Part shown: in pieces, positions 1 through 64,000 of the stretch | Numbering within the stretch: the stretch's first letter is position 1 | Layout of the letters: each line of letters begins with the position of its first letter | Source of the DNA: Verrucomicrobiia bacterium | Lineage (GTDB): Bacteria; Verrucomicrobiota; Verrucomicrobiia; Limisphaerales; UBA11358 | Reading direction: 5' to 3' | DNA: 64,000 nucleotides | Assembly: GCA_030038175.1 (NCBI GenBank) | Contig: JASHPN010000372.1 | Span: forward strand, 2,169-66,168 | Program-made: the position numbers and the translations under genes | Notes under the pieces: model-generated | Told to the model about the DNA's origin: nothing | Databases searched by the model: none | What the model saw: only the letters and a program-made list of their open reading frames with translations

Positions 1-2500
1 CGTTGTTGATCTTTACCCATGCCGTTATGGTAAATTCGCCGTTGACGCCCGAGGGCTCGGCAAAATCCACATTGGTTCCGATTTGGCTGGCGTAACTGGG
101 AGTCGTGGCGGAGCCGACCTCGACTGAGAAGTCGGAGGGATCGGAGTTGGGATTGTAACCCTGATCGTGCAAGTCAACGTTGGTGTAAATGGCATTATTG
201 CCGCCGGCGTAATCAAGCGCGACAACTCCAATATCGCCATTGCCCTGCTCCGCTTCGTTCAAACGCCAATACCCAATCGGATTCAGTGAGAGGGTGTTGG
301 TGGGATAGGGAGAATCCGGATTGCCGGCAACATTGTTATTCACCGGATCAGCCACCACGGAAGCATTCCAAACAATACTGGTCACTGCGCCCAGTATGTT
401 GCTGACAACGCAATAGTTTGTGATGGGCTGGGCCGCCTGGACATTGGGCATGATAAAGCCGGCGTTGGTGGCCGCGCTATCCGCCACGCCGTTGGTAAAC
501 CATTGGTAAAAGAGCGGCGTTGCCCCGCTCACGGCGACCGAAAAGGTCGGACTGGCGCCGGCATACAGGGTAAACACGTTCGTGTAGGTGACCGGATACT
601 GGCCGACCAGCATCGGAGCCGTATTGACCGACAGGCTTACGACCGCGCTGGTGGCCGAGCCATAACTGTTCGTCACGACGACATAATAATTGGTCCCGGC
701 ATTGGCGGGCTGCACCGGATTCAGAACCAGCGCGGCATTGGTTTGGCCGGACAACGGCACTCCGTTGGCAAACCATTGATACGTCAACGAGGCGGCGCCG
801 GCAGCCGTCACCGTGTTAGTGAACGCCGTTCCCTGGTTGACGGTGGCAGACACCGGTTGGGCGCTGACGAACGGCGGCATTTCGCCGGCATTATAAAGGC
901 TCATCACCTGGGCGGCGGTGAGCGCGCTGCCAAACATCGCCACTTCGCAAACGTTTCCTTCAAACTGCCGGCCCATGGCAAGGAGAGTCCCGGACGTATT
1001 GGTGAAAGAGGCATCGGCGCCGATCATCACATTGGTGTTGGCTCCCGGAATGCTGGCCGGCGAGTTGTTGTTGGCGACGGCTATACCATCCAGGTAAAGG
1101 GCATTGGCGGTCGAGCTGTGGGTTGCCACCACGTAATGCCAGAAACCGTCATTGTACTCGTTGGGCGACAGCAAATCGCTGGAAAGGGATCCGCTCCCTT
1201 CGTTGGCATTATTGGTTCCGGCGTCAAAGACGATATGGCCGGTCGTGTTCATCGTGATGCCCCAGGAACCGATGCCATGGCCAACAATGGTTTGCACTCG
1301 CGAATCGCAAGGATCTCCCTGAAACCAGGCGGCCACGCTGAAATTCGCGCTTGCGCCGGTGGGATTATACTGCGTGGAGTTGCCTGCATCCGCAAACGAA
1401 CTCATGCCGCTGCCCGGCATCGCATTGGTCCACGGACCAAATCCCTGCGCGAAGGCGGTTCCATTATTTGGACCGGACACTCCGGCAGGTAGCGTGCCCG
1501 CGGTATAGACGCCATTGACCCCGGAACTGCCGTAATTGGCCAGCGCCGGCAGGGTGACGAAGGCCGGCGACGTGTACGAGGGAGAATCAAACCGATAAAA
1601 GATTGTGGGCTGGTCATTGAAAACCAACGTCTCATAAGGAACGGTCGGAGAAGGATTAAGACCTGTGTAATAGTGATTGGTGATGTCGGCATATGCCAAC
1701 GCGTTTGTATAGATAGCAAACTCCTGCATGAATCCGGTGGCGTCACGGACAAATCCTTTGCCGGTGTCAACCTCGATGGGGTCCCAATAATTCGGCGCAT
1801 AATCGGCATTGGGCCAGTTCGAAATGACCAGGACCCCGTTCATGTATAAATCAATGTTGGTGCCGTCGTCGGTGGTGACCAGATGGTACCAGCCGCCGTT
1901 ATAGGACAGGCTTTGAGTGGAATTGGGGCTGGTCGAACCGCCGTTATTATTATAAGTATAGAAGTTAAAATTGTTGTTCAAATACAGGCGAATTCCGGAA
2001 TAGGTGGAAATGCCATTCAGGCCGAGTTCCGAGCCGTCGGCGTTCACGGTTGCAAAAATGTCGGATTGCTTGCCAGAACCGGAGTTGTTCGTATTCCAAT
2101 ACCATAGCTCGACCGTAAACGGTGGAATCAAGGTTGCGGCGGCCGAGCTGTGCGGGATAATCAGGCAGTTGGTTGTGGATCCCTTGTTGCCCGATCCGGA
2201 GAAGTAATAATTGAAATAGACGCAAGGATTGGGATCTCCGGCGATCGCACCGGCCGTGTAACGGTGATCGATGGTTCCAGGGTCGGACCAATCCCCATAA
2301 TAGCCGTTGGCGGCAGGGCCGGCGCTTCCATAATTTGTCTCAATGTCACCATGTGTCATGGCTTCATTTTCGTGCATGGGCCAATACCCAATGGGACTGA
2401 GACTGATGACGGCGTTGGAATAGGCCGATTGCGCCTGGACAACGGTCGCGGGAACTAAAACCGCGGCGGCCAGGAGGGTCACCAGTAATTTTGTTTGCAT
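1..2500 (-). CDS. Giant secreted LamG (Laminin_G_3-like)/Ig-like repeat surface protein, N-terminal ~833 codons (partial, continues beyond window start)
   Basis: Not in the supplied ORF track because there is no stop in the window. My own reverse-strand translation from the ATG at 2500-2498 stays open to position 1. It reads MQTKLLVTLLAAAVLVPATVVQAQSAYSNAVISLSPIGYWPMHE...GDIETNYGSAG... Two LamG-type modules end in FAIYTNALAYADITNHY and VAMFGSALTAAQVMSLYNAG. Two Ig-like modules follow (LTYQWFANG, LFYQWFTNG), then a new LNPIGYWRLNE module. It is collinear with roughly aa 790-1560 of the 55723-63162 product. Confidence 0.85.
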   Translation of the reverse strand, partial: MQTKLLVTLLAAAVLVPATVVQAQSAYSNAVISLSPIGYWPMHENEAMTHGDIETNYGSAGPAANGYYGDWSDPGTIDHRYTAGAIAGDPNPCVYFNYYFSGSGNKGSTTNCLIIPHSSAAATLIPPFTVELWYWNTNNSGSGKQSDIFATVNADGSELGLNGISTYSGIRLYLNNNFNFYTYNNNGGSTSPNSTQSLSYNGGWYHLVTTDDGTNIDLYMNGVLVISNWPNADYAPNYWDPIEVDTGKGFVRDATGFMQEFAIYTNALAYADITNHYYTGLNPSPTVPYETLVFNDQPTIFYRFDSPSYTSPAFVTLPALANYGSSGVNGVYTAGTLPAGVSGPNNGTAFAQGFGPWTNAMPGSGMSSFADAGNSTQYNPTGASANFSVAAWFQGDPCDSRVQTIVGHGIGSWGITMNTTGHIVFDAGTNNANEGSGSLSSDLLSPNEYNDGFWHYVVATHSSTANALYLDGIAVANNNSPASIPGANTNVMIGADASFTNTSGTLLAMGRQFEGNVCEVAMFGSALTAAQVMSLYNAGEMPPFVSAQPVSATVNQGTAFTNTVTAAGAASLTYQWFANGVPLSGQTNAALVLNPVQPANAGTNYYVVVTNSYGSATSAVVSLSVNTAPMLVGQYPVTYTNVFTLYAGASPTFSVAVSGATPLFYQWFTNGVADSAATNAGFIMPNVQAAQPITNYCVVSNILGAVTSIVWNASVVADPVNNNVAGNPDSPYPTNTLSLNPIGYWRLNEAEQGNGDIGVVALDYAGGNNAIYTNVDLHDQGYNPNSDPSDFSVEVGSATTPSYASQIGTNVDFAEPSGVNGEFTITAWVKINN

Positions 2501-2882
2501 GCCGCCCAGGCTGGTTGGCCGCTTGCTGACGCGCGCGGCTCGGCTGCCTGCATTCAATGATTTGGTTTTCATAATGATTAAGCCTTCGATGGTTTGGATT
2601 CTCAGTTCCTTTGACAAAAACCGCTTGTTAGAAATCTCAAGTTTCGGGCGGCTCCGACCGGATGCGTTTTCGACATGTCACAACGGCCCTGCTGCGGATG
2701 GTCCATGGTTTGGTAATTGAAATTCCCTCCAATATATGACGGCGCCGGCCGAAATTACTATGGCCCATTTAGACCGTTTTTGGGCGGGCGTTCGCGGGCG
2801 GGGATGGCCCAAACGGGCCATCCCCGCCCCTGGAACGCCTTTGACCCTTGAATGGCCGCGGGCCCTGGCGTAAGCTCAACTT

Positions 2883-5800
2883 GTGAATGTCACGGTAACT
2901 CGCCTGAACCCCGTGGTGCTTTTGGCAGGATTGATTTGGATCTTCACTTTTTTTTCCTCGCAGGCGTCCACAAATACCGAATGGTTTACGCGCGTTTGGC
3001 AAACGGACGACGGCCTGCTCAATAACAATATCAGTGCGATTGCCCAGGGCCGTGACGGTTACCTTTGGATCGTCACGCCGGTGAGCCTCATGCGTTTTGA
3101 CGGGATTCGCTTCAGCCCATTCCCGGTCAAAGATTTTACCGGATCGATCGAGCCGCATAATATTCGCACACTCGTTTGCACCAGCACCGGCGCGCTTTTG
3201 ATCGTTCCGAATCTCGGACAAATGGCGGGTTTGAATCCGGATTTTTCATTGTTTCCCCTGCCGAATGGGAAACTGCCGAAAGGCTCGCCATGGGCGCTCG
3301 CCGAAACCCGCGATGGATCATTATGGCTTGGATATGCCAGCGCCATTTATCGGTTCAAAGATGGCCGGTTGACGAAATATACAGAAACCGACGGGGTGCC
3401 GGGGGCTGGCCCTCCTTTGTTGGCCAGCGATGGCGCCGGCAATCTCTGGATGGCCAAGGACAATAGAATTTGCGTTTTTCGGTCGGAGCGATTTGAGCCC
3501 ATCGCTCCGATGCGCGATGTGCAATGCCTGGCTGCCAGTCATACGAATGCGGTTTGGTTTGTCGCGCATGGGCATCTTTATAGCTGCGATGCCGAAGGCG
3601 CGCAGGACCGGGGCTCATTCGAAAATTCTCCCACAGCGATCGCAGAGGCGTTGCTGGAAGACCGCAAGGGCGCCATTTGGATTGGCACCGACGGACAAGG
3701 ATTGTTTCGCTTCAGCGATTCCGGGTTTCAAAGAGTGGAAACGTCTCATTCCTGCATCCTGAGCCTGGCCGAGGACGACGAAGGCGACATCTGGGTTGGG
3801 ACCGGGGGCGGAGGACTGGACCGGATTTCGCTGACTTCGGTTCGTCTTGAGGCCATGGAAAACAACGGCATTTTGTCTCAATTGCAGTCGGTTTGCCAAA
3901 GCGCCGACGGGAGGTTATGGGGAGCGACGCTGGACCAGATGCTTGCCTGCCGGATCAACGGCAAGTGGACGCCCGTTTTCACCAACGCCGCTTTTGCCGG
4001 AAACGTGCGATGCGTTGCGACCGCCCCGGATGAAGGGATTTGGATCGGGATGCGAGGAGGGCAGTTGTTGAGGCTGGCCAACACGAACGTGTTTGATTGC
4101 ACTCAAGGAAGCGACCCGGCCGGCGGCCCAATTTATGCCTTGTGTCCGACTCCATCGGGGGGCCTTTGGATTCTGCACCGCAACGTCCTGCGGTATTTGC
4201 AAGGCGGGCTTGGTCATCTCGTCGCTTTGCCGCCGCACGTGCCCCGAATTTCTGCCATTGCCGCGGATACGACTGGAAATCTTTGGCTGGGAGCAAAAGG
4301 GATGGTCCTGCGGTTTGATGGCACGAACTTCACGGATGAATCGGCGCTTCTGTCAATTTCAAATCACACGGTTTCCTGCCTCTATGGCGCATCCGACGGC
4401 AGTCTTTGGATCGGTTGCGGGGGACTGGGTTTGTTGCGGTTCAAAGACGGGCGGGTTGGGCGGATCGGGGTTCAGCAGGGTTTATTCTGCGATTATATTT
4501 CGGAAATCCAGGAAGATCGGAAAGGCTGGCTTTGGTTTGGCTCGGACCTGGGCATATTCAAAATCAGGCAGGCGAAATTGGAGGAGGCCATGGCGAACTC
4601 CCGCCTTCGGTTGCATCCCATCGTCTATGGACGAAATGAAGGCCTGTCGAGCCTGGAAGCCATCTTCAGCACCGCTTCGCCCTTTGTCATTCCTCGCGCG
4701 ATCCGGACACGCGATGGCAAAATATGGCTGCTGACCCACACTGGCGTCGTTGTGGCCGATCCCGATGTGCTGCCGGAAAATTCCGCGGCCCCGGCGGTAC
4801 GATTGACCCAGATCGCCATGGACGGACAAATCATTGCGTCCTATGGCGGTGTCGTTCCGACGCAAACGGTCGCTGATCCGGAAGAGTTGAACGCGCCTTT
4901 GCGTTTGCCGCCCGGGTTTCACCATTTGGAATTTGATTTCACGGCGTTTCAGTTCAGCGAACCGGAGAATATTCATTTTCGTTACCGGCTTGCGGGTTTC
5001 GACAATGGCTGGATAGACGCGGATACCGGACGGGCGGCCAATTATTCGCGCTTTGCGGCGGGAGACTACCAGTTTGAAGTCCAGGCCAGTGTCGGTGACG
5101 GGCCATGGAGCGACACTCCGGCCGCGCTGGCCTTCACGGTGACCCCGTTCTTCTGGCAGACCTGGTGGTTTCGCCTCGGCGCCGCGGTCTTTTTGGCTTC
5201 GCTCCTGGCGACAATCGTGCGTTTGATATCGTACCGGCAATTGCGCCTGAAATTGCGGGCGGTCGAACAACAGGCCGCGATCGAAAGGGAACGCGGGCGC
5301 ATTGCGCGGGACATCCACGATGACCTTGGAAACCGCCTGACTAAAATTGAATTACTAACCGGCCTGGCGCATCTGGATCGCGAAGCTCCGGGCAAGGCGG
5401 CCGGCCATATCCAGCAAATCTCAACGACGGCCCGGCAGGCGACCGATGCGCTGGATGAAATTGTCTGGGCGATCAATCCGCGCAACGACACCTTGCCGCA
5501 TCTGATCGGTTATATCGGACAATTCACGGTGGAATTTCTGCGCACGGCCGGTATTGGTTATCATGTTGATTTGCCGGATTTTCCGCCCGAGGAGCCGGTC
5601 TCCGCCGAAGTGCGCCACAACCTCTTTCTGGTCGTGAAAGAATCCCTCAACAATATCGTCTGCCACGCCGGCGCAACGGAGGTCTCCATGGTCATTGTTA
5701 TCGCTGATCATTCCTTTATCAACGTTACGGTTGAAGATAATGGGCGCGGTTTCAATGGCGAGGTCCTGAATGGCGGCGGAAACGGTTTGAAGAACATGCG

Positions 5801-5900
5801 GCAACGGATGGGTGAAATTGGCGGTTTCTTTGAAATCAAAACGACGCCCGGCGCCGGCACTCGGGTCTTGCTAAAAAGCCCCTGTCAGATAAAAAAATAA
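2883..5900 (+). CDS. Sensor histidine kinase with periplasmic two-component-regulator propeller repeats, Y_Y_Y-like domain, HisKA_3 and HATPase_c
   Basis: 1005-aa ORF with a GTG start and an N-terminal hydrophobic segment. About 12 reiterations of the DGxLWIGTxxGLxRF-type motif (RKGAIWIGTDGQGLFRF, DEGDIWVGTGGGGLDRI, SDGSLWIGCGGLGLLRFKDG and others). Also FRYRLAGFDNGW...GDYQFEVQA, a TM segment (WWFRLGAAVFLASLLATIV), the H-box RIARDIHDDLGNRL, and ATPase boxes (VKESLNNIVCHA, DNGRGF, GNGLKNMRQR). Confidence 0.9.
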   Translation: MNVTVTRLNPVVLLAGLIWIFTFFSSQASTNTEWFTRVWQTDDGLLNNNISAIAQGRDGYLWIVTPVSLMRFDGIRFSPFPVKDFTGSIEPHNIRTLVCTSTGALLIVPNLGQMAGLNPDFSLFPLPNGKLPKGSPWALAETRDGSLWLGYASAIYRFKDGRLTKYTETDGVPGAGPPLLASDGAGNLWMAKDNRICVFRSERFEPIAPMRDVQCLAASHTNAVWFVAHGHLYSCDAEGAQDRGSFENSPTAIAEALLEDRKGAIWIGTDGQGLFRFSDSGFQRVETSHSCILSLAEDDEGDIWVGTGGGGLDRISLTSVRLEAMENNGILSQLQSVCQSADGRLWGATLDQMLACRINGKWTPVFTNAAFAGNVRCVATAPDEGIWIGMRGGQLLRLANTNVFDCTQGSDPAGGPIYALCPTPSGGLWILHRNVLRYLQGGLGHLVALPPHVPRISAIAADTTGNLWLGAKGMVLRFDGTNFTDESALLSISNHTVSCLYGASDGSLWIGCGGLGLLRFKDGRVGRIGVQQGLFCDYISEIQEDRKGWLWFGSDLGIFKIRQAKLEEAMANSRLRLHPIVYGRNEGLSSLEAIFSTASPFVIPRAIRTRDGKIWLLTHTGVVVADPDVLPENSAAPAVRLTQIAMDGQIIASYGGVVPTQTVADPEELNAPLRLPPGFHHLEFDFTAFQFSEPENIHFRYRLAGFDNGWIDADTGRAANYSRFAAGDYQFEVQASVGDGPWSDTPAALAFTVTPFFWQTWWFRLGAAVFLASLLATIVRLISYRQLRLKLRAVEQQAAIERERGRIARDIHDDLGNRLTKIELLTGLAHLDREAPGKAAGHIQQISTTARQATDALDEIVWAINPRNDTLPHLIGYIGQFTVEFLRTAGIGYHVDLPDFPPEEPVSAEVRHNLFLVVKESLNNIVCHAGATEVSMVIVIADHSFINVTVEDNGRGFNGEVLNGGGNGLKNMRQRMGEIGGFFEIKTTPGAGTRVLLKSPCQIKK

Positions 5901-5904
5901 CCTT

Positions 5905-6573
5905 ATGGAAACACCAGCCGGCGTGCAGCCGATTACGATTGCCATTGTTGAAGACGACATTGAAACCCGCGCGTGTCTGGTTGAATTATTAAGACGAGAA
6001 CCGCGCGTCCTGTGCGTCGGCATTTATCCCACCGGGGAAGGGGCCGTGCGGGACATGCCGCTTATAAAACCGGAAGTGGCCCTGGTGGACATCAACCTGC
6101 CGGGGATGAGCGGCATTGAATGCGTGGGCCTGCTGAAAAAGCAACTTCCGAAATTGCAGGTGCTGGTCCTCACCAAATATGAAGAAAGCGATTTGATCTT
6201 CAACTCGCTGCGGGCCGGCGCGAGCGGCTATCTCCTCAAAAAGAGGTTTACCGTTGAATTGATTTCGGCCATTGAACAGGTGTATGCGGGCGGTTCGCCC
6301 ATGTCCATGCAGATCGCCCGCAAAGTCGTGGATCATTTTCGCGAGGCCAAACAGCCGGTGTCGGATTTGGACAAATTGACGACGCGGGAGCAGGAGGTCC
6401 TGGCTTTGCTCGCGAAAGGGCTTTTTTATAAGGAAATCAGCGTTCGGCTGGGGATCAGTTTCCACACGTTCCGCAACCATCAGCGGGCCATCTACGAAAA
6501 ACTGCATGTCCGTTCACGCACCGAGGCGGCGTTAAAATATCTCGCCGAAGAACAACGTGAAAATCAGACATAA
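5905..6573 (+). CDS. Response regulator, NarL/LuxR family (REC + LuxR-type HTH)
   Basis: 222 aa. Receiver motifs (IAIVEDD, VDINLPGMSG, LVLTK). C-terminal HTH LTTREQEVLALLAKGLFYKEISVRLGISFHTFRNHQRAIYEKL. Starts 4 nt after the kinase stop. Confidence 0.93.
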   Translation: METPAGVQPITIAIVEDDIETRACLVELLRREPRVLCVGIYPTGEGAVRDMPLIKPEVALVDINLPGMSGIECVGLLKKQLPKLQVLVLTKYEESDLIFNSLRAGASGYLLKKRFTVELISAIEQVYAGGSPMSMQIARKVVDHFREAKQPVSDLDKLTTREQEVLALLAKGLFYKEISVRLGISFHTFRNHQRAIYEKLHVRSRTEAALKYLAEEQRENQT

Positions 6574-6674
6574 TCGAAAAGAGAATTTGACTCGATATTA
6601 AAGTGAAGTTGCCCGACTCTGTGCCGATGGCAGAGAACTTGCGCATGAACGAGCGAAGGCCCGGAACGCCGGCA

Positions 6675-7094
6675 ATGAAGTCGCTGACCGAGTATCTCGA
6701 ATTTGAACTGCCCAACCGCCGGGGCTTCGTCAACATCACGGACGTGGTCGAGCGGCTCGTGGCCAAGAGCGGGGTCAAAGAAGGCCTTTGTCTCGTCAAT
6801 GCCATGCACATTACCGCGTCGGTCTTCATCAATGACGCGGAGGAAGGGCTGTTGCAGGATTACGAGGAATGGCTGGAACGCCTCGCGCCGCATGAGCCGA
6901 CCTCGCAATACCGGCACAATCGCACGGGCGAGGACAACGCCGATGCGCATTTAAAACGCCAGGTCATGGGCCGCGAAGTAGTGGTGGCCATTACCAAAGG
7001 CAAATTGGATTTCGGGCCGTGGGAACAAATCTTCTACGGCGAGTTTGACGGGCGCCGTCGCAAGCGCGCCCTGGTCAAAATCATCGGGGAATGA
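6675..7094 (+). CDS. yjbQ: YjbQ/UPF0047 family protein (secondary thiamine-phosphate synthase-like)
   Basis: The ORF track begins at a GTG at 6603. The ATG at 6675 ([10 protein letters not shown]...) gives the family-typical ~139 aa. Conserved stretches: [57 protein letters not shown]. Confidence 0.8.
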
Positions 7095-7281
7095 CGTTGC
7101 CCATGTGTGGGTCGTAGGCGTATGCCATTATTGCAGAAATTTCAAGTATGAGCGCGTTTGGACCCAATATTTCTATTCCGGAGCTCATTTTAAAACTGGT
7201 GGGAGAGAATCACAACGTGGCTGTGGGGCAGGGCACCTTGTGATTGCGCCCCAGTTGTAGTAGAAATCACCCTGGTGAAGG

Positions 7282-7650
7282 CTAAAGCCAACGTAGCGCG
7301 TAGTAGTTACAGATGAGGTGGATGGTGTTGTCGGCGACAATAAACAGCCAGGACGACATCCACACCGGCAAGTTGGTGTAGCCGGTTTCAGAGCATTCCT
7401 TCCACGGGTGGTAGCCCGGACCAAGCCAGTTCTTCGCCCAGACCACGTAACGCGCAAGTCGGAAACGATCCACAAAAAAATGGCTGACCAAAATCGCCAG
7501 CACCGCCCAGACCGAGCCGATGAGCAGGAAGGGCAGGCTGTAAACCACCACGTGGCACAGCGCCGGCCAGGTGCGCCGGGCCTTGTTTTGTGCCATCCAA
7601 TCGCTTTGGGTCAGGTAATCGCCGACAAGGTGCAGGATGAGTTGTAACAT
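7282..7650 (-). CDS. Small integral membrane protein, DUF3307-like
   Basis: 122 aa. N-terminal HLVGDYLTQSDWMA motif typical of DUF3307 and several hydrophobic helices. Starts 4 nt after the NHL gene stop, so it is the last gene of the porin-cytochrome operon. Confidence 0.6.
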   Translation of the reverse strand: MLQLILHLVGDYLTQSDWMAQNKARRTWPALCHVVVYSLPFLLIGSVWAVLAILVSHFFVDRFRLARYVVWAKNWLGPGYHPWKECSETGYTNLPVWMSSWLFIVADNTIHLICNYYALRWL

Positions 7651-7654
7651 AGGT

Positions 7655-8923
7655 CTAGGGGAGAAGGAGGACCCGATAAAATCGTTGCGGCGCAGCCCCG
7701 GCTGAGTTGTCGTCCACGCTCACAACAAAATTCGTCGCCGCCACCGGCGCGCCGAGATTTGACCATGCGGGACTTGCCGAACTTTGAAATTGCGGCTGGT
7801 AGGTTTTGCCCATCACGGCATTCCAGGAAAGGGCCACGATCGTGTTTCCACCGGACGATTGCAGTGTTACACTAAACGGAACAATCACATCCCGAATCAA
7901 CTCGTTGTAAGTGTCCGCCACGGCGAGCGAACCGTCCGCGCCGAACGCCAAGCCATAAGGATTGTAAAAACGTCCCTGGCCGTTGACGCCGTTGGCGCTG
8001 CCGGAAATCCCCACCGCGCCGCTCACCGTGCTCACGACGCCGTTGGTGGATATTTCGCGGATGGTTTGATTGAACGAATCCGCCACGAACAGGTTTCTGT
8101 TCCGGTCAAAAACAATTTCCGCCGGACTGCGGAACCGCGCTGAACTCAAACCGCCGTCCGCGGATCCATCCGCCCCGGCCAGTCCGGCAAAGGTGGTCAC
8201 GACGCCGGCCGGGGTGATTTTGCGGATAGTGTCGTTGTTTGCATCGCTGACGAAAAGATTGCCGGCGGCGTCGAAGGCCAGCCCAAGGGGGCCATTGAAC
8301 TGCGCGTTTGTGCCGGTGGCGTCGGTGGCTCCCCAGACTTGCGGCTCACCGGCAAACGTTGAAACCCCGCCGTTGGAGATTTCGCGGATGCAATGGTTAC
8401 GGCTGTCGGCGACGAAGATGGTCCCGTTCGTCGCCACGACGATTCCCAGCGGTGCGCTGAACAGCGCGCTGCCGGCGGCGCCATCGGCAAATCCGCCCGA
8501 ACCGGGAACGCCGGCAATGGTGGAAACCGCGCCGGCTGGCGTAATTTCGCGGATAATGTTGTTGCCGGTGTCGCTGACATACAAATTTCCACTTGCGTCA
8601 AACGCCAGTCCGCTTGGGGCGTCGAACTGCGCGTTCGTGCCAGTGCCGTTCATGCTGCCGGGCACTCCCAGTTGGCCGGCGAAGGTTGTGACCCAGCCGT
8701 TCGCCATGACTTCACGGACGGCGTCATTTTCCGAATCGGCAACGAAGAAATTTCCATTCGTGTCCGTGACGATGGCCGCCGGATCGCTGAACAGCGCGTT
8801 TGTGCCTGTGCCGTTCGTCGCGCCGCTCACCACCGCCTGCCCGGCGAGCGTGGCCACGGAATCCTGCGCCCGCAGCCCGGCGGCGAGCGAAAGCAGCAAC
8901 ATTATGACGATGGGTCTCTTCAT
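7655..8923 (-). CDS. Secreted NHL-repeat beta-propeller protein with C-terminal FYR-type beta-sandwich module
   Basis: 422 aa with signal peptide MKRPIVIMLLLSLAAGLRAQ. Six or more reiterations of FxxPxGLAFDAAGNLFVSDxxNxxIRKITPAGVVTTFAG. Its start overlaps the cytochrome stop as ATGA (8920-8923). Confidence 0.85.
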   Translation of the reverse strand: MKRPIVIMLLLSLAAGLRAQDSVATLAGQAVVSGATNGTGTNALFSDPAAIVTDTNGNFFVADSENDAVREVMANGWVTTFAGQLGVPGSMNGTGTNAQFDAPSGLAFDASGNLYVSDTGNNIIREITPAGAVSTIAGVPGSGGFADGAAGSALFSAPLGIVVATNGTIFVADSRNHCIREISNGGVSTFAGEPQVWGATDATGTNAQFNGPLGLAFDAAGNLFVSDANNDTIRKITPAGVVTTFAGLAGADGSADGGLSSARFRSPAEIVFDRNRNLFVADSFNQTIREISTNGVVSTVSGAVGISGSANGVNGQGRFYNPYGLAFGADGSLAVADTYNELIRDVIVPFSVTLQSSGGNTIVALSWNAVMGKTYQPQFQSSASPAWSNLGAPVAATNFVVSVDDNSAGAAPQRFYRVLLLP

Positions 8924-11900
8924 TCGCCACGGCGCATCAGGCGTTCGGTTTCAGTCGGCGGCGGTGAACTTTGGTTCTCCTCCACCGGGGATTGGAAGGT
9001 CTCAGTCGGTTTCAATTCCCCTCCGGCGCGCGTCATCAACTCGCCGCCGCGGACCGAAACATTTTCGACCGTATAAAGCGCCCCATCGCGCTCGTAGAAT
9101 TTTTCCATCTCGTCTAAATCGAATGGCCGCGAGCCGCGGCGGCCAAAAACCACCGTTTGATTGCCGCTTTCGTCCACCACGCGGTCCCGGTCCAACCCGC
9201 GCGAAACGGCCACCGCCGGCTCGCGCGTCGGGAAGGTGGCAATGAGTATCGGGTTCGGCGCCGGGCTGAAGCCCGCCGCCCCGGGAACATTTTGCGGCGA
9301 AATCAACTGAATGACGCGCAGGCCATTTTTGCCGTCGGCCACGAGCGCATATTCCGACGCGCTCACCGAGCCGACCTGCACGGCGCGCGTGTCGGTCAGT
9401 TGGCCGCCAGCCGTGTAAAGCCGTTCGAGCCGCGGCTTTTCGGGGTCCGTGATGTCAATGAACGCGACGCCGTCCGCGCCGTCGGCCACGTAGGCGTAAG
9501 TCCGCGCGAGATAAAACCGCTGCGCGTGTTTCAGGGGCACGAATGCGCCGGGAACCAGTTTGGGTTCCGTCGGGACGGTGATATCGAAGACCTTCAAGCC
9601 GTCATCGTCGGTCACAAACAGGTAGCGAAATTGCGCGCGGACGGCGCGCGGATTTTTCAGGCCGGCGGTGACTTCGCCGACAATTCCCGGCGCGGCCAGC
9701 GAATCGTTGTGCAGGCCCACGACGAACAGCCCGTTTTGTCCCACGACGTAAAGGTTTGTTCCAGCCATGAACGAACCCATCGCGCCGGTCAATTTTCCGT
9801 CGGGATTGAAGCGGATGATTTTCTCTCGTCCGAAAAAGTTATTGTTCGGGTCGCCGTCGAGCAACGTGCCGACCGTCACCATCACCAAACCTTCCTCGCG
9901 GTCGGTGACAAACACCCAGGCATAAATGGGGCTGACTTTTTGCTCCTCGTTCTCCGTCCGATGCGTGCGCAGTGGATCATCGGCGAGCGTGCTCGGCAGC
10001 GTGACGCTGGTGGCGAATGGGGTGGGAACATAGGTTCGCTGGCCGAGCGGCGACACCGGCGCGGTGGTGATGCGCTCAGAAAACCCTTTGTTGTCAATGT
10101 CCGCGACGTCGAAGACGCGGAAACCGCCCGCGCCATTGGCGGTGTAGAGATATTCGCCGCGCAACTGCAAATCGAGAATGTTATCGGCCTCGTGGTGATA
10201 CGCCTCCTTGAGTTCACGGTGATCGTCTTCGGTGAATCTCCGGTAGTCATCCGGATAAGCGAGCCGCTGCAAATGGCTGCCGCAGGCGGCCTGCGGTTCC
10301 TCCGGTTCCGTCCACGCGACGGCGTCGAAGCCGCCCTTGCCCTCGCCCACCCAGGCAAAGCGTCCGAAGAAATTGACCGTGCCGGTGCCGAAGCCAAGCA
10401 GCGAAGCCATCCACGCATTATTGTCATTCGCCCTGGAAAGGTGGCAATCCTCGCAATTCTTCGTCGTGCCAACGCCGCTGGTTGTGTGCATAAAAGCCGG
10501 ATTGAAAGCCTGGCCGCTGAATCCCTCGGCGCTGACGGTCTGCTGCTGCGAATAAACCCATTCGCGGTCCGCGTTTTGCGAGCTGACGAGCACGGCGGAC
10601 GACGAGCGAATCACCGCCATCCGGTGGCCCTTGTAAGTCGCGTCAATGCCGAGTTGGAACACATCGTCGCGGATGACCTGCGGATTGTAGCTCGTGAAAT
10701 TGCGCGTGTTGATGCCTTCGTATTTGTTCAGCGCCACGCGTTCGTTCGCTTTCATGGGCAGGTGGCAGCCGAAACACGACGTCGCCCACGAGGTATGGCA
10801 GACTTCGCAACTGACGTTCGAGTTGTCGTGCGCCAGTTTGCGCGGGCACTCGGATGGCGGGAGCACCGCGCCCCAGTTGATGCCGTCACGCCGGAGCGTT
10901 TTTGCGTAGGCGGACGCCGGGTCGTAATCCGGCGACTTGGGATCTATCGTGTCAATCGTTTGTGGGATTTCCCAGACCAAATCCGGCGTCATCTCCGAAC
11001 GCTGATACAGTTTCGTGCCGATGCGGAAGAAGCGCGGCCCCCACGGCGTGTTGTCGGCGCGCAGATCAACGTTGGCAACGGTCGAGCCGTTCCAGAGGCC
11101 GCCGTTTCCGCTGGTGATAAGTGTCGGACGCTGGTTAATGGTGCCATGGCAGTCAATGCACTCGACGGTCGTCGCGGCCCGTGACTCGCCGTAGAGCAGG
11201 CCGTTGCCGTGAACGTCCACGTCGAAATGGCAGTCCACGCACTGCATCCCGTGGCGGAGGTGCTCGTCTTCCAGGTGAACCGCTTTGGCGAACTTGTCCG
11301 GGTCGCTGAACGGAATCATTTTGCCGTCGCGGTCCAGCAAACGTCCCTGGCGGTCGTGCAAAAAGACGGCGCGGAACATCCAGCCGTGCCCGTGGTAATC
11401 GGCGAATTGCGTGTCTTTCAGCTTCGGGTTCAATTCGGCGGTCTTTTCAAGAAAATCCAGATTGCCCCAAAGCCCGCGCGCCGCGGCGGCTTCGGGATTA
11501 TCTTCCACCGCGCGGGTCAATTCCGCCGGCGTCGGATCTTTTTGCTTCTTCGGATACATCATTTCACCGTCGGTTTCCTCGTCCCACCAGGTGTAACCGA
11601 GGTATGTATTCACGAACAGATCGCCCTGGTGCATGTGGCAGGTCATGCACTGGGAGGAGGGGATGGCGCGCGTGAATTGGTGGACGATCGCATGGCCGCG
11701 CTCGTCCTTGCGGATGGCCTTGTCGCCGGAAAAGCTCAGGCCCTGGTTGCCGTATTTGTAATACCAGCCCGAATCCGTCGGCGAGCGATCGTTCGCATAG
11801 ACGACATGGCACGCCGAACAGCCGCTGCTGCGGTAATCGCCCGGATGATTGTTCGAGCCGAGAAAGTCGAGCAACGGATCGTTCAGCCGCATTTTCTGCA

Positions 11901-12762
11901 AATTCAAAAACACCGGATCGGTCCGGTTCAACGTGCCGAGGCCACGGTCGCTCAACCGGTGCGCCGGTTTGCCGGGCTCTTCGAACGGGTTCGGGCTGCC
12001 GGTCGGCAACGGCTTTTCCTGGCCCCGCTCGAAAATCCGGAGAACGTTTCCCGGCTGGCTGACTTCAAACCGCGGCAACGGGTCAATGAAGGGCAAAAGG
12101 CCGTGAAGCCGGGTCATTTCGGGCGTGACGGGAATCGGACTTTCCAGCCGCAGCGGCACGCCGTCCGCGCCGTAAGCCTGGCCGAAGCGGTAATTTTTCT
12201 CCGGGAACGCGCCGTTGTTGTAAAGCGCGGCGCCCCAGAGCATCGCGCCGTGCCGCATGATGCTGTGGCCGACTTCCTGGACGATTTGGCCGTGGCACAG
12301 GCCGCAGGCTTTCTGCGCCACGCGCAAATCGCCGGGATTGACGAACTGGATGAATTCCGGCGACTCATGGTTGAGCAACGTGGCCGAGTCGTTCGGCAGC
12401 GCGGAGCTTTGCCAGAAAATTGGGTTGCGGGGCGCCACATGCGCCTCGCGCTCGGTGAGGCCCGGCGCGGAGTTGCCACCATGGCAGTCGGTGCAACCCA
12501 GGATGACGCTGGGCGAATGATGCATGGATTCAATGCCCGCGTGGCATTCCAGGCAACCGCGCGATTTCCAGTCGGCGTCCGCCTGCGACTGGTCAATTCG
12601 ATTTGGCGGCGGCAGTTCAACGGCGGCATTGGGCGGCGGTTCTTTTGGCACGGAAATCACCGGACCCGAACCGTCGCTTTGGGCGAACAGCGCGAGGCAG
12701 GCGGCGAACCATCCCGCCGCCGCCAGGGCGGCGAATCTCCGCCAGTTGGAATTTTCTTTCAT
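8920..12762 (-). CDS. Secreted decahaem c-type cytochrome fused to a C-terminal LVIVD-repeat beta-propeller
   Basis: 1280 aa with a signal peptide (FAALAAAGWFAACLALFAQS). Ten CxxCH motifs: CLECH, CTDCH, CGLCH, CSACH, CMTCH, CVDCH, CIDCH, CEVCH, CFGCH, CEDCH. The C-terminal third carries LVIVD-type repeats (LYTANGAGGFRVFDVADI, LFVTDDDGLKVFDIT, AYVADGADGVAFIDITDP, ALVADGKNGLRVIQL). Confidence 0.9.
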   Translation of the reverse strand: MKENSNWRRFAALAAAGWFAACLALFAQSDGSGPVISVPKEPPPNAAVELPPPNRIDQSQADADWKSRGCLECHAGIESMHHSPSVILGCTDCHGGNSAPGLTEREAHVAPRNPIFWQSSALPNDSATLLNHESPEFIQFVNPGDLRVAQKACGLCHGQIVQEVGHSIMRHGAMLWGAALYNNGAFPEKNYRFGQAYGADGVPLRLESPIPVTPEMTRLHGLLPFIDPLPRFEVSQPGNVLRIFERGQEKPLPTGSPNPFEEPGKPAHRLSDRGLGTLNRTDPVFLNLQKMRLNDPLLDFLGSNNHPGDYRSSGCSACHVVYANDRSPTDSGWYYKYGNQGLSFSGDKAIRKDERGHAIVHQFTRAIPSSQCMTCHMHQGDLFVNTYLGYTWWDEETDGEMMYPKKQKDPTPAELTRAVEDNPEAAAARGLWGNLDFLEKTAELNPKLKDTQFADYHGHGWMFRAVFLHDRQGRLLDRDGKMIPFSDPDKFAKAVHLEDEHLRHGMQCVDCHFDVDVHGNGLLYGESRAATTVECIDCHGTINQRPTLITSGNGGLWNGSTVANVDLRADNTPWGPRFFRIGTKLYQRSEMTPDLVWEIPQTIDTIDPKSPDYDPASAYAKTLRRDGINWGAVLPPSECPRKLAHDNSNVSCEVCHTSWATSCFGCHLPMKANERVALNKYEGINTRNFTSYNPQVIRDDVFQLGIDATYKGHRMAVIRSSSAVLVSSQNADREWVYSQQQTVSAEGFSGQAFNPAFMHTTSGVGTTKNCEDCHLSRANDNNAWMASLLGFGTGTVNFFGRFAWVGEGKGGFDAVAWTEPEEPQAACGSHLQRLAYPDDYRRFTEDDHRELKEAYHHEADNILDLQLRGEYLYTANGAGGFRVFDVADIDNKGFSERITTAPVSPLGQRTYVPTPFATSVTLPSTLADDPLRTHRTENEEQKVSPIYAWVFVTDREEGLVMVTVGTLLDGDPNNNFFGREKIIRFNPDGKLTGAMGSFMAGTNLYVVGQNGLFVVGLHNDSLAAPGIVGEVTAGLKNPRAVRAQFRYLFVTDDDGLKVFDITVPTEPKLVPGAFVPLKHAQRFYLARTYAYVADGADGVAFIDITDPEKPRLERLYTAGGQLTDTRAVQVGSVSASEYALVADGKNGLRVIQLISPQNVPGAAGFSPAPNPILIATFPTREPAVAVSRGLDRDRVVDESGNQTVVFGRRGSRPFDLDEMEKFYERDGALYTVENVSVRGGELMTRAGGELKPTETFQSPVEENQSSPPPTETERLMRRGE

Positions 12763-12763
12763 A

Positions 12764-15121
12764 CTAATAGGTAAAAGTCACGGCAATCAAACCGCTGTAC
12801 GGAAACGCGCTGGAATTGGCCGCCGGACCGCTGGCATCGAAACCGGGAATGGGATTGGGATTCGTGTCATAAATATCGCGGTAACCCTGCCCCGGAATCA
12901 GTACGCCGAAGCCGGCGGAAATAATGATGTTGTCCGTCAGCAGCGGCCGATACTGGAAGCCGAGGCTCAAGTCCCAGCCCACCTGGTTGCTGATGTTGGG
13001 CGTCATCAGCGCGGTTTCGATGGGGTCGGTATCCGCGAACAAAATGTAATTCGCGTTGAGAAACGAACGGAGTTTCGGCGTCAGGTCAAACTCGGCGCCG
13101 AGGCCAAAAATATAAACGCCGGGATTCACGAAATTGGCCTGGCCTTCGGTTTTGCTCGTGCGCAAATCCGGCACGAGACTGTCCGGGTCCTTCAAATTGA
13201 CCATCGTTCCGCCCAGATTGAAGCCCTGGCGCGTCCAGAAACTAAACGGGCCGCCGGTGAAATTCGGATTGTCCACGATGGTGTCGAATCCGCCCGCCGT
13301 GTTGCCGGTCGCGTTGCCGTCGCCGGACGCGTAGAAAAACGACGCTTTGTAGCGCGCCCAGTCGAAGTCGCAGGAAAGTTCCAGCGCGGCCATTTGCGCG
13401 TTAATGTCCACCGGGTGGCCGGCGAGACCGTTGAAGTCGTCGTGGCCGAGCGCCTCGTAAAACTGGTGCGACAAATTCAGCCGGCCGATGTGGCCGTCGC
13501 CGCCCCAGCCGAGGTAAGACACGGTCACGTCATGGGGTTGCACCGTGCCGAGCGGTTCCGGCCGGACCAGGACGCCGTTTTCATCGTAATGCTCGCCGCC
13601 GTGGTCAATGTTCTCCACAAAACTCCATTCCGCCGTATAGCCCGGCCAGATGAAATCCTGCCGGTAAAGGTTCGCGATGGCCACATCCTGGCGGCGGCTG
13701 GCGAGGGTATTCAACTCCGAATCGGTGTCTTTTTCCCGCATGTCGAAGACCGCGAGATTGTATTGATAAAGATTGTTGTCGAGATTTCCAAACAGCCGCG
13801 CGCCGAGGTTCACGTCGTTGAAGAGGAAGCCGCGAAAGTCCGCGTTGAACGGCTGGTTGCCAATGCGGAGCGACATGAAATCGTAGTTGTCCGACAAATC
13901 CAGCAGGTGAATTTCCAGGAACGCCTGCTGAAGCGAGAAAAACGTCCTGAGCCGCACGGTGGACTGCGTCCAGCGATAATTGTTCGCCGGGCCGACCTGG
14001 CCGTTGAGCAGTGTGCCGATGTCGCCGGGATTTTGCACGAAACCGTTTTTCGGCGGGGGAGTGTTGTTGCCGGCGAGCGCGCCCGTGGGCGAAGGCGAAA
14101 CCACGCCGGTCTCCTGTGTCTCGAGATAATTCACATTAAACACCGGCTGAATGTCCAGGTCCCACGTCACCGGTCGGAACGCCGTGTCGCCCTGGAATAA
14201 AATCGTCTCGAACGCCAGATAATTCTGGATGCTCAATTCCTGGCCGTCGCCGTAAAATTCGTATTCGCCCGGCACCGCGCCGCTCACCTGGCTCGGCGTC
14301 GGCAGGCGCCGAAATTCCGTGTCCGTCTCCGCCGAGGCCGTGAGATCGAGGAATATGTCCTGCCCAATGACCGGCACATCGCCTTTGAGCACACTCTGGC
14401 GGTAGGGCGCCCAGAGCGCCGGTTCCGGCGTTTCATAGGGCTGCTCGATCACGCCGCCGGTGTAGCGTTCCCAAGGCACGAAGCCGAGGCGCCAGCGGTC
14501 GGGCCGCGGCGCGGTGTTGGTCGGATAATCCGACGGGCCTGGTGAGTACTTCGGATAGCCGAAGTCCGGATAAATTTTCAATTCGCGCCGGGTGTCCCGC
14601 CGCGGCAAGGCCAGTCCATTGGTGAGCGGTTCGGTGCCATAACCGCCCGGTACCGGAGGGGGTGGTGGAAGAAATTCGCCGAGCCGCACGTCTGCGCGCG
14701 GCAACGCGAGGTCCGGCGGAATCGGAGGCGGCGTGAAGATCGGCGGCGCGGTCGGCTCGATGAATAGCGCGGCCGGCGGGTTTGTCGGCGGAAGCAGGCC
14801 GGCGCCGGGGTCAGGATTGAAAATATTCGGCGAGAGCGGCGGCGTGTTGGTGCTGACGAGCACGCGGAGGCGCCAGCGGAAATCCGTCTGGGGCAACCCC
14901 GGCAATTCCAGCACGCCCGGGTCCGGGTTGAAAATATCCGGCGAGAGCGGCGGCGTGTTGGTCGTGACCGCCTGATACGGCTTGAGCCGGTCCACGTCAT
15001 TCGTGGCCGTCGTTCCGCCACCATAGCTTTTCAGTGGAAGCGACAACATGGCGATCCAACCGAGCAAGACCGGTTTTCCAAGGGTTTCAAGCCGACGTAA
15101 TTTCGCCGACATCTTCGCCAT
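12764..15121 (-). CDS. Putative outer-membrane beta-barrel (porin-like) protein with Pro-rich N-terminal extension
   Basis: 785 aa with an N-terminal signal-like segment. Pro-rich region with a duplicated TNTPPLSP(D/N)IFNPDPG unit. Long alternating-hydrophobicity region rich in aromatic/Gly/Asn, with terminal aromatic residues (...GLIAVTFTY). Its stop is 1 nt before the cytochrome start. Confidence 0.6.
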   Translation of the reverse strand: MAKMSAKLRRLETLGKPVLLGWIAMLSLPLKSYGGGTTATNDVDRLKPYQAVTTNTPPLSPDIFNPDPGVLELPGLPQTDFRWRLRVLVSTNTPPLSPNIFNPDPGAGLLPPTNPPAALFIEPTAPPIFTPPPIPPDLALPRADVRLGEFLPPPPPVPGGYGTEPLTNGLALPRRDTRRELKIYPDFGYPKYSPGPSDYPTNTAPRPDRWRLGFVPWERYTGGVIEQPYETPEPALWAPYRQSVLKGDVPVIGQDIFLDLTASAETDTEFRRLPTPSQVSGAVPGEYEFYGDGQELSIQNYLAFETILFQGDTAFRPVTWDLDIQPVFNVNYLETQETGVVSPSPTGALAGNNTPPPKNGFVQNPGDIGTLLNGQVGPANNYRWTQSTVRLRTFFSLQQAFLEIHLLDLSDNYDFMSLRIGNQPFNADFRGFLFNDVNLGARLFGNLDNNLYQYNLAVFDMREKDTDSELNTLASRRQDVAIANLYRQDFIWPGYTAEWSFVENIDHGGEHYDENGVLVRPEPLGTVQPHDVTVSYLGWGGDGHIGRLNLSHQFYEALGHDDFNGLAGHPVDINAQMAALELSCDFDWARYKASFFYASGDGNATGNTAGGFDTIVDNPNFTGGPFSFWTRQGFNLGGTMVNLKDPDSLVPDLRTSKTEGQANFVNPGVYIFGLGAEFDLTPKLRSFLNANYILFADTDPIETALMTPNISNQVGWDLSLGFQYRPLLTDNIIISAGFGVLIPGQGYRDIYDTNPNPIPGFDASGPAANSSAFPYSGLIAVTFTY

Positions 15122-15167
15122 AAGAAATTGTTTATTTTAAGAAAGCAAGCCTTTATCTTCGGCTGCG

Positions 15168-16748
15168 GTGAAACGAATTTGCGGAATTTTGTTGTTCGCC
15201 CTCCTGGCCGCGCGGCCCGCGTCTGCGCAACTCACGCTGGCCGACGTGCAGACGGTCATCGCGCAGGCCGTCAGCCGTGCCGTCATGCTCACCAACTCGC
15301 CCCTGGCCACCAACGCCGTTATTGCCGTCGCCGACCGGGAAGGCTGGGTGCTGGGCGTCTGGGCGCTGAACACCAATTCATCGTCCGCCGACCCGCTCGT
15401 CGCCGACGCCATCGCCAAGGCCGCCAGCGCGGCGTTTTTGAGCAGCGACCAAAACGCGTTTTCCTCGCGCACCGCCGGCGACATCGTGCAGCAGCATTTT
15501 CCGCCGGGGATTGCCGATACCGCGCCGGGCCCGCTCGTCGGGGTGAATTTTTCGCAATTGGCCTTTTCCGACATCAACAAGATGAAAGCGCCCGGCAGCG
15601 TCCTCACCGACAGCAATTCGCCCGGTTTCTCGCTCGTGCCGGCGCCGATTCCAATTACCGGCGGACTCGCCGGCACGCCCGGCGGTTTGCCACTTTACCT
15701 CAATGGCTCGCTCGTCGGCGCCATCGGCGTTTCCGGCGACGGTTTGCAACCAACGGACATTACCCCCGGCGTCATCGCCAGCCCGGACGCCAATGAGGAC
15801 GTGGCTCTCGCCGGACAAACCGGCTATCAGCCATCGGCGGCGATCGTTGCTTCGCAGGTGCTCCTGAACGGTCTCCGGTTCGAATACGTCGAGAGTTCCA
15901 CGGCCCTCGGCGCGGTGATTCCGTTCGCGAGCCTGCCGGGGACGAATATTTTGCCATTCGTACTCATGGCTTCTCCCCCGAGTTTCCCATATCCGGTCGC
16001 GACGATGGGCGGCGAGACCGGCCAGTTGCGGCAACCCATCATTGCCGATCCCTCGACCGTGCCGCTGCCGGGCGGCACGGCCCGGCTCTCGGCGCTGGAC
16101 GTTTCCAATATCATTACCGCCGCCGCGAACCGGGCGCGAACCACGCGCGCCGCTCTCCGCCTGCCGCGCGGCCAGCCGACGCAGATGTTCATCACGGTCG
16201 TCAACAACCCAAATTCCAACGGCGTGCCGCCAATGGTCCTGGGCACGTTCTGCACCTCGCCCGACGCCACGCGGTTCAGTTGGGACATTGCGGTGCAGAA
16301 GGCGCGCACCTGCGTTTTCGTTTCCGCCACCAATCGCGCCTATTCCGCGCGCACGGTCAACTTCCTGTCCCAAAGCACCTATCCACCGGGCATTGACGGC
16401 ACCGAGCCGGGGATCTTTTTTGGATTGCAGGAACGCTTTTCCATCATCACACCGGTTTCGATTCTCGCGACGAACCCGGTGGACGGCGCGGTGTTTATGA
16501 CTTCGACGAATGTCAATCCGAACCTGCCGAACGGCCTGACCATATTTCCCGGCGGCTTTCCACTTTACCGCAACGGCGTGCTCATCGGCGCGATTGCGGT
16601 GAGCGGCGATGGCGTGGACGAGGACGACTTGATTGCGGCCAGCGGCGCGGCGCTGTTCCTCGCGCCGGTGCCCATCCGCGCCGACCAGACGCAATACCGC
16701 GGCGCTTTGTTGCCGTTCGCCAAATTCCCGCGAAATCCGGCGCTTTAA
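15168..16748 (+). CDS. Secreted protein with two GlcG/HbpS-like (DUF336) domains
   Basis: 526 aa, GTG start, signal peptide MKRICGILLFALLAARPASAQ. Each half carries the DUF336 hallmark (GGLPLYLNGSLVGAIGVSGDG and GGFPLYRNGVLIGAIAVSGDGVDEDD). Divergent from the porin operon across only 46 nt. Confidence 0.75.
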   Translation: MKRICGILLFALLAARPASAQLTLADVQTVIAQAVSRAVMLTNSPLATNAVIAVADREGWVLGVWALNTNSSSADPLVADAIAKAASAAFLSSDQNAFSSRTAGDIVQQHFPPGIADTAPGPLVGVNFSQLAFSDINKMKAPGSVLTDSNSPGFSLVPAPIPITGGLAGTPGGLPLYLNGSLVGAIGVSGDGLQPTDITPGVIASPDANEDVALAGQTGYQPSAAIVASQVLLNGLRFEYVESSTALGAVIPFASLPGTNILPFVLMASPPSFPYPVATMGGETGQLRQPIIADPSTVPLPGGTARLSALDVSNIITAAANRARTTRAALRLPRGQPTQMFITVVNNPNSNGVPPMVLGTFCTSPDATRFSWDIAVQKARTCVFVSATNRAYSARTVNFLSQSTYPPGIDGTEPGIFFGLQERFSIITPVSILATNPVDGAVFMTSTNVNPNLPNGLTIFPGGFPLYRNGVLIGAIAVSGDGVDEDDLIAASGAALFLAPVPIRADQTQYRGALLPFAKFPRNPAL

Positions 16749-16750
16749 AA

Positions 16751-18859
16751 TCACTTTATCTCCATCTCCCAAATGCCGCTCCAATGGTCCGGCGGCCGGG
16801 CCGAAAGTTCGGCGCAGCGGGCGGCCAGCGCGCTGCCGGGGCCGTCGGAAAATTCCCGGGCGAGCTTTTCAAATTCCGTCCGCGCTTCGGCAAATTTTCC
16901 GGAAAAATATATTTCGTACGCCGCCGGGTAACGCGCGCAAAGCTCCGCGTAGTTTGCCGGGGTACAGGGATTTTCGTATTCGAACAATTCCACCGGTTCG
17001 GTTTTGCCCTTGACGATCACGCGGTCCACCAGCCGCCGGTTGCCTGGCACGTTGAATTGAGCCAGGGCTTCGCGCGTCACCAGCATCCGCACCCCGTAAA
17101 ATTTCGTGAGCAACTCCACGCGCGCCGCCTCGTTCACCGTGTCGCCGACCAGGCCGTAATCGAGCCGCAATGCCGAACCTTTGTTGCCGATCAGCACCGG
17201 GCCGCGGTGCAATGCGACGCCGTAGCCGAACAACTTCCGAACCTCGGCCGGCAGGGTTGCGCGCAAATCCTCCATCGCGCGGATGAGATTCATCGCCGCG
17301 CGTCCGGCGCGATCGGCGGCGTCCGGCTGCTCTTGCGGCGCGCCCCAGTAGCTTAAAAACTGGTCGCCGAGAAAATGCTCCAGATTCCCCTCCTCGCTCA
17401 TGACGGCGCTGGTCTGCGCGTCAAAGACGCGGTTGAGCAAATCGAACATGCCTTGCGGCCCGAGCATTTCGGCCAGGGGCGTCGAATTCCGCAAGTCCGT
17501 CAGCAGCACAGTCACTTCCGCCCGGCGCGGTTGCATCGAGCCGGGATCCGCCAGCACCTCATCCAGCACGCGGGGTGAGAAATAAAGTCCCATGGTGTGC
17601 CGCAGCTTCATCCGCTCCAGCCGTTCGGTGACGAAATCATATCCCAGCCCGCCCACGCCGGCGAAGGCCAGAACCAGCAGAGGACTGACCACCGGGAAAA
17701 TCGCGTTCACGTGATTGAAGAAAAATTCCGCGGCATAGAAAATACCCGCGCCGGCCACCAATATCACCAGCAGCCGTCGGACCGGCGCCCGGATGAAGAG
17801 ACATAACACAGCTGCGAACAGGCCGGTCAGCACGATGATGGCGCCGCTGGCGAACGGCGGCGTTTCGCCGATAAATTCGCCATGCAGCGCCGCATTGAGG
17901 ACGTTCAGGTGAATTTCCGGCCCGGCCATTTCCTGGCCGAACGGCGTGCGATGAAAGTCCTGGAAAATATTGGCCGTCGGACCAACCAGAATGAGCTTGC
18001 CCGCAAAAAACTTTCCACTGCCATAAGTGCGTTCCCAAAGTTCCGGCGTCAACACATCACCCAATGGGATCACCCGCCACGTTCCAGGCGGGCCGGTGAA
18101 ACGGATTCGTTGCGGTTTCCCGACGGCCGGCATTTTTTTCCCCGCGCCGAATTTCTCCAGCGCCCGGGCGGCGAAAGATTCGATAACAGCGCCGGGCGCG
18201 GCGTTCACCGCATCACCCAACTCATGGTTGGCGACGCAGAAATGCGCGTGGCGGAATACATCATCGCCGTCCGGCCAGAGGTTGACAAAGCCAACGCGCG
18301 AATCCAGGGCGGCAGGGCGGTCGGGCGTATCGGGAATCAAATCTGCGGTTGGCGCGGCGAATTGTGCCGGTTGACCGCGGTCCGTTTCTTCGAGATTAAA
18401 CACACCGCCGATGACAAGGTGGCTTGAATATTCGTTCAGGGCGAGGCGCAATTCGCGATCGCCGTTCGCTTCGCTGGCGAAAACCAAATCAATCGCAATC
18501 GTTTTGGCGCCGGCATCGGAAAGTTGCCGGATGAGCCGCGCCCAGACGATTCGCGACCATGGGAATTGGCCCCGCAGCGCGGCGAGTACCGGGTCATCGG
18601 CTGCCTCGGCGGGGGAAATGGCGTCGCTGCAGCTGGGCCGGTCAATTCCAATCAGAACGAGGTTGGTGTCGGCCGGCGTGAAACGCCCGTGGCGCGCAAA
18701 AAAATCCTGGACGAAATTTTCCGCGGCGTTTAACGGCGCGGCCAATGGCGGCGGGCCGCGAAAATCCACTGCCAGCACGGCGAGCGTGACCAATACGCAG
18801 AAGCAGCCGAGGACGGCCGTGCGGCGCGGCGGGCGGCGTCTATTGAATTGTTCGGGCAT
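16751..18859 (-). CDS. CHASE2-domain class III adenylate/guanylate cyclase (paralog 1)
   Basis: 702 aa. N-terminal TM, ~300-aa extracytoplasmic CHASE2-like region (VLIGIDRPS, IAIDLVFASE, WPDGDDVFRH), three TM helices. Cyclase core VTVLLTDLRNSTPLAE...FLGDQFLSYWGAP...YGLVGDTVNEAARVE. Helical, TPR-like tail. Confidence 0.85.
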   Translation of the reverse strand: MPEQFNRRRPPRRTAVLGCFCVLVTLAVLAVDFRGPPPLAAPLNAAENFVQDFFARHGRFTPADTNLVLIGIDRPSCSDAISPAEAADDPVLAALRGQFPWSRIVWARLIRQLSDAGAKTIAIDLVFASEANGDRELRLALNEYSSHLVIGGVFNLEETDRGQPAQFAAPTADLIPDTPDRPAALDSRVGFVNLWPDGDDVFRHAHFCVANHELGDAVNAAPGAVIESFAARALEKFGAGKKMPAVGKPQRIRFTGPPGTWRVIPLGDVLTPELWERTYGSGKFFAGKLILVGPTANIFQDFHRTPFGQEMAGPEIHLNVLNAALHGEFIGETPPFASGAIIVLTGLFAAVLCLFIRAPVRRLLVILVAGAGIFYAAEFFFNHVNAIFPVVSPLLVLAFAGVGGLGYDFVTERLERMKLRHTMGLYFSPRVLDEVLADPGSMQPRRAEVTVLLTDLRNSTPLAEMLGPQGMFDLLNRVFDAQTSAVMSEEGNLEHFLGDQFLSYWGAPQEQPDAADRAGRAAMNLIRAMEDLRATLPAEVRKLFGYGVALHRGPVLIGNKGSALRLDYGLVGDTVNEAARVELLTKFYGVRMLVTREALAQFNVPGNRRLVDRVIVKGKTEPVELFEYENPCTPANYAELCARYPAAYEIYFSGKFAEARTEFEKLAREFSDGPGSALAARCAELSARPPDHWSGIWEMEIK

Positions 18860-18926
18860 GGCTTCCGGCAGGTTGACAACTCCCGACCGGTGGTGTAAAG
18901 ATGATTGAAATTAGTCGGAGCGCCGG

Positions 18927-19778
18927 ATGAAAACAATACTTCTTATCATTGGCCTGGCGTTGCTTTGCCAGTTTTCCGGCAGAACGGCCCCGCTCACCGA
19001 GAGCACGTTCACCGAAATTATCAACGATGTTCACACCGTCTCCCTGTCCGGAAATTCCGCCCCCGCCAGGGTGAACGAGATCCTCCAGTCGCCCGAACGC
19101 GTCCGAACCGGCCCGCAATCGCGCGCGGAGTTGGTCGCACCGGACCGGACGATTACGCGCGTCGGAGCGGACACGATTTTTTCCTTCGCCGACGCTGGAC
19201 GCACGTTAAACCTGGAACAAGGCAACGTGCTGTTTCACCCTCCGAAAGGAATGGGCGGCGGCACTATCCAATCCGCCGGCGCGGCGGCCGCCGTGCTGGG
19301 CACGACGATCATCGTATCTGCCACCGCAAACGGGGGATTCAAGGTGATTTTGCTCGAAGGCAAGGGCACGGTGACCCTGCCAAACGGAACATCCGCCACA
19401 TTGAACGCCGGCCAGATTGTGTTCGTGCTGCCGGGCGGAACGTTGAGTCCTGTGCTGAACATTAATTTAGGCAAACTTGTTGATGGTTCGCTGTTGGTCA
19501 ATGGTTTTCCGGATAAGCTTTCCTCGCTGGCGCTCATCGAGACCGCCATTCGCGCGCAAAACAAGTTGTTGAAATCGGGCAGGGCGGTGGACACCGGCCG
19601 GCCGGTGGACGCTTTTTTATATCCGCCGGGCAACGGCCTGGACACGATTGACCACGGCACTTACCAAACGGCCGCTCCTTCGCCGGTCACGCCACAGATT
19701 TCCCCAAAGGGGCCCACCGTCTCCGGCGCTCCAGGTGGACGTGGTATTGCGCCGCTTTCCCCGGGTGCGCCAGGTTAA
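18927..19778 (+). CDS. Secreted FecR-domain protein
   Basis: 283 aa with a signal peptide (MKTILLIIGLALLCQFSG). FecR-like beta-rich core (RVRTGPQSRAELVAPDRTITRVGADTIFSF...LEQGNVLF...GTTIIVSA...ILLEGKGTVTLPNG). Divergent from cyclase 1. Confidence 0.75.
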   Translation: MKTILLIIGLALLCQFSGRTAPLTESTFTEIINDVHTVSLSGNSAPARVNEILQSPERVRTGPQSRAELVAPDRTITRVGADTIFSFADAGRTLNLEQGNVLFHPPKGMGGGTIQSAGAAAAVLGTTIIVSATANGGFKVILLEGKGTVTLPNGTSATLNAGQIVFVLPGGTLSPVLNINLGKLVDGSLLVNGFPDKLSSLALIETAIRAQNKLLKSGRAVDTGRPVDAFLYPPGNGLDTIDHGTYQTAAPSPVTPQISPKGPTVSGAPGGRGIAPLSPGAPG

Positions 19779-19789
19779 AAATCGATTCC

Positions 19790-20815
19790 ATGCGAACCCT
19801 TATCATGTTCCTGACCGCCGGGGCAGTTGCTTTCATATTACCCGCCGCGCGCGCCCAGTTGCCCAATGCCAGCCAGCAGATACAATCGTTCGAGCAGCAC
19901 AATCAGCTTGAACAATCGGCGCAATCGCTCCTGGTTACCAATATTCCGTCGCTTTACGAATCCGAGACCAGCGACGTCGGGCCGCAGTCCGTGGTCCAAA
20001 TCAAACCGCGCCGGACCTGGATCGAAGCTTACGGCGACGAGCAGTATTTTTACACTGACAATATGTTTCTCGCCGACCACAACAAGCAGGGCGCCGACGT
20101 GCTGGTGAGCACCGTACAGGCGGCGCTGGCGCCGACGCCGTTTCAAATCGGCAACGGCCAGCTCGCGCCGCGCGTTGGTTACCAGCAGCAATGGTTCAAT
20201 TACGACCTTGCCCGTTCGGACACGGCGGAGGTCTTTAATCTCAACACCGGCACATTTCAAACGGTGGGGTTGGATACGTTCGACTTCAACGCTTCCACCG
20301 TTTTTGGCGATTTGACCTGGCGGCAGAACAACTGGGTGTTGACCCTCGGAACGGATTTTCGCCGGTTGCTGGATTCCGGCAGTTACGCCGAATTTTACCG
20401 CGAATACGTTCCGCGCTGGTCCATCATGCGCGAATTGCCACTGACAAAAACCACCGGCCTTTCCCTGGGCTACGAAGGCGACTATCGCGCGACCGAAACC
20501 CAAAATCCGCCAACCGGCTTCGGCGAAAATTACAACGATCGAACCGATCACAGCCTCGTCATCGTCGGCAGTTGGCAGTTGTGCCGTTACGCGGTGCTTC
20601 AGCCGTTTTACCAATTTGAATACTCGCACTACACGGTTGTCAGGCGCGACGATTTCCTGAATTCCTTCGGTTTAACCCTGTATTGCCCCCTCACAAAAAA
20701 TGTTGCCTTGCGCGCCTTCGTCGGTTACGACGATTTGAATACCGACGGATTCTTCGCCCAGGATTACCAGCAACTCAACGCCGGCGGCGGATTGAATCTA
20801 TTTATCCGGTTTTAG
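19790..20815 (+). CDS. Putative outer-membrane beta-barrel protein
   Basis: 341 aa with a signal peptide (FLTAGAVAFILPAARAQ). Alternating beta-strand pattern rich in Y/G/N. C-terminal ...GGGLNLFIRF with a terminal Phe. Lies 11 nt after the FecR gene. Confidence 0.55.
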   Translation: MRTLIMFLTAGAVAFILPAARAQLPNASQQIQSFEQHNQLEQSAQSLLVTNIPSLYESETSDVGPQSVVQIKPRRTWIEAYGDEQYFYTDNMFLADHNKQGADVLVSTVQAALAPTPFQIGNGQLAPRVGYQQQWFNYDLARSDTAEVFNLNTGTFQTVGLDTFDFNASTVFGDLTWRQNNWVLTLGTDFRRLLDSGSYAEFYREYVPRWSIMRELPLTKTTGLSLGYEGDYRATETQNPPTGFGENYNDRTDHSLVIVGSWQLCRYAVLQPFYQFEYSHYTVVRRDDFLNSFGLTLYCPLTKNVALRAFVGYDDLNTDGFFAQDYQQLNAGGGLNLFIRF

Positions 20816-20831
20816 AACTCTTTCCCGTTTG

Positions 20832-21045
20832 GAGCGTGGCTGTGCTGAAAGCCAGCCGCAGCACGTTCACAACTCATTGAACGTGTGGTCATACGCCATG
20901 GTTGAGGCCGGCAATGTGCTGCCAAGGAACCATTCACGCAACTGCCCTGGATTCAATGTGATATCCGAATTAGGTTCCTTGGCAACCAAAACGAAATCTT
21001 AATTTCGTTGGAGTCTGCGGCTGGTCTTGAACACAGCCGCGCGCC
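20832..21045. repeat. MITE-like non-coding element with inverted termini (long variant of the GAGCGYGGCTGTG...CACAGYCGCGC family)
   Basis: Left end GAGCGTGGCTGTGCTGAAAGCCAGCCGCAGCAC. Right end CTGCGGCTGGTCTTGAACACAGCCGCGCGCC is its imperfect reverse complement. Internal 12-bp inverted repeat TGCCAAGGAACC...GGTTCCTTGGCA. Sits between convergent gene ends. Confidence 0.7.
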
Positions 21046-21059
21046 GGATTAGCACCGCG

Positions 21060-22625
21060 CTACCGCTCCGCAACCTGCGGGTGATGGTAGATGTGGCATT
21101 CGGCGCAGGAACTGGCCACGCCGCCGCGCGGGCTGTGGCATTGCGCGCAGGTTTCTTTCGGCGGCAAAAGGATGTCCGCGTTGTCCTGGCTGTGGACCGC
21201 GTCGTGGCATTGTGCGCAGGCGATGTTCGCGTGCGCGGCGTGGCTGAAGTTTGCCTCCGGCAGCCAGCGCTCGCGCATCACCGGCGGGGTGACTTCCGGC
21301 AAGCCGGCGCCCGGCGCTTTTACCTCATGGCAATACGCACAGCCGGGAAATACCGCCCGCGTCGCGCCACTCAACGTTCCGATTTGCGCCGCCGGCCCGA
21401 ACGTCGCGGTGCTGAAGAAAACGCGCTGTTCCAATTCCTCGCCGCTGCCGAACTGCGACCGCAGGCCGGCCAGCTTTTGCCGGACGAAATCATTTTCATC
21501 GGCCACGTTCTCCGCCGCGGCGAGTTTTGTGTATTGCTCCGGCAGGCTGTGCAAAAACGCCGATACAAAATCCGCGCTGCCGTGCGGGAGCCGCAACTCC
21601 GGCGTCTGCGGATCGAATTGCAGCGAATGGCAGATGCGGCAATCTTTCTCAAACGAAACCGGTTGCATGTAAGCGCCCGCGGCGTCCGGCTGATGGCAAA
21701 AGGCGCAATCCAATTTTTTACCGCCGGGCAGCGTCGGAATCGTCGCGCCCGTGAGGTGTAATTGGTGGTTGAATTTCAGCGTGTCCGGATTGCGCCATTT
21801 TTCCGTGATGAAAGCGAATTGCGGATGGTCCGTGGCAAAATGATGGACGAGCGGAACGGTCCCCGACCCCGCCATTTTTGCCGCGTCGCCGTGGCAGAAA
21901 TCGCAATTCGCGTCGGTCGTTGCCGCTATTTTGATTCCCTGGTGCTCGGCATGGCAAAACGCGCAGGAAATTTGCGGCGCACCCGGTTGATGAAAATTTT
22001 GCCCGGCGTGGCATTTCAGGCACGCGGCATCCAGGACCGTCGGCATCGCCCGTTGGGCCGTCACGAGTTTTTTGAACCCGAGGATTCCCGGGTCGGCGCG
22101 CAACGCGGCGGTGACGATTCCGTTGGGCCCGGAATTGCCGGCCGCGTGGCAGGCGTTGCAATTTGGCGCCAGGTGATTCGCCGCCGCCAGCGCCATAAAG
22201 GCCGCCCCGGAGTGCGCCAGTGAAAGCCGGCCGGGATTGATAAATTTGTCGCGCCACGGCGGATTGCCCAGTAAAACCAAAAGCGCGGCGCAGGAAATCG
22301 CGACGACCGCAAGGGTTATTCTTTGGCGAACCAGACGCAGCGTCGGCGTCGGCGAACATTTTGCAATCGGGCGGCAGCAGCTTCCGTCCGGCAACGGACC
22401 GGATTCACACGCGCCACCGGAGCGGGTACAGCGCCACCGGCCTTTCGTCTCGCCCGGTTTTGTCTCAAGCGCCGGCCGGCATTCCGCCGTGGCGCGGCAG
22501 CGGCCTCTTTCATCCGGACCGAGCCGGCACGGATTGCCTTCGCCGGCATGGCCGCAGATCCAGTTTTGATTCGGCCGCGCATAATTTTGCCCTTCAAAAT
22601 CCGGTGCTGGCGGCCGCTCGCTCAT
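21060..22625 (-). CDS. Membrane-anchored decahaem c-type cytochrome with Cys-rich N-terminal domain
   Basis: Ten CxxCH motifs: CNACH, CLKCH, CAFCH, CDFCH, CAFCH, CRICH, CAYCH, CAQCH, CAQCH, CAECH. The preferred start is the ATG at 22625 (MSERPP...), which forms an ATGA overlap with the upstream stop; the track start at 22718 would overlap the upstream gene by 97 nt. Nine Cys precede a single TM (ITLAVVAISCAALLVLLG). Confidence 0.88.
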   Translation of the reverse strand: MSERPPAPDFEGQNYARPNQNWICGHAGEGNPCRLGPDERGRCRATAECRPALETKPGETKGRWRCTRSGGACESGPLPDGSCCRPIAKCSPTPTLRLVRQRITLAVVAISCAALLVLLGNPPWRDKFINPGRLSLAHSGAAFMALAAANHLAPNCNACHAAGNSGPNGIVTAALRADPGILGFKKLVTAQRAMPTVLDAACLKCHAGQNFHQPGAPQISCAFCHAEHQGIKIAATTDANCDFCHGDAAKMAGSGTVPLVHHFATDHPQFAFITEKWRNPDTLKFNHQLHLTGATIPTLPGGKKLDCAFCHQPDAAGAYMQPVSFEKDCRICHSLQFDPQTPELRLPHGSADFVSAFLHSLPEQYTKLAAAENVADENDFVRQKLAGLRSQFGSGEELEQRVFFSTATFGPAAQIGTLSGATRAVFPGCAYCHEVKAPGAGLPEVTPPVMRERWLPEANFSHAAHANIACAQCHDAVHSQDNADILLPPKETCAQCHSPRGGVASSCAECHIYHHPQVAER

Positions 22626-23440
22626 CGGGCGCCTCCCGAAAATCCAAAAACCAGGGCGATGTGCAACGCCGTGAAAATGAGCAGGCCGTAAGTGAGCGGG
22701 ATGTGGACGAACAGCCACAACTTGAGCGCAAGCTGGAGCGCGCGATGATAGTCGAGGTCGTCCTTTTGCCGGACGAGGGCGGCGACCTTTTCAAGCGTGG
22801 CGCGTTCGCCGTCGCTGCCGGTGCGCCGCAAATCGTCCAGGGTGGCGATCAGCGCGTTGAGCGGACGCCGCGATTCCGCCAGATGCAGCCAGGAATTCTT
22901 TGGTCCGTCGAAAAATCGGGCGAGCCGGCGCGCGTAAAATTCCGCGATGACAGGCGATTGCGCCTCCCCTCCGAGCGCCAGTTTTTCCGCCTCGGCCCGG
23001 AGCGCGTGGCGCAACGCCGGGATTTTTTCGTAAATCACCTCGCCGCCGCGCGTCGCGAGCCGGCCGGGGAGGATGCGGCTGAAAATCAAACCGACCACGC
23101 CGCTGCCGGCCACAAGCACGAACAGCCACGCCAGCGTGACTTCAAACCATCCGCGTGGCAGGCGAAAATTCAGGTGAATCAAAAACAGCAACACGGTGAA
23201 AAAGCCGAGGTAGATGTGAATTTGCAGCCACGTTTCAGAATTTCCCAGCGGCAAAAATGGCAGCTTTTTCCGCGCGTTATACAGTGCCAGCAGCAACATC
23301 GCCGCGAGCAGGATCCAGCCCGTGAGAAACGCGTAATCCGGAAGCGCGCGGTTGAATTTCGCGTGCAGCCACAACGTCGCCGCCGTTGCGACCAGCAACG
23401 CGAACAGGCCGGAGAAAAATTGCCGCCGGAAGCGTTTCAT
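22622..23440 (-). CDS. 5-TM membrane protein, candidate di-haem b-type transmembrane electron carrier
   Basis: Preferred start is the ATG at 23440 (MKRFRRQFFSGLF...), ATGA-overlapping the upstream stop. About five hydrophobic helices. Two of them carry H-x13-H: HIYLGFFTVLLFLIH and HIPLTYGLLIFTALH. A ~110-aa helical soluble insert lies between TM4 and TM5. I do not recognise a family. Confidence 0.6.
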   Translation of the reverse strand: MKRFRRQFFSGLFALLVATAATLWLHAKFNRALPDYAFLTGWILLAAMLLLALYNARKKLPFLPLGNSETWLQIHIYLGFFTVLLFLIHLNFRLPRGWFEVTLAWLFVLVAGSGVVGLIFSRILPGRLATRGGEVIYEKIPALRHALRAEAEKLALGGEAQSPVIAEFYARRLARFFDGPKNSWLHLAESRRPLNALIATLDDLRRTGSDGERATLEKVAALVRQKDDLDYHRALQLALKLWLFVHIPLTYGLLIFTALHIALVFGFSGGAR

Positions 23441-25161
23441 TTTTGCAGCCAGCGCGTGAGCGCGTCCAGGTTGTTCAAGTTGGTCCGCGCGAGCGCGCCG
23501 TGCGGGCAGGCGCGCTGGCAGGCCGGACCGCTCCAATTTTCCACGCACAAATCGCATTTCGTCGCCTTCACAATCGGCTTCGATTCCTTGTCCACCAGGA
23601 TCTCGCCATCACCGTCGCGGATTTCCACCATCCGGATGGCATCGTAGGGACAATTGTTGGCGCACGACTTGCACCCGATGCACGTCGCGGGATTGACGAC
23701 TACCTGGCCGCCGAACGACTCGCGATGGATCGCGCCGGTCGGGCAGCCAATCATGCAGACCGGGTCGGCGCAGTGCATGCAGGCATTCGCAATCATCAGC
23801 CGCCCGGCGCTCGGGCCGTGCCGCAGGAAACGTGGATTGTTGTCGTGCGTCGAGGCGCAGGCACGAACGCAATCGTCACAGCGTGTGCAGCGATCAAGGT
23901 CAATCACCATCGTGGCCGTGCCGTTGAAAAAGCGGTTCTCGGTCAGAAATTCCAGGACTTCCGCGCCGATTTTTTCGCGCACCGCGGTTCCCGGCGCGCT
24001 CGAATCCAAATCTTCCGCCGCCGTTTCGGCCAAAGGCGGCAGCTCGTTTTTTGGCAGCGACGGCAAAACGATTTCCTCCATCACGCGCGTCGGCACGATG
24101 AGCAAATGCGTGTAACCGATGGCGCGGAGGGAAAATTGAAAATTCACCGGTGCTTCTTTGCATCGCCAGTTGTGGGCAATTTCGTTCAGGCCGAAAATCC
24201 GGCCGGCGCCGAGGTAATTCAGCGTGCGCTCACCGCCCCCGGTTTTCTGGCTCACGCGCGCGAAGCCGGCCCGCAACAGCACGATGCCGTTCGGGTAATC
24301 GCCTTCCGTGAGGATGGCGGGTTCCTTTTCCGGACGGACGCCGCCGGCTTGCACGAGACGTTTGTATTCGCCGGACCAGTCATAGTCGCCAAACGTCGCA
24401 AACTCGACGGCCTCGGCAACGCGATCGAGTTGCTCCTTGCCCAAATTTTTGAATATCGGCGTCGCGCGGAGATACGATGCCAGCGCGCGTTCGCGGTAAA
24501 TGCGGTTGATGTGCGTACGCAACGCGTCGTCGTTCTTCATCAAATCCCGCAGGCCCTGCCAGCGGATTTCGAGCAATTCCGCGTCGTCGCTGTCGGCGAA
24601 AATGGTCGAAGTGCGCGGCATCCGGCTCAGCGCGGCAATCTCGCCAAAAAAATCGCCCGCCGTCATCTGTTCCGTGCGGTGCTGGTTCAAAACGCGCGGC
24701 AAATCTTGAAGAAAGACGTGAACTTCGTTTTCATCCTGTCGCGAGCCGACGCCGGCATCTTGTTTCAACTGGGCGGGGGAGAAGCTTTCCGGCGGACGTG
24801 AACCGTTCCAAAACTGGGCAAGCGTGCGCCAAATTCCCTTTTTGCCGGGCGAATGCCGGCCAAGCAGCGACGGTGGCAAATCCGGTTGCAACACGACGCT
24901 CGCGGCGCCGTTCAAAATCAGAAATGCCGACGTGCCGTAATCGCCCTGGCGCACAATGATTTCACCTTTGCGGAACCGGAGCAGGCGCGTGTCGTGGCGC
25001 AGAATTCCGCGGAGCGGTATGCGTTTGGGAAACCTCTCCGCGCTCATGTCGCAAAACGGCGGGATGGCGAGCAGCCGGTCCGCGTCGGCGTCCGTCATTT
25101 CCGGGTCGAAGGCGGCGTCCCAGCGCTGCGGTCGTTCGAGGATGGTCGGGGCGGCGGACAT
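23437..25161 (-). CDS. Cyclic-nucleotide-binding domain protein fused to a DmsB/NrfC-like 4x[4Fe-4S] ferredoxin module
   Basis: 574 aa. cNMP-binding-type segments (LRFRKGEIIVRQGDYGTSAFLILNG; GDFFGEIAALSRMPRTSTI; LGAGRIFGLNEIA). C-terminal Cys clusters CTRCDDCVRAC, CMHCADPVCMIGCP, CIGCKSCANNCP, CDLCVENWSGPACQRACP. No twin-arginine signal at the N-terminus. Confidence 0.85.
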   Translation of the reverse strand: MSAAPTILERPQRWDAAFDPEMTDADADRLLAIPPFCDMSAERFPKRIPLRGILRHDTRLLRFRKGEIIVRQGDYGTSAFLILNGAASVVLQPDLPPSLLGRHSPGKKGIWRTLAQFWNGSRPPESFSPAQLKQDAGVGSRQDENEVHVFLQDLPRVLNQHRTEQMTAGDFFGEIAALSRMPRTSTIFADSDDAELLEIRWQGLRDLMKNDDALRTHINRIYRERALASYLRATPIFKNLGKEQLDRVAEAVEFATFGDYDWSGEYKRLVQAGGVRPEKEPAILTEGDYPNGIVLLRAGFARVSQKTGGGERTLNYLGAGRIFGLNEIAHNWRCKEAPVNFQFSLRAIGYTHLLIVPTRVMEEIVLPSLPKNELPPLAETAAEDLDSSAPGTAVREKIGAEVLEFLTENRFFNGTATMVIDLDRCTRCDDCVRACASTHDNNPRFLRHGPSAGRLMIANACMHCADPVCMIGCPTGAIHRESFGGQVVVNPATCIGCKSCANNCPYDAIRMVEIRDGDGEILVDKESKPIVKATKCDLCVENWSGPACQRACPHGALARTNLNNLDALTRWLQK

Positions 25162-25163
25162 TT

Positions 25164-26471
25164 TCAGGCGTCAAGGACCAAATCGCTTTTCGGCCGGCAA
25201 ATGCAGGTGAGGCACGAGCCGGCGTCCGGTTCGGCGTCCGGGCGCTTCAGATAATTCACCTCGCCGGACTTTATGGCGACGACGCACGTGCCGCAGCCGC
25301 CGGCGCAGCAGCCGGAATCAATTTTTATTCCTTCCGCCGCCGCAAACTCCAGCAAATTGCCGGCGGAGGGCTCCCAGCGGACCGTTTTGTTTGAGCGCGA
25401 AAACGTGACGAGGATTTTTGCCAGATGCGCAGTTTCGTCGAGCGTCGGCACGGCGGCTTTTTTCTTGACCGTCGCCGGCCCAAACGCTTCGAAATGGACG
25501 GCTGAGTCCGGCACGCCCCAGGATTCAAGGCCGTCGGTGATGCCTTTCATAAACGCGCCGGGGCCGCAGAGATAAAAATCAAAATTGTTCGACGGCAGCA
25601 ATTCCTTGAACAACTCAACGCTGACGCGGCCTTCGTGTTGGTAATCGCGGTCCTTCACATCGTCCGGCCCGGGTTTGCTGTAGCAAACGTGCAGCCGGAT
25701 GTTCTCGTTCTTCGCCGCAAGCTTTTCCAATTCAGCCTTGTGGATGTGCTCGCGCCAATTCCGGGCGCCCAGGAAAAACCACACCTCGCGTTTCGAGCCG
25801 CCGGCGACGATCGCGTTGGCCATGCTCAACATTGGCGTAATGCCGACTCCGCCGGCGATGAGCACTATGGGGTTTGTTTTCGTCAGGTCGAGGAAGAATT
25901 GGCCGGCGGGCGCTTTGACATTGAGGATGTCACCCTCCTTGACCACGTCGCAAAAATAACTCGAGGCCGCGCCCGGCGGCAAATCCGGCCGGTCCGGCGG
26001 CGCTTTTTCCTTCTTAATCGTGACGCGGTAATAATCCTTCTGGTGCGGACAATCGGACAGCGAATAGCAACGGACCAGCGGCTTGTCGCGGCCCGGCAGG
26101 TCGAGCTGGAAGGTCAGGTATTGCCCCGGTTTGAACGCCGGCAGCGCCCGCCCATCGTGCGGCTTTAAGTAAAACGCACAAACGTCATCACACTCGATGA
26201 CTTTTTTTGCGACGGCGAATTTGCGGAGGCCGTTCCAGCCCGCTTGCGCCGGCCCGGCTTCGCGGCAACGCAGGCGGACCTCGTCCACTTGCGCGCGGAG
26301 CTTTTCCCGCGCCAGCCGCGCTTGCACGCGCTCGGCGTTCACCCGCAGCCCGGACCGGATTGCTTCCAAAATCAGCCAGGCCGCGAGCGCGGCGAGCAGC
26401 AGCAGTCCGGCGGCAAAGCTCAGGTCGCCGCCGGCGAGGGCATGCAAGGACGCGATTAAGGTTGCAATCAT
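25164..26471 (-). CDS. Membrane-anchored ferredoxin-NAD(P) reductase-type flavoprotein with C-terminal plant-type 2Fe-2S domain
   Basis: 435 aa. N-terminal TM (FAAGLLLLAALAAWLIL). FAD motif RCYSLSD. NAD(P) motif LIAGGVGITPMLSM. 2Fe-2S pattern C-x4-C-x2-C...C (GCCAGGCGTCVV...SCLTCICRP). Its stop is 2 nt from the next start. Confidence 0.88.
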   Translation of the reverse strand: MIATLIASLHALAGGDLSFAAGLLLLAALAAWLILEAIRSGLRVNAERVQARLAREKLRAQVDEVRLRCREAGPAQAGWNGLRKFAVAKKVIECDDVCAFYLKPHDGRALPAFKPGQYLTFQLDLPGRDKPLVRCYSLSDCPHQKDYYRVTIKKEKAPPDRPDLPPGAASSYFCDVVKEGDILNVKAPAGQFFLDLTKTNPIVLIAGGVGITPMLSMANAIVAGGSKREVWFFLGARNWREHIHKAELEKLAAKNENIRLHVCYSKPGPDDVKDRDYQHEGRVSVELFKELLPSNNFDFYLCGPGAFMKGITDGLESWGVPDSAVHFEAFGPATVKKKAAVPTLDETAHLAKILVTFSRSNKTVRWEPSAGNLLEFAAAEGIKIDSGCCAGGCGTCVVAIKSGEVNYLKRPDAEPDAGSCLTCICRPKSDLVLDA

Positions 26472-26500
26472 GCCGCCACTCCATTAACGAATTTATCGTC

Positions 26501-27715
26501 GTGAGTAAAACAATTTATGGTTCCCTGACCGCCGGCCTGATTTTCTGCCTGGCGGCGCGCGCGGCGGACACGCCGGGGAAATTTCTCGGCGCCAATTCCT
26601 GCGCCAGCTCCAGTTGTCACGGCGGCGGTGGCGCGAATCAGAACCAGTTCCTCATCTGGTCGCTCAAAGATTTTCACTCGCAGCGGCCGTTCGCCACGCT
26701 GGCGACCGCGCGCGCCAAACAAATCGCCGTTGCGGCCGGCATCATGGATCCGATCACGGACGAACGCTGCACGGCCTGTCACACACCGTTGCGGGACGTG
26801 CCGGAGGATTTGCGCGGCAGCGATTTTAGGATTAGCGAAGGTGTTTCCTGCGAAAGCTGTCATGGCCCGGCGGGAAGTTGGATTCGGTCACATACGCGGA
26901 CCGATTATACGCGCGCCGAGCGCACGGCGGCCGGAATGCGCGCCCTGGAAAATCTTTACGTCCGCGCCAACGCGTGCGTCGCGTGCCACCAGGTCGTCGC
27001 CGAACCATTGCTGAAGGCCGGCCACCCGGAATTGATTTTTGAATTGGACGGCCAGAGCGTGGCCGAACCGAAACATTGGACCGTGGCCAGAAACGGCATC
27101 GGCCCCCAGGCGTGGTTCGTCGGCCAGGCGGTCGCATTGCGGGAAACAAGCTGGGAACTGGCACGCGAAAAATCACCGTCGGAAAATGAAATGAACCGTT
27201 GGGGCGGCCTGGTTTGGCTGTTGATCCGCGCGGACAAAGTTGACCCTGATTTGCCGAAGCCGCCGGACGTCACATTCCGTCCAAACCCGGAAAACTTTGA
27301 ACTGGTCCAAAAATGGAGCGACGGTCTGGCCCGCGCCGCGGCGGAGATTTCATGGACGAACACGATGACCCAAACCGCCCTGCTGGCGCTGTCTGGCACG
27401 GCGGCTGATTTCAGGGAGGCGGTCCCGCAAGCAGTCAAGGCTCGCCGCGCCGAACGCCTGGTGCTGGCGCTGGACCGGCTCGTCATGTCGCTGCCGCAAA
27501 TCCGGCGGAGCGCGCCGCTTAATGGCGCGCTGGACAGGTTGTTCAGCGACGCACAGTCGCTGCCGGATTTCAAACCGGCTGATTTTGCCGCGCATCTTGA
27601 AGAGTTTCAGAAACAGGTACAATTGGCGGCGGTGGACAACCGACCAGCCCGCACCACGCATTTGCCATGGTGTCAAACCGCTGTCCGGCAGGATCGGAAA
27701 ACTATTTTTCAGTAA
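26501..27715 (+). CDS. Secreted multihaem (about four haems) c-type cytochrome with C-terminal non-haem domain
   Basis: The track ORF starts at 26207, but that stretch overlaps the divergent reductase gene. The in-frame GTG at 26501 gives a signal peptide, (V/M)SKTIYGSLTAGLIFCLAARAADTPG. Haem motifs CTACH, CESCH, CVACH plus an atypical CASSSCH (CX4CH). The exact start is uncertain. Confidence 0.72.
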   Translation: MSKTIYGSLTAGLIFCLAARAADTPGKFLGANSCASSSCHGGGGANQNQFLIWSLKDFHSQRPFATLATARAKQIAVAAGIMDPITDERCTACHTPLRDVPEDLRGSDFRISEGVSCESCHGPAGSWIRSHTRTDYTRAERTAAGMRALENLYVRANACVACHQVVAEPLLKAGHPELIFELDGQSVAEPKHWTVARNGIGPQAWFVGQAVALRETSWELAREKSPSENEMNRWGGLVWLLIRADKVDPDLPKPPDVTFRPNPENFELVQKWSDGLARAAAEISWTNTMTQTALLALSGTAADFREAVPQAVKARRAERLVLALDRLVMSLPQIRRSAPLNGALDRLFSDAQSLPDFKPADFAAHLEEFQKQVQLAAVDNRPARTTHLPWCQTAVRQDRKTIFQ

Positions 27716-29711
27716 GGTCAATTTCACCCATCCACTCGGCATTGGGCGGGTGAATGGCGAATTGCCGAATTTGCTCCAGATAAAATTTGCTGGGACCGTC
27801 GTTGGGCCGGAGTTCAAGAACTTTCGTGAAAGCCGCTCGCGCTTCGTCAAATTCCTTGTGCATAAATCTGCTCAACCCGGTGATGAAGGTTTTCCTCCAT
27901 TCGGCGGTGGCCTGTTCCTCCTCCGGCAGGCCGACCATCTCATGCACCTCGACCACCTGGTTAAACCCCTTAAACTTGAAATAGCCGGCCAACCGGGAAA
28001 CGATCTTGCCCTCGCTGGATTTCTGGATCTCGCGCGTGGCCAGAATGTTTGTGCCAAGTTGTTTGTTCAAGCCTTCCAGGCGGGAAGCCAGATTGACGCT
28101 TTCGCCGATTGCGGTGTAGTCAAAATGGGTTGAGCTTCCGATATTGCCCACGCACACCGCGCCGGTATGCAGACCCACGCGAGTATATAACGGAAGATGC
28201 CAACTGGCCTCTTCAAATCTTATCAACGCCCGGTTTAGCAGGATGGCAGCCTTGCAGGCGCGATACTGGTGGTCGGGCTGCTCTTGCGGGGCGTTCCAGA
28301 TCGCAAAAATCGCATCGCCAATCAGGTTCATCACCGTTCCGCGCGTTTCATGCACGCAACCGATGGCCGTTTCGTAGTAGGCATTCATCAGCTTGACGAG
28401 ATCCTCGGTAATCATACGTTCGGATATTTTTGAAAAGCCCGCGATATCGCTGAACAGGATGCTGACGGTTTTCAATTCGGCGCCCGGTTTCAATAAGTCA
28501 GGTTGCCTCAGGATTTGTTTCACCGACTCCGGCGAGAGATACAATGCCAATGAGGTTTCCAGCACCTGGGTCTGGACATAGGACTTGACGGAACTGAAAA
28601 GATAGGCCCAGCTCAGCCCGATCGGGATTTGGATTGCGACAATGATCATCCACGACATCCAGACATGAAATCGGTCGGCCATGATGATGGCCAGGGTCGT
28701 CACGATCACGGCGGCCGCGGCGGCCAGTCCGGTGGCCGCGACCGGACGGTAACAACTCAAGCCATAACCAAGAAGAATCCCGGCAAAAATAAAAAGCATG
28801 GTTTGCAGACCGTCGGGCAGCCGGGTCATCCAGTCCTGGCGGACAAGGTTGGCAAAGGTGAGGGCGTGGATTTCCACACCGCAAGGAAAATACCCCGTCA
28901 GCCACGTCCATGGACTGCGGAATTGCTCTTTTTCCTGGCCGCTATAACCGGCCACCTCGCCGGAACCGACGAAAACCACCTTGTCTTTAAGTGAAATATC
29001 CGCGGGCAATTGTTTTCCGGAAATGACGTCGCAATACGAAATAGCCGGAAACGGCGCGCTGGAATAATAATTCAGCCAACGCTCGCGCAGGCGGGTCTCC
29101 GGCCGTTGCGTGACCTCGGCTCCGGAAATTTCCGCGGCCTTCCAGGCCAGGCTGGGAACCTGGCCGGTGCCCGGATATTGAATGCGCGCGGCGAAATCTG
29201 TGTCCCGGTTAACCAGCGCCAATCCCCAGCCCGCCGCCACATTTCGAAATAGATCAATCGGGGGCCAGACAGTCGCGCTGTTGTATCCCAGGTGAGTGTC
29301 CTGGTAAAACTGCGCGCCTAATACCACGCGGCCTTGATTTTGAATCGCCCGGGCAAATTCCTGGTCGGCGGCGGTTATCGGGCCGGAATCGTCAATGAAC
29401 AGAATGTCAAAAACAATCAATTTGACTCCGGCCTGCTTGAGCCGGTTCACCAGTTGGGCGTGCAGCCCCCGGTCGAAGGACGCCGGATCCTGATTCAGTT
29501 GGCGATATGACTTCTCGTCCAGATAAATAATCACCACGTCATTGATTTTGGCTTCGGGGCGGAAGAGGAAGGGAAGGTCAAAACTCCAATCGCGCAGTCC
29601 CTTGCCGAAGGGAAACCAGAATAAGGCCAGCCCGGTGAGCGTCGCCAGCAACGCCCCCACGCCGCCGCCAAACCACGGCTGATGCAAACGTTTTTTGAAG
29701 CCGGCGTCCAC
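27702..29711 (-). CDS. CHASE2-domain class III adenylate/guanylate cyclase (paralog 2)
   Basis: 669 aa with the same architecture as 16751-18859: N-terminal TM, CHASE2-like region (VVIIYLDEKSY, IVFDILFIDDSG), three TM helices. Cyclase core VSILFSDIAGFSKISE...LIGDAIFAIWNAP...YTAIGESVNLASRLE. TPR-like tail (ARAAFTKVLELRPNDGPSKFY). Confidence 0.85.
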   Translation of the reverse strand: MDAGFKKRLHQPWFGGGVGALLATLTGLALFWFPFGKGLRDWSFDLPFLFRPEAKINDVVIIYLDEKSYRQLNQDPASFDRGLHAQLVNRLKQAGVKLIVFDILFIDDSGPITAADQEFARAIQNQGRVVLGAQFYQDTHLGYNSATVWPPIDLFRNVAAGWGLALVNRDTDFAARIQYPGTGQVPSLAWKAAEISGAEVTQRPETRLRERWLNYYSSAPFPAISYCDVISGKQLPADISLKDKVVFVGSGEVAGYSGQEKEQFRSPWTWLTGYFPCGVEIHALTFANLVRQDWMTRLPDGLQTMLFIFAGILLGYGLSCYRPVAATGLAAAAAVIVTTLAIIMADRFHVWMSWMIIVAIQIPIGLSWAYLFSSVKSYVQTQVLETSLALYLSPESVKQILRQPDLLKPGAELKTVSILFSDIAGFSKISERMITEDLVKLMNAYYETAIGCVHETRGTVMNLIGDAIFAIWNAPQEQPDHQYRACKAAILLNRALIRFEEASWHLPLYTRVGLHTGAVCVGNIGSSTHFDYTAIGESVNLASRLEGLNKQLGTNILATREIQKSSEGKIVSRLAGYFKFKGFNQVVEVHEMVGLPEEEQATAEWRKTFITGLSRFMHKEFDEARAAFTKVLELRPNDGPSKFYLEQIRQFAIHPPNAEWMGEIDLTEK

Positions 29712-29886
29712 CGGGCGAAGTTACGGCATCAGACACGCGGTGTGAAGCAAAACCCGTTTGCTGAGGCTGGGAGCCGCTGGCCGGCCCCGAACCATTGTTC
29801 TTGCTTTAGTTTCAAAATTACATATAGGTGTTCCCGTAATTCCCTTGCGGCCAACCCGGCTATATCCAGGCGTATGGCTTCCGCCC

Positions 29887-32800
29887 TTGAATGCGAAAAC
29901 AATTTTCGCCGCCGGCCTGTTTTGCCTGCTGGCCTGCCGGCTGCCGGCTCAAACGGCTTCACCGGCCCCTGGCCCCATGACCAATTATCTGGCCGTGATC
30001 CAGGGCGATGTGGAAGTCAGCCTCGCCGGATCGGGGCCCTGGGTTCCCGCCAAATTGAACCAGACGTTGCGGCCGGGCGACCGCGTGCGAACCGGCGAGC
30101 GCAGCCGGGCCGATATTTATCTGGCCGGCGGGATGGTCATCCAAAAGAGCGAGTTTTCTGAAATTGAAATCCCGCCAACCGGCAACGTTGTTTTCCGGCG
30201 GGGCATTTTCAAAATCTTCGACCGGGAGCGGGACCATCGTTTGGAGTTGCGCATGCCCACGGCCACGGCCGCGATCCGCGGCACCGATTTTCTCGTGCGC
30301 GTGGGGGACGATGGCACTTCTGAAATCATCGTTTTGGATGGCAGCGTCGCGCTCAAAAACGCCCACGGTGAAGTGCTTTTGGCCAATAACGAACGCGGCC
30401 TGGCCGAACCCGGACAACCGCCGCGGAAATCTGCCGTCATTGAAGCGGTTAATGATTTGATTCAATGGAATCTTTACTACCCGGCCGTGGTGGACGTGGA
30501 CACGCTTGGCTTTACCGCCGCGGAGCAACAGGCCCTGGCCCCGTCCCTGGATGAATATCGCGCCGGCGATCTGGTTCGTGCGTCCGATGCCTACGACTGG
30601 AAGCGCGCCAACCTTTCCGATGCCGAAACCATTTACCGCGCCGAACTTCTGTTAAGCCTGGGCCAGGTGGACGAAGCCAAAAAACGGCTCGACACGGCGC
30701 CTTCCCTGCCCGCGGCGTCCGCCTTGTTGAAATTGATCAAGGCGGTCAAGTTCGAACGGACCACCGACACACACCCCAATGCCACTGCGGCGGAATGGCT
30801 TGCGGAATCGTATTATCAGCAATCGCTCGCCAATCTTCCGGCGGCCCGATTGGCAGCGCGGCGGGCGGCCGACCTGGCGCCTGGCTTTGGTTTCGCGTGG
30901 GAGCGGGTCGCGGAATTGGAGTTCTGTTTTGGCCGATCGCATGAAGCGTTGATCGCGCTGGACAAGAGCCTGGAATTGTCGCCGCGAAATGCGCAGGCGC
31001 TTGCGCTCAAAGGATTTCTGCTGGCAGCGCAAAATAACATCCGGGATGCCACCCGGTGGTTTGATCGCGCCATTGCCACCGACGGGGCGCTGGGAAACGC
31101 ATGGCTCGGCCGCGGTTTGTGCCGCATCCACACGGGCCGCCGCTCCGAAGGGCTGCGCGATTTGCTGATGGCGGCGGCGCTTGAGCCGCAGCGTTCGCTC
31201 CTGCGGAGTTATCTGGCTAAAGGATTTTCTGACGCGGGAGAAAACGTTTTGGCCGACAAGGAAATCAGACTCGCTTTGCAGCTTGACCCCGGCGACCCGA
31301 CGGGCTGGCTTTATTCTGCCTTGATTGAGCAACAGCAAAATCAGGTGAATCCAGCCATCACCGACATGGAAAAGTCCGAATCGCTCAACGACAACCGGCA
31401 GATATTTCGCTCGAAGATGCTGCTGGACCAGGACAATGCCGTTCGCAGCGTCAATCTGGCCACAATGTATGACGATGCCGACATGTATGATGTGGGGGTG
31501 CGGGAGGCAGCCAGGGCCGTGACTTACGATTATGACAACGCTTCCGCGCATTTGTTTCTTTCCGACAGCTACAACGCCTTACGCGACCCGACGGGGTTTA
31601 ATCTGCGCTACGATACAGCCTGGTTCAACGAATTGCTGCTGGCCAATCTGCTGGCCCCCGTCGGCGCGGACCGGCTCTCTCAGACTCTTTCCTACCAGGA
31701 ATATTCCAAATTATTCGAGTCGGACGGACCAGGGTTTGCCGATGAAATTTCCTGGCGCAGCGACGGCGAGCTTAACGAAATGGCCGGGCAATACGGGACT
31801 TACAAAAACACGTCGTGGGCGGCGGATTTGGACTACCAGCACAACAACGGCGTGCGCGCAAACAACCAGCTCGACGACACTTCCGGGGATGTAACGGTCA
31901 AGCAACAACTCACTCCGTCGGACACCGTCCTGGGGATCGCGCAATTTGAAAATTATCATTCGGGCGACAATTTCCAATACTACAATTTCTACACTGCCTA
32001 CCGGACAAATTATGAATATGGGGAACATCAGGATCCGACGTTCGTTGGGGGATACCAGCACGAATGGTCGCCCGGCAACCGCACATTGGTGCTGGGAGGA
32101 CGACTGGAGGACGAGCAACACTTTTCACAGAGTCAGGCGCCGCAACTGGCGGTGTACCTGAATCCGTCAGGCACAATTGCCGACGTCTTTAATCAACCTT
32201 TTGATGTCGCGCTTCAGGACGAACTGCTCATTTATACCGCTGAATTTTGCCAAATTGTTCAGCAGGATAGATATACGCTGATTGTCGGCGGGCGCTGGCA
32301 AGGCGGGCAATTTACGTATTCCGATTCATTAACCCCCAACCCGCCGTCACCGCCCCTTTTTGACCCGGCTTCGGGGTCGTTTTCCGCGCCGTTCCAACGG
32401 CTCGATGGTTACGGTTATCTCACGGTCAAGCCAGTTGACAAACTGTGGCTTACCGGCGGCTTCGCGTACGATGCCATGACCTATCCCGCCAACTTCCGCA
32501 ATGTGCCTGACAGCGGAGGCACGGACGAGCGGCAACTGCCGGAACCCAAAGCCGCCATTGTCTGGAGTCCGCTCAAACAGGTGACGCTGCGTGGCGTCTA
32601 TGCGCGTTCGCTGGGCGGCGTAAGCCTGGATGACAGTTACCGGCTCGAACCGACGGAACTCGCCGGTTTTGTGCAGACTTTTCGTTCCGTGATTCCCGAA
32701 TCCATCGTCGGCAGCGTTTCGGCGGAGGACGTGCAATTGGAGGGCCTGGCGCTGGACCTCAAATTCAATCACGGCACGTTTGCCGGCCTCGAGGCGCAAA

Positions 32801-33345
32801 ACCTGGATTCGACGGTTCGGCAAACCATTGGCGATTTCCTGTTCCCTAATACACCGGTGTTCCAACCGTTCGCGCCGTCCACGACACCCCAAAGTTTTAA
32901 CTACTATGAGCAATCCTTTTCCGCCAGCATCAATCAATTGCTGCCGGACGGATTTGTGGCGGGCCTCAGTTACAATTTTACCCATTCAGAACTCAAAACC
33001 ACCTATCCGCAAATTCCCGCTGCCTTCCTGCCCTCGCAGGACCAATGGGCCTGCCTGCACCAGATTGGCGCCTACCTGCTTTTCAACCATCCTTCCGGGT
33101 TGTTTGCCCAATTCGACGCGCACGGCTACTTGCAACAAAACTATGGTTACTCACCCGCGGAGCCAGGCAACGATTTTGTCCAGTTGGATTTAGAGGGTGG
33201 CTGGCGGTTTTTTCAAAGGCGCGCCGAATTGCTTGTGGGAATCCTGAATCTCACCGGCCAAAATTACAGCCTCAATCCGCTGAATGTGTACTCTGAACTG
33301 CCGCGCAAATGTGTGTTCTATGGACAATTTAGTTTTGAGTTTTGA
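29887..33345 (+). CDS. Fusion protein: FecR domain + TPR repeats + C-terminal outer-membrane beta-barrel-like domain
   Basis: The track ORF begins at 29758. The in-frame TTG at 29887 gives a clean signal peptide, (M)NAKTIFAAGLFCLLACRLPAQ; the start remains uncertain. FecR-like core (RPGDRVRTGERSRADIYL...AAIRGTDFLVRV...IVLDGSVALKN). TPR-like segment (ALDKSLELSPRNAQALALKGFLL, RLALQLDPGDPTGWLYSAL). ~600-aa Y/G/N-rich C-terminal region ending ...VFYGQFSFEF. Confidence 0.75.
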   Translation: MNAKTIFAAGLFCLLACRLPAQTASPAPGPMTNYLAVIQGDVEVSLAGSGPWVPAKLNQTLRPGDRVRTGERSRADIYLAGGMVIQKSEFSEIEIPPTGNVVFRRGIFKIFDRERDHRLELRMPTATAAIRGTDFLVRVGDDGTSEIIVLDGSVALKNAHGEVLLANNERGLAEPGQPPRKSAVIEAVNDLIQWNLYYPAVVDVDTLGFTAAEQQALAPSLDEYRAGDLVRASDAYDWKRANLSDAETIYRAELLLSLGQVDEAKKRLDTAPSLPAASALLKLIKAVKFERTTDTHPNATAAEWLAESYYQQSLANLPAARLAARRAADLAPGFGFAWERVAELEFCFGRSHEALIALDKSLELSPRNAQALALKGFLLAAQNNIRDATRWFDRAIATDGALGNAWLGRGLCRIHTGRRSEGLRDLLMAAALEPQRSLLRSYLAKGFSDAGENVLADKEIRLALQLDPGDPTGWLYSALIEQQQNQVNPAITDMEKSESLNDNRQIFRSKMLLDQDNAVRSVNLATMYDDADMYDVGVREAARAVTYDYDNASAHLFLSDSYNALRDPTGFNLRYDTAWFNELLLANLLAPVGADRLSQTLSYQEYSKLFESDGPGFADEISWRSDGELNEMAGQYGTYKNTSWAADLDYQHNNGVRANNQLDDTSGDVTVKQQLTPSDTVLGIAQFENYHSGDNFQYYNFYTAYRTNYEYGEHQDPTFVGGYQHEWSPGNRTLVLGGRLEDEQHFSQSQAPQLAVYLNPSGTIADVFNQPFDVALQDELLIYTAEFCQIVQQDRYTLIVGGRWQGGQFTYSDSLTPNPPSPPLFDPASGSFSAPFQRLDGYGYLTVKPVDKLWLTGGFAYDAMTYPANFRNVPDSGGTDERQLPEPKAAIVWSPLKQVTLRGVYARSLGGVSLDDSYRLEPTELAGFVQTFRSVIPESIVGSVSAEDVQLEGLALDLKFNHGTFAGLEAQNLDSTVRQTIGDFLFPNTPVFQPFAPSTTPQSFNYYEQSFSASINQLLPDGFVAGLSYNFTHSELKTTYPQIPAAFLPSQDQWACLHQIGAYLLFNHPSGLFAQFDAHGYLQQNYGYSPAEPGNDFVQLDLEGGWRFFQRRAELLVGILNLTGQNYSLNPLNVYSELPRKCVFYGQFSFEF

Positions 33346-33369
33346 AGGTGCATCTTGACACTGTTCTTG

Positions 33370-33472
33370 GGTAGGGACGGCGCGCTGCGCCGTCCGCGCC
33401 GCGTTCAGCGGCGCAACGGTTACGCGAGCCTGCTCCCGAATGGACAATTCCTTCCGCCCGCTTTACGGGCGG
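33370..33472. repeat. Three-hairpin repeat element, intergenic copy
   Basis: 48-nt core GGTAGGGACGGCGCGCTGCGCCGTCCGCGCCGCGTTCAGCGGCGCAAC with hairpins GACGGCGC/GCGCCGTC and GCGCCGC/GCGGCGC, plus a distal hairpin CCGCCCG-CTTTA-CGGGCGG. A second copy lies at 53093-53196, inside the PKS gene. Confidence 0.8.
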
Positions 33473-33624
33473 AGATCCCGCAATGCGAAATCGCGTTTCC
33501 TTTTTTGCACTTTTGACTTGCATTCGCCGCCAAAAGTTGTCTTATACACAATATAACCATTGCCATAATCAGTCGGGAACGCCGTCCGAGTTCGATAACA
33601 AAACTGCGAACGGCTGCGTTTTTG

Positions 33625-35337
33625 ATGAAGCCATTAAGTAACAATACATGGGGGTTCGGGACTTCCTTGAAAAAATGGATTGCGGGAGACCGTCTAAAAC
33701 TCACCGGAGACCGGCGTCTGCTGTGCGGGTTTGCTTTGGTTTTTTGCGTTGCGGGCTTTTCAGCCCTGCCTTGTTTCGCCCAGGAAGGTCAGACGAATTT
33801 CTTCACTTTTTTCTCGCTGGCAGGATCCGGTGATAATCCCGGCAGCGCCGATGGCCTGGGCACCAATGCGCAGTTCAACAACCCTAATGGCACGGCGGTA
33901 GATGCCAACTTCAATATTTTTGTGGCGGACACCGGCAACAATACGATTCGCAAGATCATCACGGTTGAAACCAACTGGGCGGTGAGTACCCTGGCCGGAT
34001 TGGCCGCAATGACTGGCACCAACGATGGGTCAAACAGCGTGGCACGGTTCAATAGTCCTGAAAGCCTCACGGTTGACAGCACCGACAATGTGTTCGTGGC
34101 GGATACCAGCAATAACGTGATCCGAAAGGTCTTTTCCCTGGGGACCAATTGGGTGGTGAAGACCATCGCCGGTTCGGCCGGAACTCCAGGAAGCTCTGAC
34201 GGCACGAACAGCCGCGCGCAATTCAACGGCCCTCAAGGCATCACGGTGGGCGGCAACGACACTCTTTATGTGTCTGATACCGGCAACGACACGATCAGAA
34301 AGCTCATTTCCCAGGGGACCAATTGGGTGGTAACCACGATTGCCGGCACGGCCGGAACTAATGGCGGCGCCGACGGCACGAACGGTCTCGCGCAGTTCAA
34401 CGCCCCTGAAGGCATTGCCATGGACGGCGCCGGAAATCTTTACGTAGCCGATTCCGGAAATAACACGATTCGCAAGATATCTCCGCTGGGGACCAACTGG
34501 ATCGTGACCACCATTGCTGGTTTGGCCGGAGTCCGTGGAAGCAATGACGGCTCGAACAGCGGCGCGCTGTTTTTTTCTCCCGGCGGTATTACTGTGGATA
34601 GTGCGACTAATCTTTACGTGACGGATAGTGGGAATGATACGATTCGAGAGATCGTTCCCTCCGGCCCCTTAGGAACCAACTGGGTGGTGACGACCATCGG
34701 CGGCATTGCGGGAGAGCCGGGCTACGCGGGGGGCTCGGGCACTAACGCTCTGTTTACTGATCCCAAAGGCATCGCCGTCAACTCATTTGGCAATCTCTTC
34801 GTGGACGGCCCTCTGACCGGCGGGGTTATTACTTTGACCGAGATAGGGGGGGGCCAAACACCCGTCCTTGTCGAAGTCCCTCTGGATCCGCCGACGGCAG
34901 TAACCGCTGGCGCCGCCTGGAAACAGTTTGGCGTCAATGAATCTTTCGCGGTCAAGGATCAAACGCAGCTGATCTCGGTTTTTCCCGCTATTTTGCAATT
35001 CTCGAACCTCATCGGATGGAATGCGCCAGTCGCTCCGCCGCTTCCGATCACCCTCTCTCTCGGACTTAATGTTGTTCCTCCCCTTTCTTACACCGTGGTG
35101 CCTCCGGTGATGAGCGCGAGCAGGACAATCGGCCTGGGAATTGCCGGAACAACTAACACCACCTATGCAATCCAATATTGCACCAACCTTTTGCAGGGAT
35201 CATGGCAAACGTTGACGACCGTCAGCCTGCCAAACGGAACCAATAATCTCGAGCCCTGGCCGCCGCCCTGGCCATTCGTAACTGCCCAAAGCGGCTCGAA
35301 CGCAACCTTTTTTCGAGCACAGTGGACTGGCAACTAA
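33625..35337 (+). CDS. Secreted NHL-repeat beta-propeller protein (paralog 2) with C-terminal beta-sandwich module
   Basis: ~570 aa (ATG at 33625; TTG at 33622 in the track). Signal/TM segment LLCGFALVFCVAGFSALPCFAQ. Repeats of FNxPxGxxVDxxxNxFVADTGNNTIRKIxxxGTNWVVTTIAG. The C-terminal ~70 aa resemble the tails of the 7655-8923 and 55723-63162 products. Confidence 0.85.
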   Translation: MKPLSNNTWGFGTSLKKWIAGDRLKLTGDRRLLCGFALVFCVAGFSALPCFAQEGQTNFFTFFSLAGSGDNPGSADGLGTNAQFNNPNGTAVDANFNIFVADTGNNTIRKIITVETNWAVSTLAGLAAMTGTNDGSNSVARFNSPESLTVDSTDNVFVADTSNNVIRKVFSLGTNWVVKTIAGSAGTPGSSDGTNSRAQFNGPQGITVGGNDTLYVSDTGNDTIRKLISQGTNWVVTTIAGTAGTNGGADGTNGLAQFNAPEGIAMDGAGNLYVADSGNNTIRKISPLGTNWIVTTIAGLAGVRGSNDGSNSGALFFSPGGITVDSATNLYVTDSGNDTIREIVPSGPLGTNWVVTTIGGIAGEPGYAGGSGTNALFTDPKGIAVNSFGNLFVDGPLTGGVITLTEIGGGQTPVLVEVPLDPPTAVTAGAAWKQFGVNESFAVKDQTQLISVFPAILQFSNLIGWNAPVAPPLPITLSLGLNVVPPLSYTVVPPVMSASRTIGLGIAGTTNTTYAIQYCTNLLQGSWQTLTTVSLPNGTNNLEPWPPPWPFVTAQSGSNATFFRAQWTGN

Positions 35338-35518
35338 CGATGCCGGTATCCACTTCGGGAAAGCGGACGATTCGGGATGTGAGTTTGATGAAGGGCAGGC
35401 GACATGCGAAGGCTCATACATTCCGCGTTCCCCGTTCTTCCTCAATTTTGGCCAAAATGATTTTTGAATCCAAAACGATATTCCAATGCATCTCACTCAT
35501 TAGGAAATCAAAGACGTT

Positions 35519-36208
35519 TTGAACAAGGCGAAAAACATAACGAAATTATTGACGGCGCTGTTTATAAGTGCGGTTGTGCTTTCTTTCTTCGAACCCGGGC
35601 CGATATCCCATGAGTCATTGCGCGCGCAAGCTGCGAAGACATCAATCACTGGTTTAATCGTTACCGGCTGCTGGCTCGTCTTTCTCGTGTATTGGCTCGT
35701 CAGCGCTTTTACCGTCAAACCAATGGCGGACGAATACGGCCGCGCTTCGTCCCTTTCGTATCGGATCCTGCAATTATCCGGTTTCTGCCTGTTATTGACC
35801 ATGAAATCGAGCTTTCCTCCGCCGTTAGACTTTCCTCTGACCCCGCAAAATATTGTCGCCGGCGCGACGGCTGCGGCCGTTTGCGTTCTGGGCCTGGCGA
35901 TCGCCCTATGGGCGCGCTGGATGCTCGCCGACAACTGGAGCAGTGGCGTCGAGTTTAAACAGGGACATCGGCTGATGAAAACCGGCCCTTATCGTTTCGT
36001 GCGTCACCCGATTTACACAGGCATTCTTTTGATGTGCGCCGCGCTGGCCATGGAATCGGGCCGGCTCCATTGCTGGCTCGGCCTCGCCCTGATCTGCATT
36101 GGCCAATGGGTCAAAATCAGGCAGGAGGAATCTCTCATGCTGCGCCATTTTCCGGGGTACGCGGATTATCGCCGGGCGGTTAAAGCCCTTGTGCCTTTTG
36201 TGATTTAA
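35519..36208 (+). CDS. Isoprenylcysteine carboxyl methyltransferase (ICMT)/phospholipid methyltransferase-family membrane protein
   Basis: 229 aa, TTG start in the track. Multiple TM helices. C-terminal family motif GPYRFVRHPIYTGILLMCAALAMESG ... EESLMLRHFPGYADYRR. Confidence 0.75.
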   Translation: MNKAKNITKLLTALFISAVVLSFFEPGPISHESLRAQAAKTSITGLIVTGCWLVFLVYWLVSAFTVKPMADEYGRASSLSYRILQLSGFCLLLTMKSSFPPPLDFPLTPQNIVAGATAAAVCVLGLAIALWARWMLADNWSSGVEFKQGHRLMKTGPYRFVRHPIYTGILLMCAALAMESGRLHCWLGLALICIGQWVKIRQEESLMLRHFPGYADYRRAVKALVPFVI

Positions 36209-36218
36209 TGAACGGAGC

Positions 36219-36773
36219 CTACGGTGAAGACGCGGCTTCAAGTGATTGCAGGTCCGGCCCAACCATTGCGCCGAGGTGGCAGCCGGCGATGTACAGAACG
36301 ACTCCGAAACTGACGGTGAAAATCAGCATCGCGGCAAATTCCCAAAAGTGTTCCGCCTCAAATTTTTTCAGGTTTGGGGCAAAGGCCACCATCGCAAATA
36401 GCGCGGCCAAAACGATGACCGCGTCCACGCTGGCCCGTTGCCAATAGCTGCCGCCCAGGTGCAGCCACATTCCAAATTCATCGAAGGTCAGGCCCATGGC
36501 CACGCCATAGAGCAGGGCCGTGATTTCCGCCCGCCGGCCCACCGGCCGCCGGAAAACGCTGTAACCGCACACCGCCGCCAGCAGGAAAATGCCGTAGTTC
36601 AAGTGATGAACATGCGTGCCCTTCAGAAAAAAATAAAGGTTCGGCATTTCCTTCGACATGATGAGGAAAACGCACACGCGCGAGAGCACAAACGTCACGA
36701 TAAAACCAAACAGCGTCCGCCGCGCCAGCTTGTGCGCGGTTTCACGCGGAATGGAATGCCCGTTTGCGGCCAT
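36219..36773 (-). CDS. Hypothetical integral membrane protein
   Basis: 184 aa with about five hydrophobic helices and conserved-looking HVHHLNYG and FDEFGMWLH segments. I do not recognise a family. Confidence 0.5.
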   Translation of the reverse strand: MAANGHSIPRETAHKLARRTLFGFIVTFVLSRVCVFLIMSKEMPNLYFFLKGTHVHHLNYGIFLLAAVCGYSVFRRPVGRRAEITALLYGVAMGLTFDEFGMWLHLGGSYWQRASVDAVIVLAALFAMVAFAPNLKKFEAEHFWEFAAMLIFTVSFGVVLYIAGCHLGAMVGPDLQSLEAASSP

Positions 36774-36859
36774 ATCAGCAGCTTCACGCGCATTTTATAA
36801 CCATTGGCCGGGGCGAAAAAGCGGAATTTGAACCTCTGTGAAAAAATTTATTTTTCCAA

Positions 36860-36888
36860 TTGACATACATTGTGTCTCAATGTATCGT
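36860..36888 (+). promoter_or_regulatory. Sigma70-like promoter with overlapping palindromic operator upstream of padR
   Basis: TTGACA (36860-36865), 17-nt spacer, TATCGT (36883-36888). Perfect 8-bp inverted repeat ATACATTG-TGTCT-CAATGTAT (36865-36885) spans the spacer. The PadR ATG at 36895 is only ~7 nt past the -10, which suggests a leaderless or very short-leader mRNA. Confidence 0.5.
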
Positions 36889-36894
36889 GCCTCT

Positions 36895-37227
36895 ATGATT
36901 CGCAAAGAACTCGTGGCAGCCTCCGCGGAACCGCTGATTTTATCGCTCTTGGCAAAAGGTGAGAGTTACGGTTATGCCATTATTCAGGAGGTCAAAGCGC
37001 GGTCCGGCGGGAAACTGCAATGGACCGACGGCATGTTGTATCCGGTCCTGCACCGAATGGAACAGCGCGGCCTGCTCAAATCGCGCTGGGGCCAGAGCGA
37101 AACCGGACGCAAACGCAAATATTACTCGCTCAAAAAAGACGGCAAAACCGCGATGGCCAAACATCACGAGCAGTGGTCGCTGATCCATTCGGTTTTGGCC
37201 GGATTACAAAAGGAACAATATGTTTGA
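36895..37227 (+). CDS. PadR-family transcriptional regulator
   Basis: The track ORF starts at a GTG at 36838. The ATG at 36895 (MIRKELVAASAEPLILSLLAKGESYGYAIIQEV...WTDGMLYPVLHRMEQRGLLKSRW...RKYYSLKKDG) gives the typical ~110-aa PadR winged helix. Confidence 0.88.
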   Translation: MIRKELVAASAEPLILSLLAKGESYGYAIIQEVKARSGGKLQWTDGMLYPVLHRMEQRGLLKSRWGQSETGRKRKYYSLKKDGKTAMAKHHEQWSLIHSVLAGLQKEQYV

Positions 37228-37846
37228 CCTGGCGCAATCCATTGCGGAATGGCGGCGGCAAATGCTGGCCGCCGGAGTTAAAACGCCCGTGCCGCTGGAG
37301 GAATTGGAAGGCCATTTGCGCGAGGAAATTGAAAGACAGATGCGCGCGGGAATGGACGCGGCGTTTGCGTTCGACGCGGCGGTGAGGCAGATCGGCGAGC
37401 CGCCATTTATCAAAACGGAGTTCACGAAACTGCAACGGCAAGCGAATATAAAAACTATGAGAAAAATGCTTGTCGGCGTCGCCGCGCTGGCGGTTGTCTT
37501 TGCGGTCGGACTGGCTGGACTCTTTGTTTGGGCGCAGTGGCCGGTTTTGGCGCGCCAGCCAACCCGGTTCACGATAGCCGTGTCGGGTCAATCAGGATTG
37601 CCCTTTACCGGGGTTATCAAAGTGGACGCCAGCGCGATGTCAGTGTCCGGCGTTGCGCCGACGAACTATGTTGTCATCGGACGCGCGGTTGATTGCCGTT
37701 TCCAGAAGCAGCAAGCCGACGGCGTGCTGGGTGTTTGTTTGAGGATGAATTACTTAAACGGCACGGACTCGGTCACAAGTTCGAAGTCAGGCCGGGGAGT
37801 TGGCGCCTCAATGAGCCTTCATAATGGGAGTTGTTATTCATTTTGA
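37220..37846 (+). CDS. Membrane protein with PadR-associated N-terminal helical domain (paralog 1 of 3)
   Basis: 208 aa. N-terminus MFDLAQSIAEWRRQMLAAGVKTPVPLEELEGHLREEIERQM... is shared with the next two genes. One TM (LVGVAALAVVFAVGLAGLFVWA), then a distinct C-terminal domain. Overlaps the padR stop by 8 nt. Confidence 0.7.
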   Translation: MFDLAQSIAEWRRQMLAAGVKTPVPLEELEGHLREEIERQMRAGMDAAFAFDAAVRQIGEPPFIKTEFTKLQRQANIKTMRKMLVGVAALAVVFAVGLAGLFVWAQWPVLARQPTRFTIAVSGQSGLPFTGVIKVDASAMSVSGVAPTNYVVIGRAVDCRFQKQQADGVLGVCLRMNYLNGTDSVTSSKSGRGVGASMSLHNGSCYSF

Positions 37847-37881
37847 AATGTTCAAACCCAAAGATCGTGAAAAGGAACAAT

Positions 37882-38529
37882 ATGTTTGACCTCGAAACAT
37901 CTATTGCGCAGTGGCGGCGGCAAATGCTCGCCGCCGGAATCAAAACCTCGGCGCTCGACGAATTGGAAAGCCATTTGCGCGAAGAAATCGAACGCCAAAT
38001 GAAAGCAGAACAAAGTCAACCGGCGGCGTTCGAAATGGCTGTTGAAATCGTCGGCCGCGGCCGCGAACTCGGAAAGGAGTTTAAAAAGGCGGAGCCGATC
38101 AGCGCCCGGTTTACCAGACTATTGGGGATTGCCTGTGGCACAGTCGCCTTCCTGTTTTTGCTCTGGCTGTTTCCATTTTTGTTTGTGAATCAAACCGATT
38201 GGACGGCCAAAGCGCTGGGACTGGCTGCGATCGCCACTTCAGTGCTGGCGTGGAAATACAACTATAAGCTGCTCCCGGCCATTCCCAGCCAACTGGCGAG
38301 AACGGTGATTGGTTTTTTGTGCTGCGTGGGAGGCGTCGTTGGCATTCAAATATTTATCAAAGACGCTTATCCCGACCTGATGGCGCACCCGGCGGGAACG
38401 GACTTCCCGTTTAGCCGGCTCTTCATGGCATTCTTTTGGGCGTGGGCCGCAATGGCTTGTCTGGCGAGTATCGGCCGGGGACTGGAGAAGGCGGCGAATG
38501 ACCAACAGCCCGTGGTCAATTCACACTGA
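37882..38529 (+). CDS. Membrane protein with PadR-associated N-terminal helical domain (paralog 2 of 3)
   Basis: ATG at 37882 (MFDLETSIAQWRRQMLAAGIKTSALDELESHLREEIERQM...). The upstream 20 nt (AAAGGAACAATATGTTTGACCT) are identical to those of paralog 1. Four or more TM helices in the C-terminal part. Confidence 0.7.
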   Translation: MFDLETSIAQWRRQMLAAGIKTSALDELESHLREEIERQMKAEQSQPAAFEMAVEIVGRGRELGKEFKKAEPISARFTRLLGIACGTVAFLFLLWLFPFLFVNQTDWTAKALGLAAIATSVLAWKYNYKLLPAIPSQLARTVIGFLCCVGGVVGIQIFIKDAYPDLMAHPAGTDFPFSRLFMAFFWAWAAMACLASIGRGLEKAANDQQPVVNSH

Positions 38530-38537
38530 TACCATAT

Positions 38538-39089
38538 ATGTTTGACCTTGAATCAGCTATTTTAGAATGGCGACGGCAGATGTTCGCCGCTGGAATTAAA
38601 ACGCCTGTGCCGCTCGAGGAATTGGAGGGCCATTTGCGGGAAGAGATTGAGGAGTTGGTAAAATCGGGCATGGACCAGCAGAAGGCATTCGAAGCAGCCG
38701 TCGGCCAAATGGCGCCGGCCGAGGCGCTCAAAAAGGAATTTCGACGCACCGATTTTCTGAGCCGGCTGGGCGACGGCCGACAGACGCGCATCAACCGCAT
38801 TTTCGCATCGCTTTGGCTGGCCTGCCTTTCGTGGGAAGGCATCTACATTGCCTGGCAATTTTCCCGACTTGTATTTGGAGATCAACATTTCCTGGTCTCG
38901 CCCGGATTGTTCATGGCGTTCTTTTTCGAGATCATTTTTCTCTGGGGAATCGTTGCGAGTATCCGAATTTTAGGCGGAAACTATAAGGGTATTCGTCTTA
39001 GGGAGCCGGAAATTGAGTGGTTTCCTCCCTGCCCGTGCGGCCTGGAGTTTTGCGGTTGCCGTAACGGAATGAATGGCCCATGGCGATGA
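38538..39089 (+). CDS. Membrane protein with PadR-associated N-terminal helical domain (paralog 3 of 3)
   Basis: 183 aa. MFDLESAILEWRRQMFAAGIKTPVPLEELEGHLREEIEELV..., followed by two or three TM helices. The 3' end overlaps the convergent acyltransferase gene, so the C-terminus is uncertain. Confidence 0.6.
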   Translation: MFDLESAILEWRRQMFAAGIKTPVPLEELEGHLREEIEELVKSGMDQQKAFEAAVGQMAPAEALKKEFRRTDFLSRLGDGRQTRINRIFASLWLACLSWEGIYIAWQFSRLVFGDQHFLVSPGLFMAFFFEIIFLWGIVASIRILGGNYKGIRLREPEIEWFPPCPCGLEFCGCRNGMNGPWR

Positions 39090-40227
39090 TTGGCTTTTCG
39101 AAAAATCGCCAGGATAGCGATGCGAGAACCAATGTTATCGCCACGGCCAGCAGTTCGATGATGACATCCCCGAAACTTTCCAGGAGAGGCGGCTCACCCA
39201 GAACCAGGCCGTGCAACAGATCATTGACCGGCATATGCAAAAGATAAACGCCGTAGGAAATGATGCCCAGCAGCCGCAACGGCCTAAAGCGCATCACGCG
39301 TGCCACTGCTCCATCGCGATAGGCAACGCTTAAAAGAAGTAAAAGCGCGTAAAAGATTCCGAGAGCCGGAAAAAAGAAAAGATCGCGGGCCACCACATAG
39401 CGAGGGGAATTAATGAGCGGAGTCAGGCAAGCCGCCCCAAAGAGAAACAACAAAAACAAGGCGTACAGAGCCTGGCGGCTGGTCCTCAGCCGTTCCTGGA
39501 ACCAGTCCTTCCGAATCAACCAGGCGCAAATGATCCCGAGCACGAGAGCGTCTGCCTGCGTGGGCGCCACAAGAACTGCGAGCCAATACGCGCTCGGATG
39601 ATCGAGCCAAAGAAAGCAGTAGAACAGCGGATGGACGAAAACCACCGCAACGCACATTCCCAGAAGCCAATCCGGGCGAACCAGGCGCACGGCCAGAGGC
39701 AGGATCAGATAAAATTGTTCTTCGAGAGCCAGCGTCCACGTAACAATCAGCCAATTGGCCAAAATTTCCCCGGTTCCATGCGTCGTCACCTGAAAAATGG
39801 TTTGCAAAAAAATGAAATGGGTCCATAGGGGCACGCCGGAGGTAAACAGATTCTGATACCAAAACTGCGAAGTATGAGAGGATAATAACCGGCTGGCCGC
39901 CATGTACGCGAGGAGAATCAAATAATACAACGGCAGGATTCGGCAAATCCGGCGCACGTAGAAGGATTTGAAATAATGCGGGGCCTTGCGATGATCCAGC
40001 AAAATGCCGCCAATGAGAAAGCCGGACAAAACAAAGAACAAATCCACACCAGTGCTTCCCAAAGAAACCGTCTTTTTTATCACGTTGCCAAACTCCATTG
40101 TGTTCGGCATTAATTCAGCCGGGCTGTAAATAAAATGCTGGCAAAGAACGAGGGCGATGGCCAAACCTCTCACTCCATCCAATTCAGGGATTCGGGAATC
40201 ACTTTGTGCCTTATCCGGCATTTCCAT
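38998..40227 (-). CDS. Acyltransferase family 3 (OafA-like) integral membrane protein
   Basis: Preferred start is the ATG at 40227 (MEMPDKAQSDSRIPELDGVRGLAIALVLCQHF...), because the track start at 40344 would overlap the upstream GH76 gene. About ten TM helices, typical of acyltransferase_3. Confidence 0.8.
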   Translation of the reverse strand: MEMPDKAQSDSRIPELDGVRGLAIALVLCQHFIYSPAELMPNTMEFGNVIKKTVSLGSTGVDLFFVLSGFLIGGILLDHRKAPHYFKSFYVRRICRILPLYYLILLAYMAASRLLSSHTSQFWYQNLFTSGVPLWTHFIFLQTIFQVTTHGTGEILANWLIVTWTLALEEQFYLILPLAVRLVRPDWLLGMCVAVVFVHPLFYCFLWLDHPSAYWLAVLVAPTQADALVLGIICAWLIRKDWFQERLRTSRQALYALFLLFLFGAACLTPLINSPRYVVARDLFFFPALGIFYALLLLLSVAYRDGAVARVMRFRPLRLLGIISYGVYLLHMPVNDLLHGLVLGEPPLLESFGDVIIELLAVAITLVLASLSWRFFEKPIIAMGHSFRYGNRKTPGRTGREETTQFPAP

Positions 40228-40235
40228 TACCGGCT

Positions 40236-41300
40236 TCACTGTGCAGGCCGCTCCGCCGGCACAACCTGCAGGATGACGACCGTATCCGAACAATTCCAGG
40301 AGTCCAATATTCCGCCCGGCGTCTGCCAATTCCAGTCCTGCCACGATAGATCATCCGCGCGCCGGACGTGCCAGGCGGCATTGGCGTTATACGACATCCA
40401 ACGGTAAAACTGGGGCCAAAGATGGGCGTCGTTAAGAAACCGCGCCATCCAGCGCGCAAATATGCCGTTGAAACCGGCGGCGTCCCCGGACCCATAAGCC
40501 GGCAAGGTTCCGTCGCGAGAGAGCCTGTGGCAGGTAAAATTGGCCGCGAGCAACGCGTCATTGAAATAGTTGGTATCGCCCGTGAGTTTCCAGAGCAAAT
40601 CCGCCGCGCCGATGAAGGTGCCCTCATTGTAAGTGTAGGTCTTGTGGCCGACGTGGCCGCTGACGCGCATGTTGTCATAAATCGCGCCGGTATTGGTGTT
40701 AAACAGCGAACTTCGTTCCCAGGCGAACATGGCTTTCGCTTTCTCCAGATAGGAGTCGTCGTTGCAAATCCGGCAGAGCAGGCAGGCGGCGATGGCGCCC
40801 GGGCCGTTCACGCAGGCGTTTTTGCTTCGGTTATCGGTCGTCCAGTATAATCCGCCGCCCAGGACATTATCATCGCCGCGCATATAGACGGCGTCGAAAC
40901 TGTGCCGGGCCAAAGTACGATAAAGGTTATTGCCGGTGATTTGCCAGCCGCGCGCGCAGGCAATGGTCATCCACATAATATCGTCGTTGAACCTGTTTGT
41001 CGTCCAATCCGAGCCATGGCCGTGAATGAAACCGTTGATGGCCTGCTGAACCCTTTGGCGGGCGCCGTCGCTGTGGGTGCGGCCCCAGGCATCTTCGATC
41101 ATTTCAATTTGCTCGGCGCGAATCCAAAAATGAGAATGGCCGCCCTCGGTGTTCTCCTTGAAATACGCAAAGCCATTGTTGCCGATGGCGTAGAAATGCG
41201 CGTTGTAGGCGTTGAACGCGATGTCGGCATCACGCGACTCGAAGGCGCGCGCTAACAGTGCCTGGCTCAAAAGAACCGCAAGCACACAAAAAATTTTCAT
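40236..41300 (-). CDS. Secreted glycoside hydrolase, GH76-like (alpha-1,6-mannanase family)
   Basis: 354 aa with signal peptide MKIFCVLAVLLSQALLARA. (alpha/alpha)6-type repeats with GH76-like segments (FWIRAEQIEMIEDAW, NDDIMWMTIACARGW, GGGLYWTTDNRSKNACVNGP, YTYNEGTFIGAADLLW). The family call is from memory of motifs, not a search. Confidence 0.65.
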   Translation of the reverse strand: MKIFCVLAVLLSQALLARAFESRDADIAFNAYNAHFYAIGNNGFAYFKENTEGGHSHFWIRAEQIEMIEDAWGRTHSDGARQRVQQAINGFIHGHGSDWTTNRFNDDIMWMTIACARGWQITGNNLYRTLARHSFDAVYMRGDDNVLGGGLYWTTDNRSKNACVNGPGAIAACLLCRICNDDSYLEKAKAMFAWERSSLFNTNTGAIYDNMRVSGHVGHKTYTYNEGTFIGAADLLWKLTGDTNYFNDALLAANFTCHRLSRDGTLPAYGSGDAAGFNGIFARWMARFLNDAHLWPQFYRWMSYNANAAWHVRRADDLSWQDWNWQTPGGILDSWNCSDTVVILQVVPAERPAQ

Positions 41301-41412
41301 TTAACGGCGGCAAGAATGGCATTTTATCGGGAGACATTGAACCGTTTTCTTCCTATGATTCAATTGACCGGATATTCGAAATGTTCAAAATGTTGACGCG
41401 CCCGGCGATTCT

Positions 41413-42156
41413 ATGCTCCGGTTTTTGGTTATCACTTTTTTGCTGCTTTTGTGCTTGAGAGCGTTTGCAGACACAAATGAAACGCTGGTTTCAGATTACG
41501 CGCCGTATTGGCATGGCAAGCCATGGCCGCGTTGGCCTGTGGTTGCCTATGTTGAAACCGCGTCGAATCTTTGGGTCCATCCTGTTGATCCAACGCATTT
41601 TCCAACGATACAGGAAACTTGCGAGCCCGATTCGGATTTCACCACCGTTACTTTGAGGCTTCCGAATGGAACCCTATACAAAACGTATAATGATTTTGTC
41701 CTTGGGCCGGGACTGACGGCGGTCTATTCGGGTGATCTTAATAATGATGGCAAGCCGGATTTCATTGTCGTCAAATATGATGGGGGTTGTGGTCTGGCGG
41801 CTGAGTACGAAACCGGCCTATTTGCATTTTCCGACGGAAACGATTATCGGCTCACACGCGTCCGAACAATGGATCTCAGCCCGGATGATCTAGTGATTGA
41901 TCCCAAAACCAAACAATTTCGATTTATCCAGACCTCGTTCCGGCAGGGGAAAGCGTTAGATGGCGAATATCATAGTTTTTGGATTCACCGATTTTATATG
42001 TGGCAAGGAGTACATTTTCAAGAGGATTCAGCGACCCTCCCGGTTTGGATTCAGTATTTGGATCGGCCCAATCATGAGCCAACAAAGTTGCTGACGCCGG
42101 CGCTCAAGCAAAAAGCATGGGATGAAGACCCGGATTTTAATAACATAGAATGGTGA
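41413..42156 (+). CDS. Hypothetical secreted protein (FG-GAP/VCBS-like DLNNDGKPDF motif)
   Basis: 247 aa with signal peptide MLRFLVITFLLLLCLRAFA. Single DLNNDGKPDFIVV motif. Lower GC than its surroundings. Confidence 0.55.
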   Translation: MLRFLVITFLLLLCLRAFADTNETLVSDYAPYWHGKPWPRWPVVAYVETASNLWVHPVDPTHFPTIQETCEPDSDFTTVTLRLPNGTLYKTYNDFVLGPGLTAVYSGDLNNDGKPDFIVVKYDGGCGLAAEYETGLFAFSDGNDYRLTRVRTMDLSPDDLVIDPKTKQFRFIQTSFRQGKALDGEYHSFWIHRFYMWQGVHFQEDSATLPVWIQYLDRPNHEPTKLLTPALKQKAWDEDPDFNNIEW

Positions 42157-42223
42157 CGGCGGTTTTTAATTGCTTTGGAAACCGCAGCCAGGACGGCGCG
42201 CGTCTCTCTCTGTGATTCAGGGT

Positions 42224-42417
42224 CAGAATATGTCGCCCCCCAACGGGGGCTCCGTTCTTTTTTTGGAAGTTTTCTACAAATATGCCGCCCCTGAACGGGG
42301 CTTGTACTCGCGCCAAAGGACCGTCAATAGCAAGTTTCAAGCGCCGTAGGTGCGATATATTTGTAGTATAAAAACAGCAAAACCCGCAGCCCCGTTAGGG
42401 GCGGCATCTTCTGTAAA
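42224..42417. repeat. Cluster of four ~28-nt hairpin-containing repeat units, two direct then two inverted
   Basis: Units: CAGAATATGTCGCCCCCAACGGGGGC (42224-42250) and CTACAAATATGCCGCCCCTGAACGGGGC (42273-42300) on the top strand. On the bottom strand, 42339-42366 reads CTACAAATATATCGCACCTACGGCGC and 42387-42417 reads TTTACAGAAGATGCCGCCCCTAACGGGGC. Each unit contains a GCCCC-N5-GGGGC-type hairpin. Confidence 0.7.
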
Positions 42418-42516
42418 CAAAAATCAAGATGCTTTACAGGGAAGCGGATAATGTTCAATTAGTGGCGCGACGAATGGCATTTTTTAATTGCATTGCCCCG
42501 CTTTCTTCCGGCACGT

Positions 42517-43290
42517 TTATTTCACCGCATATGTCACATTCTCGGGGCCAACCGCGAGCTTGATATTTTTGTCGCTGACCTTCATCAACCGCACCGGAAC
42601 AACGTCGTTATCTATGGAAAGGACGACGCCTTCGTCCGGAGAGAGCGTGTAATCCTTCGCGTGGTATTGAATGGTCACTAACGAACCGTTTGCGGCTTGA
42701 ATGACGCCTTTGATGGAAATTGCCGTCCACACTTTGTTTGCCAATTTCTTCTCCTGAGGATCCGGTTGCGCCGTGTCATTTGTATGTTGGACTGGACGCG
42801 GCGCCTGCGCGTGTGCCATCGGCGGGGAATTGGTGTTATCGTTAAAATTAAAATCGTACGGGTCCGGCGAAGCCTTCGGGTGAAAATTGAACGGTATGTA
42901 AGCGGCGATAATCCAGCTCAGGCACCGTACCAGAGCGTAAGAGATTCCGACCGTGAAGGTCGCGTCCGGATACAAGGAACTGCGCGTGATTTTCCAGACA
43001 CAAAGATATAGCGCCGGCACGGCGATGAAATGGCCGACCAGCGGGACAGTATCAATGGCCCCGCCCAGAAATGCCGCGCCGACGAGCGGCCATTTTTGGT
43101 AATAAAGCTTCTGGACATGGATCAATCCCCACATACAACCCAGAAGCACAAGCGAGCGAAAAACAAAGCTGACGGCAAGGGCGGCAACCACGAGTGTGCC
43201 ATGGCTCATGTGCAGATGTTGTAACAGGGTGTTCATTTTCACCTGATATTCCCCGCAAACACCATATCGCAGGGGATTCCACGTCAGCAA
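42517..43290 (-). CDS. Hypothetical membrane protein
   Basis: 257 aa; an alternative ATG at 43236 is possible. Four hydrophobic helices in the N-terminal half, a Pro/Asn/Asp-rich linker, and a ~90-aa C-terminal beta-rich domain. I do not recognise a family. Confidence 0.5.
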   Translation of the reverse strand: MLTWNPLRYGVCGEYQVKMNTLLQHLHMSHGTLVVAALAVSFVFRSLVLLGCMWGLIHVQKLYYQKWPLVGAAFLGGAIDTVPLVGHFIAVPALYLCVWKITRSSLYPDATFTVGISYALVRCLSWIIAAYIPFNFHPKASPDPYDFNFNDNTNSPPMAHAQAPRPVQHTNDTAQPDPQEKKLANKVWTAISIKGVIQAANGSLVTIQYHAKDYTLSPDEGVVLSIDNDVVPVRLMKVSDKNIKLAVGPENVTYAVK

Positions 43291-43500
43291 GTTACATGCC
43301 TTTAAAGCCCCTCGGACAAACCGCTGAAGCGGTTGCGAACACAGGCGGTTGGCAAAACACCCCGCTGACGAGGTGTGTCAATGGTATCGCCGGCCAGGCT
43401 GCTCGCGTGTAGATGCGCCGCTCCCCGAAAACTCTATTTGACAGGCATTCCGGGAATGTTTCATTCTATGCCTGTAACTTAAACCAAAGACCAAAAAATT

Positions 43501-43980
43501 ATGGCTATCAAGGCAGGTTCCAAGGCTCCGGATTTCACGCTTAAATCCAAACAGGCGTCGGGCCTGGTGGATGTGAGGCTGAGCAATAACTTCGGCAAAA
43601 AGAACACCGTGCTGCTGTTTTTTCCGGCGGCGTTTACGAGCGTTTGCACAAAGGAAATGTGCGATATCAGCGCCGGCCTGAATGCCTTTACGGGCAGCGG
43701 CGCGGAGGTCATCGGCATCAGCATAGACACGCCCTTTGCGCAGGAGGCCTGGGCGCAAAAGGAAAAAATCAGCATCACCCTCGCCAGCGATTTGAACAAG
43801 GAAGTCATCAAACACTACGATGTGGTGTTTCCCATGCTGGCCGGCGTGGGCGATACGGCGGCGCGCGCGGCATTCGTGATTGATAAGAACGGCGTCGTGC
43901 AATACAGCGAACAAACACCCACGCCCAAGGATTTGCCGAACTTCGACGCCGTGAGGGCCACGCTCGCGAAGCTAAAGTGA
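43501..43980 (+). CDS. Peroxiredoxin (AhpC/TSA family, AhpE/PrxQ-like)
   Basis: 159 aa. Peroxidatic Cys context FFPAAFTSVCTKEMC. Downstream VIGISIDTPFAQEAWA ... FVIDKNGVV. Confidence 0.88.
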   Translation: MAIKAGSKAPDFTLKSKQASGLVDVRLSNNFGKKNTVLLFFPAAFTSVCTKEMCDISAGLNAFTGSGAEVIGISIDTPFAQEAWAQKEKISITLASDLNKEVIKHYDVVFPMLAGVGDTAARAAFVIDKNGVVQYSEQTPTPKDLPNFDAVRATLAKLK

Positions 43981-43987
43981 GTTTTCG

Positions 43988-44114
43988 GAGCGCGGCTGTG
44001 TGCGAAAGCACCAGCCGCAGCAGCCCGACAAAGCCTAAACCACCGTGCTTCGTGCAGGCATCCCGGACGTGCGCGCTGCGACTGATCCCCCCGTGCGGGA
44101 CACAGTCGCGCTCC
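43988..44114. repeat. MITE-like non-coding element with inverted termini (short variant)
   Basis: Termini GAGCGCGGCTGTGT...ACACAGTCGCGCTC match 13/14 as an inverted repeat. Shares the left arm (…CCAGCCGCAGCA…) and right arm (GCTGCGACTGATCCC…GGGACACAGTCGCGCTCC) with 54769-54898. Lies between convergent gene ends. Confidence 0.75.
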
Positions 44115-44126
44115 CATTCTGCGGTC

Positions 44127-44969
44127 TTACGATTTAATATCCCGAAACTGGAACCAGGCCACGCCGCCGATGAGAAAGGTCAGGCTGGCGCCGGTCAATA
44201 TTCCCAGCGACTCGCCAATTTGCCACCAGGGAATGTGCGGTTGCAGCACCCTCTGCCAAACATTCAGGTGATAGCCGATAAAACACGATTGCAGGTCGTG
44301 GAAATAGGGGATTTCCATCAGGATCCGATCAATCAGGAACAGGGACAGCGCCAGGATGGCGGCGGCGGCCGGCTTCATGTTCCAACATGAAAACATAAAG
44401 GCCAGGCTCATAATCGTAATCGCCTTGATTACCAGAAACGCATGCGCCAGCACAAAATGATTCAGGCCGTCTCCAAAGGTGAAAATGCCAAGGTCCTGGT
44501 CCGGCACCTGGGTGAATAACCCGCCGGTCACCGGAAAAAACAGGCCGCAAACCATCAGGCCCCCCGTCATCAGCAGGAACACCAACACCCCGGAAAAAAT
44601 GCAGCCGGCCAGCCATTTTAAAATCAACAACCGCAGCCGCGAAACGGGGCGGGACAAAATCATCCGCAGCGTTCCATCTTCCTCTTCCTTGCTCACCAAA
44701 TCCCCGCCAATCAGGGCCACGTAAAGCGGCAGCATCGTATAAGCCAGGATCACGACGATGACCGAGTCCACCGTGAGCATGGACAGATAATTGGAAGCCG
44801 CAAACCCCTCGCGTTCCACCACGCGGCTCAGCGACCGGTGCGCCGGCGTATAAAACCGCAGGAGCACAACAATCAGGACCTGCGCCAGCAGCAACATCGA
44901 AAAGCCAATGTACGTCCGCTGCTTGCCGAACAGTTTCCAGAGTTCATTTTTGAGCTGGAAAAAAAACAT
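44127..44969 (-). CDS. ABC-2 type transporter permease
   Basis: 280 aa with six hydrophobic helices. Starts 1 nt after the ATPase gene stop. Confidence 0.75.
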   Translation of the reverse strand: MFFFQLKNELWKLFGKQRTYIGFSMLLLAQVLIVVLLRFYTPAHRSLSRVVEREGFAASNYLSMLTVDSVIVVILAYTMLPLYVALIGGDLVSKEEEDGTLRMILSRPVSRLRLLILKWLAGCIFSGVLVFLLMTGGLMVCGLFFPVTGGLFTQVPDQDLGIFTFGDGLNHFVLAHAFLVIKAITIMSLAFMFSCWNMKPAAAAILALSLFLIDRILMEIPYFHDLQSCFIGYHLNVWQRVLQPHIPWWQIGESLGILTGASLTFLIGGVAWFQFRDIKS

Positions 44970-44970
44970 T

Positions 44971-45867
44971 TCAGTTGTTGGCAGGTTTCATCAAGCCGAG
45001 ATAAAAGTCCTCGAGGGTCTGCTCATGCGGCGCGATTTCAAAAATCGAAATGTTCCGGCCCACGAGAAACCGCACCACTTCATCCGGACCCACCCGGTCG
45101 GCCAGGGAGATCAACCGCCCGTCGCGATGGCCGTTGATCAGTTTCGCCTCGCGCAATTGCGCCACCGCCGCCGCGAAATCTCCGGCGCGCAGGCGCATCC
45201 AGCTTTGTGTGCGCGTGGCCGCGGTCACCGTCCCCTCAAAAATCTTTTCTCCGCGGTTCAGCACGGCGATGCGCGTGCACAGTTGTTCCACTTCCGTCAG
45301 CAAATGAGACGAAAAAAGGATGGTCAGCCCCAGGTCCCGGTGCAGCCGCAGAATGGTTTGCCGCATGTCATGAATGCCTTCGGGATCGAGCCCGTCGCCC
45401 GGCTCATCGAGGATCAGCAGTTCCGGCTGCGGCAACAGGGCTTGCGCCAGGGCCAGGCGCGCGCGCATCCCATGCGAATAGGTTTTGACCCGGGATTTTT
45501 CCCGGCCGCTCAAGCCTACCCAATCAATCACTTCGCGAATGCGCCCGGCGCTGGTCGGCGCGGAATAGTGGCTCAGGATTTCCAGGTTTCGCCAGCCGCT
45601 CAGATAATCGTAGAAGGCGGGGGATTCGAAGATCGCGCCAACTCTGGCCAGGGCTGGTCCGCGCGCCGCCGTGACATCGTGTCCGCAGACGCGCACTTCG
45701 CCACTGGTGGGCCAGACCTGGCCGAGCATCATCCCAATGGTCGTGCTTTTGCCCGCGCCATTGTGGCCAAGCAATCCAAAAATCTCGCCCCGGCCGACTT
45801 CGAGATCAAGGTTTCGTACGGCCGGTTGCGCGCCAAAATGTTTGCTGAGCTTGCGCAGCGAGATCAT
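44971..45867 (-). CDS. ABC transporter ATP-binding protein
   Basis: 298 aa. Walker [10 protein letters not shown], a signature-like YSHGMRARL, Walker [13 protein letters not shown], and an H-loop (SSHLL). Its start forms an ATGA overlap with the upstream stop (45864-45867). Confidence 0.92.
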
Positions 45868-46382
45868 GGAAGTTCAATGAAATTTTTGACGTGCTCGTCG
45901 GCGTAGAGGTAATTGATCGCATGGGGCGAGCCGGGGGGGCCATGAAAGCTTTGCTTGTCGAAAAAGACCGGGATTTGATCCAGCGAATAGGTCGTTCCCA
46001 AAAGTTCGAGATGAGGAGTGCTGGCATTCGCGCCGTTGAGAAGAAAATTCCAGGAATAACTTGAGCCGGTCAATTCAAAAATCTTTTGGTTGTCCGAGGG
46101 GCAGCGCAACACGTTCGTCGTGCTGAGCTGGTTCATCAGCACCTTGTTGACGGAGTTGGTGGGCGGCCCATTGGTGGCCTGGTCCCACATCACCGGCAGG
46201 TAGTTGTTGTTTTCGTCAATATAGGTTTCCAGGGCCATGCCGATCTGGTGCAGGTTGTTGCGGCAGGAAGTGCTGCGGCCGCGTTCGGTGGCCTGGGAAA
46301 GCACCGGCAACAGGATGGCCGCCAGGATGGCCATGATCGCGATGACGACCAGCATTTCGATCAAGGTGAAGGCGCGTTTCAT
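45864..46382 (-). CDS. Prepilin-type N-terminal cleavage/methylation domain protein (pseudopilin-like, H-X9-DG-type tail)
   Basis: ATG at 46382 gives [28 protein letters not shown] (class III signal). The C-terminus [12 protein letters not shown] resembles the H-X9-DG motif common in PVC genomes. Confidence 0.85.
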
Positions 46383-46408
46383 GGCGATCCTGAAAAATTG
46401 CGGCGCAT

Positions 46409-47026
46409 TCAATGAATTCTTCCCTGCCGGATTTCCGTTTGCATTTGTTCCAGCAACGGCGCCAGCTCCGCCTTGGTCTCGGCGCTGCTGTTGGCGTAAA
46501 ATTGATTCAGGCCGATTTGCCGGACCTGTTGTTCCAATTCCGGACTGAGCGGCGGCGGGCCATTCGGGCCATAATTGCCCATGCTGCCGTCCGCTCCCGC
46601 CGCGCCCTGGGCCTGCAGCTTTTTGAGGGCGTCATCAATCATTTTTTTTCGCTGGCCGGCCGGCAACTGGCTGAAGGTATCCATCATTTGTTTGACTCCG
46701 CTCGGCAGCGTTGCATTGATAAATTTCGCCTTTTCCCCCTCGCTCATTTCGGCGAACCATTTTTTCCAACCGTTGTCCAGCCGCCATTTCATCCGCTCTT
46801 CCGGCGAGAGGGCATTGACTTCCCGGGCCAGTTCTTCGATGGCTTTTTCGCGTTCATCGGCGGACATTCCGGACAAGTCCGTGCCCGCAACGAATTGTTC
46901 AACGCGGTCGGCCGTCATTTTTGCCCGGGCGGAAAAGTGAAAAATCGCCAGCGCCACGGCCCACACTGCCGCCAGCGCGACCGCGGTCTGGACGAGCAAA
47001 CGAACTCGGCGGTCCTTGTTTGTCAT
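46409..47026 (-). CDS. Hypothetical single-pass membrane protein
   Basis: 205 aa. N-terminal TM ([20 protein letters not shown]) followed by a charged helical domain. Lies 74 nt downstream of the PKS stop on the same strand. Confidence 0.55.
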
Positions 47027-47100
47027 GAAACGAATATAGTCAATCCGAAAGATTCCGGCAAAAATAAAACGGGCGGCTGAAAGTGGCGTCCCATAAATAA

Positions 47101-50100
47101 CTAGCCGCTCGCGGCAAGGGATTTTTGACGCACGCGAGGCGCGAGCAGGCTGCCCATGCGCGCCGCCAGCGCTTCCACGCGCGCGGCGTCCAGCATTTCA
47201 AAATGCCGGCCCTCGAGGATTTCCTCGGCGCAGGCGCCCCGCGTAATTTGCCGGGCGGTGGCGGCCGCCAGCCCCGAACCGCTCAATTGCGAGTCGCGCG
47301 CGCGCCACAGGTGGACCGGCGCGTTCACCGGCTCCAATTTCAGGCTGCGAACCATATTGAGGTGGCGCATATATAATTGGAAATAGGATTTGACGCTCGA
47401 GTCCGCTTCTTTGGCCAGATCAAATCCGCGCCGGGCCAGCCAGGCGGAAAGTTCTTTCATTTGCCCCGGCTCATCGCGCGCGGCGATCAACTTTTTCGCG
47501 AGCTGCCCCATGGACGCCTCCAGGCCGTTCTTCCCGTTGGCTTTAAACAGGCCCAGTTGCGTGGAATAATCATAGAGTTCGGCGATCAGAGTTTTCAGCA
47601 CGACGTCGCGCGGGTAATCCGGTTCCAGGACCGCCAGGGGCGAATCCAACATCCCGGCAAAAGAAACAATGCGCCCGCGCCGTTCCAGTTCCCGGGCAAT
47701 CGCGACGGCGAACAAACCGCCGACGGAAAAGCCCGCCAGGCGCACCGGGCCTTCCGGCTGCCTCTGGGTTACAATGTCCGCGTATTGGTTCACCAGAGGT
47801 TCCAGCGCCTGCCATTCCTCGGACGCGCCCGCGACCACCCGCGATTGAATGGCATAAACCGGAAATTCATCCGGCAGTTTCCGGGCGAGTTCATCGTATA
47901 TGTTCGTAAGTCCTCCCGCCGGGTGGACGAAGAAAACCGGGGTCCCCGACGTGCCGGACCGCAAGGTGAGCAACTGTTCCGCGAAAACGTCCGCGACCGG
48001 GGCGGCCGGGGCATGTTCCGGCGCGGGCTTTGGCTTTTCGTCCGCGTCGCCCTTGCTCGATGCGAGTGACTGGTTGCAAATCTCCAGGATCACTGCGGCG
48101 AGATGATTGACCGACGTATTGGCCCCAAACTTTCCCGGCGGCAGCGAGATGCCAAACTGCATTTCCAGCCGGTTCATTAGTTCAAAAGCCATTAACGAAT
48201 CCACTCCCAGCTCTTTCAACGGCCGGGCCGGATCCAGTTTGGCCGGATTCATTCGCAGCACCTTGGCCGCCGACTCGGTGACCCGGGAAACCACCAGGGA
48301 CATTCGGTTCTCCGGCGGCGTGGAGGACAGAAGTTCCCGGATGTCCCCGTCGGCCCCGGAGTTTCCCGGGTCCATGGCCTGATGGATTTCCGAGTAACGC
48401 GGCGACCGGAACGGGGCCGACGCGAATAGTTTTCGCCAATCCACGTGCATGAAAGCGATTTGCTCCGCGTCGCTTTGCATCAGCCGGCCGAGCATGTCCG
48501 TGGCCTGGATTGGCGGCAGGCCATAGACGCCGTGCGCGGTCATATTTTCCGCCGCCCGTTTGTTTCGCGCCAGCATGCCCACGTCGGCCAGGGCGCCCCA
48601 ATTGACGGACAAGGCCGGCAGGCCGATCGCCCGCCGGTAATGCGCCATGCCATCCAGGAAACTATTGGCCGCGGCATAGTTCGCCTGCCCTGCGGCGCCA
48701 CAAAGCGCGCTGAGGGATGAAAACATCACGAAATGGTCCAGGCGCATTCCCCGGGTGGCGCGATGCAAATTCCACGTGCCCGTGACTTTGGGCGCCATCA
48801 CTCGTGAAAACCGTTCCGGCGTGAGCTGCAAAAGGAGTCCGTCATCCAACCCCGCCGCCGCATGGAAAACCCCGCGCAAAGGCGGAAATTTTTCCTTCGC
48901 CAATTTAAACAGCCGCTTCACGTCCCGTTCATTCACGATGTCCGCTTTGACCGCCAGCACCTTTGCCCCGGATGCGCGAAGCGCCGCCATCGCCTCCCTG
49001 GCCTCCGGCAGGACCGTTCCACGACGACCTGCCAAAATCAAATGCCGCGCCCCGCGGTCCGCCAGCCACCGGCCCACGGCCAGGCCAAAGCCGCCTAATC
49101 CGCCGGTAATCAGGTAGGAAGCGCGAGTGGGAAATTCTATCTTCTCCCGCGGCGGAATCCGCTTCGGAACCACCGGCACGCCATCCATTTTGAGGACAAT
49201 TTTGCCAATATGTTTGGTTTGCGCCATGAGGCGAAATGCCTCCGCCGCTTCCGTAACGGGCATCGTCTGGTGCGGCAGGGCTTTGAGTTTTCCGGTGCGG
49301 ATCAATTGTATGACCGTTTGCAACAGGTTCCGGGCCGTTTCCTGCTGTTCGGCCAGCACCTGGCCCATGTCAATCGCAAACAACGATAGATTGTTTCGGA
49401 AGGGGCGCAGTCCGATGGCGCTGTCGGCGTAGATATCACGCTTTCCGATTTCCAGAAATCGCCCGCCCGGCGCCAGCGTGGACAGTCCCTTGGCAATGCC
49501 ATCGCCGGAAAGCGAATTCAGGACCAGATTCACCCCCGCGCCGCCCGTCAGCTTTCGGATTTCGCCGGCAAACGCCGTTGACCGCGAATCCATGACGTGC
49601 CGGATGCCGAGCCGCCGGAGATAAGCCCTCTTTTTACCGGTGCCGGCCGTGGCAAAAATTTCGGCCCCCGCCAGTTTTGCGATTTGAATGGCCGCCAGCC
49701 CGACGCCGCCCGTGGCCGCGTGGATGAGGATTTTTTCCCCCCGCTGGATCCGTCCCAGGTGATGCAGCGCATACCAGGCCGTCATAAAGGCGACCGGAAT
49801 CGTGGCCGCCTCGGGGGCGGTGAGGCCGGGCGGTTTGTGAACCGCGAACGCGGCCGGCACAGTGGTGTGCGAGGCAAAGCACCCGGCGCTGTTCGCAATG
49901 ACTTCGTCACCGGTGTGAAACTCTTTAACTCCTTTGCCCACCCGCACGACCCGGCCCGAACATTCATCGCCCAGCAACAAATCCAGGTCGCTGTTCACGG
50001 GATAAATGCCCAGCGATTTCATGACGTCGCGGAAATTCAGCGATGCCGCGCTAATCTCAATTTCGATTTCATTGCGTCCAGGCTCGCGCCGCGGCACTTC

Positions 50101-53100
50101 CACAAGGGCCAGTGCGTCCAGGACGCCGGAGGCCGGAAGGCAGAGTTGGTAACCGGATTGTTCCGAAACCGGATTTGCCGGCGGATGGCGCTCCAGCGTC
50201 GTGTTCGAAAGGCGTCCGGCGAACCGTTCGTTTTTTCGCCAGGCCACTTCCGTTTCGCCGTCGCTGCCCGCAAGCTCCCGCAGCAAATGCGCGGCATTTT
50301 CTTTTGGATTTGTCCCGCCGAGGTCCACCAGGCGCGACGGCCATTTTGCAAATTCGTTGATGACCGTGCGCCCCAGGCCAATGACCGGCGATTGTGCGAC
50401 GGAAACGTTTTCGCCGGCCTGCACCGGCTGCGCGCGCCGCGTCACCATCCAAAGTTTCAAGGCAGCGTGCTCGGGCGCCAGGACCTGCGCCAATTGCATC
50501 AAACTGTGGCAACCGGCGATTTCGGCGCGCCGGAGCGCCGCCGAATCCAGGCTCGCCGGTTCGGCCCCGTCCAATGCCCAGAGATGAACAATGCCTGCGA
50601 GGGAATGGCCGTTGGTGGCGTTGATCTGCGAGAGCAATCGCGGCCAATCAGGTGATGCCGCGCACAATTCAAACGAGTCCGCGCCGAGGCGCTGGAGTTT
50701 GTCGCCGGCAAAAACAAGGACCGGCCGGACTCCCCGCTTCTTGAGCAGGCCGGCCAGTTCGAGCGCCACTCCGGAATGGTCCGCGCACAGCACCCACGTG
50801 CCCCGGGCCAGCCGTTTTCCAGTGCCTAACGGTTTTGGTATCCACGTATTTTCATACAGCCAGTTGTCCGGATTGTTGGCCCGGCTCGAAGACATGCCCC
50901 GGACGGCCTGGGCGCGAAAGCCCTGGATTTCCATCAGCACGTTGCCCGACGCATCGGTCACTTGAAAATTCGACGCCGTGGCGTGTGTCCCCGCCGCGAT
51001 GACTTGCGAGTGGCAATACATTTCCCGGGTCGCGGGCGCGAACACCGTGATCCGGTCAATATGCGCCGGCAACAGTGTTCCGGTGCTGATGACCGACCGC
51101 GGAACGGCAAATAACGATGTTTGGAAACACGAATCCAGCTGCGCCGGATGGAAGACATAATTTTTGGCGCCGCGCCGGAGTTGCTTCGGCAGGCGCACCC
51201 GTCCCAGCGCTTCGCCGTCGCGGCGCCAAAGCGCGTCCACGCCCTGGAACGACGGCCCGAACAGATATCCAGAGTGTTCGCAGGCAGCGTAGATCTGCGC
51301 GGAAGTCAGCTCCACGGCCATGCGTTTCCGCACCGCTTGCAAGTTCACCGGCGCGGGACGGCTGGCCGCCAGGGGCCGCAATTTTGCCGCGGCGTTCAGG
51401 GTCCACTCGCCCTCGGTATCCGAAGCCCGGCTCAAGAATTTCAAACGCCCGTCCGCCGGCGTGTATTCCGTCTGCAATTGCATCGGCTCCTTGTTGTCCG
51501 AAAGGAATAGAACTTTCTGAAACTCCATGTCCTCGACCTCGATGGCCCGGCGGGAATGCAAGGCGTGACCGGCTCCCAGGGCCGCTTCGATGTACGCCGC
51601 GCCGGGAAAGACGATGTGGTCCTGGACGCGATGTTCCTTGAGATACGGAAACATTTCCAGATCCAGCCAGGTGTTCCAGGTCGGCTTGGCCGTGCGCAGT
51701 TGCGCCATTAAAAGCGGATGCGCGGGCCGCGCCATCCGCGCCGCATGCATCGCGGCCGTTTCGCGCCAGTACTTTTCCCGTTGCCACGGATACGACGGCA
51801 GCGCCGTTTCGGCGTTGGCCTGCGGGTAAAACCGGCTCCAATCCACGGCCGCGCCGGCCGTGTGCATCGCCGCCAGGTTGGAAAGCATCGAGAATACCTC
51901 AGGCTCCTTGCGGCGCAATGAAACGAAAACTTTTCCCGGCGCGGAACGCCGCGCCAGCGTTTCAGAAATGGATACGGCCAAAACCGGATGCGGGCTTAAT
52001 TCCAGGAAATAGCGGTGTCCCTCGGCAACCAGCGCCGAGATGGCCTGGGCGAATTGCACGGGCTGGCGCACGTTATGCCACCAGTAATCGGCTCGAAAAT
52101 CGCCGTTCCCGGCCGCGCGCCCGGTGACCGTGGAGAAAATCTTCAGCGTCGGCGGAGAGGCCGCCACCTCTCCCAGCGCCCGCAGCAGCGGCTTTTGCAC
52201 GCCGTCCATGTGGTGGCTGTGGAAGGCATAATTCACGTGCAGGAAACGGTTGAAGGTTCCCTGGTGATCGAGGGTCCGCGCAATGGTTTTAAGCACATCG
52301 CCTTCGCCTGAAAAAGTGACGGATTGCGGACTGTTGATCGCCGCGACGGCGGCCTGGCCGTTAAATTTCGCGGCCATTTCCTTGGCGGCATTTTCATCCA
52401 ATCCCGCCGCGAGCATGCGCCCGGCATCCGAGGCGGCGTCCATGCAATGCCCGCGAATGAAGATGACCCGCGCCGCTTCGCGCAGCTCCAGGACGCCCGC
52501 GACGTGCGCCGCCGCGGCCTCGCCCACGCTGTGCCCCACCACCGCCGCCGGCCGCACGCCCCACGACTGCCACAATTCCGAAAGCGCCACTTGCAAGGCA
52601 AAAATCGCAGGCTGCGCAATGGCGGTCTGCTGGAGCCGGGAGCTTCTCTCGCTGCGGCTCAGTTCTTCCAGCAAAGACCAGCCGCCAAACTCGCGAAACA
52701 GCTCGTCGCACTCTTCAATCTTCTTCCGAAATAGTGTGTTGGTCTTTAACAACTCGCGTCCCATGCCCCGCCATTGAGGCCCCTGGCCGGAAAAAACGAA
52801 GACCGGGCCGGCGCCGGCGGCTGCTTCGCCGGCAATAATCGCCGGCGCGGTCCGTCCGGCGGCGAAATCAGCCAGCCGCGACGCCAGGTCGCCGCGGGAA
52901 TCACCGATGACACAAAGCCGGTTTGAGAAATGCGAACGTCGCGCCGCCGCCGCGGCGCACACGGCGCCGGCATCGGTTGTCTTCTTTGTCAGCAACTTCC
53001 GATAGTTTTTCGCCACCGCCTTCAGCGCCTCGGGCCCCTGCGCGGAAATGGTTAGGACCAATGGCCTGCCTGCAAAATCTTTCCGTATATCCTGGTAGGG

Positions 53101-54525
53101 ACGCCGCGCTGCGGCGTCAGCGCCGCGTTCAGCGGCGCAACCATGTGGCGCGCCGTTTCCTGGCGGGAGATTCTCCTTCGCCCGCTCCGCGCGGGCGGGG
53201 ACATCGCAACTCGACCTCCCGCCCATGGAATCCGGCGCCGATTCCAAAATCGCGTGTGCATTCGCGCCGCCGAAACCGAAGGAATTGACCCCCGCTAACA
53301 ATCGTCCGGAGTCCGCCGGAAATTTCCGGCGGCGATTGACCACGCGGAGTTTCAGTTTTGCAAAGTCAATGTTTGGATTGGGTTTTTTGAAATGGAGGCT
53401 CGGCGGAATTTCCCGATGCTTCAAAACCAGCGCCGCTTTGATGAGACTGGCAATCCCCGCGGCCGCTTCCGTATGGCCGATATTGGTTTTGACCGAGCCG
53501 ATGAGGCACGGTTTTGCGCGACCCTCGCCCAGCGCCATCCCCAGGGCATTCGCTTCGATCGGATCGCCCACCGGCGTCCCGGTGCCGTGCGCCTCAATGT
53601 AATCAATCTCCGCCGGGGAAATGTCCGCCGCCGCGCACGCTTCGCGCACCAGCGCCGCCTGCGCATTGAGGCTGGGAACCGTAATGCCGTTGGTTCGCCC
53701 GTCCTGGTTCGCCGCCGTGCTGCGGATCACCGCGTAGATTTTGTCTCCCGCTGCCTGGGCCGCCGATAGCGGTTTGAGGACAATGGCGCCCACGCCTTCC
53801 GCCCGGGCAAACCCGTCCGCGCTCGCGTCGAAGGCCTTGCACCGGCCCTCCGGCGACAGCATCGCCATGCGGCTGAACGCCACAAAGTTGGCGTGGCTGA
53901 GCAAGGCATTGACGCCTCCGACGATCGCCATGCGGCATTCGCCCGCCCATAGGCTTTGGCAGGCCACGTGGCAGGCGTTCAGCGCCGAGGAGCACGCCGT
54001 GTCAATGGCCAGGCTTGGTCCGGCCAAATCAAAACAATACGAAATGCGGTTGGCCGCAATGCTGCCCCCCACGCCGGTGGGCGAATAAATGTCCAGGTTC
54101 GCCCATTCACCGCCGGGATTTTGCATCGTCGCATAATCCGTCGTGGATATGCCCACAAACACTCCCGTGCGTGAGCCGCGCAATTTTTCCAAAATCTGGC
54201 CCGCGTCTTCCAAAGCTTCCAAACTGGCCTCCAGCAACAATCGCTGCTGGGGATCAATGCAATCCGCTTCACGGGCCGAGATGCCGAAGAATGCCGGGTC
54301 AAACAAATCAATTCCTTCGATAAATCCCCCGCGTTTGGTCACCGATTTCCCGCAGCGGCCGGGCGCCGGATCATAATACGCCGCGACACTCCAGCGGTCC
54401 GGCGGGATTTCCCGCGTCGCATCGGCGCCCGCGATGAGCATGTCCCAGAACTGTTGCGGGGAATTTGCGCCGCCAGGGAAACGGCATCCCATTCCGATGA
54501 TGGCAAGAGGTTCTTTTACCGGCAT
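47101..54525 (-). CDS. Type I polyketide synthase, single fully reducing module with thioesterase (KS-AT-DH-psiKR-ER-KR-ACP-TE)
   Basis: 2474 aa. Positions below are approximate and counted by hand.
KS: DTACSSAL (Cys ~178), EAHGTGT, NIGHTEAAAG.
AT: GQGPQW, GHSVGE (Ser ~666), YAFHS.
DH: LKEHRVQDHIVFPGAAY (~aa 960).
ER: LIHAATGGVGLAAIQIAK (~aa 1600).
KR: YLITGGLGGFGLAVGRWL (~aa 1800), with YAAAN further downstream.
ACP: LGVDSLMAFEL (Ser ~2110).
TE: GFSVGG (Ser ~2267). Confidence 0.93.
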   Translation of the reverse strand: MPVKEPLAIIGMGCRFPGGANSPQQFWDMLIAGADATREIPPDRWSVAAYYDPAPGRCGKSVTKRGGFIEGIDLFDPAFFGISAREADCIDPQQRLLLEASLEALEDAGQILEKLRGSRTGVFVGISTTDYATMQNPGGEWANLDIYSPTGVGGSIAANRISYCFDLAGPSLAIDTACSSALNACHVACQSLWAGECRMAIVGGVNALLSHANFVAFSRMAMLSPEGRCKAFDASADGFARAEGVGAIVLKPLSAAQAAGDKIYAVIRSTAANQDGRTNGITVPSLNAQAALVREACAAADISPAEIDYIEAHGTGTPVGDPIEANALGMALGEGRAKPCLIGSVKTNIGHTEAAAGIASLIKAALVLKHREIPPSLHFKKPNPNIDFAKLKLRVVNRRRKFPADSGRLLAGVNSFGFGGANAHAILESAPDSMGGRSSCDVPARAERAKENLPPGNGAPHGCAAERGADAAARRPYQDIRKDFAGRPLVLTISAQGPEALKAVAKNYRKLLTKKTTDAGAVCAAAAARRSHFSNRLCVIGDSRGDLASRLADFAAGRTAPAIIAGEAAAGAGPVFVFSGQGPQWRGMGRELLKTNTLFRKKIEECDELFREFGGWSLLEELSRSERSSRLQQTAIAQPAIFALQVALSELWQSWGVRPAAVVGHSVGEAAAAHVAGVLELREAARVIFIRGHCMDAASDAGRMLAAGLDENAAKEMAAKFNGQAAVAAINSPQSVTFSGEGDVLKTIARTLDHQGTFNRFLHVNYAFHSHHMDGVQKPLLRALGEVAASPPTLKIFSTVTGRAAGNGDFRADYWWHNVRQPVQFAQAISALVAEGHRYFLELSPHPVLAVSISETLARRSAPGKVFVSLRRKEPEVFSMLSNLAAMHTAGAAVDWSRFYPQANAETALPSYPWQREKYWRETAAMHAARMARPAHPLLMAQLRTAKPTWNTWLDLEMFPYLKEHRVQDHIVFPGAAYIEAALGAGHALHSRRAIEVEDMEFQKVLFLSDNKEPMQLQTEYTPADGRLKFLSRASDTEGEWTLNAAAKLRPLAASRPAPVNLQAVRKRMAVELTSAQIYAACEHSGYLFGPSFQGVDALWRRDGEALGRVRLPKQLRRGAKNYVFHPAQLDSCFQTSLFAVPRSVISTGTLLPAHIDRITVFAPATREMYCHSQVIAAGTHATASNFQVTDASGNVLMEIQGFRAQAVRGMSSSRANNPDNWLYENTWIPKPLGTGKRLARGTWVLCADHSGVALELAGLLKKRGVRPVLVFAGDKLQRLGADSFELCAASPDWPRLLSQINATNGHSLAGIVHLWALDGAEPASLDSAALRRAEIAGCHSLMQLAQVLAPEHAALKLWMVTRRAQPVQAGENVSVAQSPVIGLGRTVINEFAKWPSRLVDLGGTNPKENAAHLLRELAGSDGETEVAWRKNERFAGRLSNTTLERHPPANPVSEQSGYQLCLPASGVLDALALVEVPRREPGRNEIEIEISAASLNFRDVMKSLGIYPVNSDLDLLLGDECSGRVVRVGKGVKEFHTGDEVIANSAGCFASHTTVPAAFAVHKPPGLTAPEAATIPVAFMTAWYALHHLGRIQRGEKILIHAATGGVGLAAIQIAKLAGAEIFATAGTGKKRAYLRRLGIRHVMDSRSTAFAGEIRKLTGGAGVNLVLNSLSGDGIAKGLSTLAPGGRFLEIGKRDIYADSAIGLRPFRNNLSLFAIDMGQVLAEQQETARNLLQTVIQLIRTGKLKALPHQTMPVTEAAEAFRLMAQTKHIGKIVLKMDGVPVVPKRIPPREKIEFPTRASYLITGGLGGFGLAVGRWLADRGARHLILAGRRGTVLPEAREAMAALRASGAKVLAVKADIVNERDVKRLFKLAKEKFPPLRGVFHAAAGLDDGLLLQLTPERFSRVMAPKVTGTWNLHRATRGMRLDHFVMFSSLSALCGAAGQANYAAANSFLDGMAHYRRAIGLPALSVNWGALADVGMLARNKRAAENMTAHGVYGLPPIQATDMLGRLMQSDAEQIAFMHVDWRKLFASAPFRSPRYSEIHQAMDPGNSGADGDIRELLSSTPPENRMSLVVSRVTESAAKVLRMNPAKLDPARPLKELGVDSLMAFELMNRLEMQFGISLPPGKFGANTSVNHLAAVILEICNQSLASSKGDADEKPKPAPEHAPAAPVADVFAEQLLTLRSGTSGTPVFFVHPAGGLTNIYDELARKLPDEFPVYAIQSRVVAGASEEWQALEPLVNQYADIVTQRQPEGPVRLAGFSVGGLFAVAIARELERRGRIVSFAGMLDSPLAVLEPDYPRDVVLKTLIAELYDYSTQLGLFKANGKNGLEASMGQLAKKLIAARDEPGQMKELSAWLARRGFDLAKEADSSVKSYFQLYMRHLNMVRSLKLEPVNAPVHLWRARDSQLSGSGLAAATARQITRGACAEEILEGRHFEMLDAARVEALAARMGSLLAPRVRQKSLAASG
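53093..53196. repeat. Three-hairpin repeat element, copy embedded in frame in the PKS KS-AT linker
   Basis: The 48-nt core at 53093-53140 matches 33370-33417 at 45 of 48 positions (hand-aligned). The distal hairpin CGCCCG-N7-CGGGCG sits at the same offset. On the coding strand it is translated as ...NGAPHGCAAERGADAAARRPYQD... Confidence 0.8.
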
Positions 54526-54768
54526 ACGGTTATGGAAAAAGTGATCGTGGGACGGAAAGCGGCTAAAACCAGCATGTTCAATCGCCGTAATAACATTTTA
54601 TCCATGATTCGTTCCTTCAGGGACTGTATTTTACCGAATCAGAATAAAAAATGCACGGAAAAATATCCGGTAATCGCCAAAATTTTAACGAATATCTGGC
54701 GCTGTGTGGTAAGCCGAATCCGGGGTGGCAATCCCGCCGTCTTCCACGGCAAACGCGCCCCCATTCCA

Positions 54769-54898
54769 GAGCGCGGCTGTGTGCGGCAGCGCCAGCCGCA
54801 GCACGTTGCCAGCCGGAAGCCTTGCGCATACGGCACGGTTCAATGCTTGCGGACGTGCTGCGACTGATCCCGCTCGGAGCGGGACACAGTCGCGCTCC
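54769..54898. repeat. MITE-like non-coding element with inverted termini (short variant), followed by a degenerate partial copy at about 54902-54990
   Basis: GAGCGCGGCTGTGTGCGGCAGCGCCAGCCGCAGCACG ... GCTGCGACTGATCCCGCTCGGAGCGGGACACAGTCGCGCTCC, with the same arms and length class as 43988-44114. The adjacent GGAGCGCGGCTGCC... and ...GTCCAGCCGCAGCACGCT fragments suggest a second, decayed copy. Confidence 0.75.
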
Positions 54899-55304
54899 GG
54901 CGGAGCGCGGCTGCCTGCGCCGCCGCTGCAAGTCCCGATGCTTTTTATCGGGATCGCCTTTGGCGAAGGAGGGTGTCGGAGTCCAGCCGCAGCACGCTCG
55001 AATCCACGATGCCTGATCCGGACGACACATCCGCGCCTCCGGCATTTGCCCCGTTCCCAAACGAACCGGCCATTCGCCAATGGGTCGCCGACGCGCTGAA
55101 TTTGCCGCTCGAAGAGATCACCGCTGAATCCGAAGCCCACAATGGGTCTGCATCCCGCGGTGTCCCGCCATTCCGGCATCGGTATAGTTAATATTAGTAT
55201 AAGTTCAGCCTTTCCCGTCGGCAGACTCTATGATTATAATTCCTTTATGATCTAATTAGTACAATGCGGCGCGTTTTGAAAATCCAAAAAAAGTAAAAAA
55301 TCGC

Positions 55305-55333
55305 TTGACGCCTATACTCATGCAGGTGATATT
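55305..55333 (+). promoter_or_regulatory. Sigma70-like promoter candidate far upstream of the giant LamG gene
   Basis: TTGACG (55305-55310), 17-nt spacer, GATATT (55328-55333), within an AT-rich stretch. It would give a ~390-nt leader. No experimental support. Confidence 0.3.
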
Positions 55334-55722
55334 GAGCGGCATTCGTCCATAGTATGTGCGTAACTTTAAGCCTCGATTCAATTTACTTGGAAAATATTTT
55401 TCGTTTAAAAAATTTTAGAGGCTGGCACAAAGAAAGCGTTATGAAATCGGTCTGGTTCATTTGAGGATTCGGCAGACGGGTGGCGACTGGTGGCGTTTTT
55501 CTTGGGGACGCAGACAGGGACTTCTCAATTGCTCATACAACGGCATTCGTGCAATGGCATTTAATGCTTCGTTCGTAATTCTTCAGATCCAATGGCCCGG
55601 ACAAAAACCGGACGCCATAGGAAGCGCTCTGGCGCTCTATGGCGGCGGGAAGAATTTTATTGGTAATAATAACTAAAAGAAAATTTTAAACCAATCCCTA
55701 AGTCGGACCAATCCCGGAATTT

Positions 55723-58700
55723 ATGAAAAAATACTCCCTGCGTGCCTTCACGATCACAATGATGCTCATGTTTGCGGCGGCTGCCGTCCATGCGCAATCG
55801 GCCCAATCGGCCTTTACCAACGCCCTGATGCAACTGAACCCCGTGGCATATTGGCCGTTGCAGGAATCGGCCCAGCCGCCGGTTGCCGACGTCGAGACCA
55901 ATTATGGCTCGCTCGGATCGGCCGCCAACGCTTATTATTCCAGCACCAATCTGCTCCCCGACCAGCCGGGAGCTTTGCCTGGCGACTCGGACACCTCGGT
56001 GATGCTCAACGGCGGCAACGGCTCATTTTTGGCCGTGCCTAACAGCGATCCCCGGACCGCCGTGCTCTCGGCGCCGTTCACCGTGGAGGCGTGGGTCTAT
56101 CCAATGAATTACTCCGGTGATATCGCCATCATTTCCAAGGCTGCGGCCAATCCCGGCGGGTTGAACGGAAGCACTTATCGCGGCGGCTGGGTCTTGAGCC
56201 AAAATTACCTGGCCTATCAGGACGGCAACAAATTGCAGGGCTGGAGTTTTCACGTGTACAACGGGCAGGGATCGGCCACTAACGGCGGCCCCGAGGGCGG
56301 CGCCGAGGCCGGAGTGTTTTATAGCTATAACACCAACGCGAGCTGGTATTATCTGGCGGCCGTCTTTGACGGCGTCAATTGCACTTTCTATGTAAATGGC
56401 ACCAACGTCAATTCGATCAATTCCGGGTACAGCATTCCAATGTCCGGTTCTTATGTGCCTGATACGTGGGATCAATTGTGCATTGGCTGCGGTCGCGGCA
56501 TCAATGACAACCGGTTTGATGGCGGCATTGATGAAGTGGCCATTTATACGAACGCGCTCTCGGCCGCAACTATTCAGGCCCACTACAACGCCGCCGGCGG
56601 CTCGGGTTATTCCGGCACGGTTTTGGGAAACAACCCGCTGATGTATTGGCGAATGGATGACAATAGTTACACTCCGCCGCCCGCCACCAGCGCCTATCCC
56701 GTCGCCGCCAATTACGGGTCCGTTGCGGGCCTGGAAGGATTGTATCTTTCCGGAGATGTTCCCGGCGTGGCCGGCCCGTCGTTCCCTGGCCTTGGCAGCC
56801 TGACCAATGCCTGCGCCTTTAACGGCATCGGCACGGATAACACCAATCAAATGGCGGTGTTTACCAACGGCGTGGCCATGGCCACCAATGTCGCCGCTTC
56901 CGGCCTGGTCATCACCAATCGCGATCCCTCGTTGATGGTGGCGTCGAACAGTTTTTCGATGGTTTGCTGGTTCAAATGCAATCCGGCGGATAATCGGTTT
57001 CAGGGTCTGGTGGGCCAGGGCGATCATTCCTGGCGGCTGGCCCTGGGCAACGGCGGCAATGCCGGCCATCTCCAATTCAATTCCGGCTTGACCAACAATC
57101 CCAGCGTTGGCGACCTCGTGTCTCCAAACGTCTTCAACGATGGTAATTGGCATTTTGCGGCATGTGTCGCAAGCGTGACCACGAACAGTCTCGGCACTTT
57201 GCTGGTGACCAATATTCTTTATGTGGACGGCGTGGAACAAGTGATTCAGGTCAACTCCAATTCTTTGCCGCAGCCGGGCCAGGTGCAATTGATTCCTTTG
57301 TTGGGCGGCTCGCCGGATTATTTGCTTTCAGGAGGCACGACTTACAATCAGAGATTTCTTGATGGCGACCTGGCTCATGTCGCCTTCTTCACCAACGCAT
57401 TGACCGCGGCGCAGGTCATCAACCTGTACACGAACGCCAATGGCGGTATTATGCCGGGGCCGGAAATCTCCTCGCAACCGTATCCGTATCCCTCGGTCCG
57501 AACGGTGACCGGCGGCCCGGGCGCCTATATCTTTGAAGCCGTGGTTGCCAATGGCAATGGCCCGCTGACGTATCAATGGTATTTCAACCAAACGGGTTCC
57601 AACTATTTGGGTGCAACCGCTCTGGTGGATAATCTCTCGAATATTGTCGAGTCTCAAACGTCGCAATTGACGGTCACCAACCTCACGCAGAACAACAGCG
57701 GCTATTATTTCTGCGTGGTCAGCGATGCGTTCGGCCAGTCTGTCACCAGCGCCATTGTGGACGTTCAAATCCAGGCCGATCCCGTGATTCTGTCGCAAAC
57801 CCCGGTTGGCAACTTCAGCCTTTATCAAAACCAGACTGCCTCGCTGTCCGTGACCGCCGGCGGAGCGACCAACGGTTTGGGTTATCAATGGTACACCAAC
57901 GGTGTGGCCGATACCTCGGCAGGCGGCGGGGCCGCTTATAATTTCCCGGACGTTCCGGTTCCGGCGAATGAGACTTTTCAGGTTGTGGTGACCAATGATT
58001 TCGGCGCGGTCACCGGCGCGCTCGCGACCGCGACCTCCGTGCAGTCGTTGCCCGCGGCGTTGACCGGCAGTGCTTATGGCGCGGGCATTCTGGCCCTGAA
58101 TCCGACGGTCTATTTCCCAATGCACGAAACCGGAGCGCCGGCGCCGGGTGACATTGAAACCAATTACGGAACTTTGGGCTCATTGGGGACTGGATATTAT
58201 GCCGATTGGGACGTGAACAATGGCGCGCCCGACAGCACCTGGGTGCTGCATCAAATCCGCGGCGCAATCTCGGGCGATTTGGATGGCGCAGCGGACCTGG
58301 AAGGGAACAACGGCAACAATGCCATGAGCCACTTGTTTGTCCCGCATACGTCGCCCCTCACCACGCTCAGGCCGCCGTTTAGCGTCGAGTTCTGGGTCTA
58401 TCCCGATAATAACGGCTTTGGTGACATTATCACCCAGGATGGAACCTGGACCAATGCCGGCGCCGCCAATCACCAAAACACGGACGGCATCCGCATCGTA
58501 TGGAACCGGAGCAATATTCAGCTTTACGGAGATGCCACGATTAACACCACGACCGCTACCGTATCGTTGAACCAATGGCACCATGTGGTGCTGACTTACG
58601 ATGGGACCAACATGATCTATTATTTGGACGGAGGCCAGAAGGCCTCCGGAACCACCACCAGCTTCATCCCTGATACCTGGGATCCGCTAATGGTGGGTTG

Positions 58701-61700
58701 CGGCTTTTGGACCTACAATTCCGGAGGAAATTACAACATCCAGTTTGGAATTGACGAATTGGCCGTCTACACCAACGTGCTGCAGGCTTCCGATGTCAGC
58801 ACGCACTATAATGATGGCGTGAGCGGAGCGGCCGGCACTTATTTTGCCGCTGTCACCAACGACAATCCGCTGCTCTATTACCGCATGGATTCTCCCACCT
58901 TCACCGCCCCGCCGATGAGCACCTGGCCCGTGATGACCAATTATGGCGCCGCCATGCTCAACGGCGTCTATAGTCCGGGCACCACGCCGGGCATCGTCAG
59001 CGGCCCGAACAACGGGTTCGTTTCAGCCGGCGGCCTGGTCGCCACCAACGCAATGGCTGCCAATGGCCTGAGCACGTTTGCCGAAGCCACCGACCCGGAC
59101 GCCTTTGACCCAGCCGGCCCGGACACGCCATTCACTGTTTCATTGTGGTTTAAGGGCAACCCTGCCGATTCCTCCCGATATCAATCCATGGTCAGCGAAG
59201 GCACCGGCTGGCAAATCAACCAGGGCCAGACCGGCGGCCTGGATATTTGGCTCGTGAACGACTTTAGCAGCAAGGGAATCTATAACGACGGCCTCTGGCA
59301 CCAGGCCGTGCTCACGTACTCAACGAATGTGCTGGCGCTCTATGTGGACGGAGTCCTGGACAATATCAGCACCAACAGCGGTTACACCAATCCGCCGCCC
59401 GACACCGTTGATTTCACCGGCTTCGGTTGTGATGCCCGGTATCTCAACAGCAACGGCGGTTCGGGACGGCAATACAGTGGCGACCTGTGCGAATTCGCCT
59501 TCTGGAACGGTACGGCCCTGACGCCCGCTCAAATCCACTCCCTTTACGCCAGCGCGGCTATGGCGCCCGAAATCACGAAACAGCCGATTTCCGGAACCGT
59601 CAACGCCGGAACTTCCTTCACCAACACCGTGACGGCGCTTGGCGCCAACCTGACCTATCAGTGGTACCGGGATGGCCAGCCGCTCCCCATCGGCGCCCAG
59701 ACCAACCTGGCCGACGGCGCAACCAATGCGGCTTTGATTCTTAGCCCGGTCCTGGCTTCCGATGCCAGCACCGATTATTACGTGGTAGTTGCCAATGGCG
59801 GCGGTTCCGTCACCAGCGCGGTCGCCACCCTGACTGTGAATACGCTTCCCATCATTACCACTTCAACGCCCACGCCTTATACCAACCTGTTCGCGGTGTA
59901 TGCCGGCGCCAACCCGGCGTTTGCCGTCGCGGCCAGGGGCGCGACTCCACTCGCCTATTATTGGTTCACCAACGGCGTCGCCGTCGGCAATGATAACACG
60001 GCGGCGTTCGCCATGAGCAACGTCCTGCAGGGCTTCACCAATTTCTGTGTCGTCAGCAATTACCTCGGCGTGGCCAGCAATGTCTGGAGCGCCCAGGTGC
60101 TTCCGGTTCCAGCCGCGCCGTATCCGCAGTCCGTCATGGCCCTCAACCCCATTGGCTATTGGCGCATGAATGACACCAACCTCGATGGCGTGGATTATGC
60201 AAACGGCGGCTCGAGTTTTCTCGGCGGCGGCGATTTCGGCTGGGTTTGCCACGACTACGCCGGCGGCAACGACGGCCTCTATACCAATTGTTACCTGGGC
60301 TGGCCCGGTTACAATCCAACCGAAGATCCGTCCGATTCTTCCGCGCAGTTTGGCCAGACGGATGGTCTGGGCAACGACTACGGCGACAGTTTGGCCTTTG
60401 GCATTGCGGGCATTAACTTCGCCTCGCCCGCCGGGACGAGCCAATCGTTCACCGTGGAAGCCTGGGTCAACGGCTATCAGCAGTCCTACGATGCCGGCAT
60501 CGTCACCCTGGGCTGGGGCGGCGGCGGCGAGCAGTTCGATTTGGACACGGGCGCCGACCCGGGCCACAACTTCCGTTTCTTCTTCCGTGACGCCTCGGAC
60601 GCGGTTCACGCGGTCAACAGTTCGATTGCCACCTCGGGCTTCGGCACGTGGTATCATCTGGCCGGCGTCGTGGACGAAACGAACGGCGCCATGTCGCTTT
60701 ACGTCAATGGTCTGCCCGTCGGGACCACGACCTACTCGCCCGGCCTGGGCATCTTGTCCTCCACCAATCTGATGGGCATCGGGTCCAGGTTGGGTTCGGC
60801 CACAACGAATTACAACTACCAGTTCGAGGGCAACATCAACGACGTGGCGATTTATAATTATGCCCTGACCGCGAACCAGATCCTGAACCAATATGTGGCC
60901 TCGGGAGTGCCGCCCTTCCTGGCGCCGGCGCCCGTGTCTGCCACCAACGCCAGCGGCAACAGTACTTTAGTCATCCCCGCGGCCGCGGCCGGAACCGCCC
61001 CGCTGACGGCGTGGTGGAAGGATGTCAGCGCAGGAACAAACATCCTGAGCGCGACCACCAACGGCAACTATCTCAATGCGAACCTCACGGTAAGCAACGT
61101 GCCCGCTGGTTGGAACAATGATCAACTCGAGCTCATCGTGAGCAATGCCATTGGCGGGACGAATGTGTTCGTGAACCTGACCATCTATACCAATGCACCC
61201 CAGGTGACTGCCCCTCTGCCCGCGGCCATCACGCTGCCGGTCGGCAAGAGCTACGCGTATTCAGTTCAGGCTCAGGGAGAGCAGCCTCTGGCCTATCAAT
61301 GGTATCTCAACGGCACGGGCATCAGCGGCGCGACGGCCTCGGCCTACACGTTTACGGCGGCAAACAACGCTGTCTATAGCCTCATCGTGACCAACAGTTA
61401 TGGCGCGGCGACCAACTTCTCCACCGTCACCGTCGTCGCTGCTCCGACTGACACGTTCAGCACGAACATCCTGAATCTGAGCCCCGTGGGTTATTGGCCG
61501 TTGCAGGAGACCAATGCGCAGGCCGCGACGACCATGGAGACCAACTACGGCACCCTGGGCGCGTTGGGGAACGCTTATTACGCGGGCACCAATTCCGCGG
61601 CGCCCGGCGTCGGCGGCATCACCTTCGGCCAAACCCCCGGCGCATTGACCGGATCAGGCGACAACGATCCCGCTATTGTCATTGGCGGCCAAAACACCAA

Positions 61701-63162
61701 CAGCTACCTCTTTGTCCCCATCCGGACGCCGGCGCTGCTCATCAAGGCGCCGATGACCTTTGAATGCTGGTTCAATCCGGCCTCGAGTTCAGCCTTCGGC
61801 GACATCATGGGCGACGGCGGCGCCAACGGCGATGGCAGCGGCAACTGGGGTGGCTTCCGGATCTCCTATCAGGTCGGCGGCTCTCTGCAGACCTACAACT
61901 ATACCGGCGTGGGCGCTAATTATGACTCCACGTCCACGGCCGGCGGATTGCTCACCTCGGGCGCATGGCATCAATGTGTCATGACCTATGACGGCTCCAA
62001 TCTTGACGTCTATGTGGACGGCACGCTGCAAGTCAATACGACGGACACCAATATCGTCCCCAGTCGCTATGTTCCGCTGACGATTGGCACGAGCCGCTGG
62101 GACCAGGGTCCCACGCGCACGCCCACGGGCGAGATCGATGAAGTGGCGGTCTATACCAACGCCCTGACCGCAACGCAGGTCAGCAACCATTATTTGTCCG
62201 CCATTACGTCTGGCTCCAATTACATGCAGACGATCGTAAACGACAAGCCGCTGCTGTATTATCGCATGGATGCTTCCTTCATCGCTCCAAACCCGGCGGC
62301 GTATCCGCAGGCCATCAATTACGGTTCGGCGCCCGTCAACGGCGCCTATCAGGCGGGCGTCGCGCCCGGCGAAGTCGCCGGCCCGCCCATCACCTCCCTG
62401 AGTTCGAACTCGGTGGCTGCGCCCATCAATGGCATCTTCGGTTGCGTGGACGCTGGCTATGATCCCTCGTTCAATCCCACCGGCGCCCAGCCGTTCACAG
62501 CCATGTGCTGGTTCCGGGGCAACCCATGGGATGAACGCATCCAGACGATCATGGGCCAGGGCGCAAACTGGGCGATGACCATTAGCAACACCACCGGCCT
62601 GATTACCTTGAATCTCAATTCCGCCGGACAAGTGACCACAACCAATGTGCTCAACGACGGCAACTGGCATCAATTGGCCGGCGTCTATAACGGCACCAAC
62701 TGTTATCTGTATGTGGATGGCGCCTTGAACAATTCCGCTGCGGCGATCGGCGGCATGGTCGGGGATGCCAATGCCAACTTGTATCTCGGCGGCGACGTGA
62801 ATTATCCCTTCAACGGGGCCGCGAATCAGGCCACTGAGCAATACTTTGCCGGTGACCTCGCCCAGGTGGCCTTGTTTACCAACGCCCTTACGGCGGCTGA
62901 AATCCAGGCGGTTTATAACGACGCCGTTCCTGCAACCGTCAGTCTGAACCCGACGAACATCGTGTTCTCCGTATCGGGTAATCAGTTGAACCTGAGCTGG
63001 CCCGCCGATCACCTCGGCTGGACCTTGCAGGCGCAGACCAACCGCCTGTCCGTGGGCATCAGCACCAACTGGGCGAACGTGGCCGGCTCGACCACCGTCA
63101 CCAACGTCGTCATCCCGATCAACCTGACCAACGGCTCCGTATTCTATCGGCTGGTCTATTAA
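55723..63162 (+). CDS. Giant secreted LamG (Laminin_G_3-like)/Ig-like repeat surface protein
   Basis: 2479 aa with signal peptide MKKYSLRAFTITMMLMFAAAAVHAQS. Seven LamG-type modules, each ending in a (D/G)(E/D)(V/L)A(I/V/F)(Y/F)TNAL(S/T)A...(H/L)Y-type motif. Six Ig-like modules with (L)xYQWY/YYWF motifs. Four reiterations of the LNP(V/T/I)xYWP(L/M)xE...ETNYG(S/T)LG module starter. C-terminal ~75-aa module ending SVFYRLVY. Confidence 0.92.
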   Translation: MKKYSLRAFTITMMLMFAAAAVHAQSAQSAFTNALMQLNPVAYWPLQESAQPPVADVETNYGSLGSAANAYYSSTNLLPDQPGALPGDSDTSVMLNGGNGSFLAVPNSDPRTAVLSAPFTVEAWVYPMNYSGDIAIISKAAANPGGLNGSTYRGGWVLSQNYLAYQDGNKLQGWSFHVYNGQGSATNGGPEGGAEAGVFYSYNTNASWYYLAAVFDGVNCTFYVNGTNVNSINSGYSIPMSGSYVPDTWDQLCIGCGRGINDNRFDGGIDEVAIYTNALSAATIQAHYNAAGGSGYSGTVLGNNPLMYWRMDDNSYTPPPATSAYPVAANYGSVAGLEGLYLSGDVPGVAGPSFPGLGSLTNACAFNGIGTDNTNQMAVFTNGVAMATNVAASGLVITNRDPSLMVASNSFSMVCWFKCNPADNRFQGLVGQGDHSWRLALGNGGNAGHLQFNSGLTNNPSVGDLVSPNVFNDGNWHFAACVASVTTNSLGTLLVTNILYVDGVEQVIQVNSNSLPQPGQVQLIPLLGGSPDYLLSGGTTYNQRFLDGDLAHVAFFTNALTAAQVINLYTNANGGIMPGPEISSQPYPYPSVRTVTGGPGAYIFEAVVANGNGPLTYQWYFNQTGSNYLGATALVDNLSNIVESQTSQLTVTNLTQNNSGYYFCVVSDAFGQSVTSAIVDVQIQADPVILSQTPVGNFSLYQNQTASLSVTAGGATNGLGYQWYTNGVADTSAGGGAAYNFPDVPVPANETFQVVVTNDFGAVTGALATATSVQSLPAALTGSAYGAGILALNPTVYFPMHETGAPAPGDIETNYGTLGSLGTGYYADWDVNNGAPDSTWVLHQIRGAISGDLDGAADLEGNNGNNAMSHLFVPHTSPLTTLRPPFSVEFWVYPDNNGFGDIITQDGTWTNAGAANHQNTDGIRIVWNRSNIQLYGDATINTTTATVSLNQWHHVVLTYDGTNMIYYLDGGQKASGTTTSFIPDTWDPLMVGCGFWTYNSGGNYNIQFGIDELAVYTNVLQASDVSTHYNDGVSGAAGTYFAAVTNDNPLLYYRMDSPTFTAPPMSTWPVMTNYGAAMLNGVYSPGTTPGIVSGPNNGFVSAGGLVATNAMAANGLSTFAEATDPDAFDPAGPDTPFTVSLWFKGNPADSSRYQSMVSEGTGWQINQGQTGGLDIWLVNDFSSKGIYNDGLWHQAVLTYSTNVLALYVDGVLDNISTNSGYTNPPPDTVDFTGFGCDARYLNSNGGSGRQYSGDLCEFAFWNGTALTPAQIHSLYASAAMAPEITKQPISGTVNAGTSFTNTVTALGANLTYQWYRDGQPLPIGAQTNLADGATNAALILSPVLASDASTDYYVVVANGGGSVTSAVATLTVNTLPIITTSTPTPYTNLFAVYAGANPAFAVAARGATPLAYYWFTNGVAVGNDNTAAFAMSNVLQGFTNFCVVSNYLGVASNVWSAQVLPVPAAPYPQSVMALNPIGYWRMNDTNLDGVDYANGGSSFLGGGDFGWVCHDYAGGNDGLYTNCYLGWPGYNPTEDPSDSSAQFGQTDGLGNDYGDSLAFGIAGINFASPAGTSQSFTVEAWVNGYQQSYDAGIVTLGWGGGGEQFDLDTGADPGHNFRFFFRDASDAVHAVNSSIATSGFGTWYHLAGVVDETNGAMSLYVNGLPVGTTTYSPGLGILSSTNLMGIGSRLGSATTNYNYQFEGNINDVAIYNYALTANQILNQYVASGVPPFLAPAPVSATNASGNSTLVIPAAAAGTAPLTAWWKDVSAGTNILSATTNGNYLNANLTVSNVPAGWNNDQLELIVSNAIGGTNVFVNLTIYTNAPQVTAPLPAAITLPVGKSYAYSVQAQGEQPLAYQWYLNGTGISGATASAYTFTAANNAVYSLIVTNSYGAATNFSTVTVVAAPTDTFSTNILNLSPVGYWPLQETNAQAATTMETNYGTLGALGNAYYAGTNSAAPGVGGITFGQTPGALTGSGDNDPAIVIGGQNTNSYLFVPIRTPALLIKAPMTFECWFNPASSSAFGDIMGDGGANGDGSGNWGGFRISYQVGGSLQTYNYTGVGANYDSTSTAGGLLTSGAWHQCVMTYDGSNLDVYVDGTLQVNTTDTNIVPSRYVPLTIGTSRWDQGPTRTPTGEIDEVAVYTNALTATQVSNHYLSAITSGSNYMQTIVNDKPLLYYRMDASFIAPNPAAYPQAINYGSAPVNGAYQAGVAPGEVAGPPITSLSSNSVAAPINGIFGCVDAGYDPSFNPTGAQPFTAMCWFRGNPWDERIQTIMGQGANWAMTISNTTGLITLNLNSAGQVTTTNVLNDGNWHQLAGVYNGTNCYLYVDGALNNSAAAIGGMVGDANANLYLGGDVNYPFNGAANQATEQYFAGDLAQVALFTNALTAAEIQAVYNDAVPATVSLNPTNIVFSVSGNQLNLSWPADHLGWTLQAQTNRLSVGISTNWANVAGSTTVTNVVIPINLTNGSVFYRLVY

Positions 63163-63183
63163 TTCCGCAATTTAACGATCCAG

Positions 63184-63220
63184 GCCGCCCGCGCTCCCGA
63201 GCGCGGGCGGCTCTTTTTTT
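63184..63220 (+). terminator. Rho-independent terminator of the giant LamG gene
   Basis: GCCGCCCGCGCTC (63184-63196) pairs with GAGCGCGGGCGGC (63199-63211), followed by TCTTTTTTT (63212-63220). It lies about 20 nt after the stop codon. Confidence 0.85.
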
Positions 63221-63638
63221 GGAACCTTCGCCATCGCGCTTGCGTTCGTTTATTGTGGAGCAGCCTGCCGGGGCATAGCCATGTGGCGGAGACCGGACGC
63301 CAGGAGGCTCTGAATGAGATTTTCATGGAGGGGCCCCCGTCTGATTTTTCGGACGCATTGGGACGATGAACCGCCGAGGCCTGCACATTTTTTTTGTGCT
63401 TAGGGAGCGCGCAGAGGAAACGAATGATAAGTAATTGATAATGAGTGATTTAACTCTAATTTGAAATTGGCGATTCGTTTGCTTTGCTCGTTTGCCTGAT
63501 TTTTTCATTATTTGCGTCCCGCGCCGTAGTCTCCCGCTGTGGGACGAAGGCGGGCCAATAAATGCCCGATTTTGGCCTTGATTTTCGGCGATCACGACCG
63601 TGGTCATCCGATCTGACTAGATTGCCTGTCGGCCGATC

Positions 63639-63875
63639 TTATTTCGCCACGGGAAGCGAGGAACTTTTCTCCGTATTTTCCTTTGAATCCCTTTGTTTTT
63701 CGTTGTTTGCCTCGATAATTAGCTCTCGGTCGCGACTTTTGAACCGTATTCGGAAACTACCTGCGCGCAAAGCGATGACGATAAGAAATGTCCCGAAAAT
63801 TGCTAAAATAATGAGCCAGAATATCAACGGCATGCCCCAAATTCTGTCCAAACAAGAATAAGAGTTTCCTTTCAT
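63639..63875 (-). CDS. Possible small single-pass membrane protein
   Basis: 78-aa ORF in an AT-richer region. One clear TM (MPLIFWLIILAIFGTFLIVIAL) and a charged tail. No homolog recognised, so it could be spurious. Confidence 0.3.
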   Translation of the reverse strand: MKGNSYSCLDRIWGMPLIFWLIILAIFGTFLIVIALRAGSFRIRFKSRDRELIIEANNEKQRDSKENTEKSSSLPVAK

Positions 63876-64000
63876 TTTTGGGATCCTTTCTCGGTTCGTG
63901 GTTTAATAAAACATATTCGTCAAATGCATTTTCACGCGTCCGGTGTAACCGCTCCGCATCGATTATAGAACGGCTAAAGTGCCTCAGGTGAGGGGGATTT

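What the first reader, a model, noticed from the sequence alone, without database searches (positions are those of the whole stretch)
7282..15121. Porin / decahaem-propeller / NHL-propeller / DUF3307 operon: candidate outer-membrane porin-cytochrome conduit
A 785-aa barrel-like protein, a 1280-aa secreted decahaem cytochrome with a fused LVIVD propeller, a secreted NHL propeller and a small membrane protein are joined by a 1-nt gap, an ATGA overlap and a 4-nt gap. A porin paired with a roughly ten-haem cytochrome is the logic of the Mtr and Pcc extracellular electron-transfer systems. Here the cytochrome is fused to a propeller, and a second propeller is co-translated, which differs from those models. 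Together with the inner-membrane chain at 21060-26471, this could be a full cytoplasm-to-cell-surface pathway.
Basis: inference. Interest (0 to 1): 0.7.

Follow-up and report, generated by a model that had tools for sequence, protein, structure and literature searches.

The report
Conserved outer-membrane barrel–decahaem cytochrome pair
This is a real, widely conserved but uncharacterised gene pair, an outer-membrane barrel followed by a ten-haem cytochrome fused to a propeller, that forms the outer end of a longer electron-transfer gene set in Verrucomicrobiota and Acidobacteriota and is a plausible but unproven route for moving electrons to the cell surface.

Summary
Four minus-strand ORFs (785, 1280, 422 and 122 aa) are joined by a 1-nt gap, an ATGA overlap and a 4-nt gap. 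The 1280-aa protein has ten CxxCH motifs and a C-terminal propeller.

The 785-aa protein is an outer-membrane beta-barrel, distantly AlgE-like, with about 18-20 strands. It is not MtrB-like.

In 119 of 121 testable related loci the barrel gene is followed directly by the cytochrome gene. In one soil clade the barrel carries an N-terminal tetrahaem domain.

In Opitutia, the window's 21060-26471 genes lie in one operon directly upstream of the barrel and cytochrome. They are an FNR-like protein, a cNMP/4Fe-4S protein, a di-haem-b membrane protein and a dense decahaem.

The NHL propeller is lineage-restricted (17 of 68 loci) and DUF3307 is nearly unique to this window (1 of 68).

Nothing here shows extracellular electron transfer. 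The cytochrome has no lipobox, its location is unknown, and no member has been characterised.

The cluster is not a member of the Mtr, Pcc, Cyc2 or ExtM families. He et al. (2017) proposed a putative porin-cytochrome cluster in some of the same organisms; whether it is this cluster could not be checked.

Verdict: a new, non-homologous variant of the porin-cytochrome kind, of moderately high interest.

The parts
12764..15121 (-). 785-aa outer-membrane beta-barrel. It has a signal sequence, a Pro-rich N-terminal region (~1-200) with two 'NTPPLSPxIFNPDPG' repeats, and an AlgE-like barrel (~200-785) ending in TFTY.
   Evidence: ORF. No Pfam or NCBIfam hit. AlphaFold2 strands. Foldseek to AlgE, OccD and OccK. 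Relatives with PF13372 Alginate_exp. Homology to relatives starts at about residue 202.
10213..12762 (-). Haem domain of the 1280-aa cytochrome (residues 1-850): signal sequence, ten CxxCH motifs, and 13 non-motif His plus 6 Met conserved in at least 90% of 50 relatives.
   Evidence: No homologue among PDB sequences. Only a local, sub-threshold ExtM match (65 bits against an 800-bit cutoff).
8920..10212 (-). C-terminal LVIVD-type beta-propeller plus tail of the same cytochrome (residues 851-1280). No His, Cys, Met or Trp is conserved here.
   Evidence: Pfam LVIVD. AlphaFold2 pLDDT 80-93. Foldseek finds generic 7-blade propellers. Conserved-residue census. The ~1260-1400-aa architecture is kept in all complete homologues.
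7655..8923 (-). 422-aa secreted NHL-repeat propeller with a C-terminal ~80-aa extra domain. Lineage-restricted accessory.
   Evidence: Pfam NHL E 9e-31. ATGA overlap. Present in 17 of 68 genome loci. Same tight junctions in L164.
7282..7650 (-). 122-aa DUF3307 small hydrophobic protein. Probably co-transcribed, but not a conserved part of the system.
   Evidence: Pfam. Found only in the window and L081.
15168..16748 (+). 526-aa secreted HbpS-like (GlcG/DUF336-type) protein, divergent from the barrel gene across a 46-nt spacer. Conserved neighbour.
   Evidence: Pfam HbpS-like. Signal-like N-terminus. Detected in 54 of 68 genome loci and 32 of 53 metagenome loci. Also in Acidobacteria L079.
21060..22718 (-). 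Decahaem c-type cytochrome with dense haem spacing and an N-terminal hydrophobic anchor. The true start is probably near 22625.
   Evidence: Ten CxxCH and one hydrophobic segment. Homologues all have 10 motifs. Lies directly upstream of the barrel in Opitutia.
22622..23557 (-). Membrane protein with about five hydrophobic segments and four conserved transmembrane His (114/128 and 285/299). Putative di-haem b transmembrane electron carrier. The true start is probably near 23443.
   Evidence: Weak DUF4405 hit, below cutoff. Hydrophobic segments. Conserved His pairs. DUF4405 was shown to bind haem b in PMC11334425.
23437..25161 (-). Cytoplasmic protein with cyclic-nucleotide-binding domains fused to a 2x[4Fe-4S] ferredoxin-like domain.
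   Evidence: Conserved in Verrucomicrobiota, and in Acidobacteria at about 30% identity.
25164..26471 (-). Membrane-anchored FNR-like reductase with FAD, NAD(P)H and C-terminal 2Fe-2S domains.
   Evidence: Conserved at the head of the Opitutia operon.
26207..27715 (+). c554-like cytochrome with three CxxCH motifs, divergent from the FNR-like gene. The listed ORF start is probably too far upstream.
   Evidence: A c554-like gene occupies the same position in IMCC26134.
16751..18859 (-). CHASE2-sensor adenylate/guanylate cyclase. Candidate source of the cyclic nucleotide sensed by the cNMP/Fe-S subunit. A second copy lies at 27702-29711.
   Evidence: Co-occurs in several related loci (L001, L004, L005, L008, L014).

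Best explanation
The barrel and the decahaem-propeller cytochrome are the outer-membrane end of a conserved electron-transfer module that spans the cell envelope.

Proposed path:
1. Cytoplasmic NAD(P)H reduces the FAD and 2Fe-2S centres of the FNR-like protein (25164-26471).
2. Electrons pass to the 2x[4Fe-4S] domain of the cNMP-binding protein (23437-25161). This step may be gated by cAMP or cGMP made by the neighbouring CHASE2 cyclases.
3. They cross the inner membrane through the di-haem-b protein (22622-23557).
4. They enter the membrane-anchored, densely packed decahaem (21060-22718), which would bridge the periplasm.
5. They reach the outer membrane, where the AlgE-like barrel and the 1280-aa cytochrome form the terminal complex. 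That complex would pass electrons to an external or surface-bound acceptor such as Fe(III), Mn(IV) or humic quinones.

The propeller of the cytochrome, and the NHL propeller where present, would act as non-catalytic scaffolding or binding domains. The secreted HbpS-like protein would be a further periplasmic accessory. DUF3307 is incidental.

Shown here:
- gene anatomy and haem motifs;
- barrel fold class;
- near-obligate barrel-cytochrome adjacency in two phyla;
- fusion of a tetrahaem domain to the barrel in one clade;
- physical operon linkage to the inner-membrane genes in Opitutia;
- conserved His pairs in the membrane protein.

Inferred:
- the direction of electron flow;
- the location of the 1280-aa cytochrome;
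- contact between barrel and cytochrome;
- the acceptor;
- cNMP gating.
For: - Barrel followed by cytochrome in 119 of 121 testable loci, median gap 219 nt. The loci span Limisphaerales/Pedosphaera, Opitutia, Chthoniobacterales and Terriglobia.
- The cytochrome keeps ~1260-1400 aa and 10 CxxCH motifs (9 in most Acidobacteria loci, 10 in L080) at fixed spacing.
- It is more conserved than the barrel: 52-87% against 46-80% identity.
- Tetrahaem-barrel fusions (P0262, P0271, P0329) are themselves followed by the cytochrome.
- Other relatives carry SPOR or AMIN domains (1 of 31 members each), or CarboxypepD_reg or SH3 domains (2 of 31 each). I read these as swapped N-terminal periplasmic domains, which would place the tetrahaem domain on the periplasmic side; the domain positions were not printed.
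- One same-strand operon of FNR-like, Fe-S, membrane, decahaem, barrel and cytochrome genes in IMCC26134 and other Opitutia.
- The membrane protein has four conserved TM His in two pairs, each pair 14 residues apart.
- FAD, NAD and 2Fe-2S domains and 4Fe-4S domains are present.
- The propeller has 117 residues conserved in at least 96% of 50 sequences, none of them His, Cys, Met or Trp, which argues against a redox cofactor site there.
- NHL propellers accompany outer-membrane cytochromes elsewhere (PMC5815863; bioRxiv 10.1101/2022.05.06.490989).
Against: - There are no experimental data for any member.
- The best structural matches are 18-strand barrels with occluded or narrow pores (AlgE, OccD, OccK), not the 26-strand MtrB (strand number from my own knowledge). 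A haem domain may not fit inside.
- The barrel model has low overall confidence (mean pLDDT 50), so the strand count is approximate.
- The cytochrome lacks a conserved lipobox, and no secretion route is evident. It may be purely periplasmic.
- An NAD(P)H-fed, quinone-independent chain would not conserve energy in the usual way, which is odd for a respiratory pathway.
- The FNR-like gene was not detected in the Acidobacteria loci.
- The DUF4405 match is below Pfam's cutoff.
- The haem domain could not be modelled (pLDDT below 50).
Confidence: 0.45

Rival explanations
1. Substrate channel plus periplasmic reductase. The AlgE/OprD-like barrel is a specific channel that admits a soluble oxidant, or releases a product. 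Candidates are a metalloid oxyanion, a sulfur or nitrogen species, or chelated metal. The decahaem-propeller protein is a periplasmic terminal reductase fed by the same inner-membrane chain. No electrons cross the outer membrane.
For: - The best structural matches are substrate-specific 18-strand channels, and relatives have Pfam Alginate_exp hits.
- The cytochrome has a Sec-type signal without a lipobox.
- Its very high conservation over 1280 residues is more typical of an enzyme than of a wire.
- It has a local similarity to ExtM, which belongs to the Geobacter ext cluster. In that cluster the porin-like ExtI is implicated in selenite and tellurite reduction (PMC5877670).
- Cytochrome-propeller fusions such as cd1 nitrite reductase and NirN are enzymes (NirN appears; the rest is my own knowledge).
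Against: - The propeller has no conserved His, Cys, Met or Trp to hold a catalytic metal or cofactor.
- The non-motif His and Met conserved in at least 90% of sequences are numerous enough to make all ten haems six-coordinate, so no open catalytic haem is obvious.
- A tetrahaem domain fused to the barrel itself is hard to explain for a plain solute channel.
Confidence: 0.25
2. Assimilatory rather than respiratory. The module is an NAD(P)H-driven ferric or metal reductase, functionally like eukaryotic FRE/NOX or bacterial Fre-MsrQ. It reduces extracellular or periplasmic Fe(III) so that Fe(II) can be taken up, possibly through the barrel.
For: - The NAD(P)H/FAD entry point and a di-haem-b membrane protein with NOX/MsrQ-like His spacing bypass the quinone pool.
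- FecR-domain genes (18927-19778 and 29758-33345) and a haem-related HbpS-like protein are neighbours.
Against: - Twenty c-type haems and a 1280-aa terminal protein are a heavy investment for assimilation.
- No Feo or other Fe(II) transporter was seen among the ORFs annotated.
- The FecR genes here sit beside CHASE2 cyclases, and their role is unknown.
Confidence: 0.12
3. Inward electron flow. The barrel-cytochrome pair takes electrons from extracellular Fe(II), reduced humics or a partner cell, and the chain delivers them inward.
For: - Porin-cytochrome systems can run inward, as in MtoAB, PioAB and Cyc2 (PMC6344600).
- The tetrahaem-barrel fusions resemble the fused cytochrome-porin layout of Cyc2.
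Against: - The inner end of the chain is an FNR-like NAD(P)H/FAD protein plus low-potential Fe-S clusters. Reducing these from Fe(II) is thermodynamically uphill.
- No energy-coupling subunit is evident, and no terminal oxidase is linked.
Confidence: 0.08
4. Coincidental neighbours. The barrel is a polysaccharide exporter like AlgE, unrelated in function to the cytochrome.
For: Structural and weak Pfam similarity to AlgE.
Against: - Adjacency in 119 of 121 loci across two phyla.
- 1-nt to 4-nt junctions between the genes.
- Haem domains fused to the barrel.
- No alginate or polysaccharide synthesis genes were seen in the flanks annotated.
Confidence: 0.03

Closest known systems
MtrCAB / MtoAB / PioAB porin-cytochrome complexes (Shewanella, Fe(II) oxidisers)
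   Same: The logic is the same: an outer-membrane barrel encoded next to decahaem c-type cytochromes. One decahaem is dense (mhc552, about 36 residues per haem, MtrA-like in density). The other is sparse (the 1280-aa protein, about 70 residues per haem, MtrC-like in density).
   Different: There is no sequence homology. The barrel has no MtrB/PioB Pfam hit. The cytochrome has no DmsE/MtrA-family hit, and the c554-like protein at 26207-27715 gives only 20.9 bits against a 192-bit cutoff. The barrel matches 18-strand barrels, whereas MtrB has 26 strands (my own knowledge). The dense decahaem is anchored to the inner membrane. The terminal cytochrome is fused to a propeller and is not a lipoprotein. 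The chain starts from NAD(P)H and Fe-S centres rather than from a quinol dehydrogenase.
Putative porin-multihaem cytochrome cluster of freshwater Verrucomicrobia (He et al. 2017, PMC5615132)
   Same: It is in the same phylum and has the same 'porin next to multihaem cytochrome' layout. Two genomes they name as carrying homologues, IMCC26134 and Opitutus sp. GAS368, carry this barrel-cytochrome pair (L064 and L048). Their model also includes an extra 'extracellular' multihaem cytochrome in some clusters.
   Different: They describe an adjacent periplasmic cytochrome with eight conserved haem sites. Both cytochromes here have ten in all complete homologues. Their figure and locus tags could not be read, so it is unresolved whether this is the same cluster. 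They mention no propeller fusion, NHL protein, HbpS-like protein or NAD(P)H/cNMP inner-membrane module.
Cyc2 fused cytochrome-porin (Acidithiobacillus, Zetaproteobacteria)
   Same: Three of the 150 top barrel representatives have c-type haem motifs fused N-terminally to the barrel. This is the same fusion idea.
   Different: Cyc2 has one haem and a smaller barrel (PMC6344600). Here the fusion carries four haems, the window's own barrel has none, and a separate 1280-aa cytochrome always follows.
AlgE alginate exporter / Pfam Alginate_exp (PF13372)
   Same: AlgE is the best structural match (E 2e-11). Some relatives reach PF13372, and one is named 'Alginate export domain-containing protein' in UniRef.
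   Different: The window protein itself has no Pfam hit. The structural match has TM only about 0.45, from a low-confidence model. The genomic context is redox proteins, not polysaccharide synthesis.
Multihaem cytochrome clusters with NHL propellers: D. ferrophilus DFE_448-451 and DFE_461-465, Tenderiales uetA-J
   Same: NHL-repeat propellers are co-encoded with outer-membrane multihaem cytochromes, and in Uet with a barrel as well. They are proposed to stabilise the complex (PMC5815863; bioRxiv 10.1101/2022.05.06.490989).
   Different: No homology of the cytochromes or barrel to those systems was tested or found. Here a second propeller is fused to the cytochrome, and NHL is present in only a minority of loci.
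NOX/FRE and Fre-MsrQ type NAD(P)H-to-periplasm electron transfer (for the 21060-26471 part)
   Same: Both have an NAD(P)H/FAD reductase plus a membrane protein with two pairs of TM His about 14 residues apart. DUF4405 relatives bind haem b (PMC11334425).
   Different: Here the components are separate subunits. There is an intercalated cNMP-binding 2x[4Fe-4S] protein, and the chain hands over to c-type decahaems. The DUF4405 hit is below cutoff.

Membership tests
MtrB/PioB-type porin of Mtr complexes | Sequence membership in the MtrB/PioB family (Pfam MtrB_PioB) | tested here: not met
   No Pfam or NCBIfam hit at E<=0.01 for the 785-aa protein. None among 31 diverse relatives.
MtrB/PioB-type porin of Mtr complexes | Large (26-strand) barrel able to sheathe a decahaem | tested here: inconclusive
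   AlphaFold2 gives about 18-20 strands, but mean pLDDT is 50. All listed Foldseek matches are 16-18-strand barrels, and MtrB is not among the 50 listed.
MtrA/DmsE-type periplasmic decahaem | Match to TIGR03508 (DmsE family) at or above its cutoff | tested here: not met
   No hit for the 1280-aa protein. Of the neighbouring proteins, only the c554-like one at 26207-27715 gives 20.9 bits, against a 192-bit cutoff.
ExtM (Geobacter ext cluster cytochrome, NF040943) | Full-length equivalog score of at least 800 bits | tested here: not met
   65.4 bits, from local matches (2 stretches); the best one covers residues 498-547, at the sixth and seventh haem motifs.
Alginate_exp (AlgE-like) barrels, PF13372 | Pfam match at gathering score | tested here: not met
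   No hit for the window protein. It is related at superfamily level only: 2 of 31 relatives at E 3e-4, precomputed PF13372 on several Opitutia homologues, and Foldseek E 2e-11.
Outer-membrane beta-barrel (generic) | Signal sequence, all-beta antiparallel C-terminal domain, aromatic C-terminal residue, structural match to known barrels | tested here: met
   (conserved ...T-x-T-Y end).
Porin-cytochrome conduit (functional class) | Barrel gene conserved next to a multihaem cytochrome gene | tested here: met
   119 of 121 loci.
Porin-cytochrome conduit (functional class) | Physical barrel-cytochrome complex spanning the outer membrane | not testable with these tools
It needs AlphaFold-Multimer or AF3 with haems, or biochemistry.
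Porin-cytochrome conduit (functional class) | Electron transfer to or from an extracellular substrate | not testable with these tools
   Requires experiment.
Cyc2-type fused cytochrome-porin | Haem-binding motif in the same polypeptide as the barrel | tested here: not met
   The window barrel has no CxxCH and only one Cys. The feature is met in relatives P0262, P0271 and P0329.
DUF4405 / MsrQ-like di-haem b proteins (for 22622-23557) | Pfam DUF4405 at cutoff; four conserved TM histidines | tested here: inconclusive
   Pfam gives 20.4 bits against a 26.7-bit cutoff. However, four His are conserved in two TM segments, each pair 14 residues apart.

The most novel reading that the evidence does not exclude
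Verrucomicrobiota and Acidobacteriota are two of the most abundant soil, peat and freshwater phyla, and have no established mechanism for extracellular electron transfer. They may share a horizontally spread, quinone-independent electron-export chain fed by NAD(P)H and gated by cyclic nucleotides. The chain would end in a new class of outer-membrane complex: an AlgE-like barrel plus a propeller-fused decahaem. That would give these phyla a previously unrecognised capacity to reduce Fe(III) or humic substances.
Probability: 0.3. Interest if true: 0.8.

Novelty: new variant of a known kind. Interest (0 to 1): 0.6.

Why it matters
The barrel family is large. It has 1,777 protein clusters at 50% identity.

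It sits in phyla that dominate soils, peat and humic lakes. Iron and humic redox cycling there affects carbon turnover and methane emission.

If the pair is a working electron conduit, it would be a further independent invention of the porin-cytochrome principle. It would have three unusual features:
- an AlgE-like barrel;
- a propeller-fused terminal cytochrome;
- an inner-membrane entry from NAD(P)H and Fe-S centres instead of quinol.

It would also supply a marker gene pair for metagenomic surveys.

Cultured carriers exist, IMCC26134 and Rariglobus hedericola, so the question can be tested directly.

Tried and rejected
- Sequence search of PDB with the barrel, the cytochrome and their profiles found nothing meaningful.
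- AlphaFold2 of the cytochrome failed for the haem domain (pLDDT below 50). Foldseek therefore saw only the propeller, and gave generic propeller matches.
- AlphaFold2 of the barrel had a mean pLDDT of 50. That is usable for fold class but not for an exact strand count. My own amphipathicity scan for strands was too crude and I discarded it.
- Promoter and terminator scans were at background level. Rfam found nothing in the window.
- I tried to confirm that this is the cluster of He et al. (2017). Their supplements hold no matching text. One JGI contig with a similar length carried no Trout Bog identifier, and its sample could not be identified. A third protein search returned no Opitutus terrae name. 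This stays unresolved.
- I considered a catalytic propeller, as in cd1, NosZ or PQQ enzymes. I rejected it as the leading idea because no His, Cys, Met or Trp is conserved in the propeller.
- I considered ExtM membership and rejected it (65 bits against 800).
- I considered the four genes as one indivisible system and rejected that. NHL and DUF3307 are not conserved partners.

Full report
**Observation**

The minus strand carries four consecutive ORFs:
- 12764-15121, 785 aa
- 8920-12762, 1280 aa
- 7655-8923, 422 aa
- 7282-7650, 122 aa

Reading the junctions directly confirms a 1-nt gap, an ATGA overlap and a 4-nt gap.

The 1280-aa protein has ten CxxCH motifs between residues 70 and 774. It also has a hydrophobic N-terminal signal-like segment and a Pfam LVIVD hit near the C-terminus. 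The 422-aa protein is an NHL-repeat protein (E 9e-31) and the 122-aa protein matches DUF3307. The 785-aa protein has no Pfam or NCBIfam hit.

**The 785-aa protein is an outer-membrane barrel**

An AlphaFold2 model built on 42 homologues has low overall confidence (mean pLDDT 50). Even so, it renders residues ~250-785 as about 18-20 long antiparallel strands, and many blocks have pLDDT 70-87.

Foldseek against the PDB returns only outer-membrane barrels among its 50 listed matches. The 18-strand alginate exporter AlgE comes first (E 2e-11, TM about 0.45), followed by OccD and OccK channels. MtrB is not among the 50 listed.

The C-terminus (...TFTY) is conserved. Two of 31 diverse relatives have weak Pfam Alginate_exp hits. 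Several Opitutia homologues carry a precomputed PF13372 hit, and one from the cultured Rariglobus hedericola is named 'Alginate export domain-containing protein'.

Homology to distant relatives starts at about residue 202. Among relatives, Pfam finds SPOR, AMIN, CarboxypepD_reg, SH3 or cytochrome c domains, and I take these to replace the window's Pro-rich ~200-residue N-terminal region, which would then be a variable periplasmic module.

**Distribution and coupling**

The barrel family is large:
- more than 1,000 close homologues, the named ones all Verrucomicrobiota and labelled 'hypothetical protein';
- 1,777 clusters at 50% identity with E<=1e-3;
- at least 591 confirmed hits in species-representative genomes.

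The 80 best genome loci come from Limisphaerales/Pedosphaera, Opitutia, Chthoniobacterales and Terriglobia. The Opitutia loci include the isolate IMCC26134 and a MAG labelled Opitutus sp. GAS368.

I ran tblastn with the window's proteins against these loci, and against 80 metagenome loci fetched with a fusion variant. The cytochrome lies directly downstream of the barrel in 119 of 121 loci that have enough sequence, with a median gap of 219 nt. One exception, L041, looks like a decayed cluster with a truncated partner cytochrome.

Every complete cytochrome homologue is ~1260-1400 aa long, apart from one of 1550 aa (L066). It has ten CxxCH motifs at conserved spacing (nine in most Acidobacteria loci, ten in L080). 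The propeller fusion is therefore ancestral, not a local oddity.

The haem domain is better conserved than the barrel: 52-87% against 46-80% identity. In the haem domain, 295 residues (positions 1-849) are conserved in at least 96% of 50 sequences from both phyla. In the propeller and tail, 117 residues are.

**A telling variant**

Three of the 150 top barrel representatives (P0262, P0271, P0329) carry four CxxCH motifs in a c3/c7-like domain at the N-terminus of the barrel. Independent soil contigs confirm the fusion over the full length. They also show the decahaem-propeller gene immediately downstream.

A haem domain tethered to the periplasmic face of the barrel is hard to reconcile with a plain solute or polysaccharide channel. 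It is the strongest in-silico hint that the barrel takes part in electron transfer.

**Link to 21060-26471**

In the window these genes form a second tightly packed minus-strand operon:
- an FNR-like FAD/NAD/2Fe-2S protein with an N-terminal anchor;
- a protein with cNMP-binding domains fused to a 2x[4Fe-4S] domain;
- a membrane protein with about five hydrophobic segments;
- a decahaem with dense haem spacing and an N-terminal hydrophobic segment.

In Opitutia these four genes lie directly upstream of the barrel and cytochrome on the same strand. In IMCC26134 (L064) the six genes run from 3880 to 15709 with minimal gaps. Acidobacterial loci keep the cNMP/Fe-S, membrane and decahaem genes beside the barrel-cytochrome pair.

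The membrane protein has four conserved transmembrane histidines, H114/H128 and H285/H299, each pair 14 residues apart. This is the pattern of di-haem-b electron carriers. Its DUF4405 match is below cutoff, but DUF4405 proteins have been shown to bind haem b (PMC11334425).

**Other neighbours**

- A 526-aa secreted HbpS-like protein is divergently transcribed from the barrel. It is found in most related loci in both phyla.
- A c554-like cytochrome sits divergent from the FNR-like gene, both here and in IMCC26134.
- CHASE2-sensor nucleotide cyclases flank the module and recur in several loci. Together with the cNMP domains on the Fe-S subunit, this suggests cyclic-nucleotide control.
- The NHL gene is present in 17 of 68 genome loci, with the same tight junctions where present.
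- DUF3307 is present in 1 of 68 genome loci.

The conserved core is barrel plus cytochrome. NHL is a lineage accessory and DUF3307 is incidental.

**Mechanism**

My best reading has five steps:
1. NAD(P)H reduces the FAD and 2Fe-2S centres.
2. Electrons pass to the 4Fe-4S clusters, possibly under cNMP gating.
3. They cross the inner membrane through the di-haem-b protein.
4. They enter the anchored dense decahaem, which would bridge the periplasm.
5. They reach the barrel and the decahaem-propeller at the outer membrane, and then an external acceptor.

The dense decahaem (about 36 residues per haem) is the MtrA-like element in haem density. The 1280-aa protein (about 70 residues per haem) resembles surface cytochromes such as MtrC in density. 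That comparison rests on my own knowledge.

The propeller lacks any conserved His, Cys, Met or Trp. A cofactor-bearing catalytic propeller is therefore unlikely, and a scaffold or binding role is favoured. This agrees with roles proposed for NHL propellers in D. ferrophilus and Tenderiales cytochrome clusters (PMC5815863; bioRxiv 10.1101/2022.05.06.490989).

Several points count against this reading:
- The barrel resembles narrow 18-strand channels.
- The cytochrome has no conserved lipobox and no evident export route.
- A quinone-independent NAD(P)H chain is not obviously energy-conserving.

The main rival is a substrate channel feeding a periplasmic reductase. Lesser rivals are assimilatory metal reduction and inward electron flow. 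Mere coincidence with a polysaccharide exporter is nearly excluded.

**Comparison with known systems**

The cluster works like a porin-cytochrome system in layout, but it fails every membership test I could run:
- There is no MtrB/PioB hit and no DmsE/MtrA hit.
- ExtM scores 65 bits against an 800-bit cutoff.
- The window barrel has no haem motif, so it is not Cyc2-type.
- It is related to AlgE only at superfamily level.

He et al. (2017, PMC5615132) proposed a 'novel porin-multihaem cytochrome' cluster in bog Verrucomicrobia. They named IMCC26134 and Opitutus sp. GAS368 as carrying homologues, and both carry the present pair. However, they describe eight conserved haem sites in the adjacent cytochrome, and both cytochromes here have ten. 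Their figure could not be read. Prior description is possible but unproven.

No paper in the searchable library links an alginate-export-type barrel with multihaem cytochromes.

**Verdict**

This is a real, strongly conserved and uncharacterised two-gene core within a larger redox module. It is a new, non-homologous variant of the porin-cytochrome kind.

Its interpretation is partly supported: the gene logic and the pathway link hold, while extracellular electron transfer remains inference and two of the four genes are not core.

Interest is 0.6. The system is abundant in ecologically dominant phyla and can be tested in cultured strains. It is tempered by the earlier literature proposal and by the absence of any functional evidence.

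Noticed in passing
window 23437-25161 (-), with 16751-18859 (-) and 27702-29711 (-): A protein fuses cyclic-nucleotide-binding domains to a 2x[4Fe-4S] ferredoxin-like domain and sits inside the electron-transfer operon. Two CHASE2-sensor adenylate/guanylate cyclases flank the module. This suggests cNMP gating of electron flow. The cNMP/Fe-S fusion is conserved in Acidobacteria too (L079 18121-19731).
   Followed up: partly
window 16751-20815 and 27702-35337: The arrangement 'CHASE2 cyclase (-) then a divergent FecR-domain protein (+)' occurs twice. The first copy is followed by a 341-aa secreted protein with no Pfam hit. The second copy has a 1195-aa FecR/TPR protein followed by another NHL-repeat protein (33622-35337, 571 aa).
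   Followed up: partly
window 14800-15000 (barrel residues ~55-107); P0262 residues 56-70: The barrel's Pro-rich N-terminus contains two copies of a conserved 'NTPPLSPxIFNPDPG' motif. The tetrahaem-fused relative has 'LFNPDP' inside its cytochrome domain. This could be a relic or a docking motif, or it could be chance.
   Followed up: no
alignment A1 consensus, barrel N-terminus (window residues ~18-25): The majority consensus of close homologues reads L-x-G-C-L, which is lipobox-like. The window protein has Trp at that position (VLLGWIAM). Lipidation of the barrel may therefore differ between lineages.
   Followed up: no
window 9070-9160 (cytochrome residues ~1189-1213): A block after the propeller, [26 protein letters not shown], is rich in charged residues and mostly conserved in both phyla. 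It could be a partner-binding site.
   Followed up: no
window 15122-15167: Only 46 nt separate the divergent start codons of the barrel and the HbpS-like gene, and a similar spacer of about 53 nt is seen in L001. Either promoters overlap the coding regions or the annotated starts are too far upstream.
   Followed up: no
window 2883-6573 (+): A Reg_prop/Y_Y_Y hybrid histidine kinase (1005 aa) and a LuxR-type response regulator lie just beyond the DUF3307 gene, followed by a UPF0047 protein (6603-7094). Whether they regulate the operon was not examined.
   Followed up: no
window 47101-54525 (-) and 55723-63162 (+): The first is a single-module type I polyketide synthase (KS-AT-DH-ER-KR-ACP-TE, 2474 aa). 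The second is a 2479-aa Laminin_G_3/Ig-repeat surface-type protein.
   Followed up: no
L017, L023, L024, L081 (also L021, L027, L065): Contigs carrying this Verrucomicrobia-type cluster are deposited in MAGs labelled Klebsiella, Bifidobacterium, Proteobacteria, Haliangiales or Akkermansia muciniphila. These are probably binning or labelling errors.
   Followed up: no
L041 (OY969763.1, 6.03-Mb chromosome) 5466-12957: This is a decayed copy of the module. The barrel is present, the upstream decahaem is truncated to 411 aa with 6 haem motifs, and no 1280-aa cytochrome follows. It is one of only two exceptions to the barrel-cytochrome rule.
   Followed up: partly

Follow-up and report, generated by a model that had tools for sequence, protein, structure and literature searches.

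Two trans-envelope signalling modules around a ptd-type electron-transfer cluster of a verrucomicrobium, and the gene-neighbourhood linkage of one of them to the redox genes

In the window analysed here, which is a whole stretch of 64 kb from a Limisphaerales-type Verrucomicrobium, a ptd-type electron-transfer cluster (ptdC, ptdE, ptdF, ptdG and ptdD) is enclosed between two divergent gene pairs, and in each of these a CHASE2-domain nucleotide cyclase stands head to head with a gene for a FecR-domain protein. The arrangement raises the question whether the signalling genes on either side belong to the redox genes between them. An earlier sequence-only reading had suggested that they do, regarding the whole as one signalling-plus-respiration unit in which two paralogous, identically arranged modules of cAMP producers bracket an operon with a cyclic-nucleotide-binding (cNMP) subunit.

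The ptd-type cluster and its surroundings

The features concerned are collected in Table 1. All open reading frames are present where they had been placed before, and the head-to-head geometry holds for both modules, with spacers of 67 bp between cyc1 and FecR1 and of 175 bp between cyc2 and the fusion gene. The domains claimed for both cyclases, for FecR1 and for the FecR-TPR-barrel fusion are borne out by Pfam matches, and the barrel calls are now backed by structure models for bar1 and for the C-terminal 613 aa of the fusion. That a cNMP-domain redox operon and a tetrahaem gene are enclosed was likewise confirmed by Pfam and by haem-motif counts.

Table 1. Features of the window in order of position
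Feature	Position	Strand	Length (aa)	Basis
Accessory genes conserved around verrucomicrobial ptd clusters (785-aa secreted, 1280-aa LVIVD-repeat decahaem and NHL-repeat proteins)	7655..15121	-		Pfam
Protein with two HbpS-like domains	15168..16748	+	526	Pfam HbpS-like, two stretches
cyc1, CHASE2-domain class III nucleotide cyclase, module 1 transducer	16751..18859	-	702	Pfam CHASE2 + Guanylate_cyc
FecR1, secreted FecR-domain protein	18927..19778	+	283	Pfam FecR
bar1, small outer-membrane beta-barrel	19790..20815	+	341	AlphaFold model, Foldseek
ptdG-like periplasmic decahaem cytochrome c	21060..22625	-	521	CXXCH motifs, Pfam
ptdF-like integral membrane protein	22622..23440	-	272	Hydropathy, weak DUF4405
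ptdE-like cytoplasmic subunit, cyclic-nucleotide-binding + 4Fe-4S dicluster domains	23437..25161	-	574	Pfam
ptdC-like FAD/NAD(P)-binding oxidoreductase, 2Fe-2S domain, N-terminal TM helix	25164..26471	-	435	Pfam, NCBIfam
ptdD-like periplasmic tetrahaem cytochrome (c554-like), divergent from ptdC	26498..27715	+		Pfam Cytochrome_C554
cyc2, CyaK-type CHASE2-domain class III nucleotide cyclase, C-terminal TPR	27702..29711	-	669	Pfam
NsrA-like outer-membrane receptor: signal peptide, FecR, TPR, plug-less barrel	29887..33345	+	1152	Pfam, AlphaFold2

The redox operon is a ptd-type cluster, consisting of ptdC, E, F and G plus the divergent ptdD. [quoted passage not shown] The window proteins PtdC to PtdG match in kind, an equivalence which is judged component by component from architecture against the published description, and not from the published sequences. 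The window cluster differs in that it belongs to Verrucomicrobiota, and homologous ptd loci were also found in Alphaproteobacteria and Planctomycetota. Neither a PtdA pentahaem protein nor a PtdB porin could be recognised in the window; the 785-aa secreted, LVIVD decahaem and NHL proteins stand there instead. The 1280-aa LVIVD-repeat protein carries 10 CXXCH motifs, and the 785-aa protein, which ends in ...VTFTY, is syntenic with ptd genes in 29/80 loci on either side of the operon.

As for the single components, the fnr-like PtdC matches FAD_binding_6, NAD_binding_1 and Fer2 in Pfam and a flavohaemoprotein reductase module in NCBIfam (273 bits), with its TM helix at residues 11-29. No protein of the 64-kb window other than PtdE was found to carry a cNMP domain. 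PtdE is matched by cNMP_binding (5.5e-24) in three stretches and by Fer4 families, and has more than 80% identity to many relatives. The ptdF frame extends to 23557, with a likely start at 23440 that gives 272 aa; its product shows five hydrophobic helices by hydropathy and is conserved in 76/80 loci. Similarly, the ptdG frame extends to 22718, with a likely ATG at 22625 and relatives called at 521-525 aa; the protein has 10 CXXCH motifs and Pfam matches of the cytochrome c7/c3/MtrC-like kind, and it is conserved in 72/80 loci. PtdD, with three CXXCH motifs and one CX4CH, is conserved in 67/80.

Composition and kinship of the two modules

Both modules belong to a known kind of trans-envelope signalling system, but as different members of it. 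A beta-barrel in the outer membrane, a FecR domain in the periplasm and a CHASE2 class III cyclase in the inner membrane make up this kind, and the NsrA/CyaK pair of Sinorhizobium meliloti is its studied example. Module 1 is the split form, in which separate genes encode a small FecR protein and a small barrel beside cyc1, and module 2 is the fused NsrA-like form with a CyaK-like cyclase.

In module 1, cyc1 is matched by CHASE2 (1.3e-36) and Guanylate_cyc (1.2e-10), and hydropathy predicts a first TM helix, a periplasmic stretch of about 300 residues, three more TM helices and then the cyclase domain in the cytoplasm; it aligns to S. meliloti CyaK with 27% identity over 624 aa (2e-40). The catalytic residues (two metal-binding Asp, one Asn and one Arg) are retained in it and are invariant across 46/46 cyclases compared. 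FecR1 (Pfam FecR, 5e-9) has a hydrophobic N-terminus and no further predicted TM helix; orthologues occur in 18/20 close relatives, and many relatives have two copies. The bar1 gene begins 12 bp after FecR1 (the called start at 19805 would give 336 aa), and its product has a signal peptide and the C-terminal end ...LFIRF. AlphaFold2 models it as an all-beta barrel of the outer-membrane type with about 14-16 strands (barrel pLDDT 85-92), which matches porins and autotransporter barrels in Foldseek. Neither bar1 nor its family of 377 members has a Pfam match, and the members listed are all unnamed or "hypothetical protein".

In module 2, cyc2 is matched by CHASE2 (1.7e-33), Guanylate_cyc (1.5e-19) and, at its C-terminus, TPR; it has a topology of 1 + 3 TM helices and 29% identity to CyaK over 562 aa (2e-46). 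In Pfam the fusion protein matches FecR and TPR and, weakly, TonB_dep_Rec_b-barrel, with no Plug domain detected. Its C-terminal 613 aa are modelled by AlphaFold2 as a large barrel with about 20 or more predicted strands (pLDDT 86), which resembles a TonB-dependent transporter (TM-score ~0.57 to OprC and FecA in Foldseek), and the protein is collinear with a Sinorhizobium NsrA paralogue over FecR (31%, 7e-18) and TPR (24%, 3e-7). The fused architecture is seen in 61/80 metagenome relatives, and a CHASE2 gene is adjacent in 15 of the 29 well-flanked loci of the FecR-TPR-barrel family and lies within 7 kb in 4 more. By homology and gene neighbourhood, module 2 is thus classed as an NsrA/CyaK-type pair, a widespread stand-alone unit.

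Several known systems can be compared. NsrA, encoded on pSymB of S. meliloti immediately upstream of cyaK, has 1200 aa with a FecR domain and a beta-barrel at residues 600-1200 (PMC7529298); the CHASE2 cyclases CyaK, CyaD1 and CyaD2 need NsrA for signalling (PMC7529298, PMC13001267), and cAMP-Clr acts downstream of them (PMC5498481, PMC13001267). The window fusion shares with NsrA the order of FecR, TPR and barrel, a similar length and a collinear similarity, and both cyc1 and cyc2 are full-length CyaK homologues. However, the window pair is divergent whereas the S. meliloti pair is co-directional, the similarity to the window fusion is weak in the barrel (hhalign E 1.4e-3), and module 1 has separate FecR and barrel genes with an unrelated barrel. 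Moreover, what the NsrA system perceives is a plant or ribosomal protein, its signal runs via Clr, and no redox operon is linked to it, unlike in the window. Two further cases are the cyaD1-smc02177-smc02178 genes of S. meliloti and a Campylobacterota cluster of CHASE2 cyclase, phosphodiesterase, FecR and TPR genes, which was noted to form a likely single pathway (PMC5498481; PMC9239204). As in module 1, a CHASE2 adenylate cyclase stands there beside a separate secreted FecR protein, to which Campylobacterota add a TPR protein; unlike in the window, no bar1-type barrel, multihaem or ptd genes or cNMP-binding iron-sulfur protein are reported with them. No phosphodiesterase was seen in the window.

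The FecA-FecR-FecI system offers a further likeness in its FecR domain, in a FecA-like barrel and in the passing of a signal from the outer membrane to a transducer in the inner one, and the closest relatives of the window fusion are in fact encoded beside an ECF sigma factor rather than a cyclase. In the window, however, FecR is fused to a plug-less barrel instead of being a membrane-spanning anti-sigma factor, the output comes from a nucleotide cyclase, and a sigma factor is lacking. A Burkholderia operon encodes a LysM-FecR protein and a CHASE2 histidine kinase (PMC5192318). It resembles the window in that genes for a CHASE2 sensor and a periplasmic FecR-domain protein stand together, so the FecR-CHASE2 pairing is a general one, and differs in its output through a histidine kinase and response regulator, in the LysM on the FecR protein and in having neither barrel nor redox genes.

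Regarding paralogy, BLASTP aligns cyc1 and cyc2 over the cyclase and C-terminal part only (28% identity, 1e-33), leaving the CHASE2 domains unaligned, and the two FecR domains have 27% identity (9e-7). No relation between the two barrels was found by BLASTP or by profile-profile comparison (probability 0.4%), and at the DNA level blastn gave nothing meaningful between the modules. Cyc1 and cyc2 fall into separate clades of a neighbour-joining tree, each clade tied to its own barrel type, with cyc2 clustering among cyclases linked to FecR-TPR-barrel genes. The modules are thus not close paralogues, and their description as paralogous and identically arranged is not confirmed.

Linkage of the modules to the ptd genes

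Of 55 informative species loci (flanks of 399 kb), 23 carry a class III cyclase immediately past ptdG, counts which, like the others of this section, are not phylogenetically independent. Beyond ptdD/ptdC a cyclase was found in 0/49 loci, and since there was none in 386 kb of that flank from 80 other ptd loci, a cyclase on this side, as in the window, is unusual; for the bracketing itself no significance can be claimed, because the window was picked for that feature. Among close relatives in Limisphaerales, module 1 stands between ptdG and the HbpS-like gene in 17/20 informative cases. This gene, conserved on the outer side of module 1, shows where the module is present or absent: in relatives without the module, such as L038 and L045, ptdG abuts it directly, and in some Akkermansiaceae the site is occupied by a sister-clade CHASE2-cyclase/FecR/bar1-like module. 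When bar1 homologues were sampled independently of the operon, 5/6 adjoined ptd genes, and an Opitutales homologue (L080; hhalign 99.5%) starts 25 bp after ptdG in the same direction. Directly after ptdG, unrelated non-CHASE2 architectures are also seen in other lineages (a Tll0287-like cyclase and an FHA cyclase, in L049 and L075), and in L173 a cyc1-type cyclase is found on the opposite side of the operon, still adjacent, with FecR and bar1 remaining beside ptdG.

Module 1 is dispensable. It is absent from the site in the close relatives L009 and L035, it is found there in 0/6 mid-distance informative loci, and it is missing from most distant loci; L164 keeps FecR and bar1 without a cyclase, and L174 has module 1 with no ptd genes within 10 kb. 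In several relatives a cNMP-domain ABC exporter, a cNMP-domain MscS channel or a small cNMP protein adjoins a cyc1-clade cyclase, and these could be real targets of such cyclases. The linkage probably comes down to a handful of events, namely one CHASE2-cyclase clade with losses, one relocation and two other cyclase types. As judged from these gene neighbourhoods, module 1 is a conserved accessory of the ptd cluster and truly linked to it.

For module 2 the same survey found neither a relative of the fusion protein nor a cyc2-type cyclase in any of the 80 operon loci (0/80), and ptd genes in 0/82 loci of the FecR-TPR-barrel family. Unlike the module 1 flank, that of ptdD varies even among close relatives. 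Module 2 is probably an incidental neighbour of ptdD in this lineage. The comparative genomics which the sequence-only reading had asked for therefore speaks for one half of its proposal, as module 1 is tied to the redox cluster with the cNMP-binding subunit, and leaves one unit bracketed by two paralogous modules unsupported, because module 2 has no conserved linkage.

Proposed cyclic-nucleotide control of the ptd complex and its alternatives

The phosphate-binding cassette of PtdE, FGEIAALSRMPRTST, is intact in 74/80 orthologues, and for this reason control of the ptd complex by a cyclic nucleotide from the module 1 cyclase is plausible. The naming of the cyclases as cAMP producers is not established: the purine-specifying pair is non-canonical in both, His/Gly in cyc1 and Asn/Thr in cyc2. 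Taken together, we hold with moderate confidence that module 1 is a sensor conserved with the ptd cluster, whose cyclic nucleotide would act on PtdE, and that module 2 is a generic bystander.

Four other readings were weighed. It is possible, at a clearly lower probability, that the main role of FecR1 and bar1 lies in the Ptd machinery itself, as its outer-membrane or periplasmic components such as a cytochrome channel or docking site, and that the cyclase reads the state of this machinery for other cNMP receivers; the signal would then pass from the redox system to the cyclase instead of from the environment to PtdE. The closer tie of bar1 than of the cyclase to ptd genes points this way, as do the L080 barrel in an operon where no cyclase was detected, the FecR-bar1 pairs of L164 and L173, and the cNMP-domain ABC and MscS proteins next to cyclases. 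Yet a barrel of this strand number is small for a cytochrome-enclosing porin, and bar1, which in the window converges on ptdG, shares a transcript with FecR1. The upstream genes supply another candidate outer-membrane protein as well as a decahaem protein, and the cNMP cassette retained in PtdE would be left unexplained.

Inherited synteny with no functional coupling, in which self-contained sensors act elsewhere and an arrangement that arose once in an ancestor is not yet broken up, is unlikely in view of the unequal conservation of the two flanks, the cyclase still adjacent after rearrangement in L173, the different cyclase architectures at one post-ptdG spot, the side bias of 23 versus 0 and the conserved cNMP receiver encoded by the operon itself. 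In its favour, a single clade holds the operon-linked CHASE2 cyclases, which a small number of independent events would explain; many ptd loci lack module 1, L174 has it apart from ptd genes, and other cNMP-domain proteins adjoin the cyclase in relatives.

We regard as rather improbable that a CRP/Clr-type regulator encoded elsewhere controls ptd by transcription only, with the cNMP domains of PtdE being vestigial or binding something else. The studied precedent does signal via the transcription factor Clr (PMC5498481, PMC13001267), but the PtdE cassette is strongly conserved, and a cNMP-domain search found no CRP-type gene in the window or in the flanks of the 80 loci, where the extra matches are transporter or channel fusions and small cNMP proteins. 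Least probable, at a low level, is the reading of both modules and the operon as one unit in which the cNMP-binding subunit receives its signal from two paralogous sensors that make cAMP, a view which could appeal to the 14-bp overlap of the cyc2 and ptdD 3' ends, to PtdE as the sole cNMP-domain protein of the window and to the ptdD-side CHASE2 cyclase of L173, and which is weakened by the missing conservation of module 2, by the sigma-factor partners of the fusion's closest relatives, by the non-homologous barrels and separate cyclase clades, and by the cyc1-type, not cyc2-type, identity of that L173 cyclase.

In the favoured reading, with module 1 acting on PtdE, bar1 and FecR1 would register some surface or periplasmic condition and hand the signal to the periplasmic CHASE2 domain of cyc1, and the cyclic nucleotide made by cyc1 in the cytoplasm would then reach the conserved PtdE cassette. 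Within the complex, electrons are predicted from domain content to pass from the cytoplasmic NAD(P)H/FAD/2Fe-2S reductase PtdC to PtdE, on to PtdF and then to the periplasmic decahaem PtdG and tetrahaem PtdD, and nucleotide-bound PtdE may tune the flow of electrons through the complex.

Gene content and kinship of the two modules

The open reading frames that a sequence-only reading had assigned to two modules, one of cyc1, FecR1 and bar1 and the other of cyc2 and a FecR-TPR-barrel fusion, are present with the claimed domains, and the cyclase and FecR genes are indeed head to head in both, with spacers of 67 bp in module 1 and 175 bp in module 2. Five genes lie between the modules, and their domains, motifs and hydropathy identify a FAD/NAD/2Fe-2S reductase, a cNMP/4Fe-4S protein, a membrane protein with five helices (hydropathy) and two cytochromes, one with 10 CXXCH motifs and a divergent c554-like one with 3 CXXCH and 1 CX4CH. 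By domains and haem counts these genes match, one for one, the published description of PtdC, PtdD, PtdE, PtdF and PtdG. The preprint of 2023-24 that introduced the name ptdABCDEFG presents the cluster as a putative porin-cytochrome complex and calls its function completely unknown. Homologues place the host organism in Verrucomicrobiae, Limisphaerales-type. The convergent genes ptdD and cyc2 share 14 bp at their 3' ends, which leaves no room for a terminator between them, and two very large divergent open reading frames occupy a more distant part of the window.

Features of the window and of the relatives' loci (L handles) compared with it
Locus	Feature	Position	Strand	Content
window	three co-directional genes	7655-15121	-	785-aa secreted protein (proline-rich N-terminus, end ...VTFTY); 1280-aa LVIVD-repeat protein (10 CXXCH); NHL-repeat protein
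window	HbpS-like gene	15168-16748	+	526 aa; two HbpS-like (haem-degrading/GlcG-like) domains
window	cyc1	16751-18859	-	CHASE2 and class III cyclase domain (Pfam CHASE2, Guanylate_cyc)
window	FecR1	18927-19778	+	FecR domain
window	bar1	19790-20815	+	small outer-membrane barrel; signal peptide
window	cyc2	27702-29711	-	CHASE2 and class III cyclase domain (Pfam CHASE2, Guanylate_cyc)
window	ptdD/cyc2 overlap	27702-27715		shared 3' ends
window	fusion	29887-33345	+	N-terminal FecR, TPR repeats, weak TonB-receptor-barrel match
window	large ORF	47101-54525	-	2474 aa
window	large ORF	55723-63162	+	2479 aa
L005	ABC exporter	19212-21494		C-terminal cNMP domain
L019	ABC exporter	10823-13072		C-terminal cNMP domain
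L042	MscS-type channel	14217-15725		cNMP domain
L042	small protein	19577-20179		cNMP domain
L049	cyclase after ptdG	14280-16250		Tll0287-like sensor
L050	ABC exporter	16439-18679		C-terminal cNMP domain
L071	ptdC	7867-9909		N-terminal FHA domain
L075	cyclase after ptdG	10308-11486		FHA domain
L080	tyrosine integrase	14791-15723		right after bar1 homologue
L083	ECF sigma factor	2876-3499		divergent from fusion relative
L166	IS200-type Y1 transposase	11187-11633		between bar1 and ptdG
L168	ECF sigma factor	9064-9687		divergent from fusion relative
L173	split module and ptd operon	9102-20871		contig_36184
L173	ABC exporter	~20902 on		C-terminal cNMP domain
L174	module without ptd genes	6044-11026		Ga0214172_1000010

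The bar1 protein has no match in Pfam or NCBIfam, and no module protein is named by NCBIfam at its curated cut-off. The protein ends in ...LFIRF, and its AlphaFold2 model, built on an alignment of 38 homologues, is all-beta with ~14-16 strands and a pLDDT of 85-92 across the barrel, its best PDB matches being porins and autotransporter barrels. The C-terminal 613 residues of the fusion are confidently modelled (pLDDT 86) as a large barrel with more than 20 predicted strands, which can be superposed on TonB-dependent transporters, among them OprC and FecA, with a TM-score of ~0.57. By these predicted models and structure matches both proteins are outer-membrane barrels, as had been guessed. A TonB-dependent transporter, with a 22-strand barrel and an N-terminal plug bearing a TonB box, was considered for the fusion and rejected: the barrel fold is present, Pfam Plug has no match, and the region ahead of the barrel consists of FecR and TPR. 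Homology between the two barrels was rejected too, with nothing found by BLASTP and a probability of 0.4% in the profile-profile comparison of the two families; bar1 and the fusion barrel are unrelated.

The other parts of the modules are distant kin. The two cyclases are 28% identical, aligned by BLASTP over the catalytic and C-terminal part only, the FecR domains are 27% identical, and each of the two cyclases aligns over its own whole length with CyaK of S. meliloti. A recent duplication of the modules was rejected, as blastn gave short chance matches only and no DNA similarity. A rough neighbour-joining tree, built from 46 CHASE2 cyclases, has one clade of cyclases adjacent to the redox operon, cyc1 included, and another of cyclases adjacent to FecR-TPR-barrel genes, cyc2 included. 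Given the weak identity of cyclases and FecR domains, the lack of DNA similarity and the separate clades, the modules are best regarded as two old sub-lineages of one kind of system and not as duplicates, so that the description of them as paralogous and identically arranged holds at the level of domain families only.

Linkage of module 1 with the ptd cluster

A scan with one genome per species yielded 80 loci with PtdE relatives (49-84% identity) from Verrucomicrobiota, Planctomycetota and some Alphaproteobacteria, and ptdC, E, F, G and D occur together in nearly all of them (67-80 of the 80, depending on the gene); the cluster has also been reported in Nitrospirales and Gammaproteobacteria. 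We mapped these loci with the proteins of the window and with HMMs of our own for the CHASE2, cyclase, FecR, bar1 and cNMP domains, and counted as informative the loci with at least 3 kb beyond ptdG (55) or beyond ptdD/ptdC (49). A class III cyclase lies beyond ptdG in 23 of the 55, namely in 17 of 20 close, none of 6 intermediate and 6 of 29 distant relatives, and beyond ptdD/ptdC in none of the 49, the total flank searched being similar on both sides (399 kb vs 386 kb). The order in Limisphaerales is that of the window, with ptdG followed by bar1 and FecR, the divergent cyclase and the HbpS-like gene, and in loci without module 1 (e.g. L038, L045) the HbpS-like gene stands directly against ptdG. 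This gene, which consistently bounds module 1 on its outer side, may itself be part of the redox system.

At the same site some Akkermansiaceae (L042, L044, L062) carry a FecR gene, a bar1-like gene and a CHASE2 cyclase of a sister clade. We use the term bar1-like for the 313-aa protein of L042 because its full-length match to the bar1 profile is weak (E 4.5e-4, probability 33%); a 451-aa neighbour in L050, taken as a possible bar1 analogue, was rejected. Cyclases of other types also occur there, a Tll0287-like sensor cyclase directly after ptdG in another Akkermansiaceae locus (L049) and an FHA-domain cyclase 11 bp after ptdG in a Tepidisphaeraceae genome (L075). An FHA domain is found moreover at the N-terminus of an alphaproteobacterial PtdC (L071, Hwanghaeella grinnelliae), and regulatory inputs of various kinds seem to gather at the ptd cluster.

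In the reverse direction, we chose six bar1 homologues irrespective of the operon and examined their surroundings; five of them stand beside ptd genes (L163, L164, L166, L173, L175). The sixth, L174, has the complete module, with a cyclase, two FecR genes and bar1, and no ptd genes within 10 kb. MobC/NikA-like genes and a 197-aa cNMP-domain protein are encoded nearby, and this copy of the module may have been relocated or be mobile. Mobile elements were also seen next to bar1 homologues elsewhere, a transposase in L166 and an integrase in L080. The flank counts and the reverse test together indicate that module 1 genuinely accompanies the ptd cluster and is conserved beside it, but can be dispensed with. 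According to a first rival reading, such adjacency might be synteny inherited without any coupling.

Within the module, bar1 is more tightly tied to the ptd cluster than the cyclase is. FecR and bar1 are present and the cyclase absent in L164, and in an Opitutales genome a bar1 homologue (hhalign 99.5%) lies inside the operon, starting 25 bp after ptdG, with no cyclase detected at that locus. In L173 one split module brackets the ptd operon: FecR and bar1 are on the ptdG side, and the cyc1-type cyclase (55% identical) has moved to the ptdD side, where another FecR gene and an ABC-cNMP gene also lie. The position of that cyclase is the spot held in the window by the unrelated module 2. According to a second rival reading, FecR1 and bar1 belong to the envelope part of the Ptd machinery, which the cyclase would monitor; the in-operon bar1 would suit it, and so would a cyclase that comes and goes.

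A third rival places the target of the cyclase output outside the Ptd complex, in other proteins with cNMP domains or in a remote transcription factor. In L050 an ABC exporter bearing a cNMP domain comes after the cyc1 orthologue, and exporters with a C-terminal cNMP domain adjoin cyc1-clade cyclases in L005, L019 and L173 as well; at the ptdG-side site of the three Akkermansiaceae loci an MscS-type channel and a small protein, both with cNMP domains, are found. These proteins are candidates for alternative or additional receivers of the cyclase output, and none of the three kinds occurs in the window.

Module 2 and the NsrA/CyaK-type pairs

Relatives of the fusion and cyc2-type cyclases are absent from all 80 ptd loci. 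The barrel profile picked up 80 loci of the fusion family in a metagenome scan, with FecR, TPR and barrel fused in 61, and no ptd genes were found in the 82 family loci examined. In 29 family loci the flanks reach 2.5 kb or more on each side; a CHASE2 gene is the neighbour in 15 of these, usually immediately downstream and in the same orientation, and lies within 7 kb in a further 4. The genes of the nearest relatives of the fusion are divergent from an ECF sigma factor, not from a CHASE2 cyclase (L083, L168), and one type of outer-membrane receptor seems to plug into different inner transducers.

A plasmid protein search led to Sinorhizobium pSymB, where a homologous 1200-aa FecR-domain protein annotated as nsrA is directly followed by cyaK. 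NsrA has its barrel at residues 600-1200 (PMC7529298; architecture also from the annotated pSymB record) and the CHASE2 cyclases CyaK, CyaD1 and CyaD2 cannot signal without it (PMC7529298, PMC13001267). The fusion is collinear with an NsrA paralogue (FecR 31%, 7e-18; TPR 24%, 3e-7), NsrA itself matches the barrel profile weakly (E 1.4e-3), and the fusion has the same layout, a secreted protein of ~1200 aa with N-terminal FecR, a central helical/TPR part and a C-terminal barrel of ~600 aa; FecR1 and bar1 lack this layout, being separate genes with an unrelated small barrel. From the likeness of the fusion to NsrA and of cyc2 to CyaK we conclude that module 2 is an NsrA/CyaK-type pair, a known stand-alone kind. 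The receptor gene is next to the CHASE2 cyclase in both organisms, although the pair is divergent in the window and nsrA runs directly into cyaK in S. meliloti. FecIRA-type signalling differs further, since no sigma factor stands beside either module in the window, and the anti-sigma FecR of that system spans the membrane whereas FecR1 and the fusion have a signal peptide only.

The place of module 2 beside ptdD is specific to this lineage. The sequence-only reading had joined both modules and the operon into one signalling-plus-respiration unit, to be judged by conserved linkage in related genomes; this is partly supported, for module 1, and fails for module 2, and the record should be corrected in that the bracketing, for which no conservation was seen beyond this genome, is probably incidental.

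Related arrangements are known, as a LysM-FecR protein adjoins a CHASE2 kinase in Burkholderia (PMC5192318), cyaD1 adjoins smc02177 in S. meliloti (PMC5498481), and a CHASE2 cyclase occurs with a phosphodiesterase, a FecR protein and a TPR protein in Campylobacterota (PMC9239204). Our literature search found no paper linking CHASE2/FecR modules to multihaem or ptd genes. Both building blocks, NsrA/CyaK-type modules and the ptd cluster, are of known kinds, and what appear to be new are the conserved linkage of the ptd cluster to a module of this type, the split form with FecR and a small barrel, and the cyclase clade with a His/Gly pair.

Cyclase product, PtdE and a proposed control of electron flow

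Hydropathy gives both cyclases the same topology, one transmembrane helix, ~300 periplasmic residues, three transmembrane helices and a cytoplasmic catalytic domain, and by Pfam, hydropathy and the CyaK alignment both have the full architecture of CHASE2 class III cyclases of the CyaK/CyaD1 type. Solved class III adenylate cyclases are the best match for both catalytic domains, and the alignments to them agree on the catalytic residues; all 46 aligned cyclases, without exception, have the two metal-binding Asp as well as the transition-state Asn and Arg, and judged by these residues cyc1 and cyc2 are probably active enzymes. At the base-specifying positions of the same alignment, cyc1 has His/Gly, a pair found in 19 of 22 operon-linked cyclases, and cyc2 has Asn/Thr, being the sole sequence with Asn at the Lys position; most fusion-linked cyclases have Lys/Thr, typical of adenylate cyclases. 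The adenine-specifying Lys with Asp or Thr, the mark of an adenylate cyclase, is absent from cyc1 and cyc2, and because their pairs are non-canonical the product cannot be named cAMP from sequence, contrary to the view of them as cAMP producers; that of the cyc1 clade may be another nucleotide.

On the receiving side, the phosphate-binding cassette is the part of CAP-family domains that contacts ribose and phosphate. The cassette of the first cNMP domain of PtdE (FGE..AL...R[TS][AS][TS]) is intact in 74 of 80 orthologues, which suggests that nucleotide binding is probably an ancestral property of the Ptd complex.

No equivalent of the pentahaem PtdA (beta-sandwich) or of the PtdB porin was recognised in the window. 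Taken as a possible PtdB, bar1 shows no profile similarity to the candidate PtdB of Hwanghaeella (L071, 519 aa), and the 785-aa protein shows none to the candidate PtdB of L080. In 29 of the 80 loci the 785-aa gene lies in synteny with ptd genes, on one or the other side of the operon, and together with its two co-directional neighbours it may form the outer-membrane/extracellular end of the verrucomicrobial Ptd system, replacing PtdA and PtdB.

The conserved set beside ptd comprises an outer-membrane barrel, a secreted FecR protein and a cyclase with a periplasmic sensor domain. By analogy with NsrA/CyaK and FecA/FecR, bar1 and FecR1 would pass a cue from the cell surface or periplasm on to the CHASE2 domain of cyc1, which would make a cyclic nucleotide, and PtdE would bind this nucleotide and adjust electron flow. 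On balance we favour a functional tie of module 1 to ptd with module 2 incidental. That the nucleotide gates PtdE directly is rather doubtful, and we put forward only tentatively the Ptd complex as a second-messenger-gated electron conduit, in which a surface cue would act through an outer-membrane-coupled CHASE2 cyclase and nucleotide on PtdE to switch trans-membrane electron flow on or off post-translationally; considering the His/Gly pair of the cyc1 clade, the gating nucleotide may not be cAMP.

The linkage predicts what regulates the Ptd complex, and the prediction is assayable through nucleotide binding by PtdE and activation of the cyclase via the barrel and FecR proteins. As ptd is widespread in Verrucomicrobiota and Planctomycetota, the neighbouring sensor-cyclase and the intact PtdE cassette offer a concrete handle on the complex. 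If the conduit reading is true, module 1 would be the first regulator to be recognised for a widespread multihaem system that is otherwise uncharacterised, and NsrA/CyaK-type trans-envelope signalling would be widened from a curiosity of rhizobial symbiosis to the direct control of respiratory or extracellular electron transfer.

Follow-up and report, generated by a model that had tools for sequence, protein, structure and literature searches.

The stretch of DNA that we analysed (the window; 64,000 nucleotides) carries on its minus strand, at 21060-26471, four closely packed genes in the order g1-g2-g3-g4, which an ORF check showed to be separated by one 2-nt gap and two ATGA overlaps. The TGA stop codon of g1 is followed by AA and then by the ATG of g2 at 25161, and the overlaps lie at 23437-23440 (g2/g3) and 22622-22625 (g3/g4). 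An earlier, sequence-only reading had described this packing and had lined up the products as a reductase with a [2Fe-2S] domain, a cNMP-binding protein with four clusters, a membrane protein with five helices and paired histidines, and a decahaem cytochrome. The packing was reproduced when ORFs and junctions were re-checked, and Pfam matches and motif counts bear out the line-up. The gene starts chosen from the overlaps also match the lengths of the homologues, which are mostly 574-575 aa for g2, 271-272 aa for g3 and 519-530 aa for g4.

The first gene, g1 (25164-26471, minus strand), encodes a membrane-anchored NAD(P)H-oxidising flavoprotein as judged by Pfam, its transmembrane (TM) helix and cysteine conservation. 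Pfam recognised FAD_binding_6 (aa 86-192), NAD_binding_1 (aa 204-311) and Fer2 domains, and the C-terminal plant-type [2Fe-2S] domain (aa 362-428) contains invariant C388, C393, C396 and C420/C423. The N-terminal TM helix at about aa 17-38 is kept in 33 of 37 homologues. The best PDB matches were flavohaemoglobin, NqrF and phthalate dioxygenase reductase; against the reductase part of the NCBIfam flavohaemoprotein model the score was 273 bits, below the equivalog cut-off. The flavohaemoglobin reductase, NqrF and phthalate dioxygenase reductase families are all NAD(P)H oxidisers and electron donors.

The product of g2 (23437-25161, minus strand) is a cytoplasmic cNMP-binding polyferredoxin according to Pfam and to the conservation of its cysteines and cassette. 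Pfam cNMP_binding matched with 84 bits in three stretches, as did several Fer4 models, with Fer4_11 (38 bits) above its gathering score. The cNMP-binding domains occupy about 410 aa at the N-terminus. The first, CNB-A, contains an insertion that splits it; its phosphate-binding cassette, F172-G-E-I-A-A-L-S-R-M-P-R183-T-S, is canonical. The C-terminal domain contains 16 cysteines in four [4Fe-4S] motifs (C425 to C552), and its PDB relatives are four-cluster subunits of the HycB, NrfC and NarH type. All 16 cysteines as well as G173, E174 and R183 of CNB-A are 100% conserved in 42 homologues, for which the source databases offer only generic names for this architecture. In the second domain, CNB-B (about aa 235-360), the cassette is non-canonical, which counts against nucleotide gating.

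The earlier reading had taken the g2 protein to be soluble and cytoplasmic, and all observations agree that it is not exported. No TM segment was found in it, nor a twin-arginine or hydrophobic signal at its N-terminus, and upstream of its ATG an in-frame stop is reached before any alternative start codon. In addition, cNMP-binding domains are cytoplasmic, and in one metagenomic contig (L046) g2 is fused N-terminally to g3.

The membrane protein g3 (22622-23440, minus strand) has five hydrophobic helices and is a putative di-haem b cytochrome on the evidence of invariant histidines and an AF2 model (pLDDT 95.5). The histidines form the motifs H75-x13-H89 in TM3 and H246-x13-H260 in TM5. The residues of each pair are thus 14 apart, and by motifs and model both helices run from the cytoplasm to the outside. 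The predicted topology places the N-terminus inside and the C-terminus outside, with a cytoplasmic helical insert at aa 137-207. As the earlier reading of these residues as haem ligands would lead one to expect, all four are invariant in the 44 homologues from related loci and in 60 diverse representatives. The score of g3 against DUF4405 was 21 bits, below the gathering score of 26.7, and the 60 relatives gave weak matches to DUF4405 (8), Ni_hydr_CYTB (3) and Ferric_reduct (1). Fold and profile searches of the PDB found no relative, hhalign gave no significant alignment of the family with E. coli MsrQ, and none of these family models, alignments or PDB searches recognised g3 as a member of a haem-binding family. 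Since no family, fold or profile match is available, the proposal that g3 binds two b haems derives from the histidine pattern.

The fourth gene, g4 (21060-22625, minus strand), encodes a decahaem cytochrome c by motif count. A TM helix (aa 103-121) anchors it, leaving aa 1-100 as an N-terminal domain in the cytoplasm and a domain with 10 CXXCH motifs in the periplasm. The ten motifs are present in 33 of 33 full-length Verrucomicrobiota homologues and in 11 of 11 distant loci examined; the predicted structure model is of low confidence (pLDDT 42). The anchor and the haem count agree with the sequence-only reading, which missed a cytoplasmic 8-Cys domain (22356-22556, minus strand; C24, C33, C43, C49, C66, C73, C83 and C90). 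This domain is invariant in the aligned full-length homologues, all from Verrucomicrobiota, and is also found in a Gemmatimonadota-labelled contig; in the Planctomycetota homologues it is absent and only a Y-x-RP(N/D) motif is retained. Its sequence suggests that C-x6-8-C-x2-GP-x3-4-G-x-C-x5-6-C has been duplicated internally, and it could be a metal or Fe-S site.

Divergent from g1 lies g5 (26501-27715, plus strand), a tetrahaem gene that the earlier reading had placed correctly. It starts with GTG and encodes a secreted cytochrome c matching Pfam Cytochrome_C554, with a signal peptide ending in ...AARA before AD, three CXXCH and one CX4CH motif in its c554-like N-terminal part, and, at the C-terminus, a domain (about 230 aa) without a known fold. 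Besides the haem motifs, g4 has ten further invariant histidines, the number expected for ten distal ligands, and g5 has four that are conserved. Because these extra histidines equal the haem motifs in number in both proteins, we read the haems as the electron-transfer type without an open catalytic site.

Homologues of these genes are co-localised in 44 genome loci and 4 metagenome contigs from two phyla, Verrucomicrobiota and Planctomycetota. All related loci of sufficient length have the order g2-g3-g4, with g1 ahead of these genes in each of them except L046, and gene-order conservation reaches down to about 36% identity. A 4-nt overlap is preserved between g2 and g3 in 20 related loci and between g3 and g4 in 30, and all cofactor ligands are invariant among the homologues. 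In Verrucomicrobiota g5 adjoins g1 divergently, while in Planctomycetota it lies on the same strand between g1 and g2. Since g5 is inside the operon there, the unit usually comprises five genes, and the description of a complete four-gene chain needs correcting: the packing of four genes stands, but g5 also belongs to the unit, and the terminal acceptor would lie outside the set.

The earlier reading recognised no named complex in this gene combination, and our searches agree. None of the curated equivalog models of Nqr, Qrc, Dsr, Hmc, Nrf and DmsE/Mtr reached its cut-off, the homologues carry only "hypothetical" or generic domain names in the source databases, and a literature search found no description of the gene set. 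Identity with Hmc, Dsr or Tmc was rejected on the scores (HmcA, 28.7 bits vs 400; HmcB, 36 vs 420; DsrO, 56 vs 200; TmcA, 21.7 vs 114). The gene set is uncharacterised in that no curated family model searched, nor the literature searched, names it.

Two cyclase genes that were previously missed flank the module, and theirs are the only cyclase domains in the window. The first (16751-18859, minus strand; Pfam CHASE2 and Guanylate_cyc) is a CHASE2-domain class III adenylate/guanylate cyclase and might supply the nucleotide that g2 would sense. Among 23 Verrucomicrobiota loci whose flank extends 5 kb or more, 20 have such a CHASE2 cyclase downstream of g4, 2.2-5 kb away. The second (27702-29711, minus strand; Pfam) is also a CHASE2-domain class III cyclase, has C-terminal TPRs and is convergent with g5, which it overlaps by 14 nt. 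Of 6 Planctomycetota loci with enough flank, 5 have a cyclase of another, non-CHASE2 type as divergent neighbour upstream of the module. A class III cyclase thus recurs as a neighbour in both phyla with differing sensor domains. As no cyclase occurs within about 6 kb in loci L004, L028, L029, L041, L043 and L046, and as both phyla are rich in cyclases, this adjacency is suggestive rather than proof.

Conserved in Verrucomicrobia and Planctomycetes, the five genes have the look of an electron wire from NAD(P)H to the periplasm. We propose, with slightly better than even confidence, that the set forms a single membrane complex for quinone-independent electron export from NAD(P)H to periplasmic c haems, gated by cAMP or cGMP. 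NAD(P)H would reduce the FAD of g1, from which electrons would pass to its [2Fe-2S] cluster, to the four [4Fe-4S] clusters of g2 and then to a pair of b haems in g3 that would take them across the membrane, with H75 and H246 as ligands on the cytoplasmic side and H89 and H260 on the periplasmic side. Next would come the ten bis-His haems of g4 and the four of g5, and finally an acceptor encoded outside the set. Candidate acceptors are extracellular Fe(III) or humics, reached via separate outer-membrane conduits, and periplasmic reductases. Fe(III) reduction is known for Limisphaera isolates (PMC13608581), and for verrucomicrobial porin-cytochrome clusters the published descriptions leave the inner-membrane step open (PMC5615132; bioRxiv 10.64898/2026.05.27.727921).

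Family knowledge and thermodynamics point to outward flow, while the conserved order, the ATGA overlaps and the g2-g3 fusion point to the assembly of g1-g4 into one complex. Because g2 has cNMP-binding domains and cyclase genes are adjacent, a second messenger may switch the wire: cAMP or cGMP from the neighbouring class III cyclases would act on the two CNB domains and change the flux, making the complex a second-messenger-gated electron valve. Of the cyclic-nucleotide sensor domains claimed earlier, the domains themselves are present; their sensor role, like the control of flux, is suggested by the invariant G173, E174 and R183 and by the cyclases. The earlier interpretation as an electron-export chain is supported on the points where it might have failed, namely co-localisation, location of the iron-sulfur protein, conserved haem-ligand histidines and novelty.

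The set is best read as resembling NOX/MsrQ and Tmc/Hmc in logic while belonging to neither. NOX, FRE and SpNOX carry electrons from the cytoplasm to the outside through two stacked b haems, which receive them from an FNR-type NAD(P)H/FAD module and are coordinated by His pairs with a 13-residue spacing on two TM helices. The same spacing occurs in TM3 and TM5 of g3. However, the flavin module g1 is separate, membrane-anchored and equipped with its own [2Fe-2S] cluster, a four-cluster ferredoxin stands between flavin and haems, g3 has five TM helices and a cytoplasmic helical insert with a single weak Ferric_reduct match among 60 relatives, and the acceptor would be c-type cytochromes instead of O2. 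The electrons of MsrPQ come from Fre, a cytosolic NAD(P)H-dependent flavin reductase in E. coli. The membrane b-type cytochrome MsrQ, in a passage of PMC12525009, "specifically transfers electrons to MsrP", and haem b binding has been demonstrated for a DUF4405 protein, whose model depicts an MsrQ/PepSY-like transmembrane cytochrome containing four central His (PMC11334425). These systems and FezC share with the role proposed for g3 a membrane b cytochrome that serves a periplasmic partner, and g3 has sub-threshold DUF4405 matches. DUF4405 is described with six TM helices, however, and this locus has an FeS relay and 14 c haems instead of an MsrP-type molybdoenzyme, ApbE or a flavinylated partner.

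The C-terminal domain of g2 belongs to the same ferredoxin family as NarH, FdnH and HycB (Fer4_11, PDB relatives), and g2 would likewise bind to a di-haem membrane protein from the cytoplasmic side. Since such four-cluster subunits normally dock on quinone-reactive anchors (NarGHI, FdnGHI and NrfCD), g3 might be a quinone-interacting di-haem b protein like NarI, FdnI or CbcL, in an NAD(P)H:menaquinone reductase or a quinol:cytochrome c oxidoreductase fed or regulated by the cytoplasmic subunits. We consider this unlikely, even with three g3 relatives matching Ni_hydr_CYTB, a quinone-reactive cytochrome b family. No NrfD, NapC/NirT or NarI model matches g3 or g4, g3 is unrelated in sequence to NarI and FdnI, the periplasmic haems are carried by a subunit translationally coupled to g3, and no quinone is needed where NAD(P)H is the donor and the acceptor is a periplasmic multihaem protein. 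Unlike the Nar, Fdn and Hyc systems, this set lacks a molybdopterin catalytic subunit, and g2 bears the long cNMP-binding extension. A membrane-anchored multihaem cytochrome that passes electrons to the periplasm is shared with CymA, ImcH, CbcL, CbcBA and flavin-based EET (Ndh2/EetAB/PplA), but those systems oxidise quinol whereas the donor side here consists of NAD(P)H, FAD and FeS clusters. Moreover, g4 has no Pfam NapC/NirT match and the module encodes no porin-cytochrome pair.

The direction of flow has to be weighed against Tmc and Hmc (also DsrMKJOP), quinone-optional conduits that likewise combine a periplasmic multihaem c cytochrome, a membrane b cytochrome and a cytoplasmic FeS protein, and that in sulfate reducers carry periplasmic electrons inward. 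By analogy, periplasmic donors could feed g5 and g4, then g3 and g2, and finally NAD(P)+ or another cytoplasmic acceptor. In L046 the g2-g3 fusion is accompanied by g4 with neither g1 nor g5 nearby, so that the cytoplasmic partner can vary and NAD(P)H may not be the sole donor. Inward flow is nevertheless quite improbable. Reduction of NAD(P)+ (about -320 mV) from c haems against an inside-negative potential would be doubly uphill, the set has no ion-translocating subunit, the nearest g1 relatives all oxidise NAD(P)H, and the hosts are mostly aerobic or facultative heterotrophs (PMC13608581; general knowledge). Relative to Tmc and Hmc, g2 is a ferredoxin-type four-cluster protein rather than a CCG-domain (HdrD-like) one, an NAD(P)H flavoprotein and cNMP-binding domains are additional, and flow is probably in the opposite direction.

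That the genes carry no bulk electron path, being a redox-sensing or assembly device or mere neighbours with the cNMP domains as structural relics, is very unlikely despite the degenerate second CNB domain and the loci without a nearby cyclase, since domain searches found no output domain (HTH, kinase, GGDEF) in any subunit, 21 predicted redox centres with fully invariant ligands far exceed a sensor's need, and translational coupling, an order kept across two phyla and the gene fusion favour a complex.

Besides the cyclases, the proposed electron-export module has further neighbours. A secreted FecR-domain protein (18927-19778, plus strand; Pfam FecR) and a 341-aa protein with a signal peptide, a C-terminal Phe and no Pfam family (19790-20815, plus strand), which we take from its sequence features to be an outer-membrane beta-barrel, form a pair conserved between g4 and the cyclase in Verrucomicrobiota loci. 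On the other side, a gene for a large FecR-TPR protein with a TonB-receptor-like beta-barrel region (29758-33345, plus strand; Pfam) is the divergent partner of the second cyclase.

The four reading frames that the sequence-only reading had placed on one strand are present as claimed in the list of minus-strand ORFs. The TGA stop codon of g1 (25164-26471), the gene for a membrane-anchored FAD/NAD(P)H reductase with a [2Fe-2S] domain, is followed by AA and then by the ATG of g2 at 25161. g2 (23437-25161), which encodes a four-cluster ferredoxin with cyclic-nucleotide-binding (CNB) domains, shares an ATGA at 23437-23440 with g3 (22622-23440), the gene for a putative di-haem b protein with five transmembrane (TM) helices. 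A second ATGA at 22622-22625 is common to g3 and g4 (21060-22625), which codes for a membrane-anchored decahaem cytochrome c. In the mechanical ORF list g3 and g4 also appear in longer versions, of 311 and 552 aa. Since the database relatives are mostly 271-272 aa for g3, 574-575 aa for g2 and 519-530 aa for g4, in agreement with the lengths predicted by the overlaps, the starts that had been picked from those overlaps are right. The 4-nt overlap is kept between g2 and g3 in 20 related loci and between g3 and g4 in 30. A scan of 20500-28000 for promoters and terminators gave counts not above those of shuffled sequence and was uninformative on the operon. Upstream of g1 lies g5 (26501-27715, plus strand), the gene for a secreted tetrahaem cytochrome c. 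The ATG of g1 at 26471 and the GTG of g5 at 26501 diverge across only 29 nt (26472-26500), and relatives have a spacing about as short. This leaves no place for either promoter but the neighbouring coding sequence.

A scan of one genome per GTDB species returned 44 related loci. These came from Verrucomicrobiota (Limisphaerales, Verrucomicrobiia and bins labelled Akkermansiaceae), from Planctomycetota (Pirellulaceae, Mariniblastus and others) and from a few oddly labelled bins. The order g1-g2-g3-g4 on one strand was found in all genome loci with a long enough contig, down to 36-45% identity, and identity across Limisphaerales MAGs is 75-86%, a sign of strong constraint. That the genes belong together, as had been proposed, is thus borne out by their co-localization in 44 loci of Verrucomicrobiota and Planctomycetota. 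In Verrucomicrobiota g5 diverges from g1 as it does in the window, and in Planctomycetota and a contig labelled Gemmatimonadota it is co-directional with g1 and g2 and sits between them. The unit therefore usually comprises five genes. The four genes and junctions of the operon first described stand, and its boundary does not: the set extends to a five-gene module with associated cyclases.

More distant loci provided information on the core of the module. On three short metagenome contigs with distant g3 relatives, g2 and/or g4 again adjoin g3. On a 46-kb contig (L046, JGI 3300038831), g2 and g3 form a single 843-aa protein (8001-10532) with a decahaem g4 next to it; neither g1 nor g5 was found within 8 kb, and the NAD(P)H flavoprotein is locally absent. 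This natural fusion speaks for a physical contact of the two proteins and places g2 at the cytoplasmic N-terminus of g3, and the lack of g1 there defines g2-g3-g4 as the core. As for the oddly labelled bins, L005 (Bifidobacteriaceae) and L019 (Methylacidimicrobium) are probably misbinned, because their modules are 70-79% identical to the Verrucomicrobiota version. The module in L041 (Gemmatimonadota), at about 48% identity, may be a genuine occurrence outside the PVC group.

The donor side of the module is formed by g1 and g2. The g1 protein has 435 aa and an N-terminal TM helix that is retained in 33 of 37 homologues, followed by FAD_binding_6, NAD_binding_1 and a C-terminal plant-type Fer2 domain (Pfam). 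Cys 388, 393, 396 and 420/423 are invariant in the homologue alignment. The nearest structures in the PDB to its flavin module are flavohaemoglobin reductase (1cqx, E = 1e-53), NqrF and phthalate dioxygenase reductase, and its scores against equivalog models were below every cut-off. The g2 protein has 574 aa and matches cNMP_binding (PF00027) with 84.4 bits (gathering threshold 27.5) over three stretches, which correspond to two domains, the first of them interrupted by an insertion. This first domain carries a textbook phosphate-binding cassette, FGEIAALSRMPRTS, in which G173, E174 and R183, followed by T/S184, are invariant among homologues. With this score and the G-E...R-[ST] cassette, g2 has the features of a CNB protein and is predicted to bind a nucleotide. 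The C-terminal part of g2 is a ferredoxin domain with four clusters, of HycB/NrfC/NarH type, assigned to Fer4_11 (PF13247; 38.3 bits against 26.2) at the domain level only. All 16 cysteines are invariant and form four complete groups with ferredoxin-type CxxCxxCxxxC motifs. A CRP/FNR-type transcription factor is not what g2 encodes, as no helix-turn-helix model matched and the C-terminus is the ferredoxin domain. The protein has no TM segment and no twin-arginine signal, and no start codon lies between its ATG and the preceding in-frame stop. Export of this FeS protein, a possibility that the sequence-only reading had raised against its own scheme, is thus excluded.

The membrane subunit g3 has 272 aa and five hydrophobic helices. 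The four histidines that had been put forward as haem ligands, in the pairs H75-x13-H89 and H246-x13-H260, do not vary among the 44 homologues from the loci or among 60 representatives with 33-54% identity. The N-terminus (MKRFRRQ...) and the conserved R57 and K58 in the first inside loop indicate a topology with the N-terminus inside. In this topology TM3 and TM5 share an inside-to-outside direction, such that H75 would be level with H246 and, at a second depth, H89 with H260. This layout would be the geometry expected of two stacked bis-His b haems, and g3 is thus predicted to bind haem b. An AF2 model (pLDDT 95.5) contains four TM helices, a cytoplasmic helical insert at aa 137-207 and one long helix at aa 210-267 that ends as TM5. 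Foldseek searches of the PDB with this model gave no usable structural relative: the best match had E = 0.76, the matches were sensor and ABC-transporter helices, and cytochrome b6 appeared only at E > 2.5. Sequence and profile searches of the PDB returned only chance matches to coiled coils. DUF4405 (PF14358) scored 21.2 bits on g3 against a gathering threshold of 26.7; it matched 8 of 60 g3 relatives at E < 0.01 (best 2.3e-6), and several database relatives carry a precomputed PF14358 match. For DUF4405 there is experimental evidence of haem b (PMC11334425). The g3 proteins would fit best as a new and distant family of the broad class to which DUF4405 belongs, one that lacks a solved relative. 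At 50% identity this family falls into 1,738 representative clusters (E <= 1e-3), 308 of which reach E <= 1e-30; going by this size the module is widespread, and g3 would add a family to the transmembrane b-type cytochromes that lack a solved relative.

On the periplasmic side, g4 (521 aa) consists of a cytoplasmic N-terminal stretch of 100 aa, one TM helix (aa 103-121) and a part with 10 CXXCH motifs. Ten additional histidines are invariant, and we take these to be distal haem ligands. An AF2 model built on an alignment of 51 relatives was not usable (pLDDT 42, pTM 0.20). g5 (404 aa) has a GTG start, a signal peptide, one CX4CH and 3 CXXCH motifs and four extra conserved histidines, and its N-terminal part is c554-like. 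The haem-motif counts of 10 in g4 and 4 in g5 are the same in every one of the 33 full-length g4 homologues from Verrucomicrobiota and at each of the 11 distant loci that were examined. The cytoplasmic part of g4 contains a domain (22356-22556, minus strand) with eight invariant cysteines (24, 33, 43, 49, 66, 73, 83 and 90), apparently a duplicated unit of the form C-x6-8-C-x2-GP-x3-4-G-x-C-x5-6-C. It matches no family, is invariant in the aligned full-length homologues, all of them from Verrucomicrobiota, and is also present in the contig labelled Gemmatimonadota. It may bind a metal or Fe-S clusters or may dock g2. In Planctomycetota the g4 homologues are without the domain, of which nothing but a Y-x-RP(N/D) motif is left. 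The core wire does not depend on it.

The only two class III cyclase domains in the 64-kb window flank the module, and both belong to CHASE2 proteins. The left set (16751-20815) consists of one such cyclase, a FecR protein (18927-19778) and a 341-aa protein (19790-20815) that matches no Pfam family. The right set (27702-33345) consists of the other cyclase and a fused FecR-TPR-barrel protein of 1195 aa (29758-33345); the convergent 3' ends of this cyclase gene and g5 overlap by 14 nt (27702-27715). We take the 341-aa protein and the barrel protein to be outer-membrane proteins. The left-hand trio is conserved, with the cyclase 2.2-5 kb past g4 in 20 of the 23 Verrucomicrobiota loci with 5 kb or more of sequence downstream of the module. 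Of the 6 Planctomycetota loci with enough flank, 5 have a class III cyclase as the divergent neighbour upstream of g1. This cyclase lacks CHASE2 and is cytoplasmic, with a weak GAF match in one case. Retention of a cyclase while its sensor part varies is consistent with a functional link to the cNMP-binding domains of g2. The neighbour is not universal, being missing at L004, L028, L029, L041, L043 and L046, and the genomes of both phyla are rich in cyclases. Because g2 has no output domain besides its clusters, gating by cAMP or cGMP would be the most economical reading of its two conserved CNB domains. CHASE2 adenylate cyclases also occur in Sinorhizobium, whose cAMP regulator Clr has a FecR-domain protein as one of its targets (PMC5498481).

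Several known systems were weighed as identities for the module. In its logic the module resembles NOX and MsrQ, where a flavin reductase feeds two transmembrane b haems held by His-x13-His pairs. g3 has the two conserved TM His pairs about 13 residues apart that mark NOX/ferric reductases, a match that is a functional resemblance only. It differs from them in having 5 TM helices rather than 6 and in that the FAD/NAD module is a separate gene, not fused. A ferric reductase domain (PF01794) was matched in 1 of 60 g3 relatives (E = 0.0013), and hhalign of the g3 family against E. coli MsrQ gave a probability of 0.35%, which is not significant; no molybdoenzyme as in MsrPQ is encoded in the locus. 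Tmc and Hmc have the three-layer architecture of the module, which is without their CCG-type FeS protein, and the HmcA, TmcA, HmcB and DsrO equivalogs of Tmc/Hmc/DsrMKJOP are all far below their cut-offs. In NarH-NarI there is a known example of a four-cluster ferredoxin that docks on a di-haem anchor from the cytoplasmic side. The sequence-only reading had set the module apart from Nqr, Rnf, ACIII, Nrf, Mtr and Qrc, and for Nqr, Nrf, Mtr and Qrc this was confirmed by failed cut-offs or lacking subunits. In the case of Na+-NQR, the NqrF model TIGR01941 aligned to the FAD/NAD part alone with 122.6 bits against a cut-off of 295, and no NqrB, C, D, E or other Nqr subunit is found in the locus. 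For Qrc and Nrf, QrcC scored 41.7 against 400 and NrfC 39.9 against 377.6, with no NrfD-like protein in the locus. NapC/NirT/CymA (PF03264) did not match g4 and gave g5 19 bits against a cut-off of 24.1. Mtr/DmsE (TIGR03508) can be dismissed with 16.9 bits for g4 and 21.6 for g5 where 192 are required; as to an MtrB-type porin, the neighbouring 341-aa putative outer-membrane protein matches no family. Full-text searches of the literature yielded no description of this gene set, and the database names of the g1-g5 proteins are all generic. The module is a putative transmembrane electron-transfer complex in which the g3 family and the cNMP-ferredoxin fusion have no characterized counterpart.

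The electron wire that had been considered plausible is supported by these results and extended to five genes and the cyclases. The subunits probably assemble into one complex. NAD(P)H would reduce the FAD of g1, from which electrons would pass to the [2Fe-2S] cluster of g1 and on to the four [4Fe-4S] clusters of g2. They would then cross the membrane over the two b haems of g3 to the ten c haems of g4 and the four of g5, and finally reach an acceptor outside the set. We infer that electrons flow outward because the close relatives of g1, flavohaemoglobin reductase, NqrF and phthalate dioxygenase reductase, are all known as donors that oxidize NAD(P)H. In addition, electrons from c haems would have to go doubly uphill to reach NAD(P)+ against a membrane potential that is negative inside, and the set appears to lack an ion-translocating subunit. 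The path would be free of quinones, as no NrfD, NapC/NirT or NarI-type module is present; the rival to this is that g3 itself may hold a quinone site. The proposed quinone-free path would conserve no energy and would resemble NOX, MsrQ-Fre or fermentative flavin-based electron transfer.

Soils, peat and waters harbour large numbers of Verrucomicrobiota and Planctomycetota, and to our knowledge the exit of electrons from the cytoplasm is poorly known in both phyla. The module is a concrete and testable candidate for the inner-membrane step that is still missing from the picture of their extracellular electron transfer. It is plausible that it dumps reducing power on extracellular Fe(III) or humics via separate outer-membrane conduits; supply of electrons to periplasmic reductases and iron acquisition are likewise plausible uses. 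We propose, tentatively and as a possibility rather than an expectation, a new type of valve independent of the respiratory chain. In it, a dedicated complex would lead electrons from NAD(P)H directly through the inner membrane, past the quinones, to multihaem cytochromes in the periplasm. Binding of cAMP or cGMP to g2 would directly switch its conductance, with control exerted by cyclases that either sense the envelope (CHASE2/FecR/outer-membrane protein) or are cytoplasmic. If the cNMP domains do gate the flux, second-messenger signalling would act on redox metabolism directly, with no transcriptional step in between. No other electron-transfer wire is known to us to be under allosteric control by a second messenger, and the valve, if true, would be the first. 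Limisphaera isolates reduce Fe(III), reported in 2026 as dissimilatory and as the first case in the phylum (PMC13608581). Published verrucomicrobial porin-cytochrome clusters leave the inner-membrane step open (PMC5615132). The text of a 2026 preprint (bioRxiv 10.64898/2026.05.27.727921) describes the "EET4" porin-cytochrome cluster of Limisphaerales as a porin plus multihaem assemblies and mentions no inner-membrane, NADH or cyclic-nucleotide components.

Elsewhere in the window are two large genes unrelated to the electron-transfer module. One encodes a single-module type I polyketide synthase of 2474 aa (KS-AT-DH-ER-KR-ACP-TE; 47101-54525, minus strand) and the other a LamG/Ig-repeat surface protein of 2479 aa (55723-63162, plus strand). 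Among the related loci, one Limisphaerales MAG (L007, JAYVCM010000245) carries a 2.1-kb insertion (1775-3903) between its g2 and g3 homologues. Its two ORFs encode a 342-aa protein without a Pfam match and a TIR plus prokaryotic-STING protein, and it looks like a CBASS-type anti-phage pair inside the operon. In some relatives, junctions that are tight in the window are widened by inserts, 120-250 nt in length, that contain long inverted repeats such as AACATCCAAC...GTTGGATGTT (L009:1427-1560 and 3277-3532; L012:5892-6025, 7748-8003 and 8814-9070; L018:6158-6282; L026:6153-6282; L007:4714-4960; L011:2768-3012; L013:1668-1866). Those at the g1/g2 junction are similar to one another and the two at the g2/g3 junction are 83% identical; they look like small palindromic REP/MITE-like elements that target intergenic junctions.
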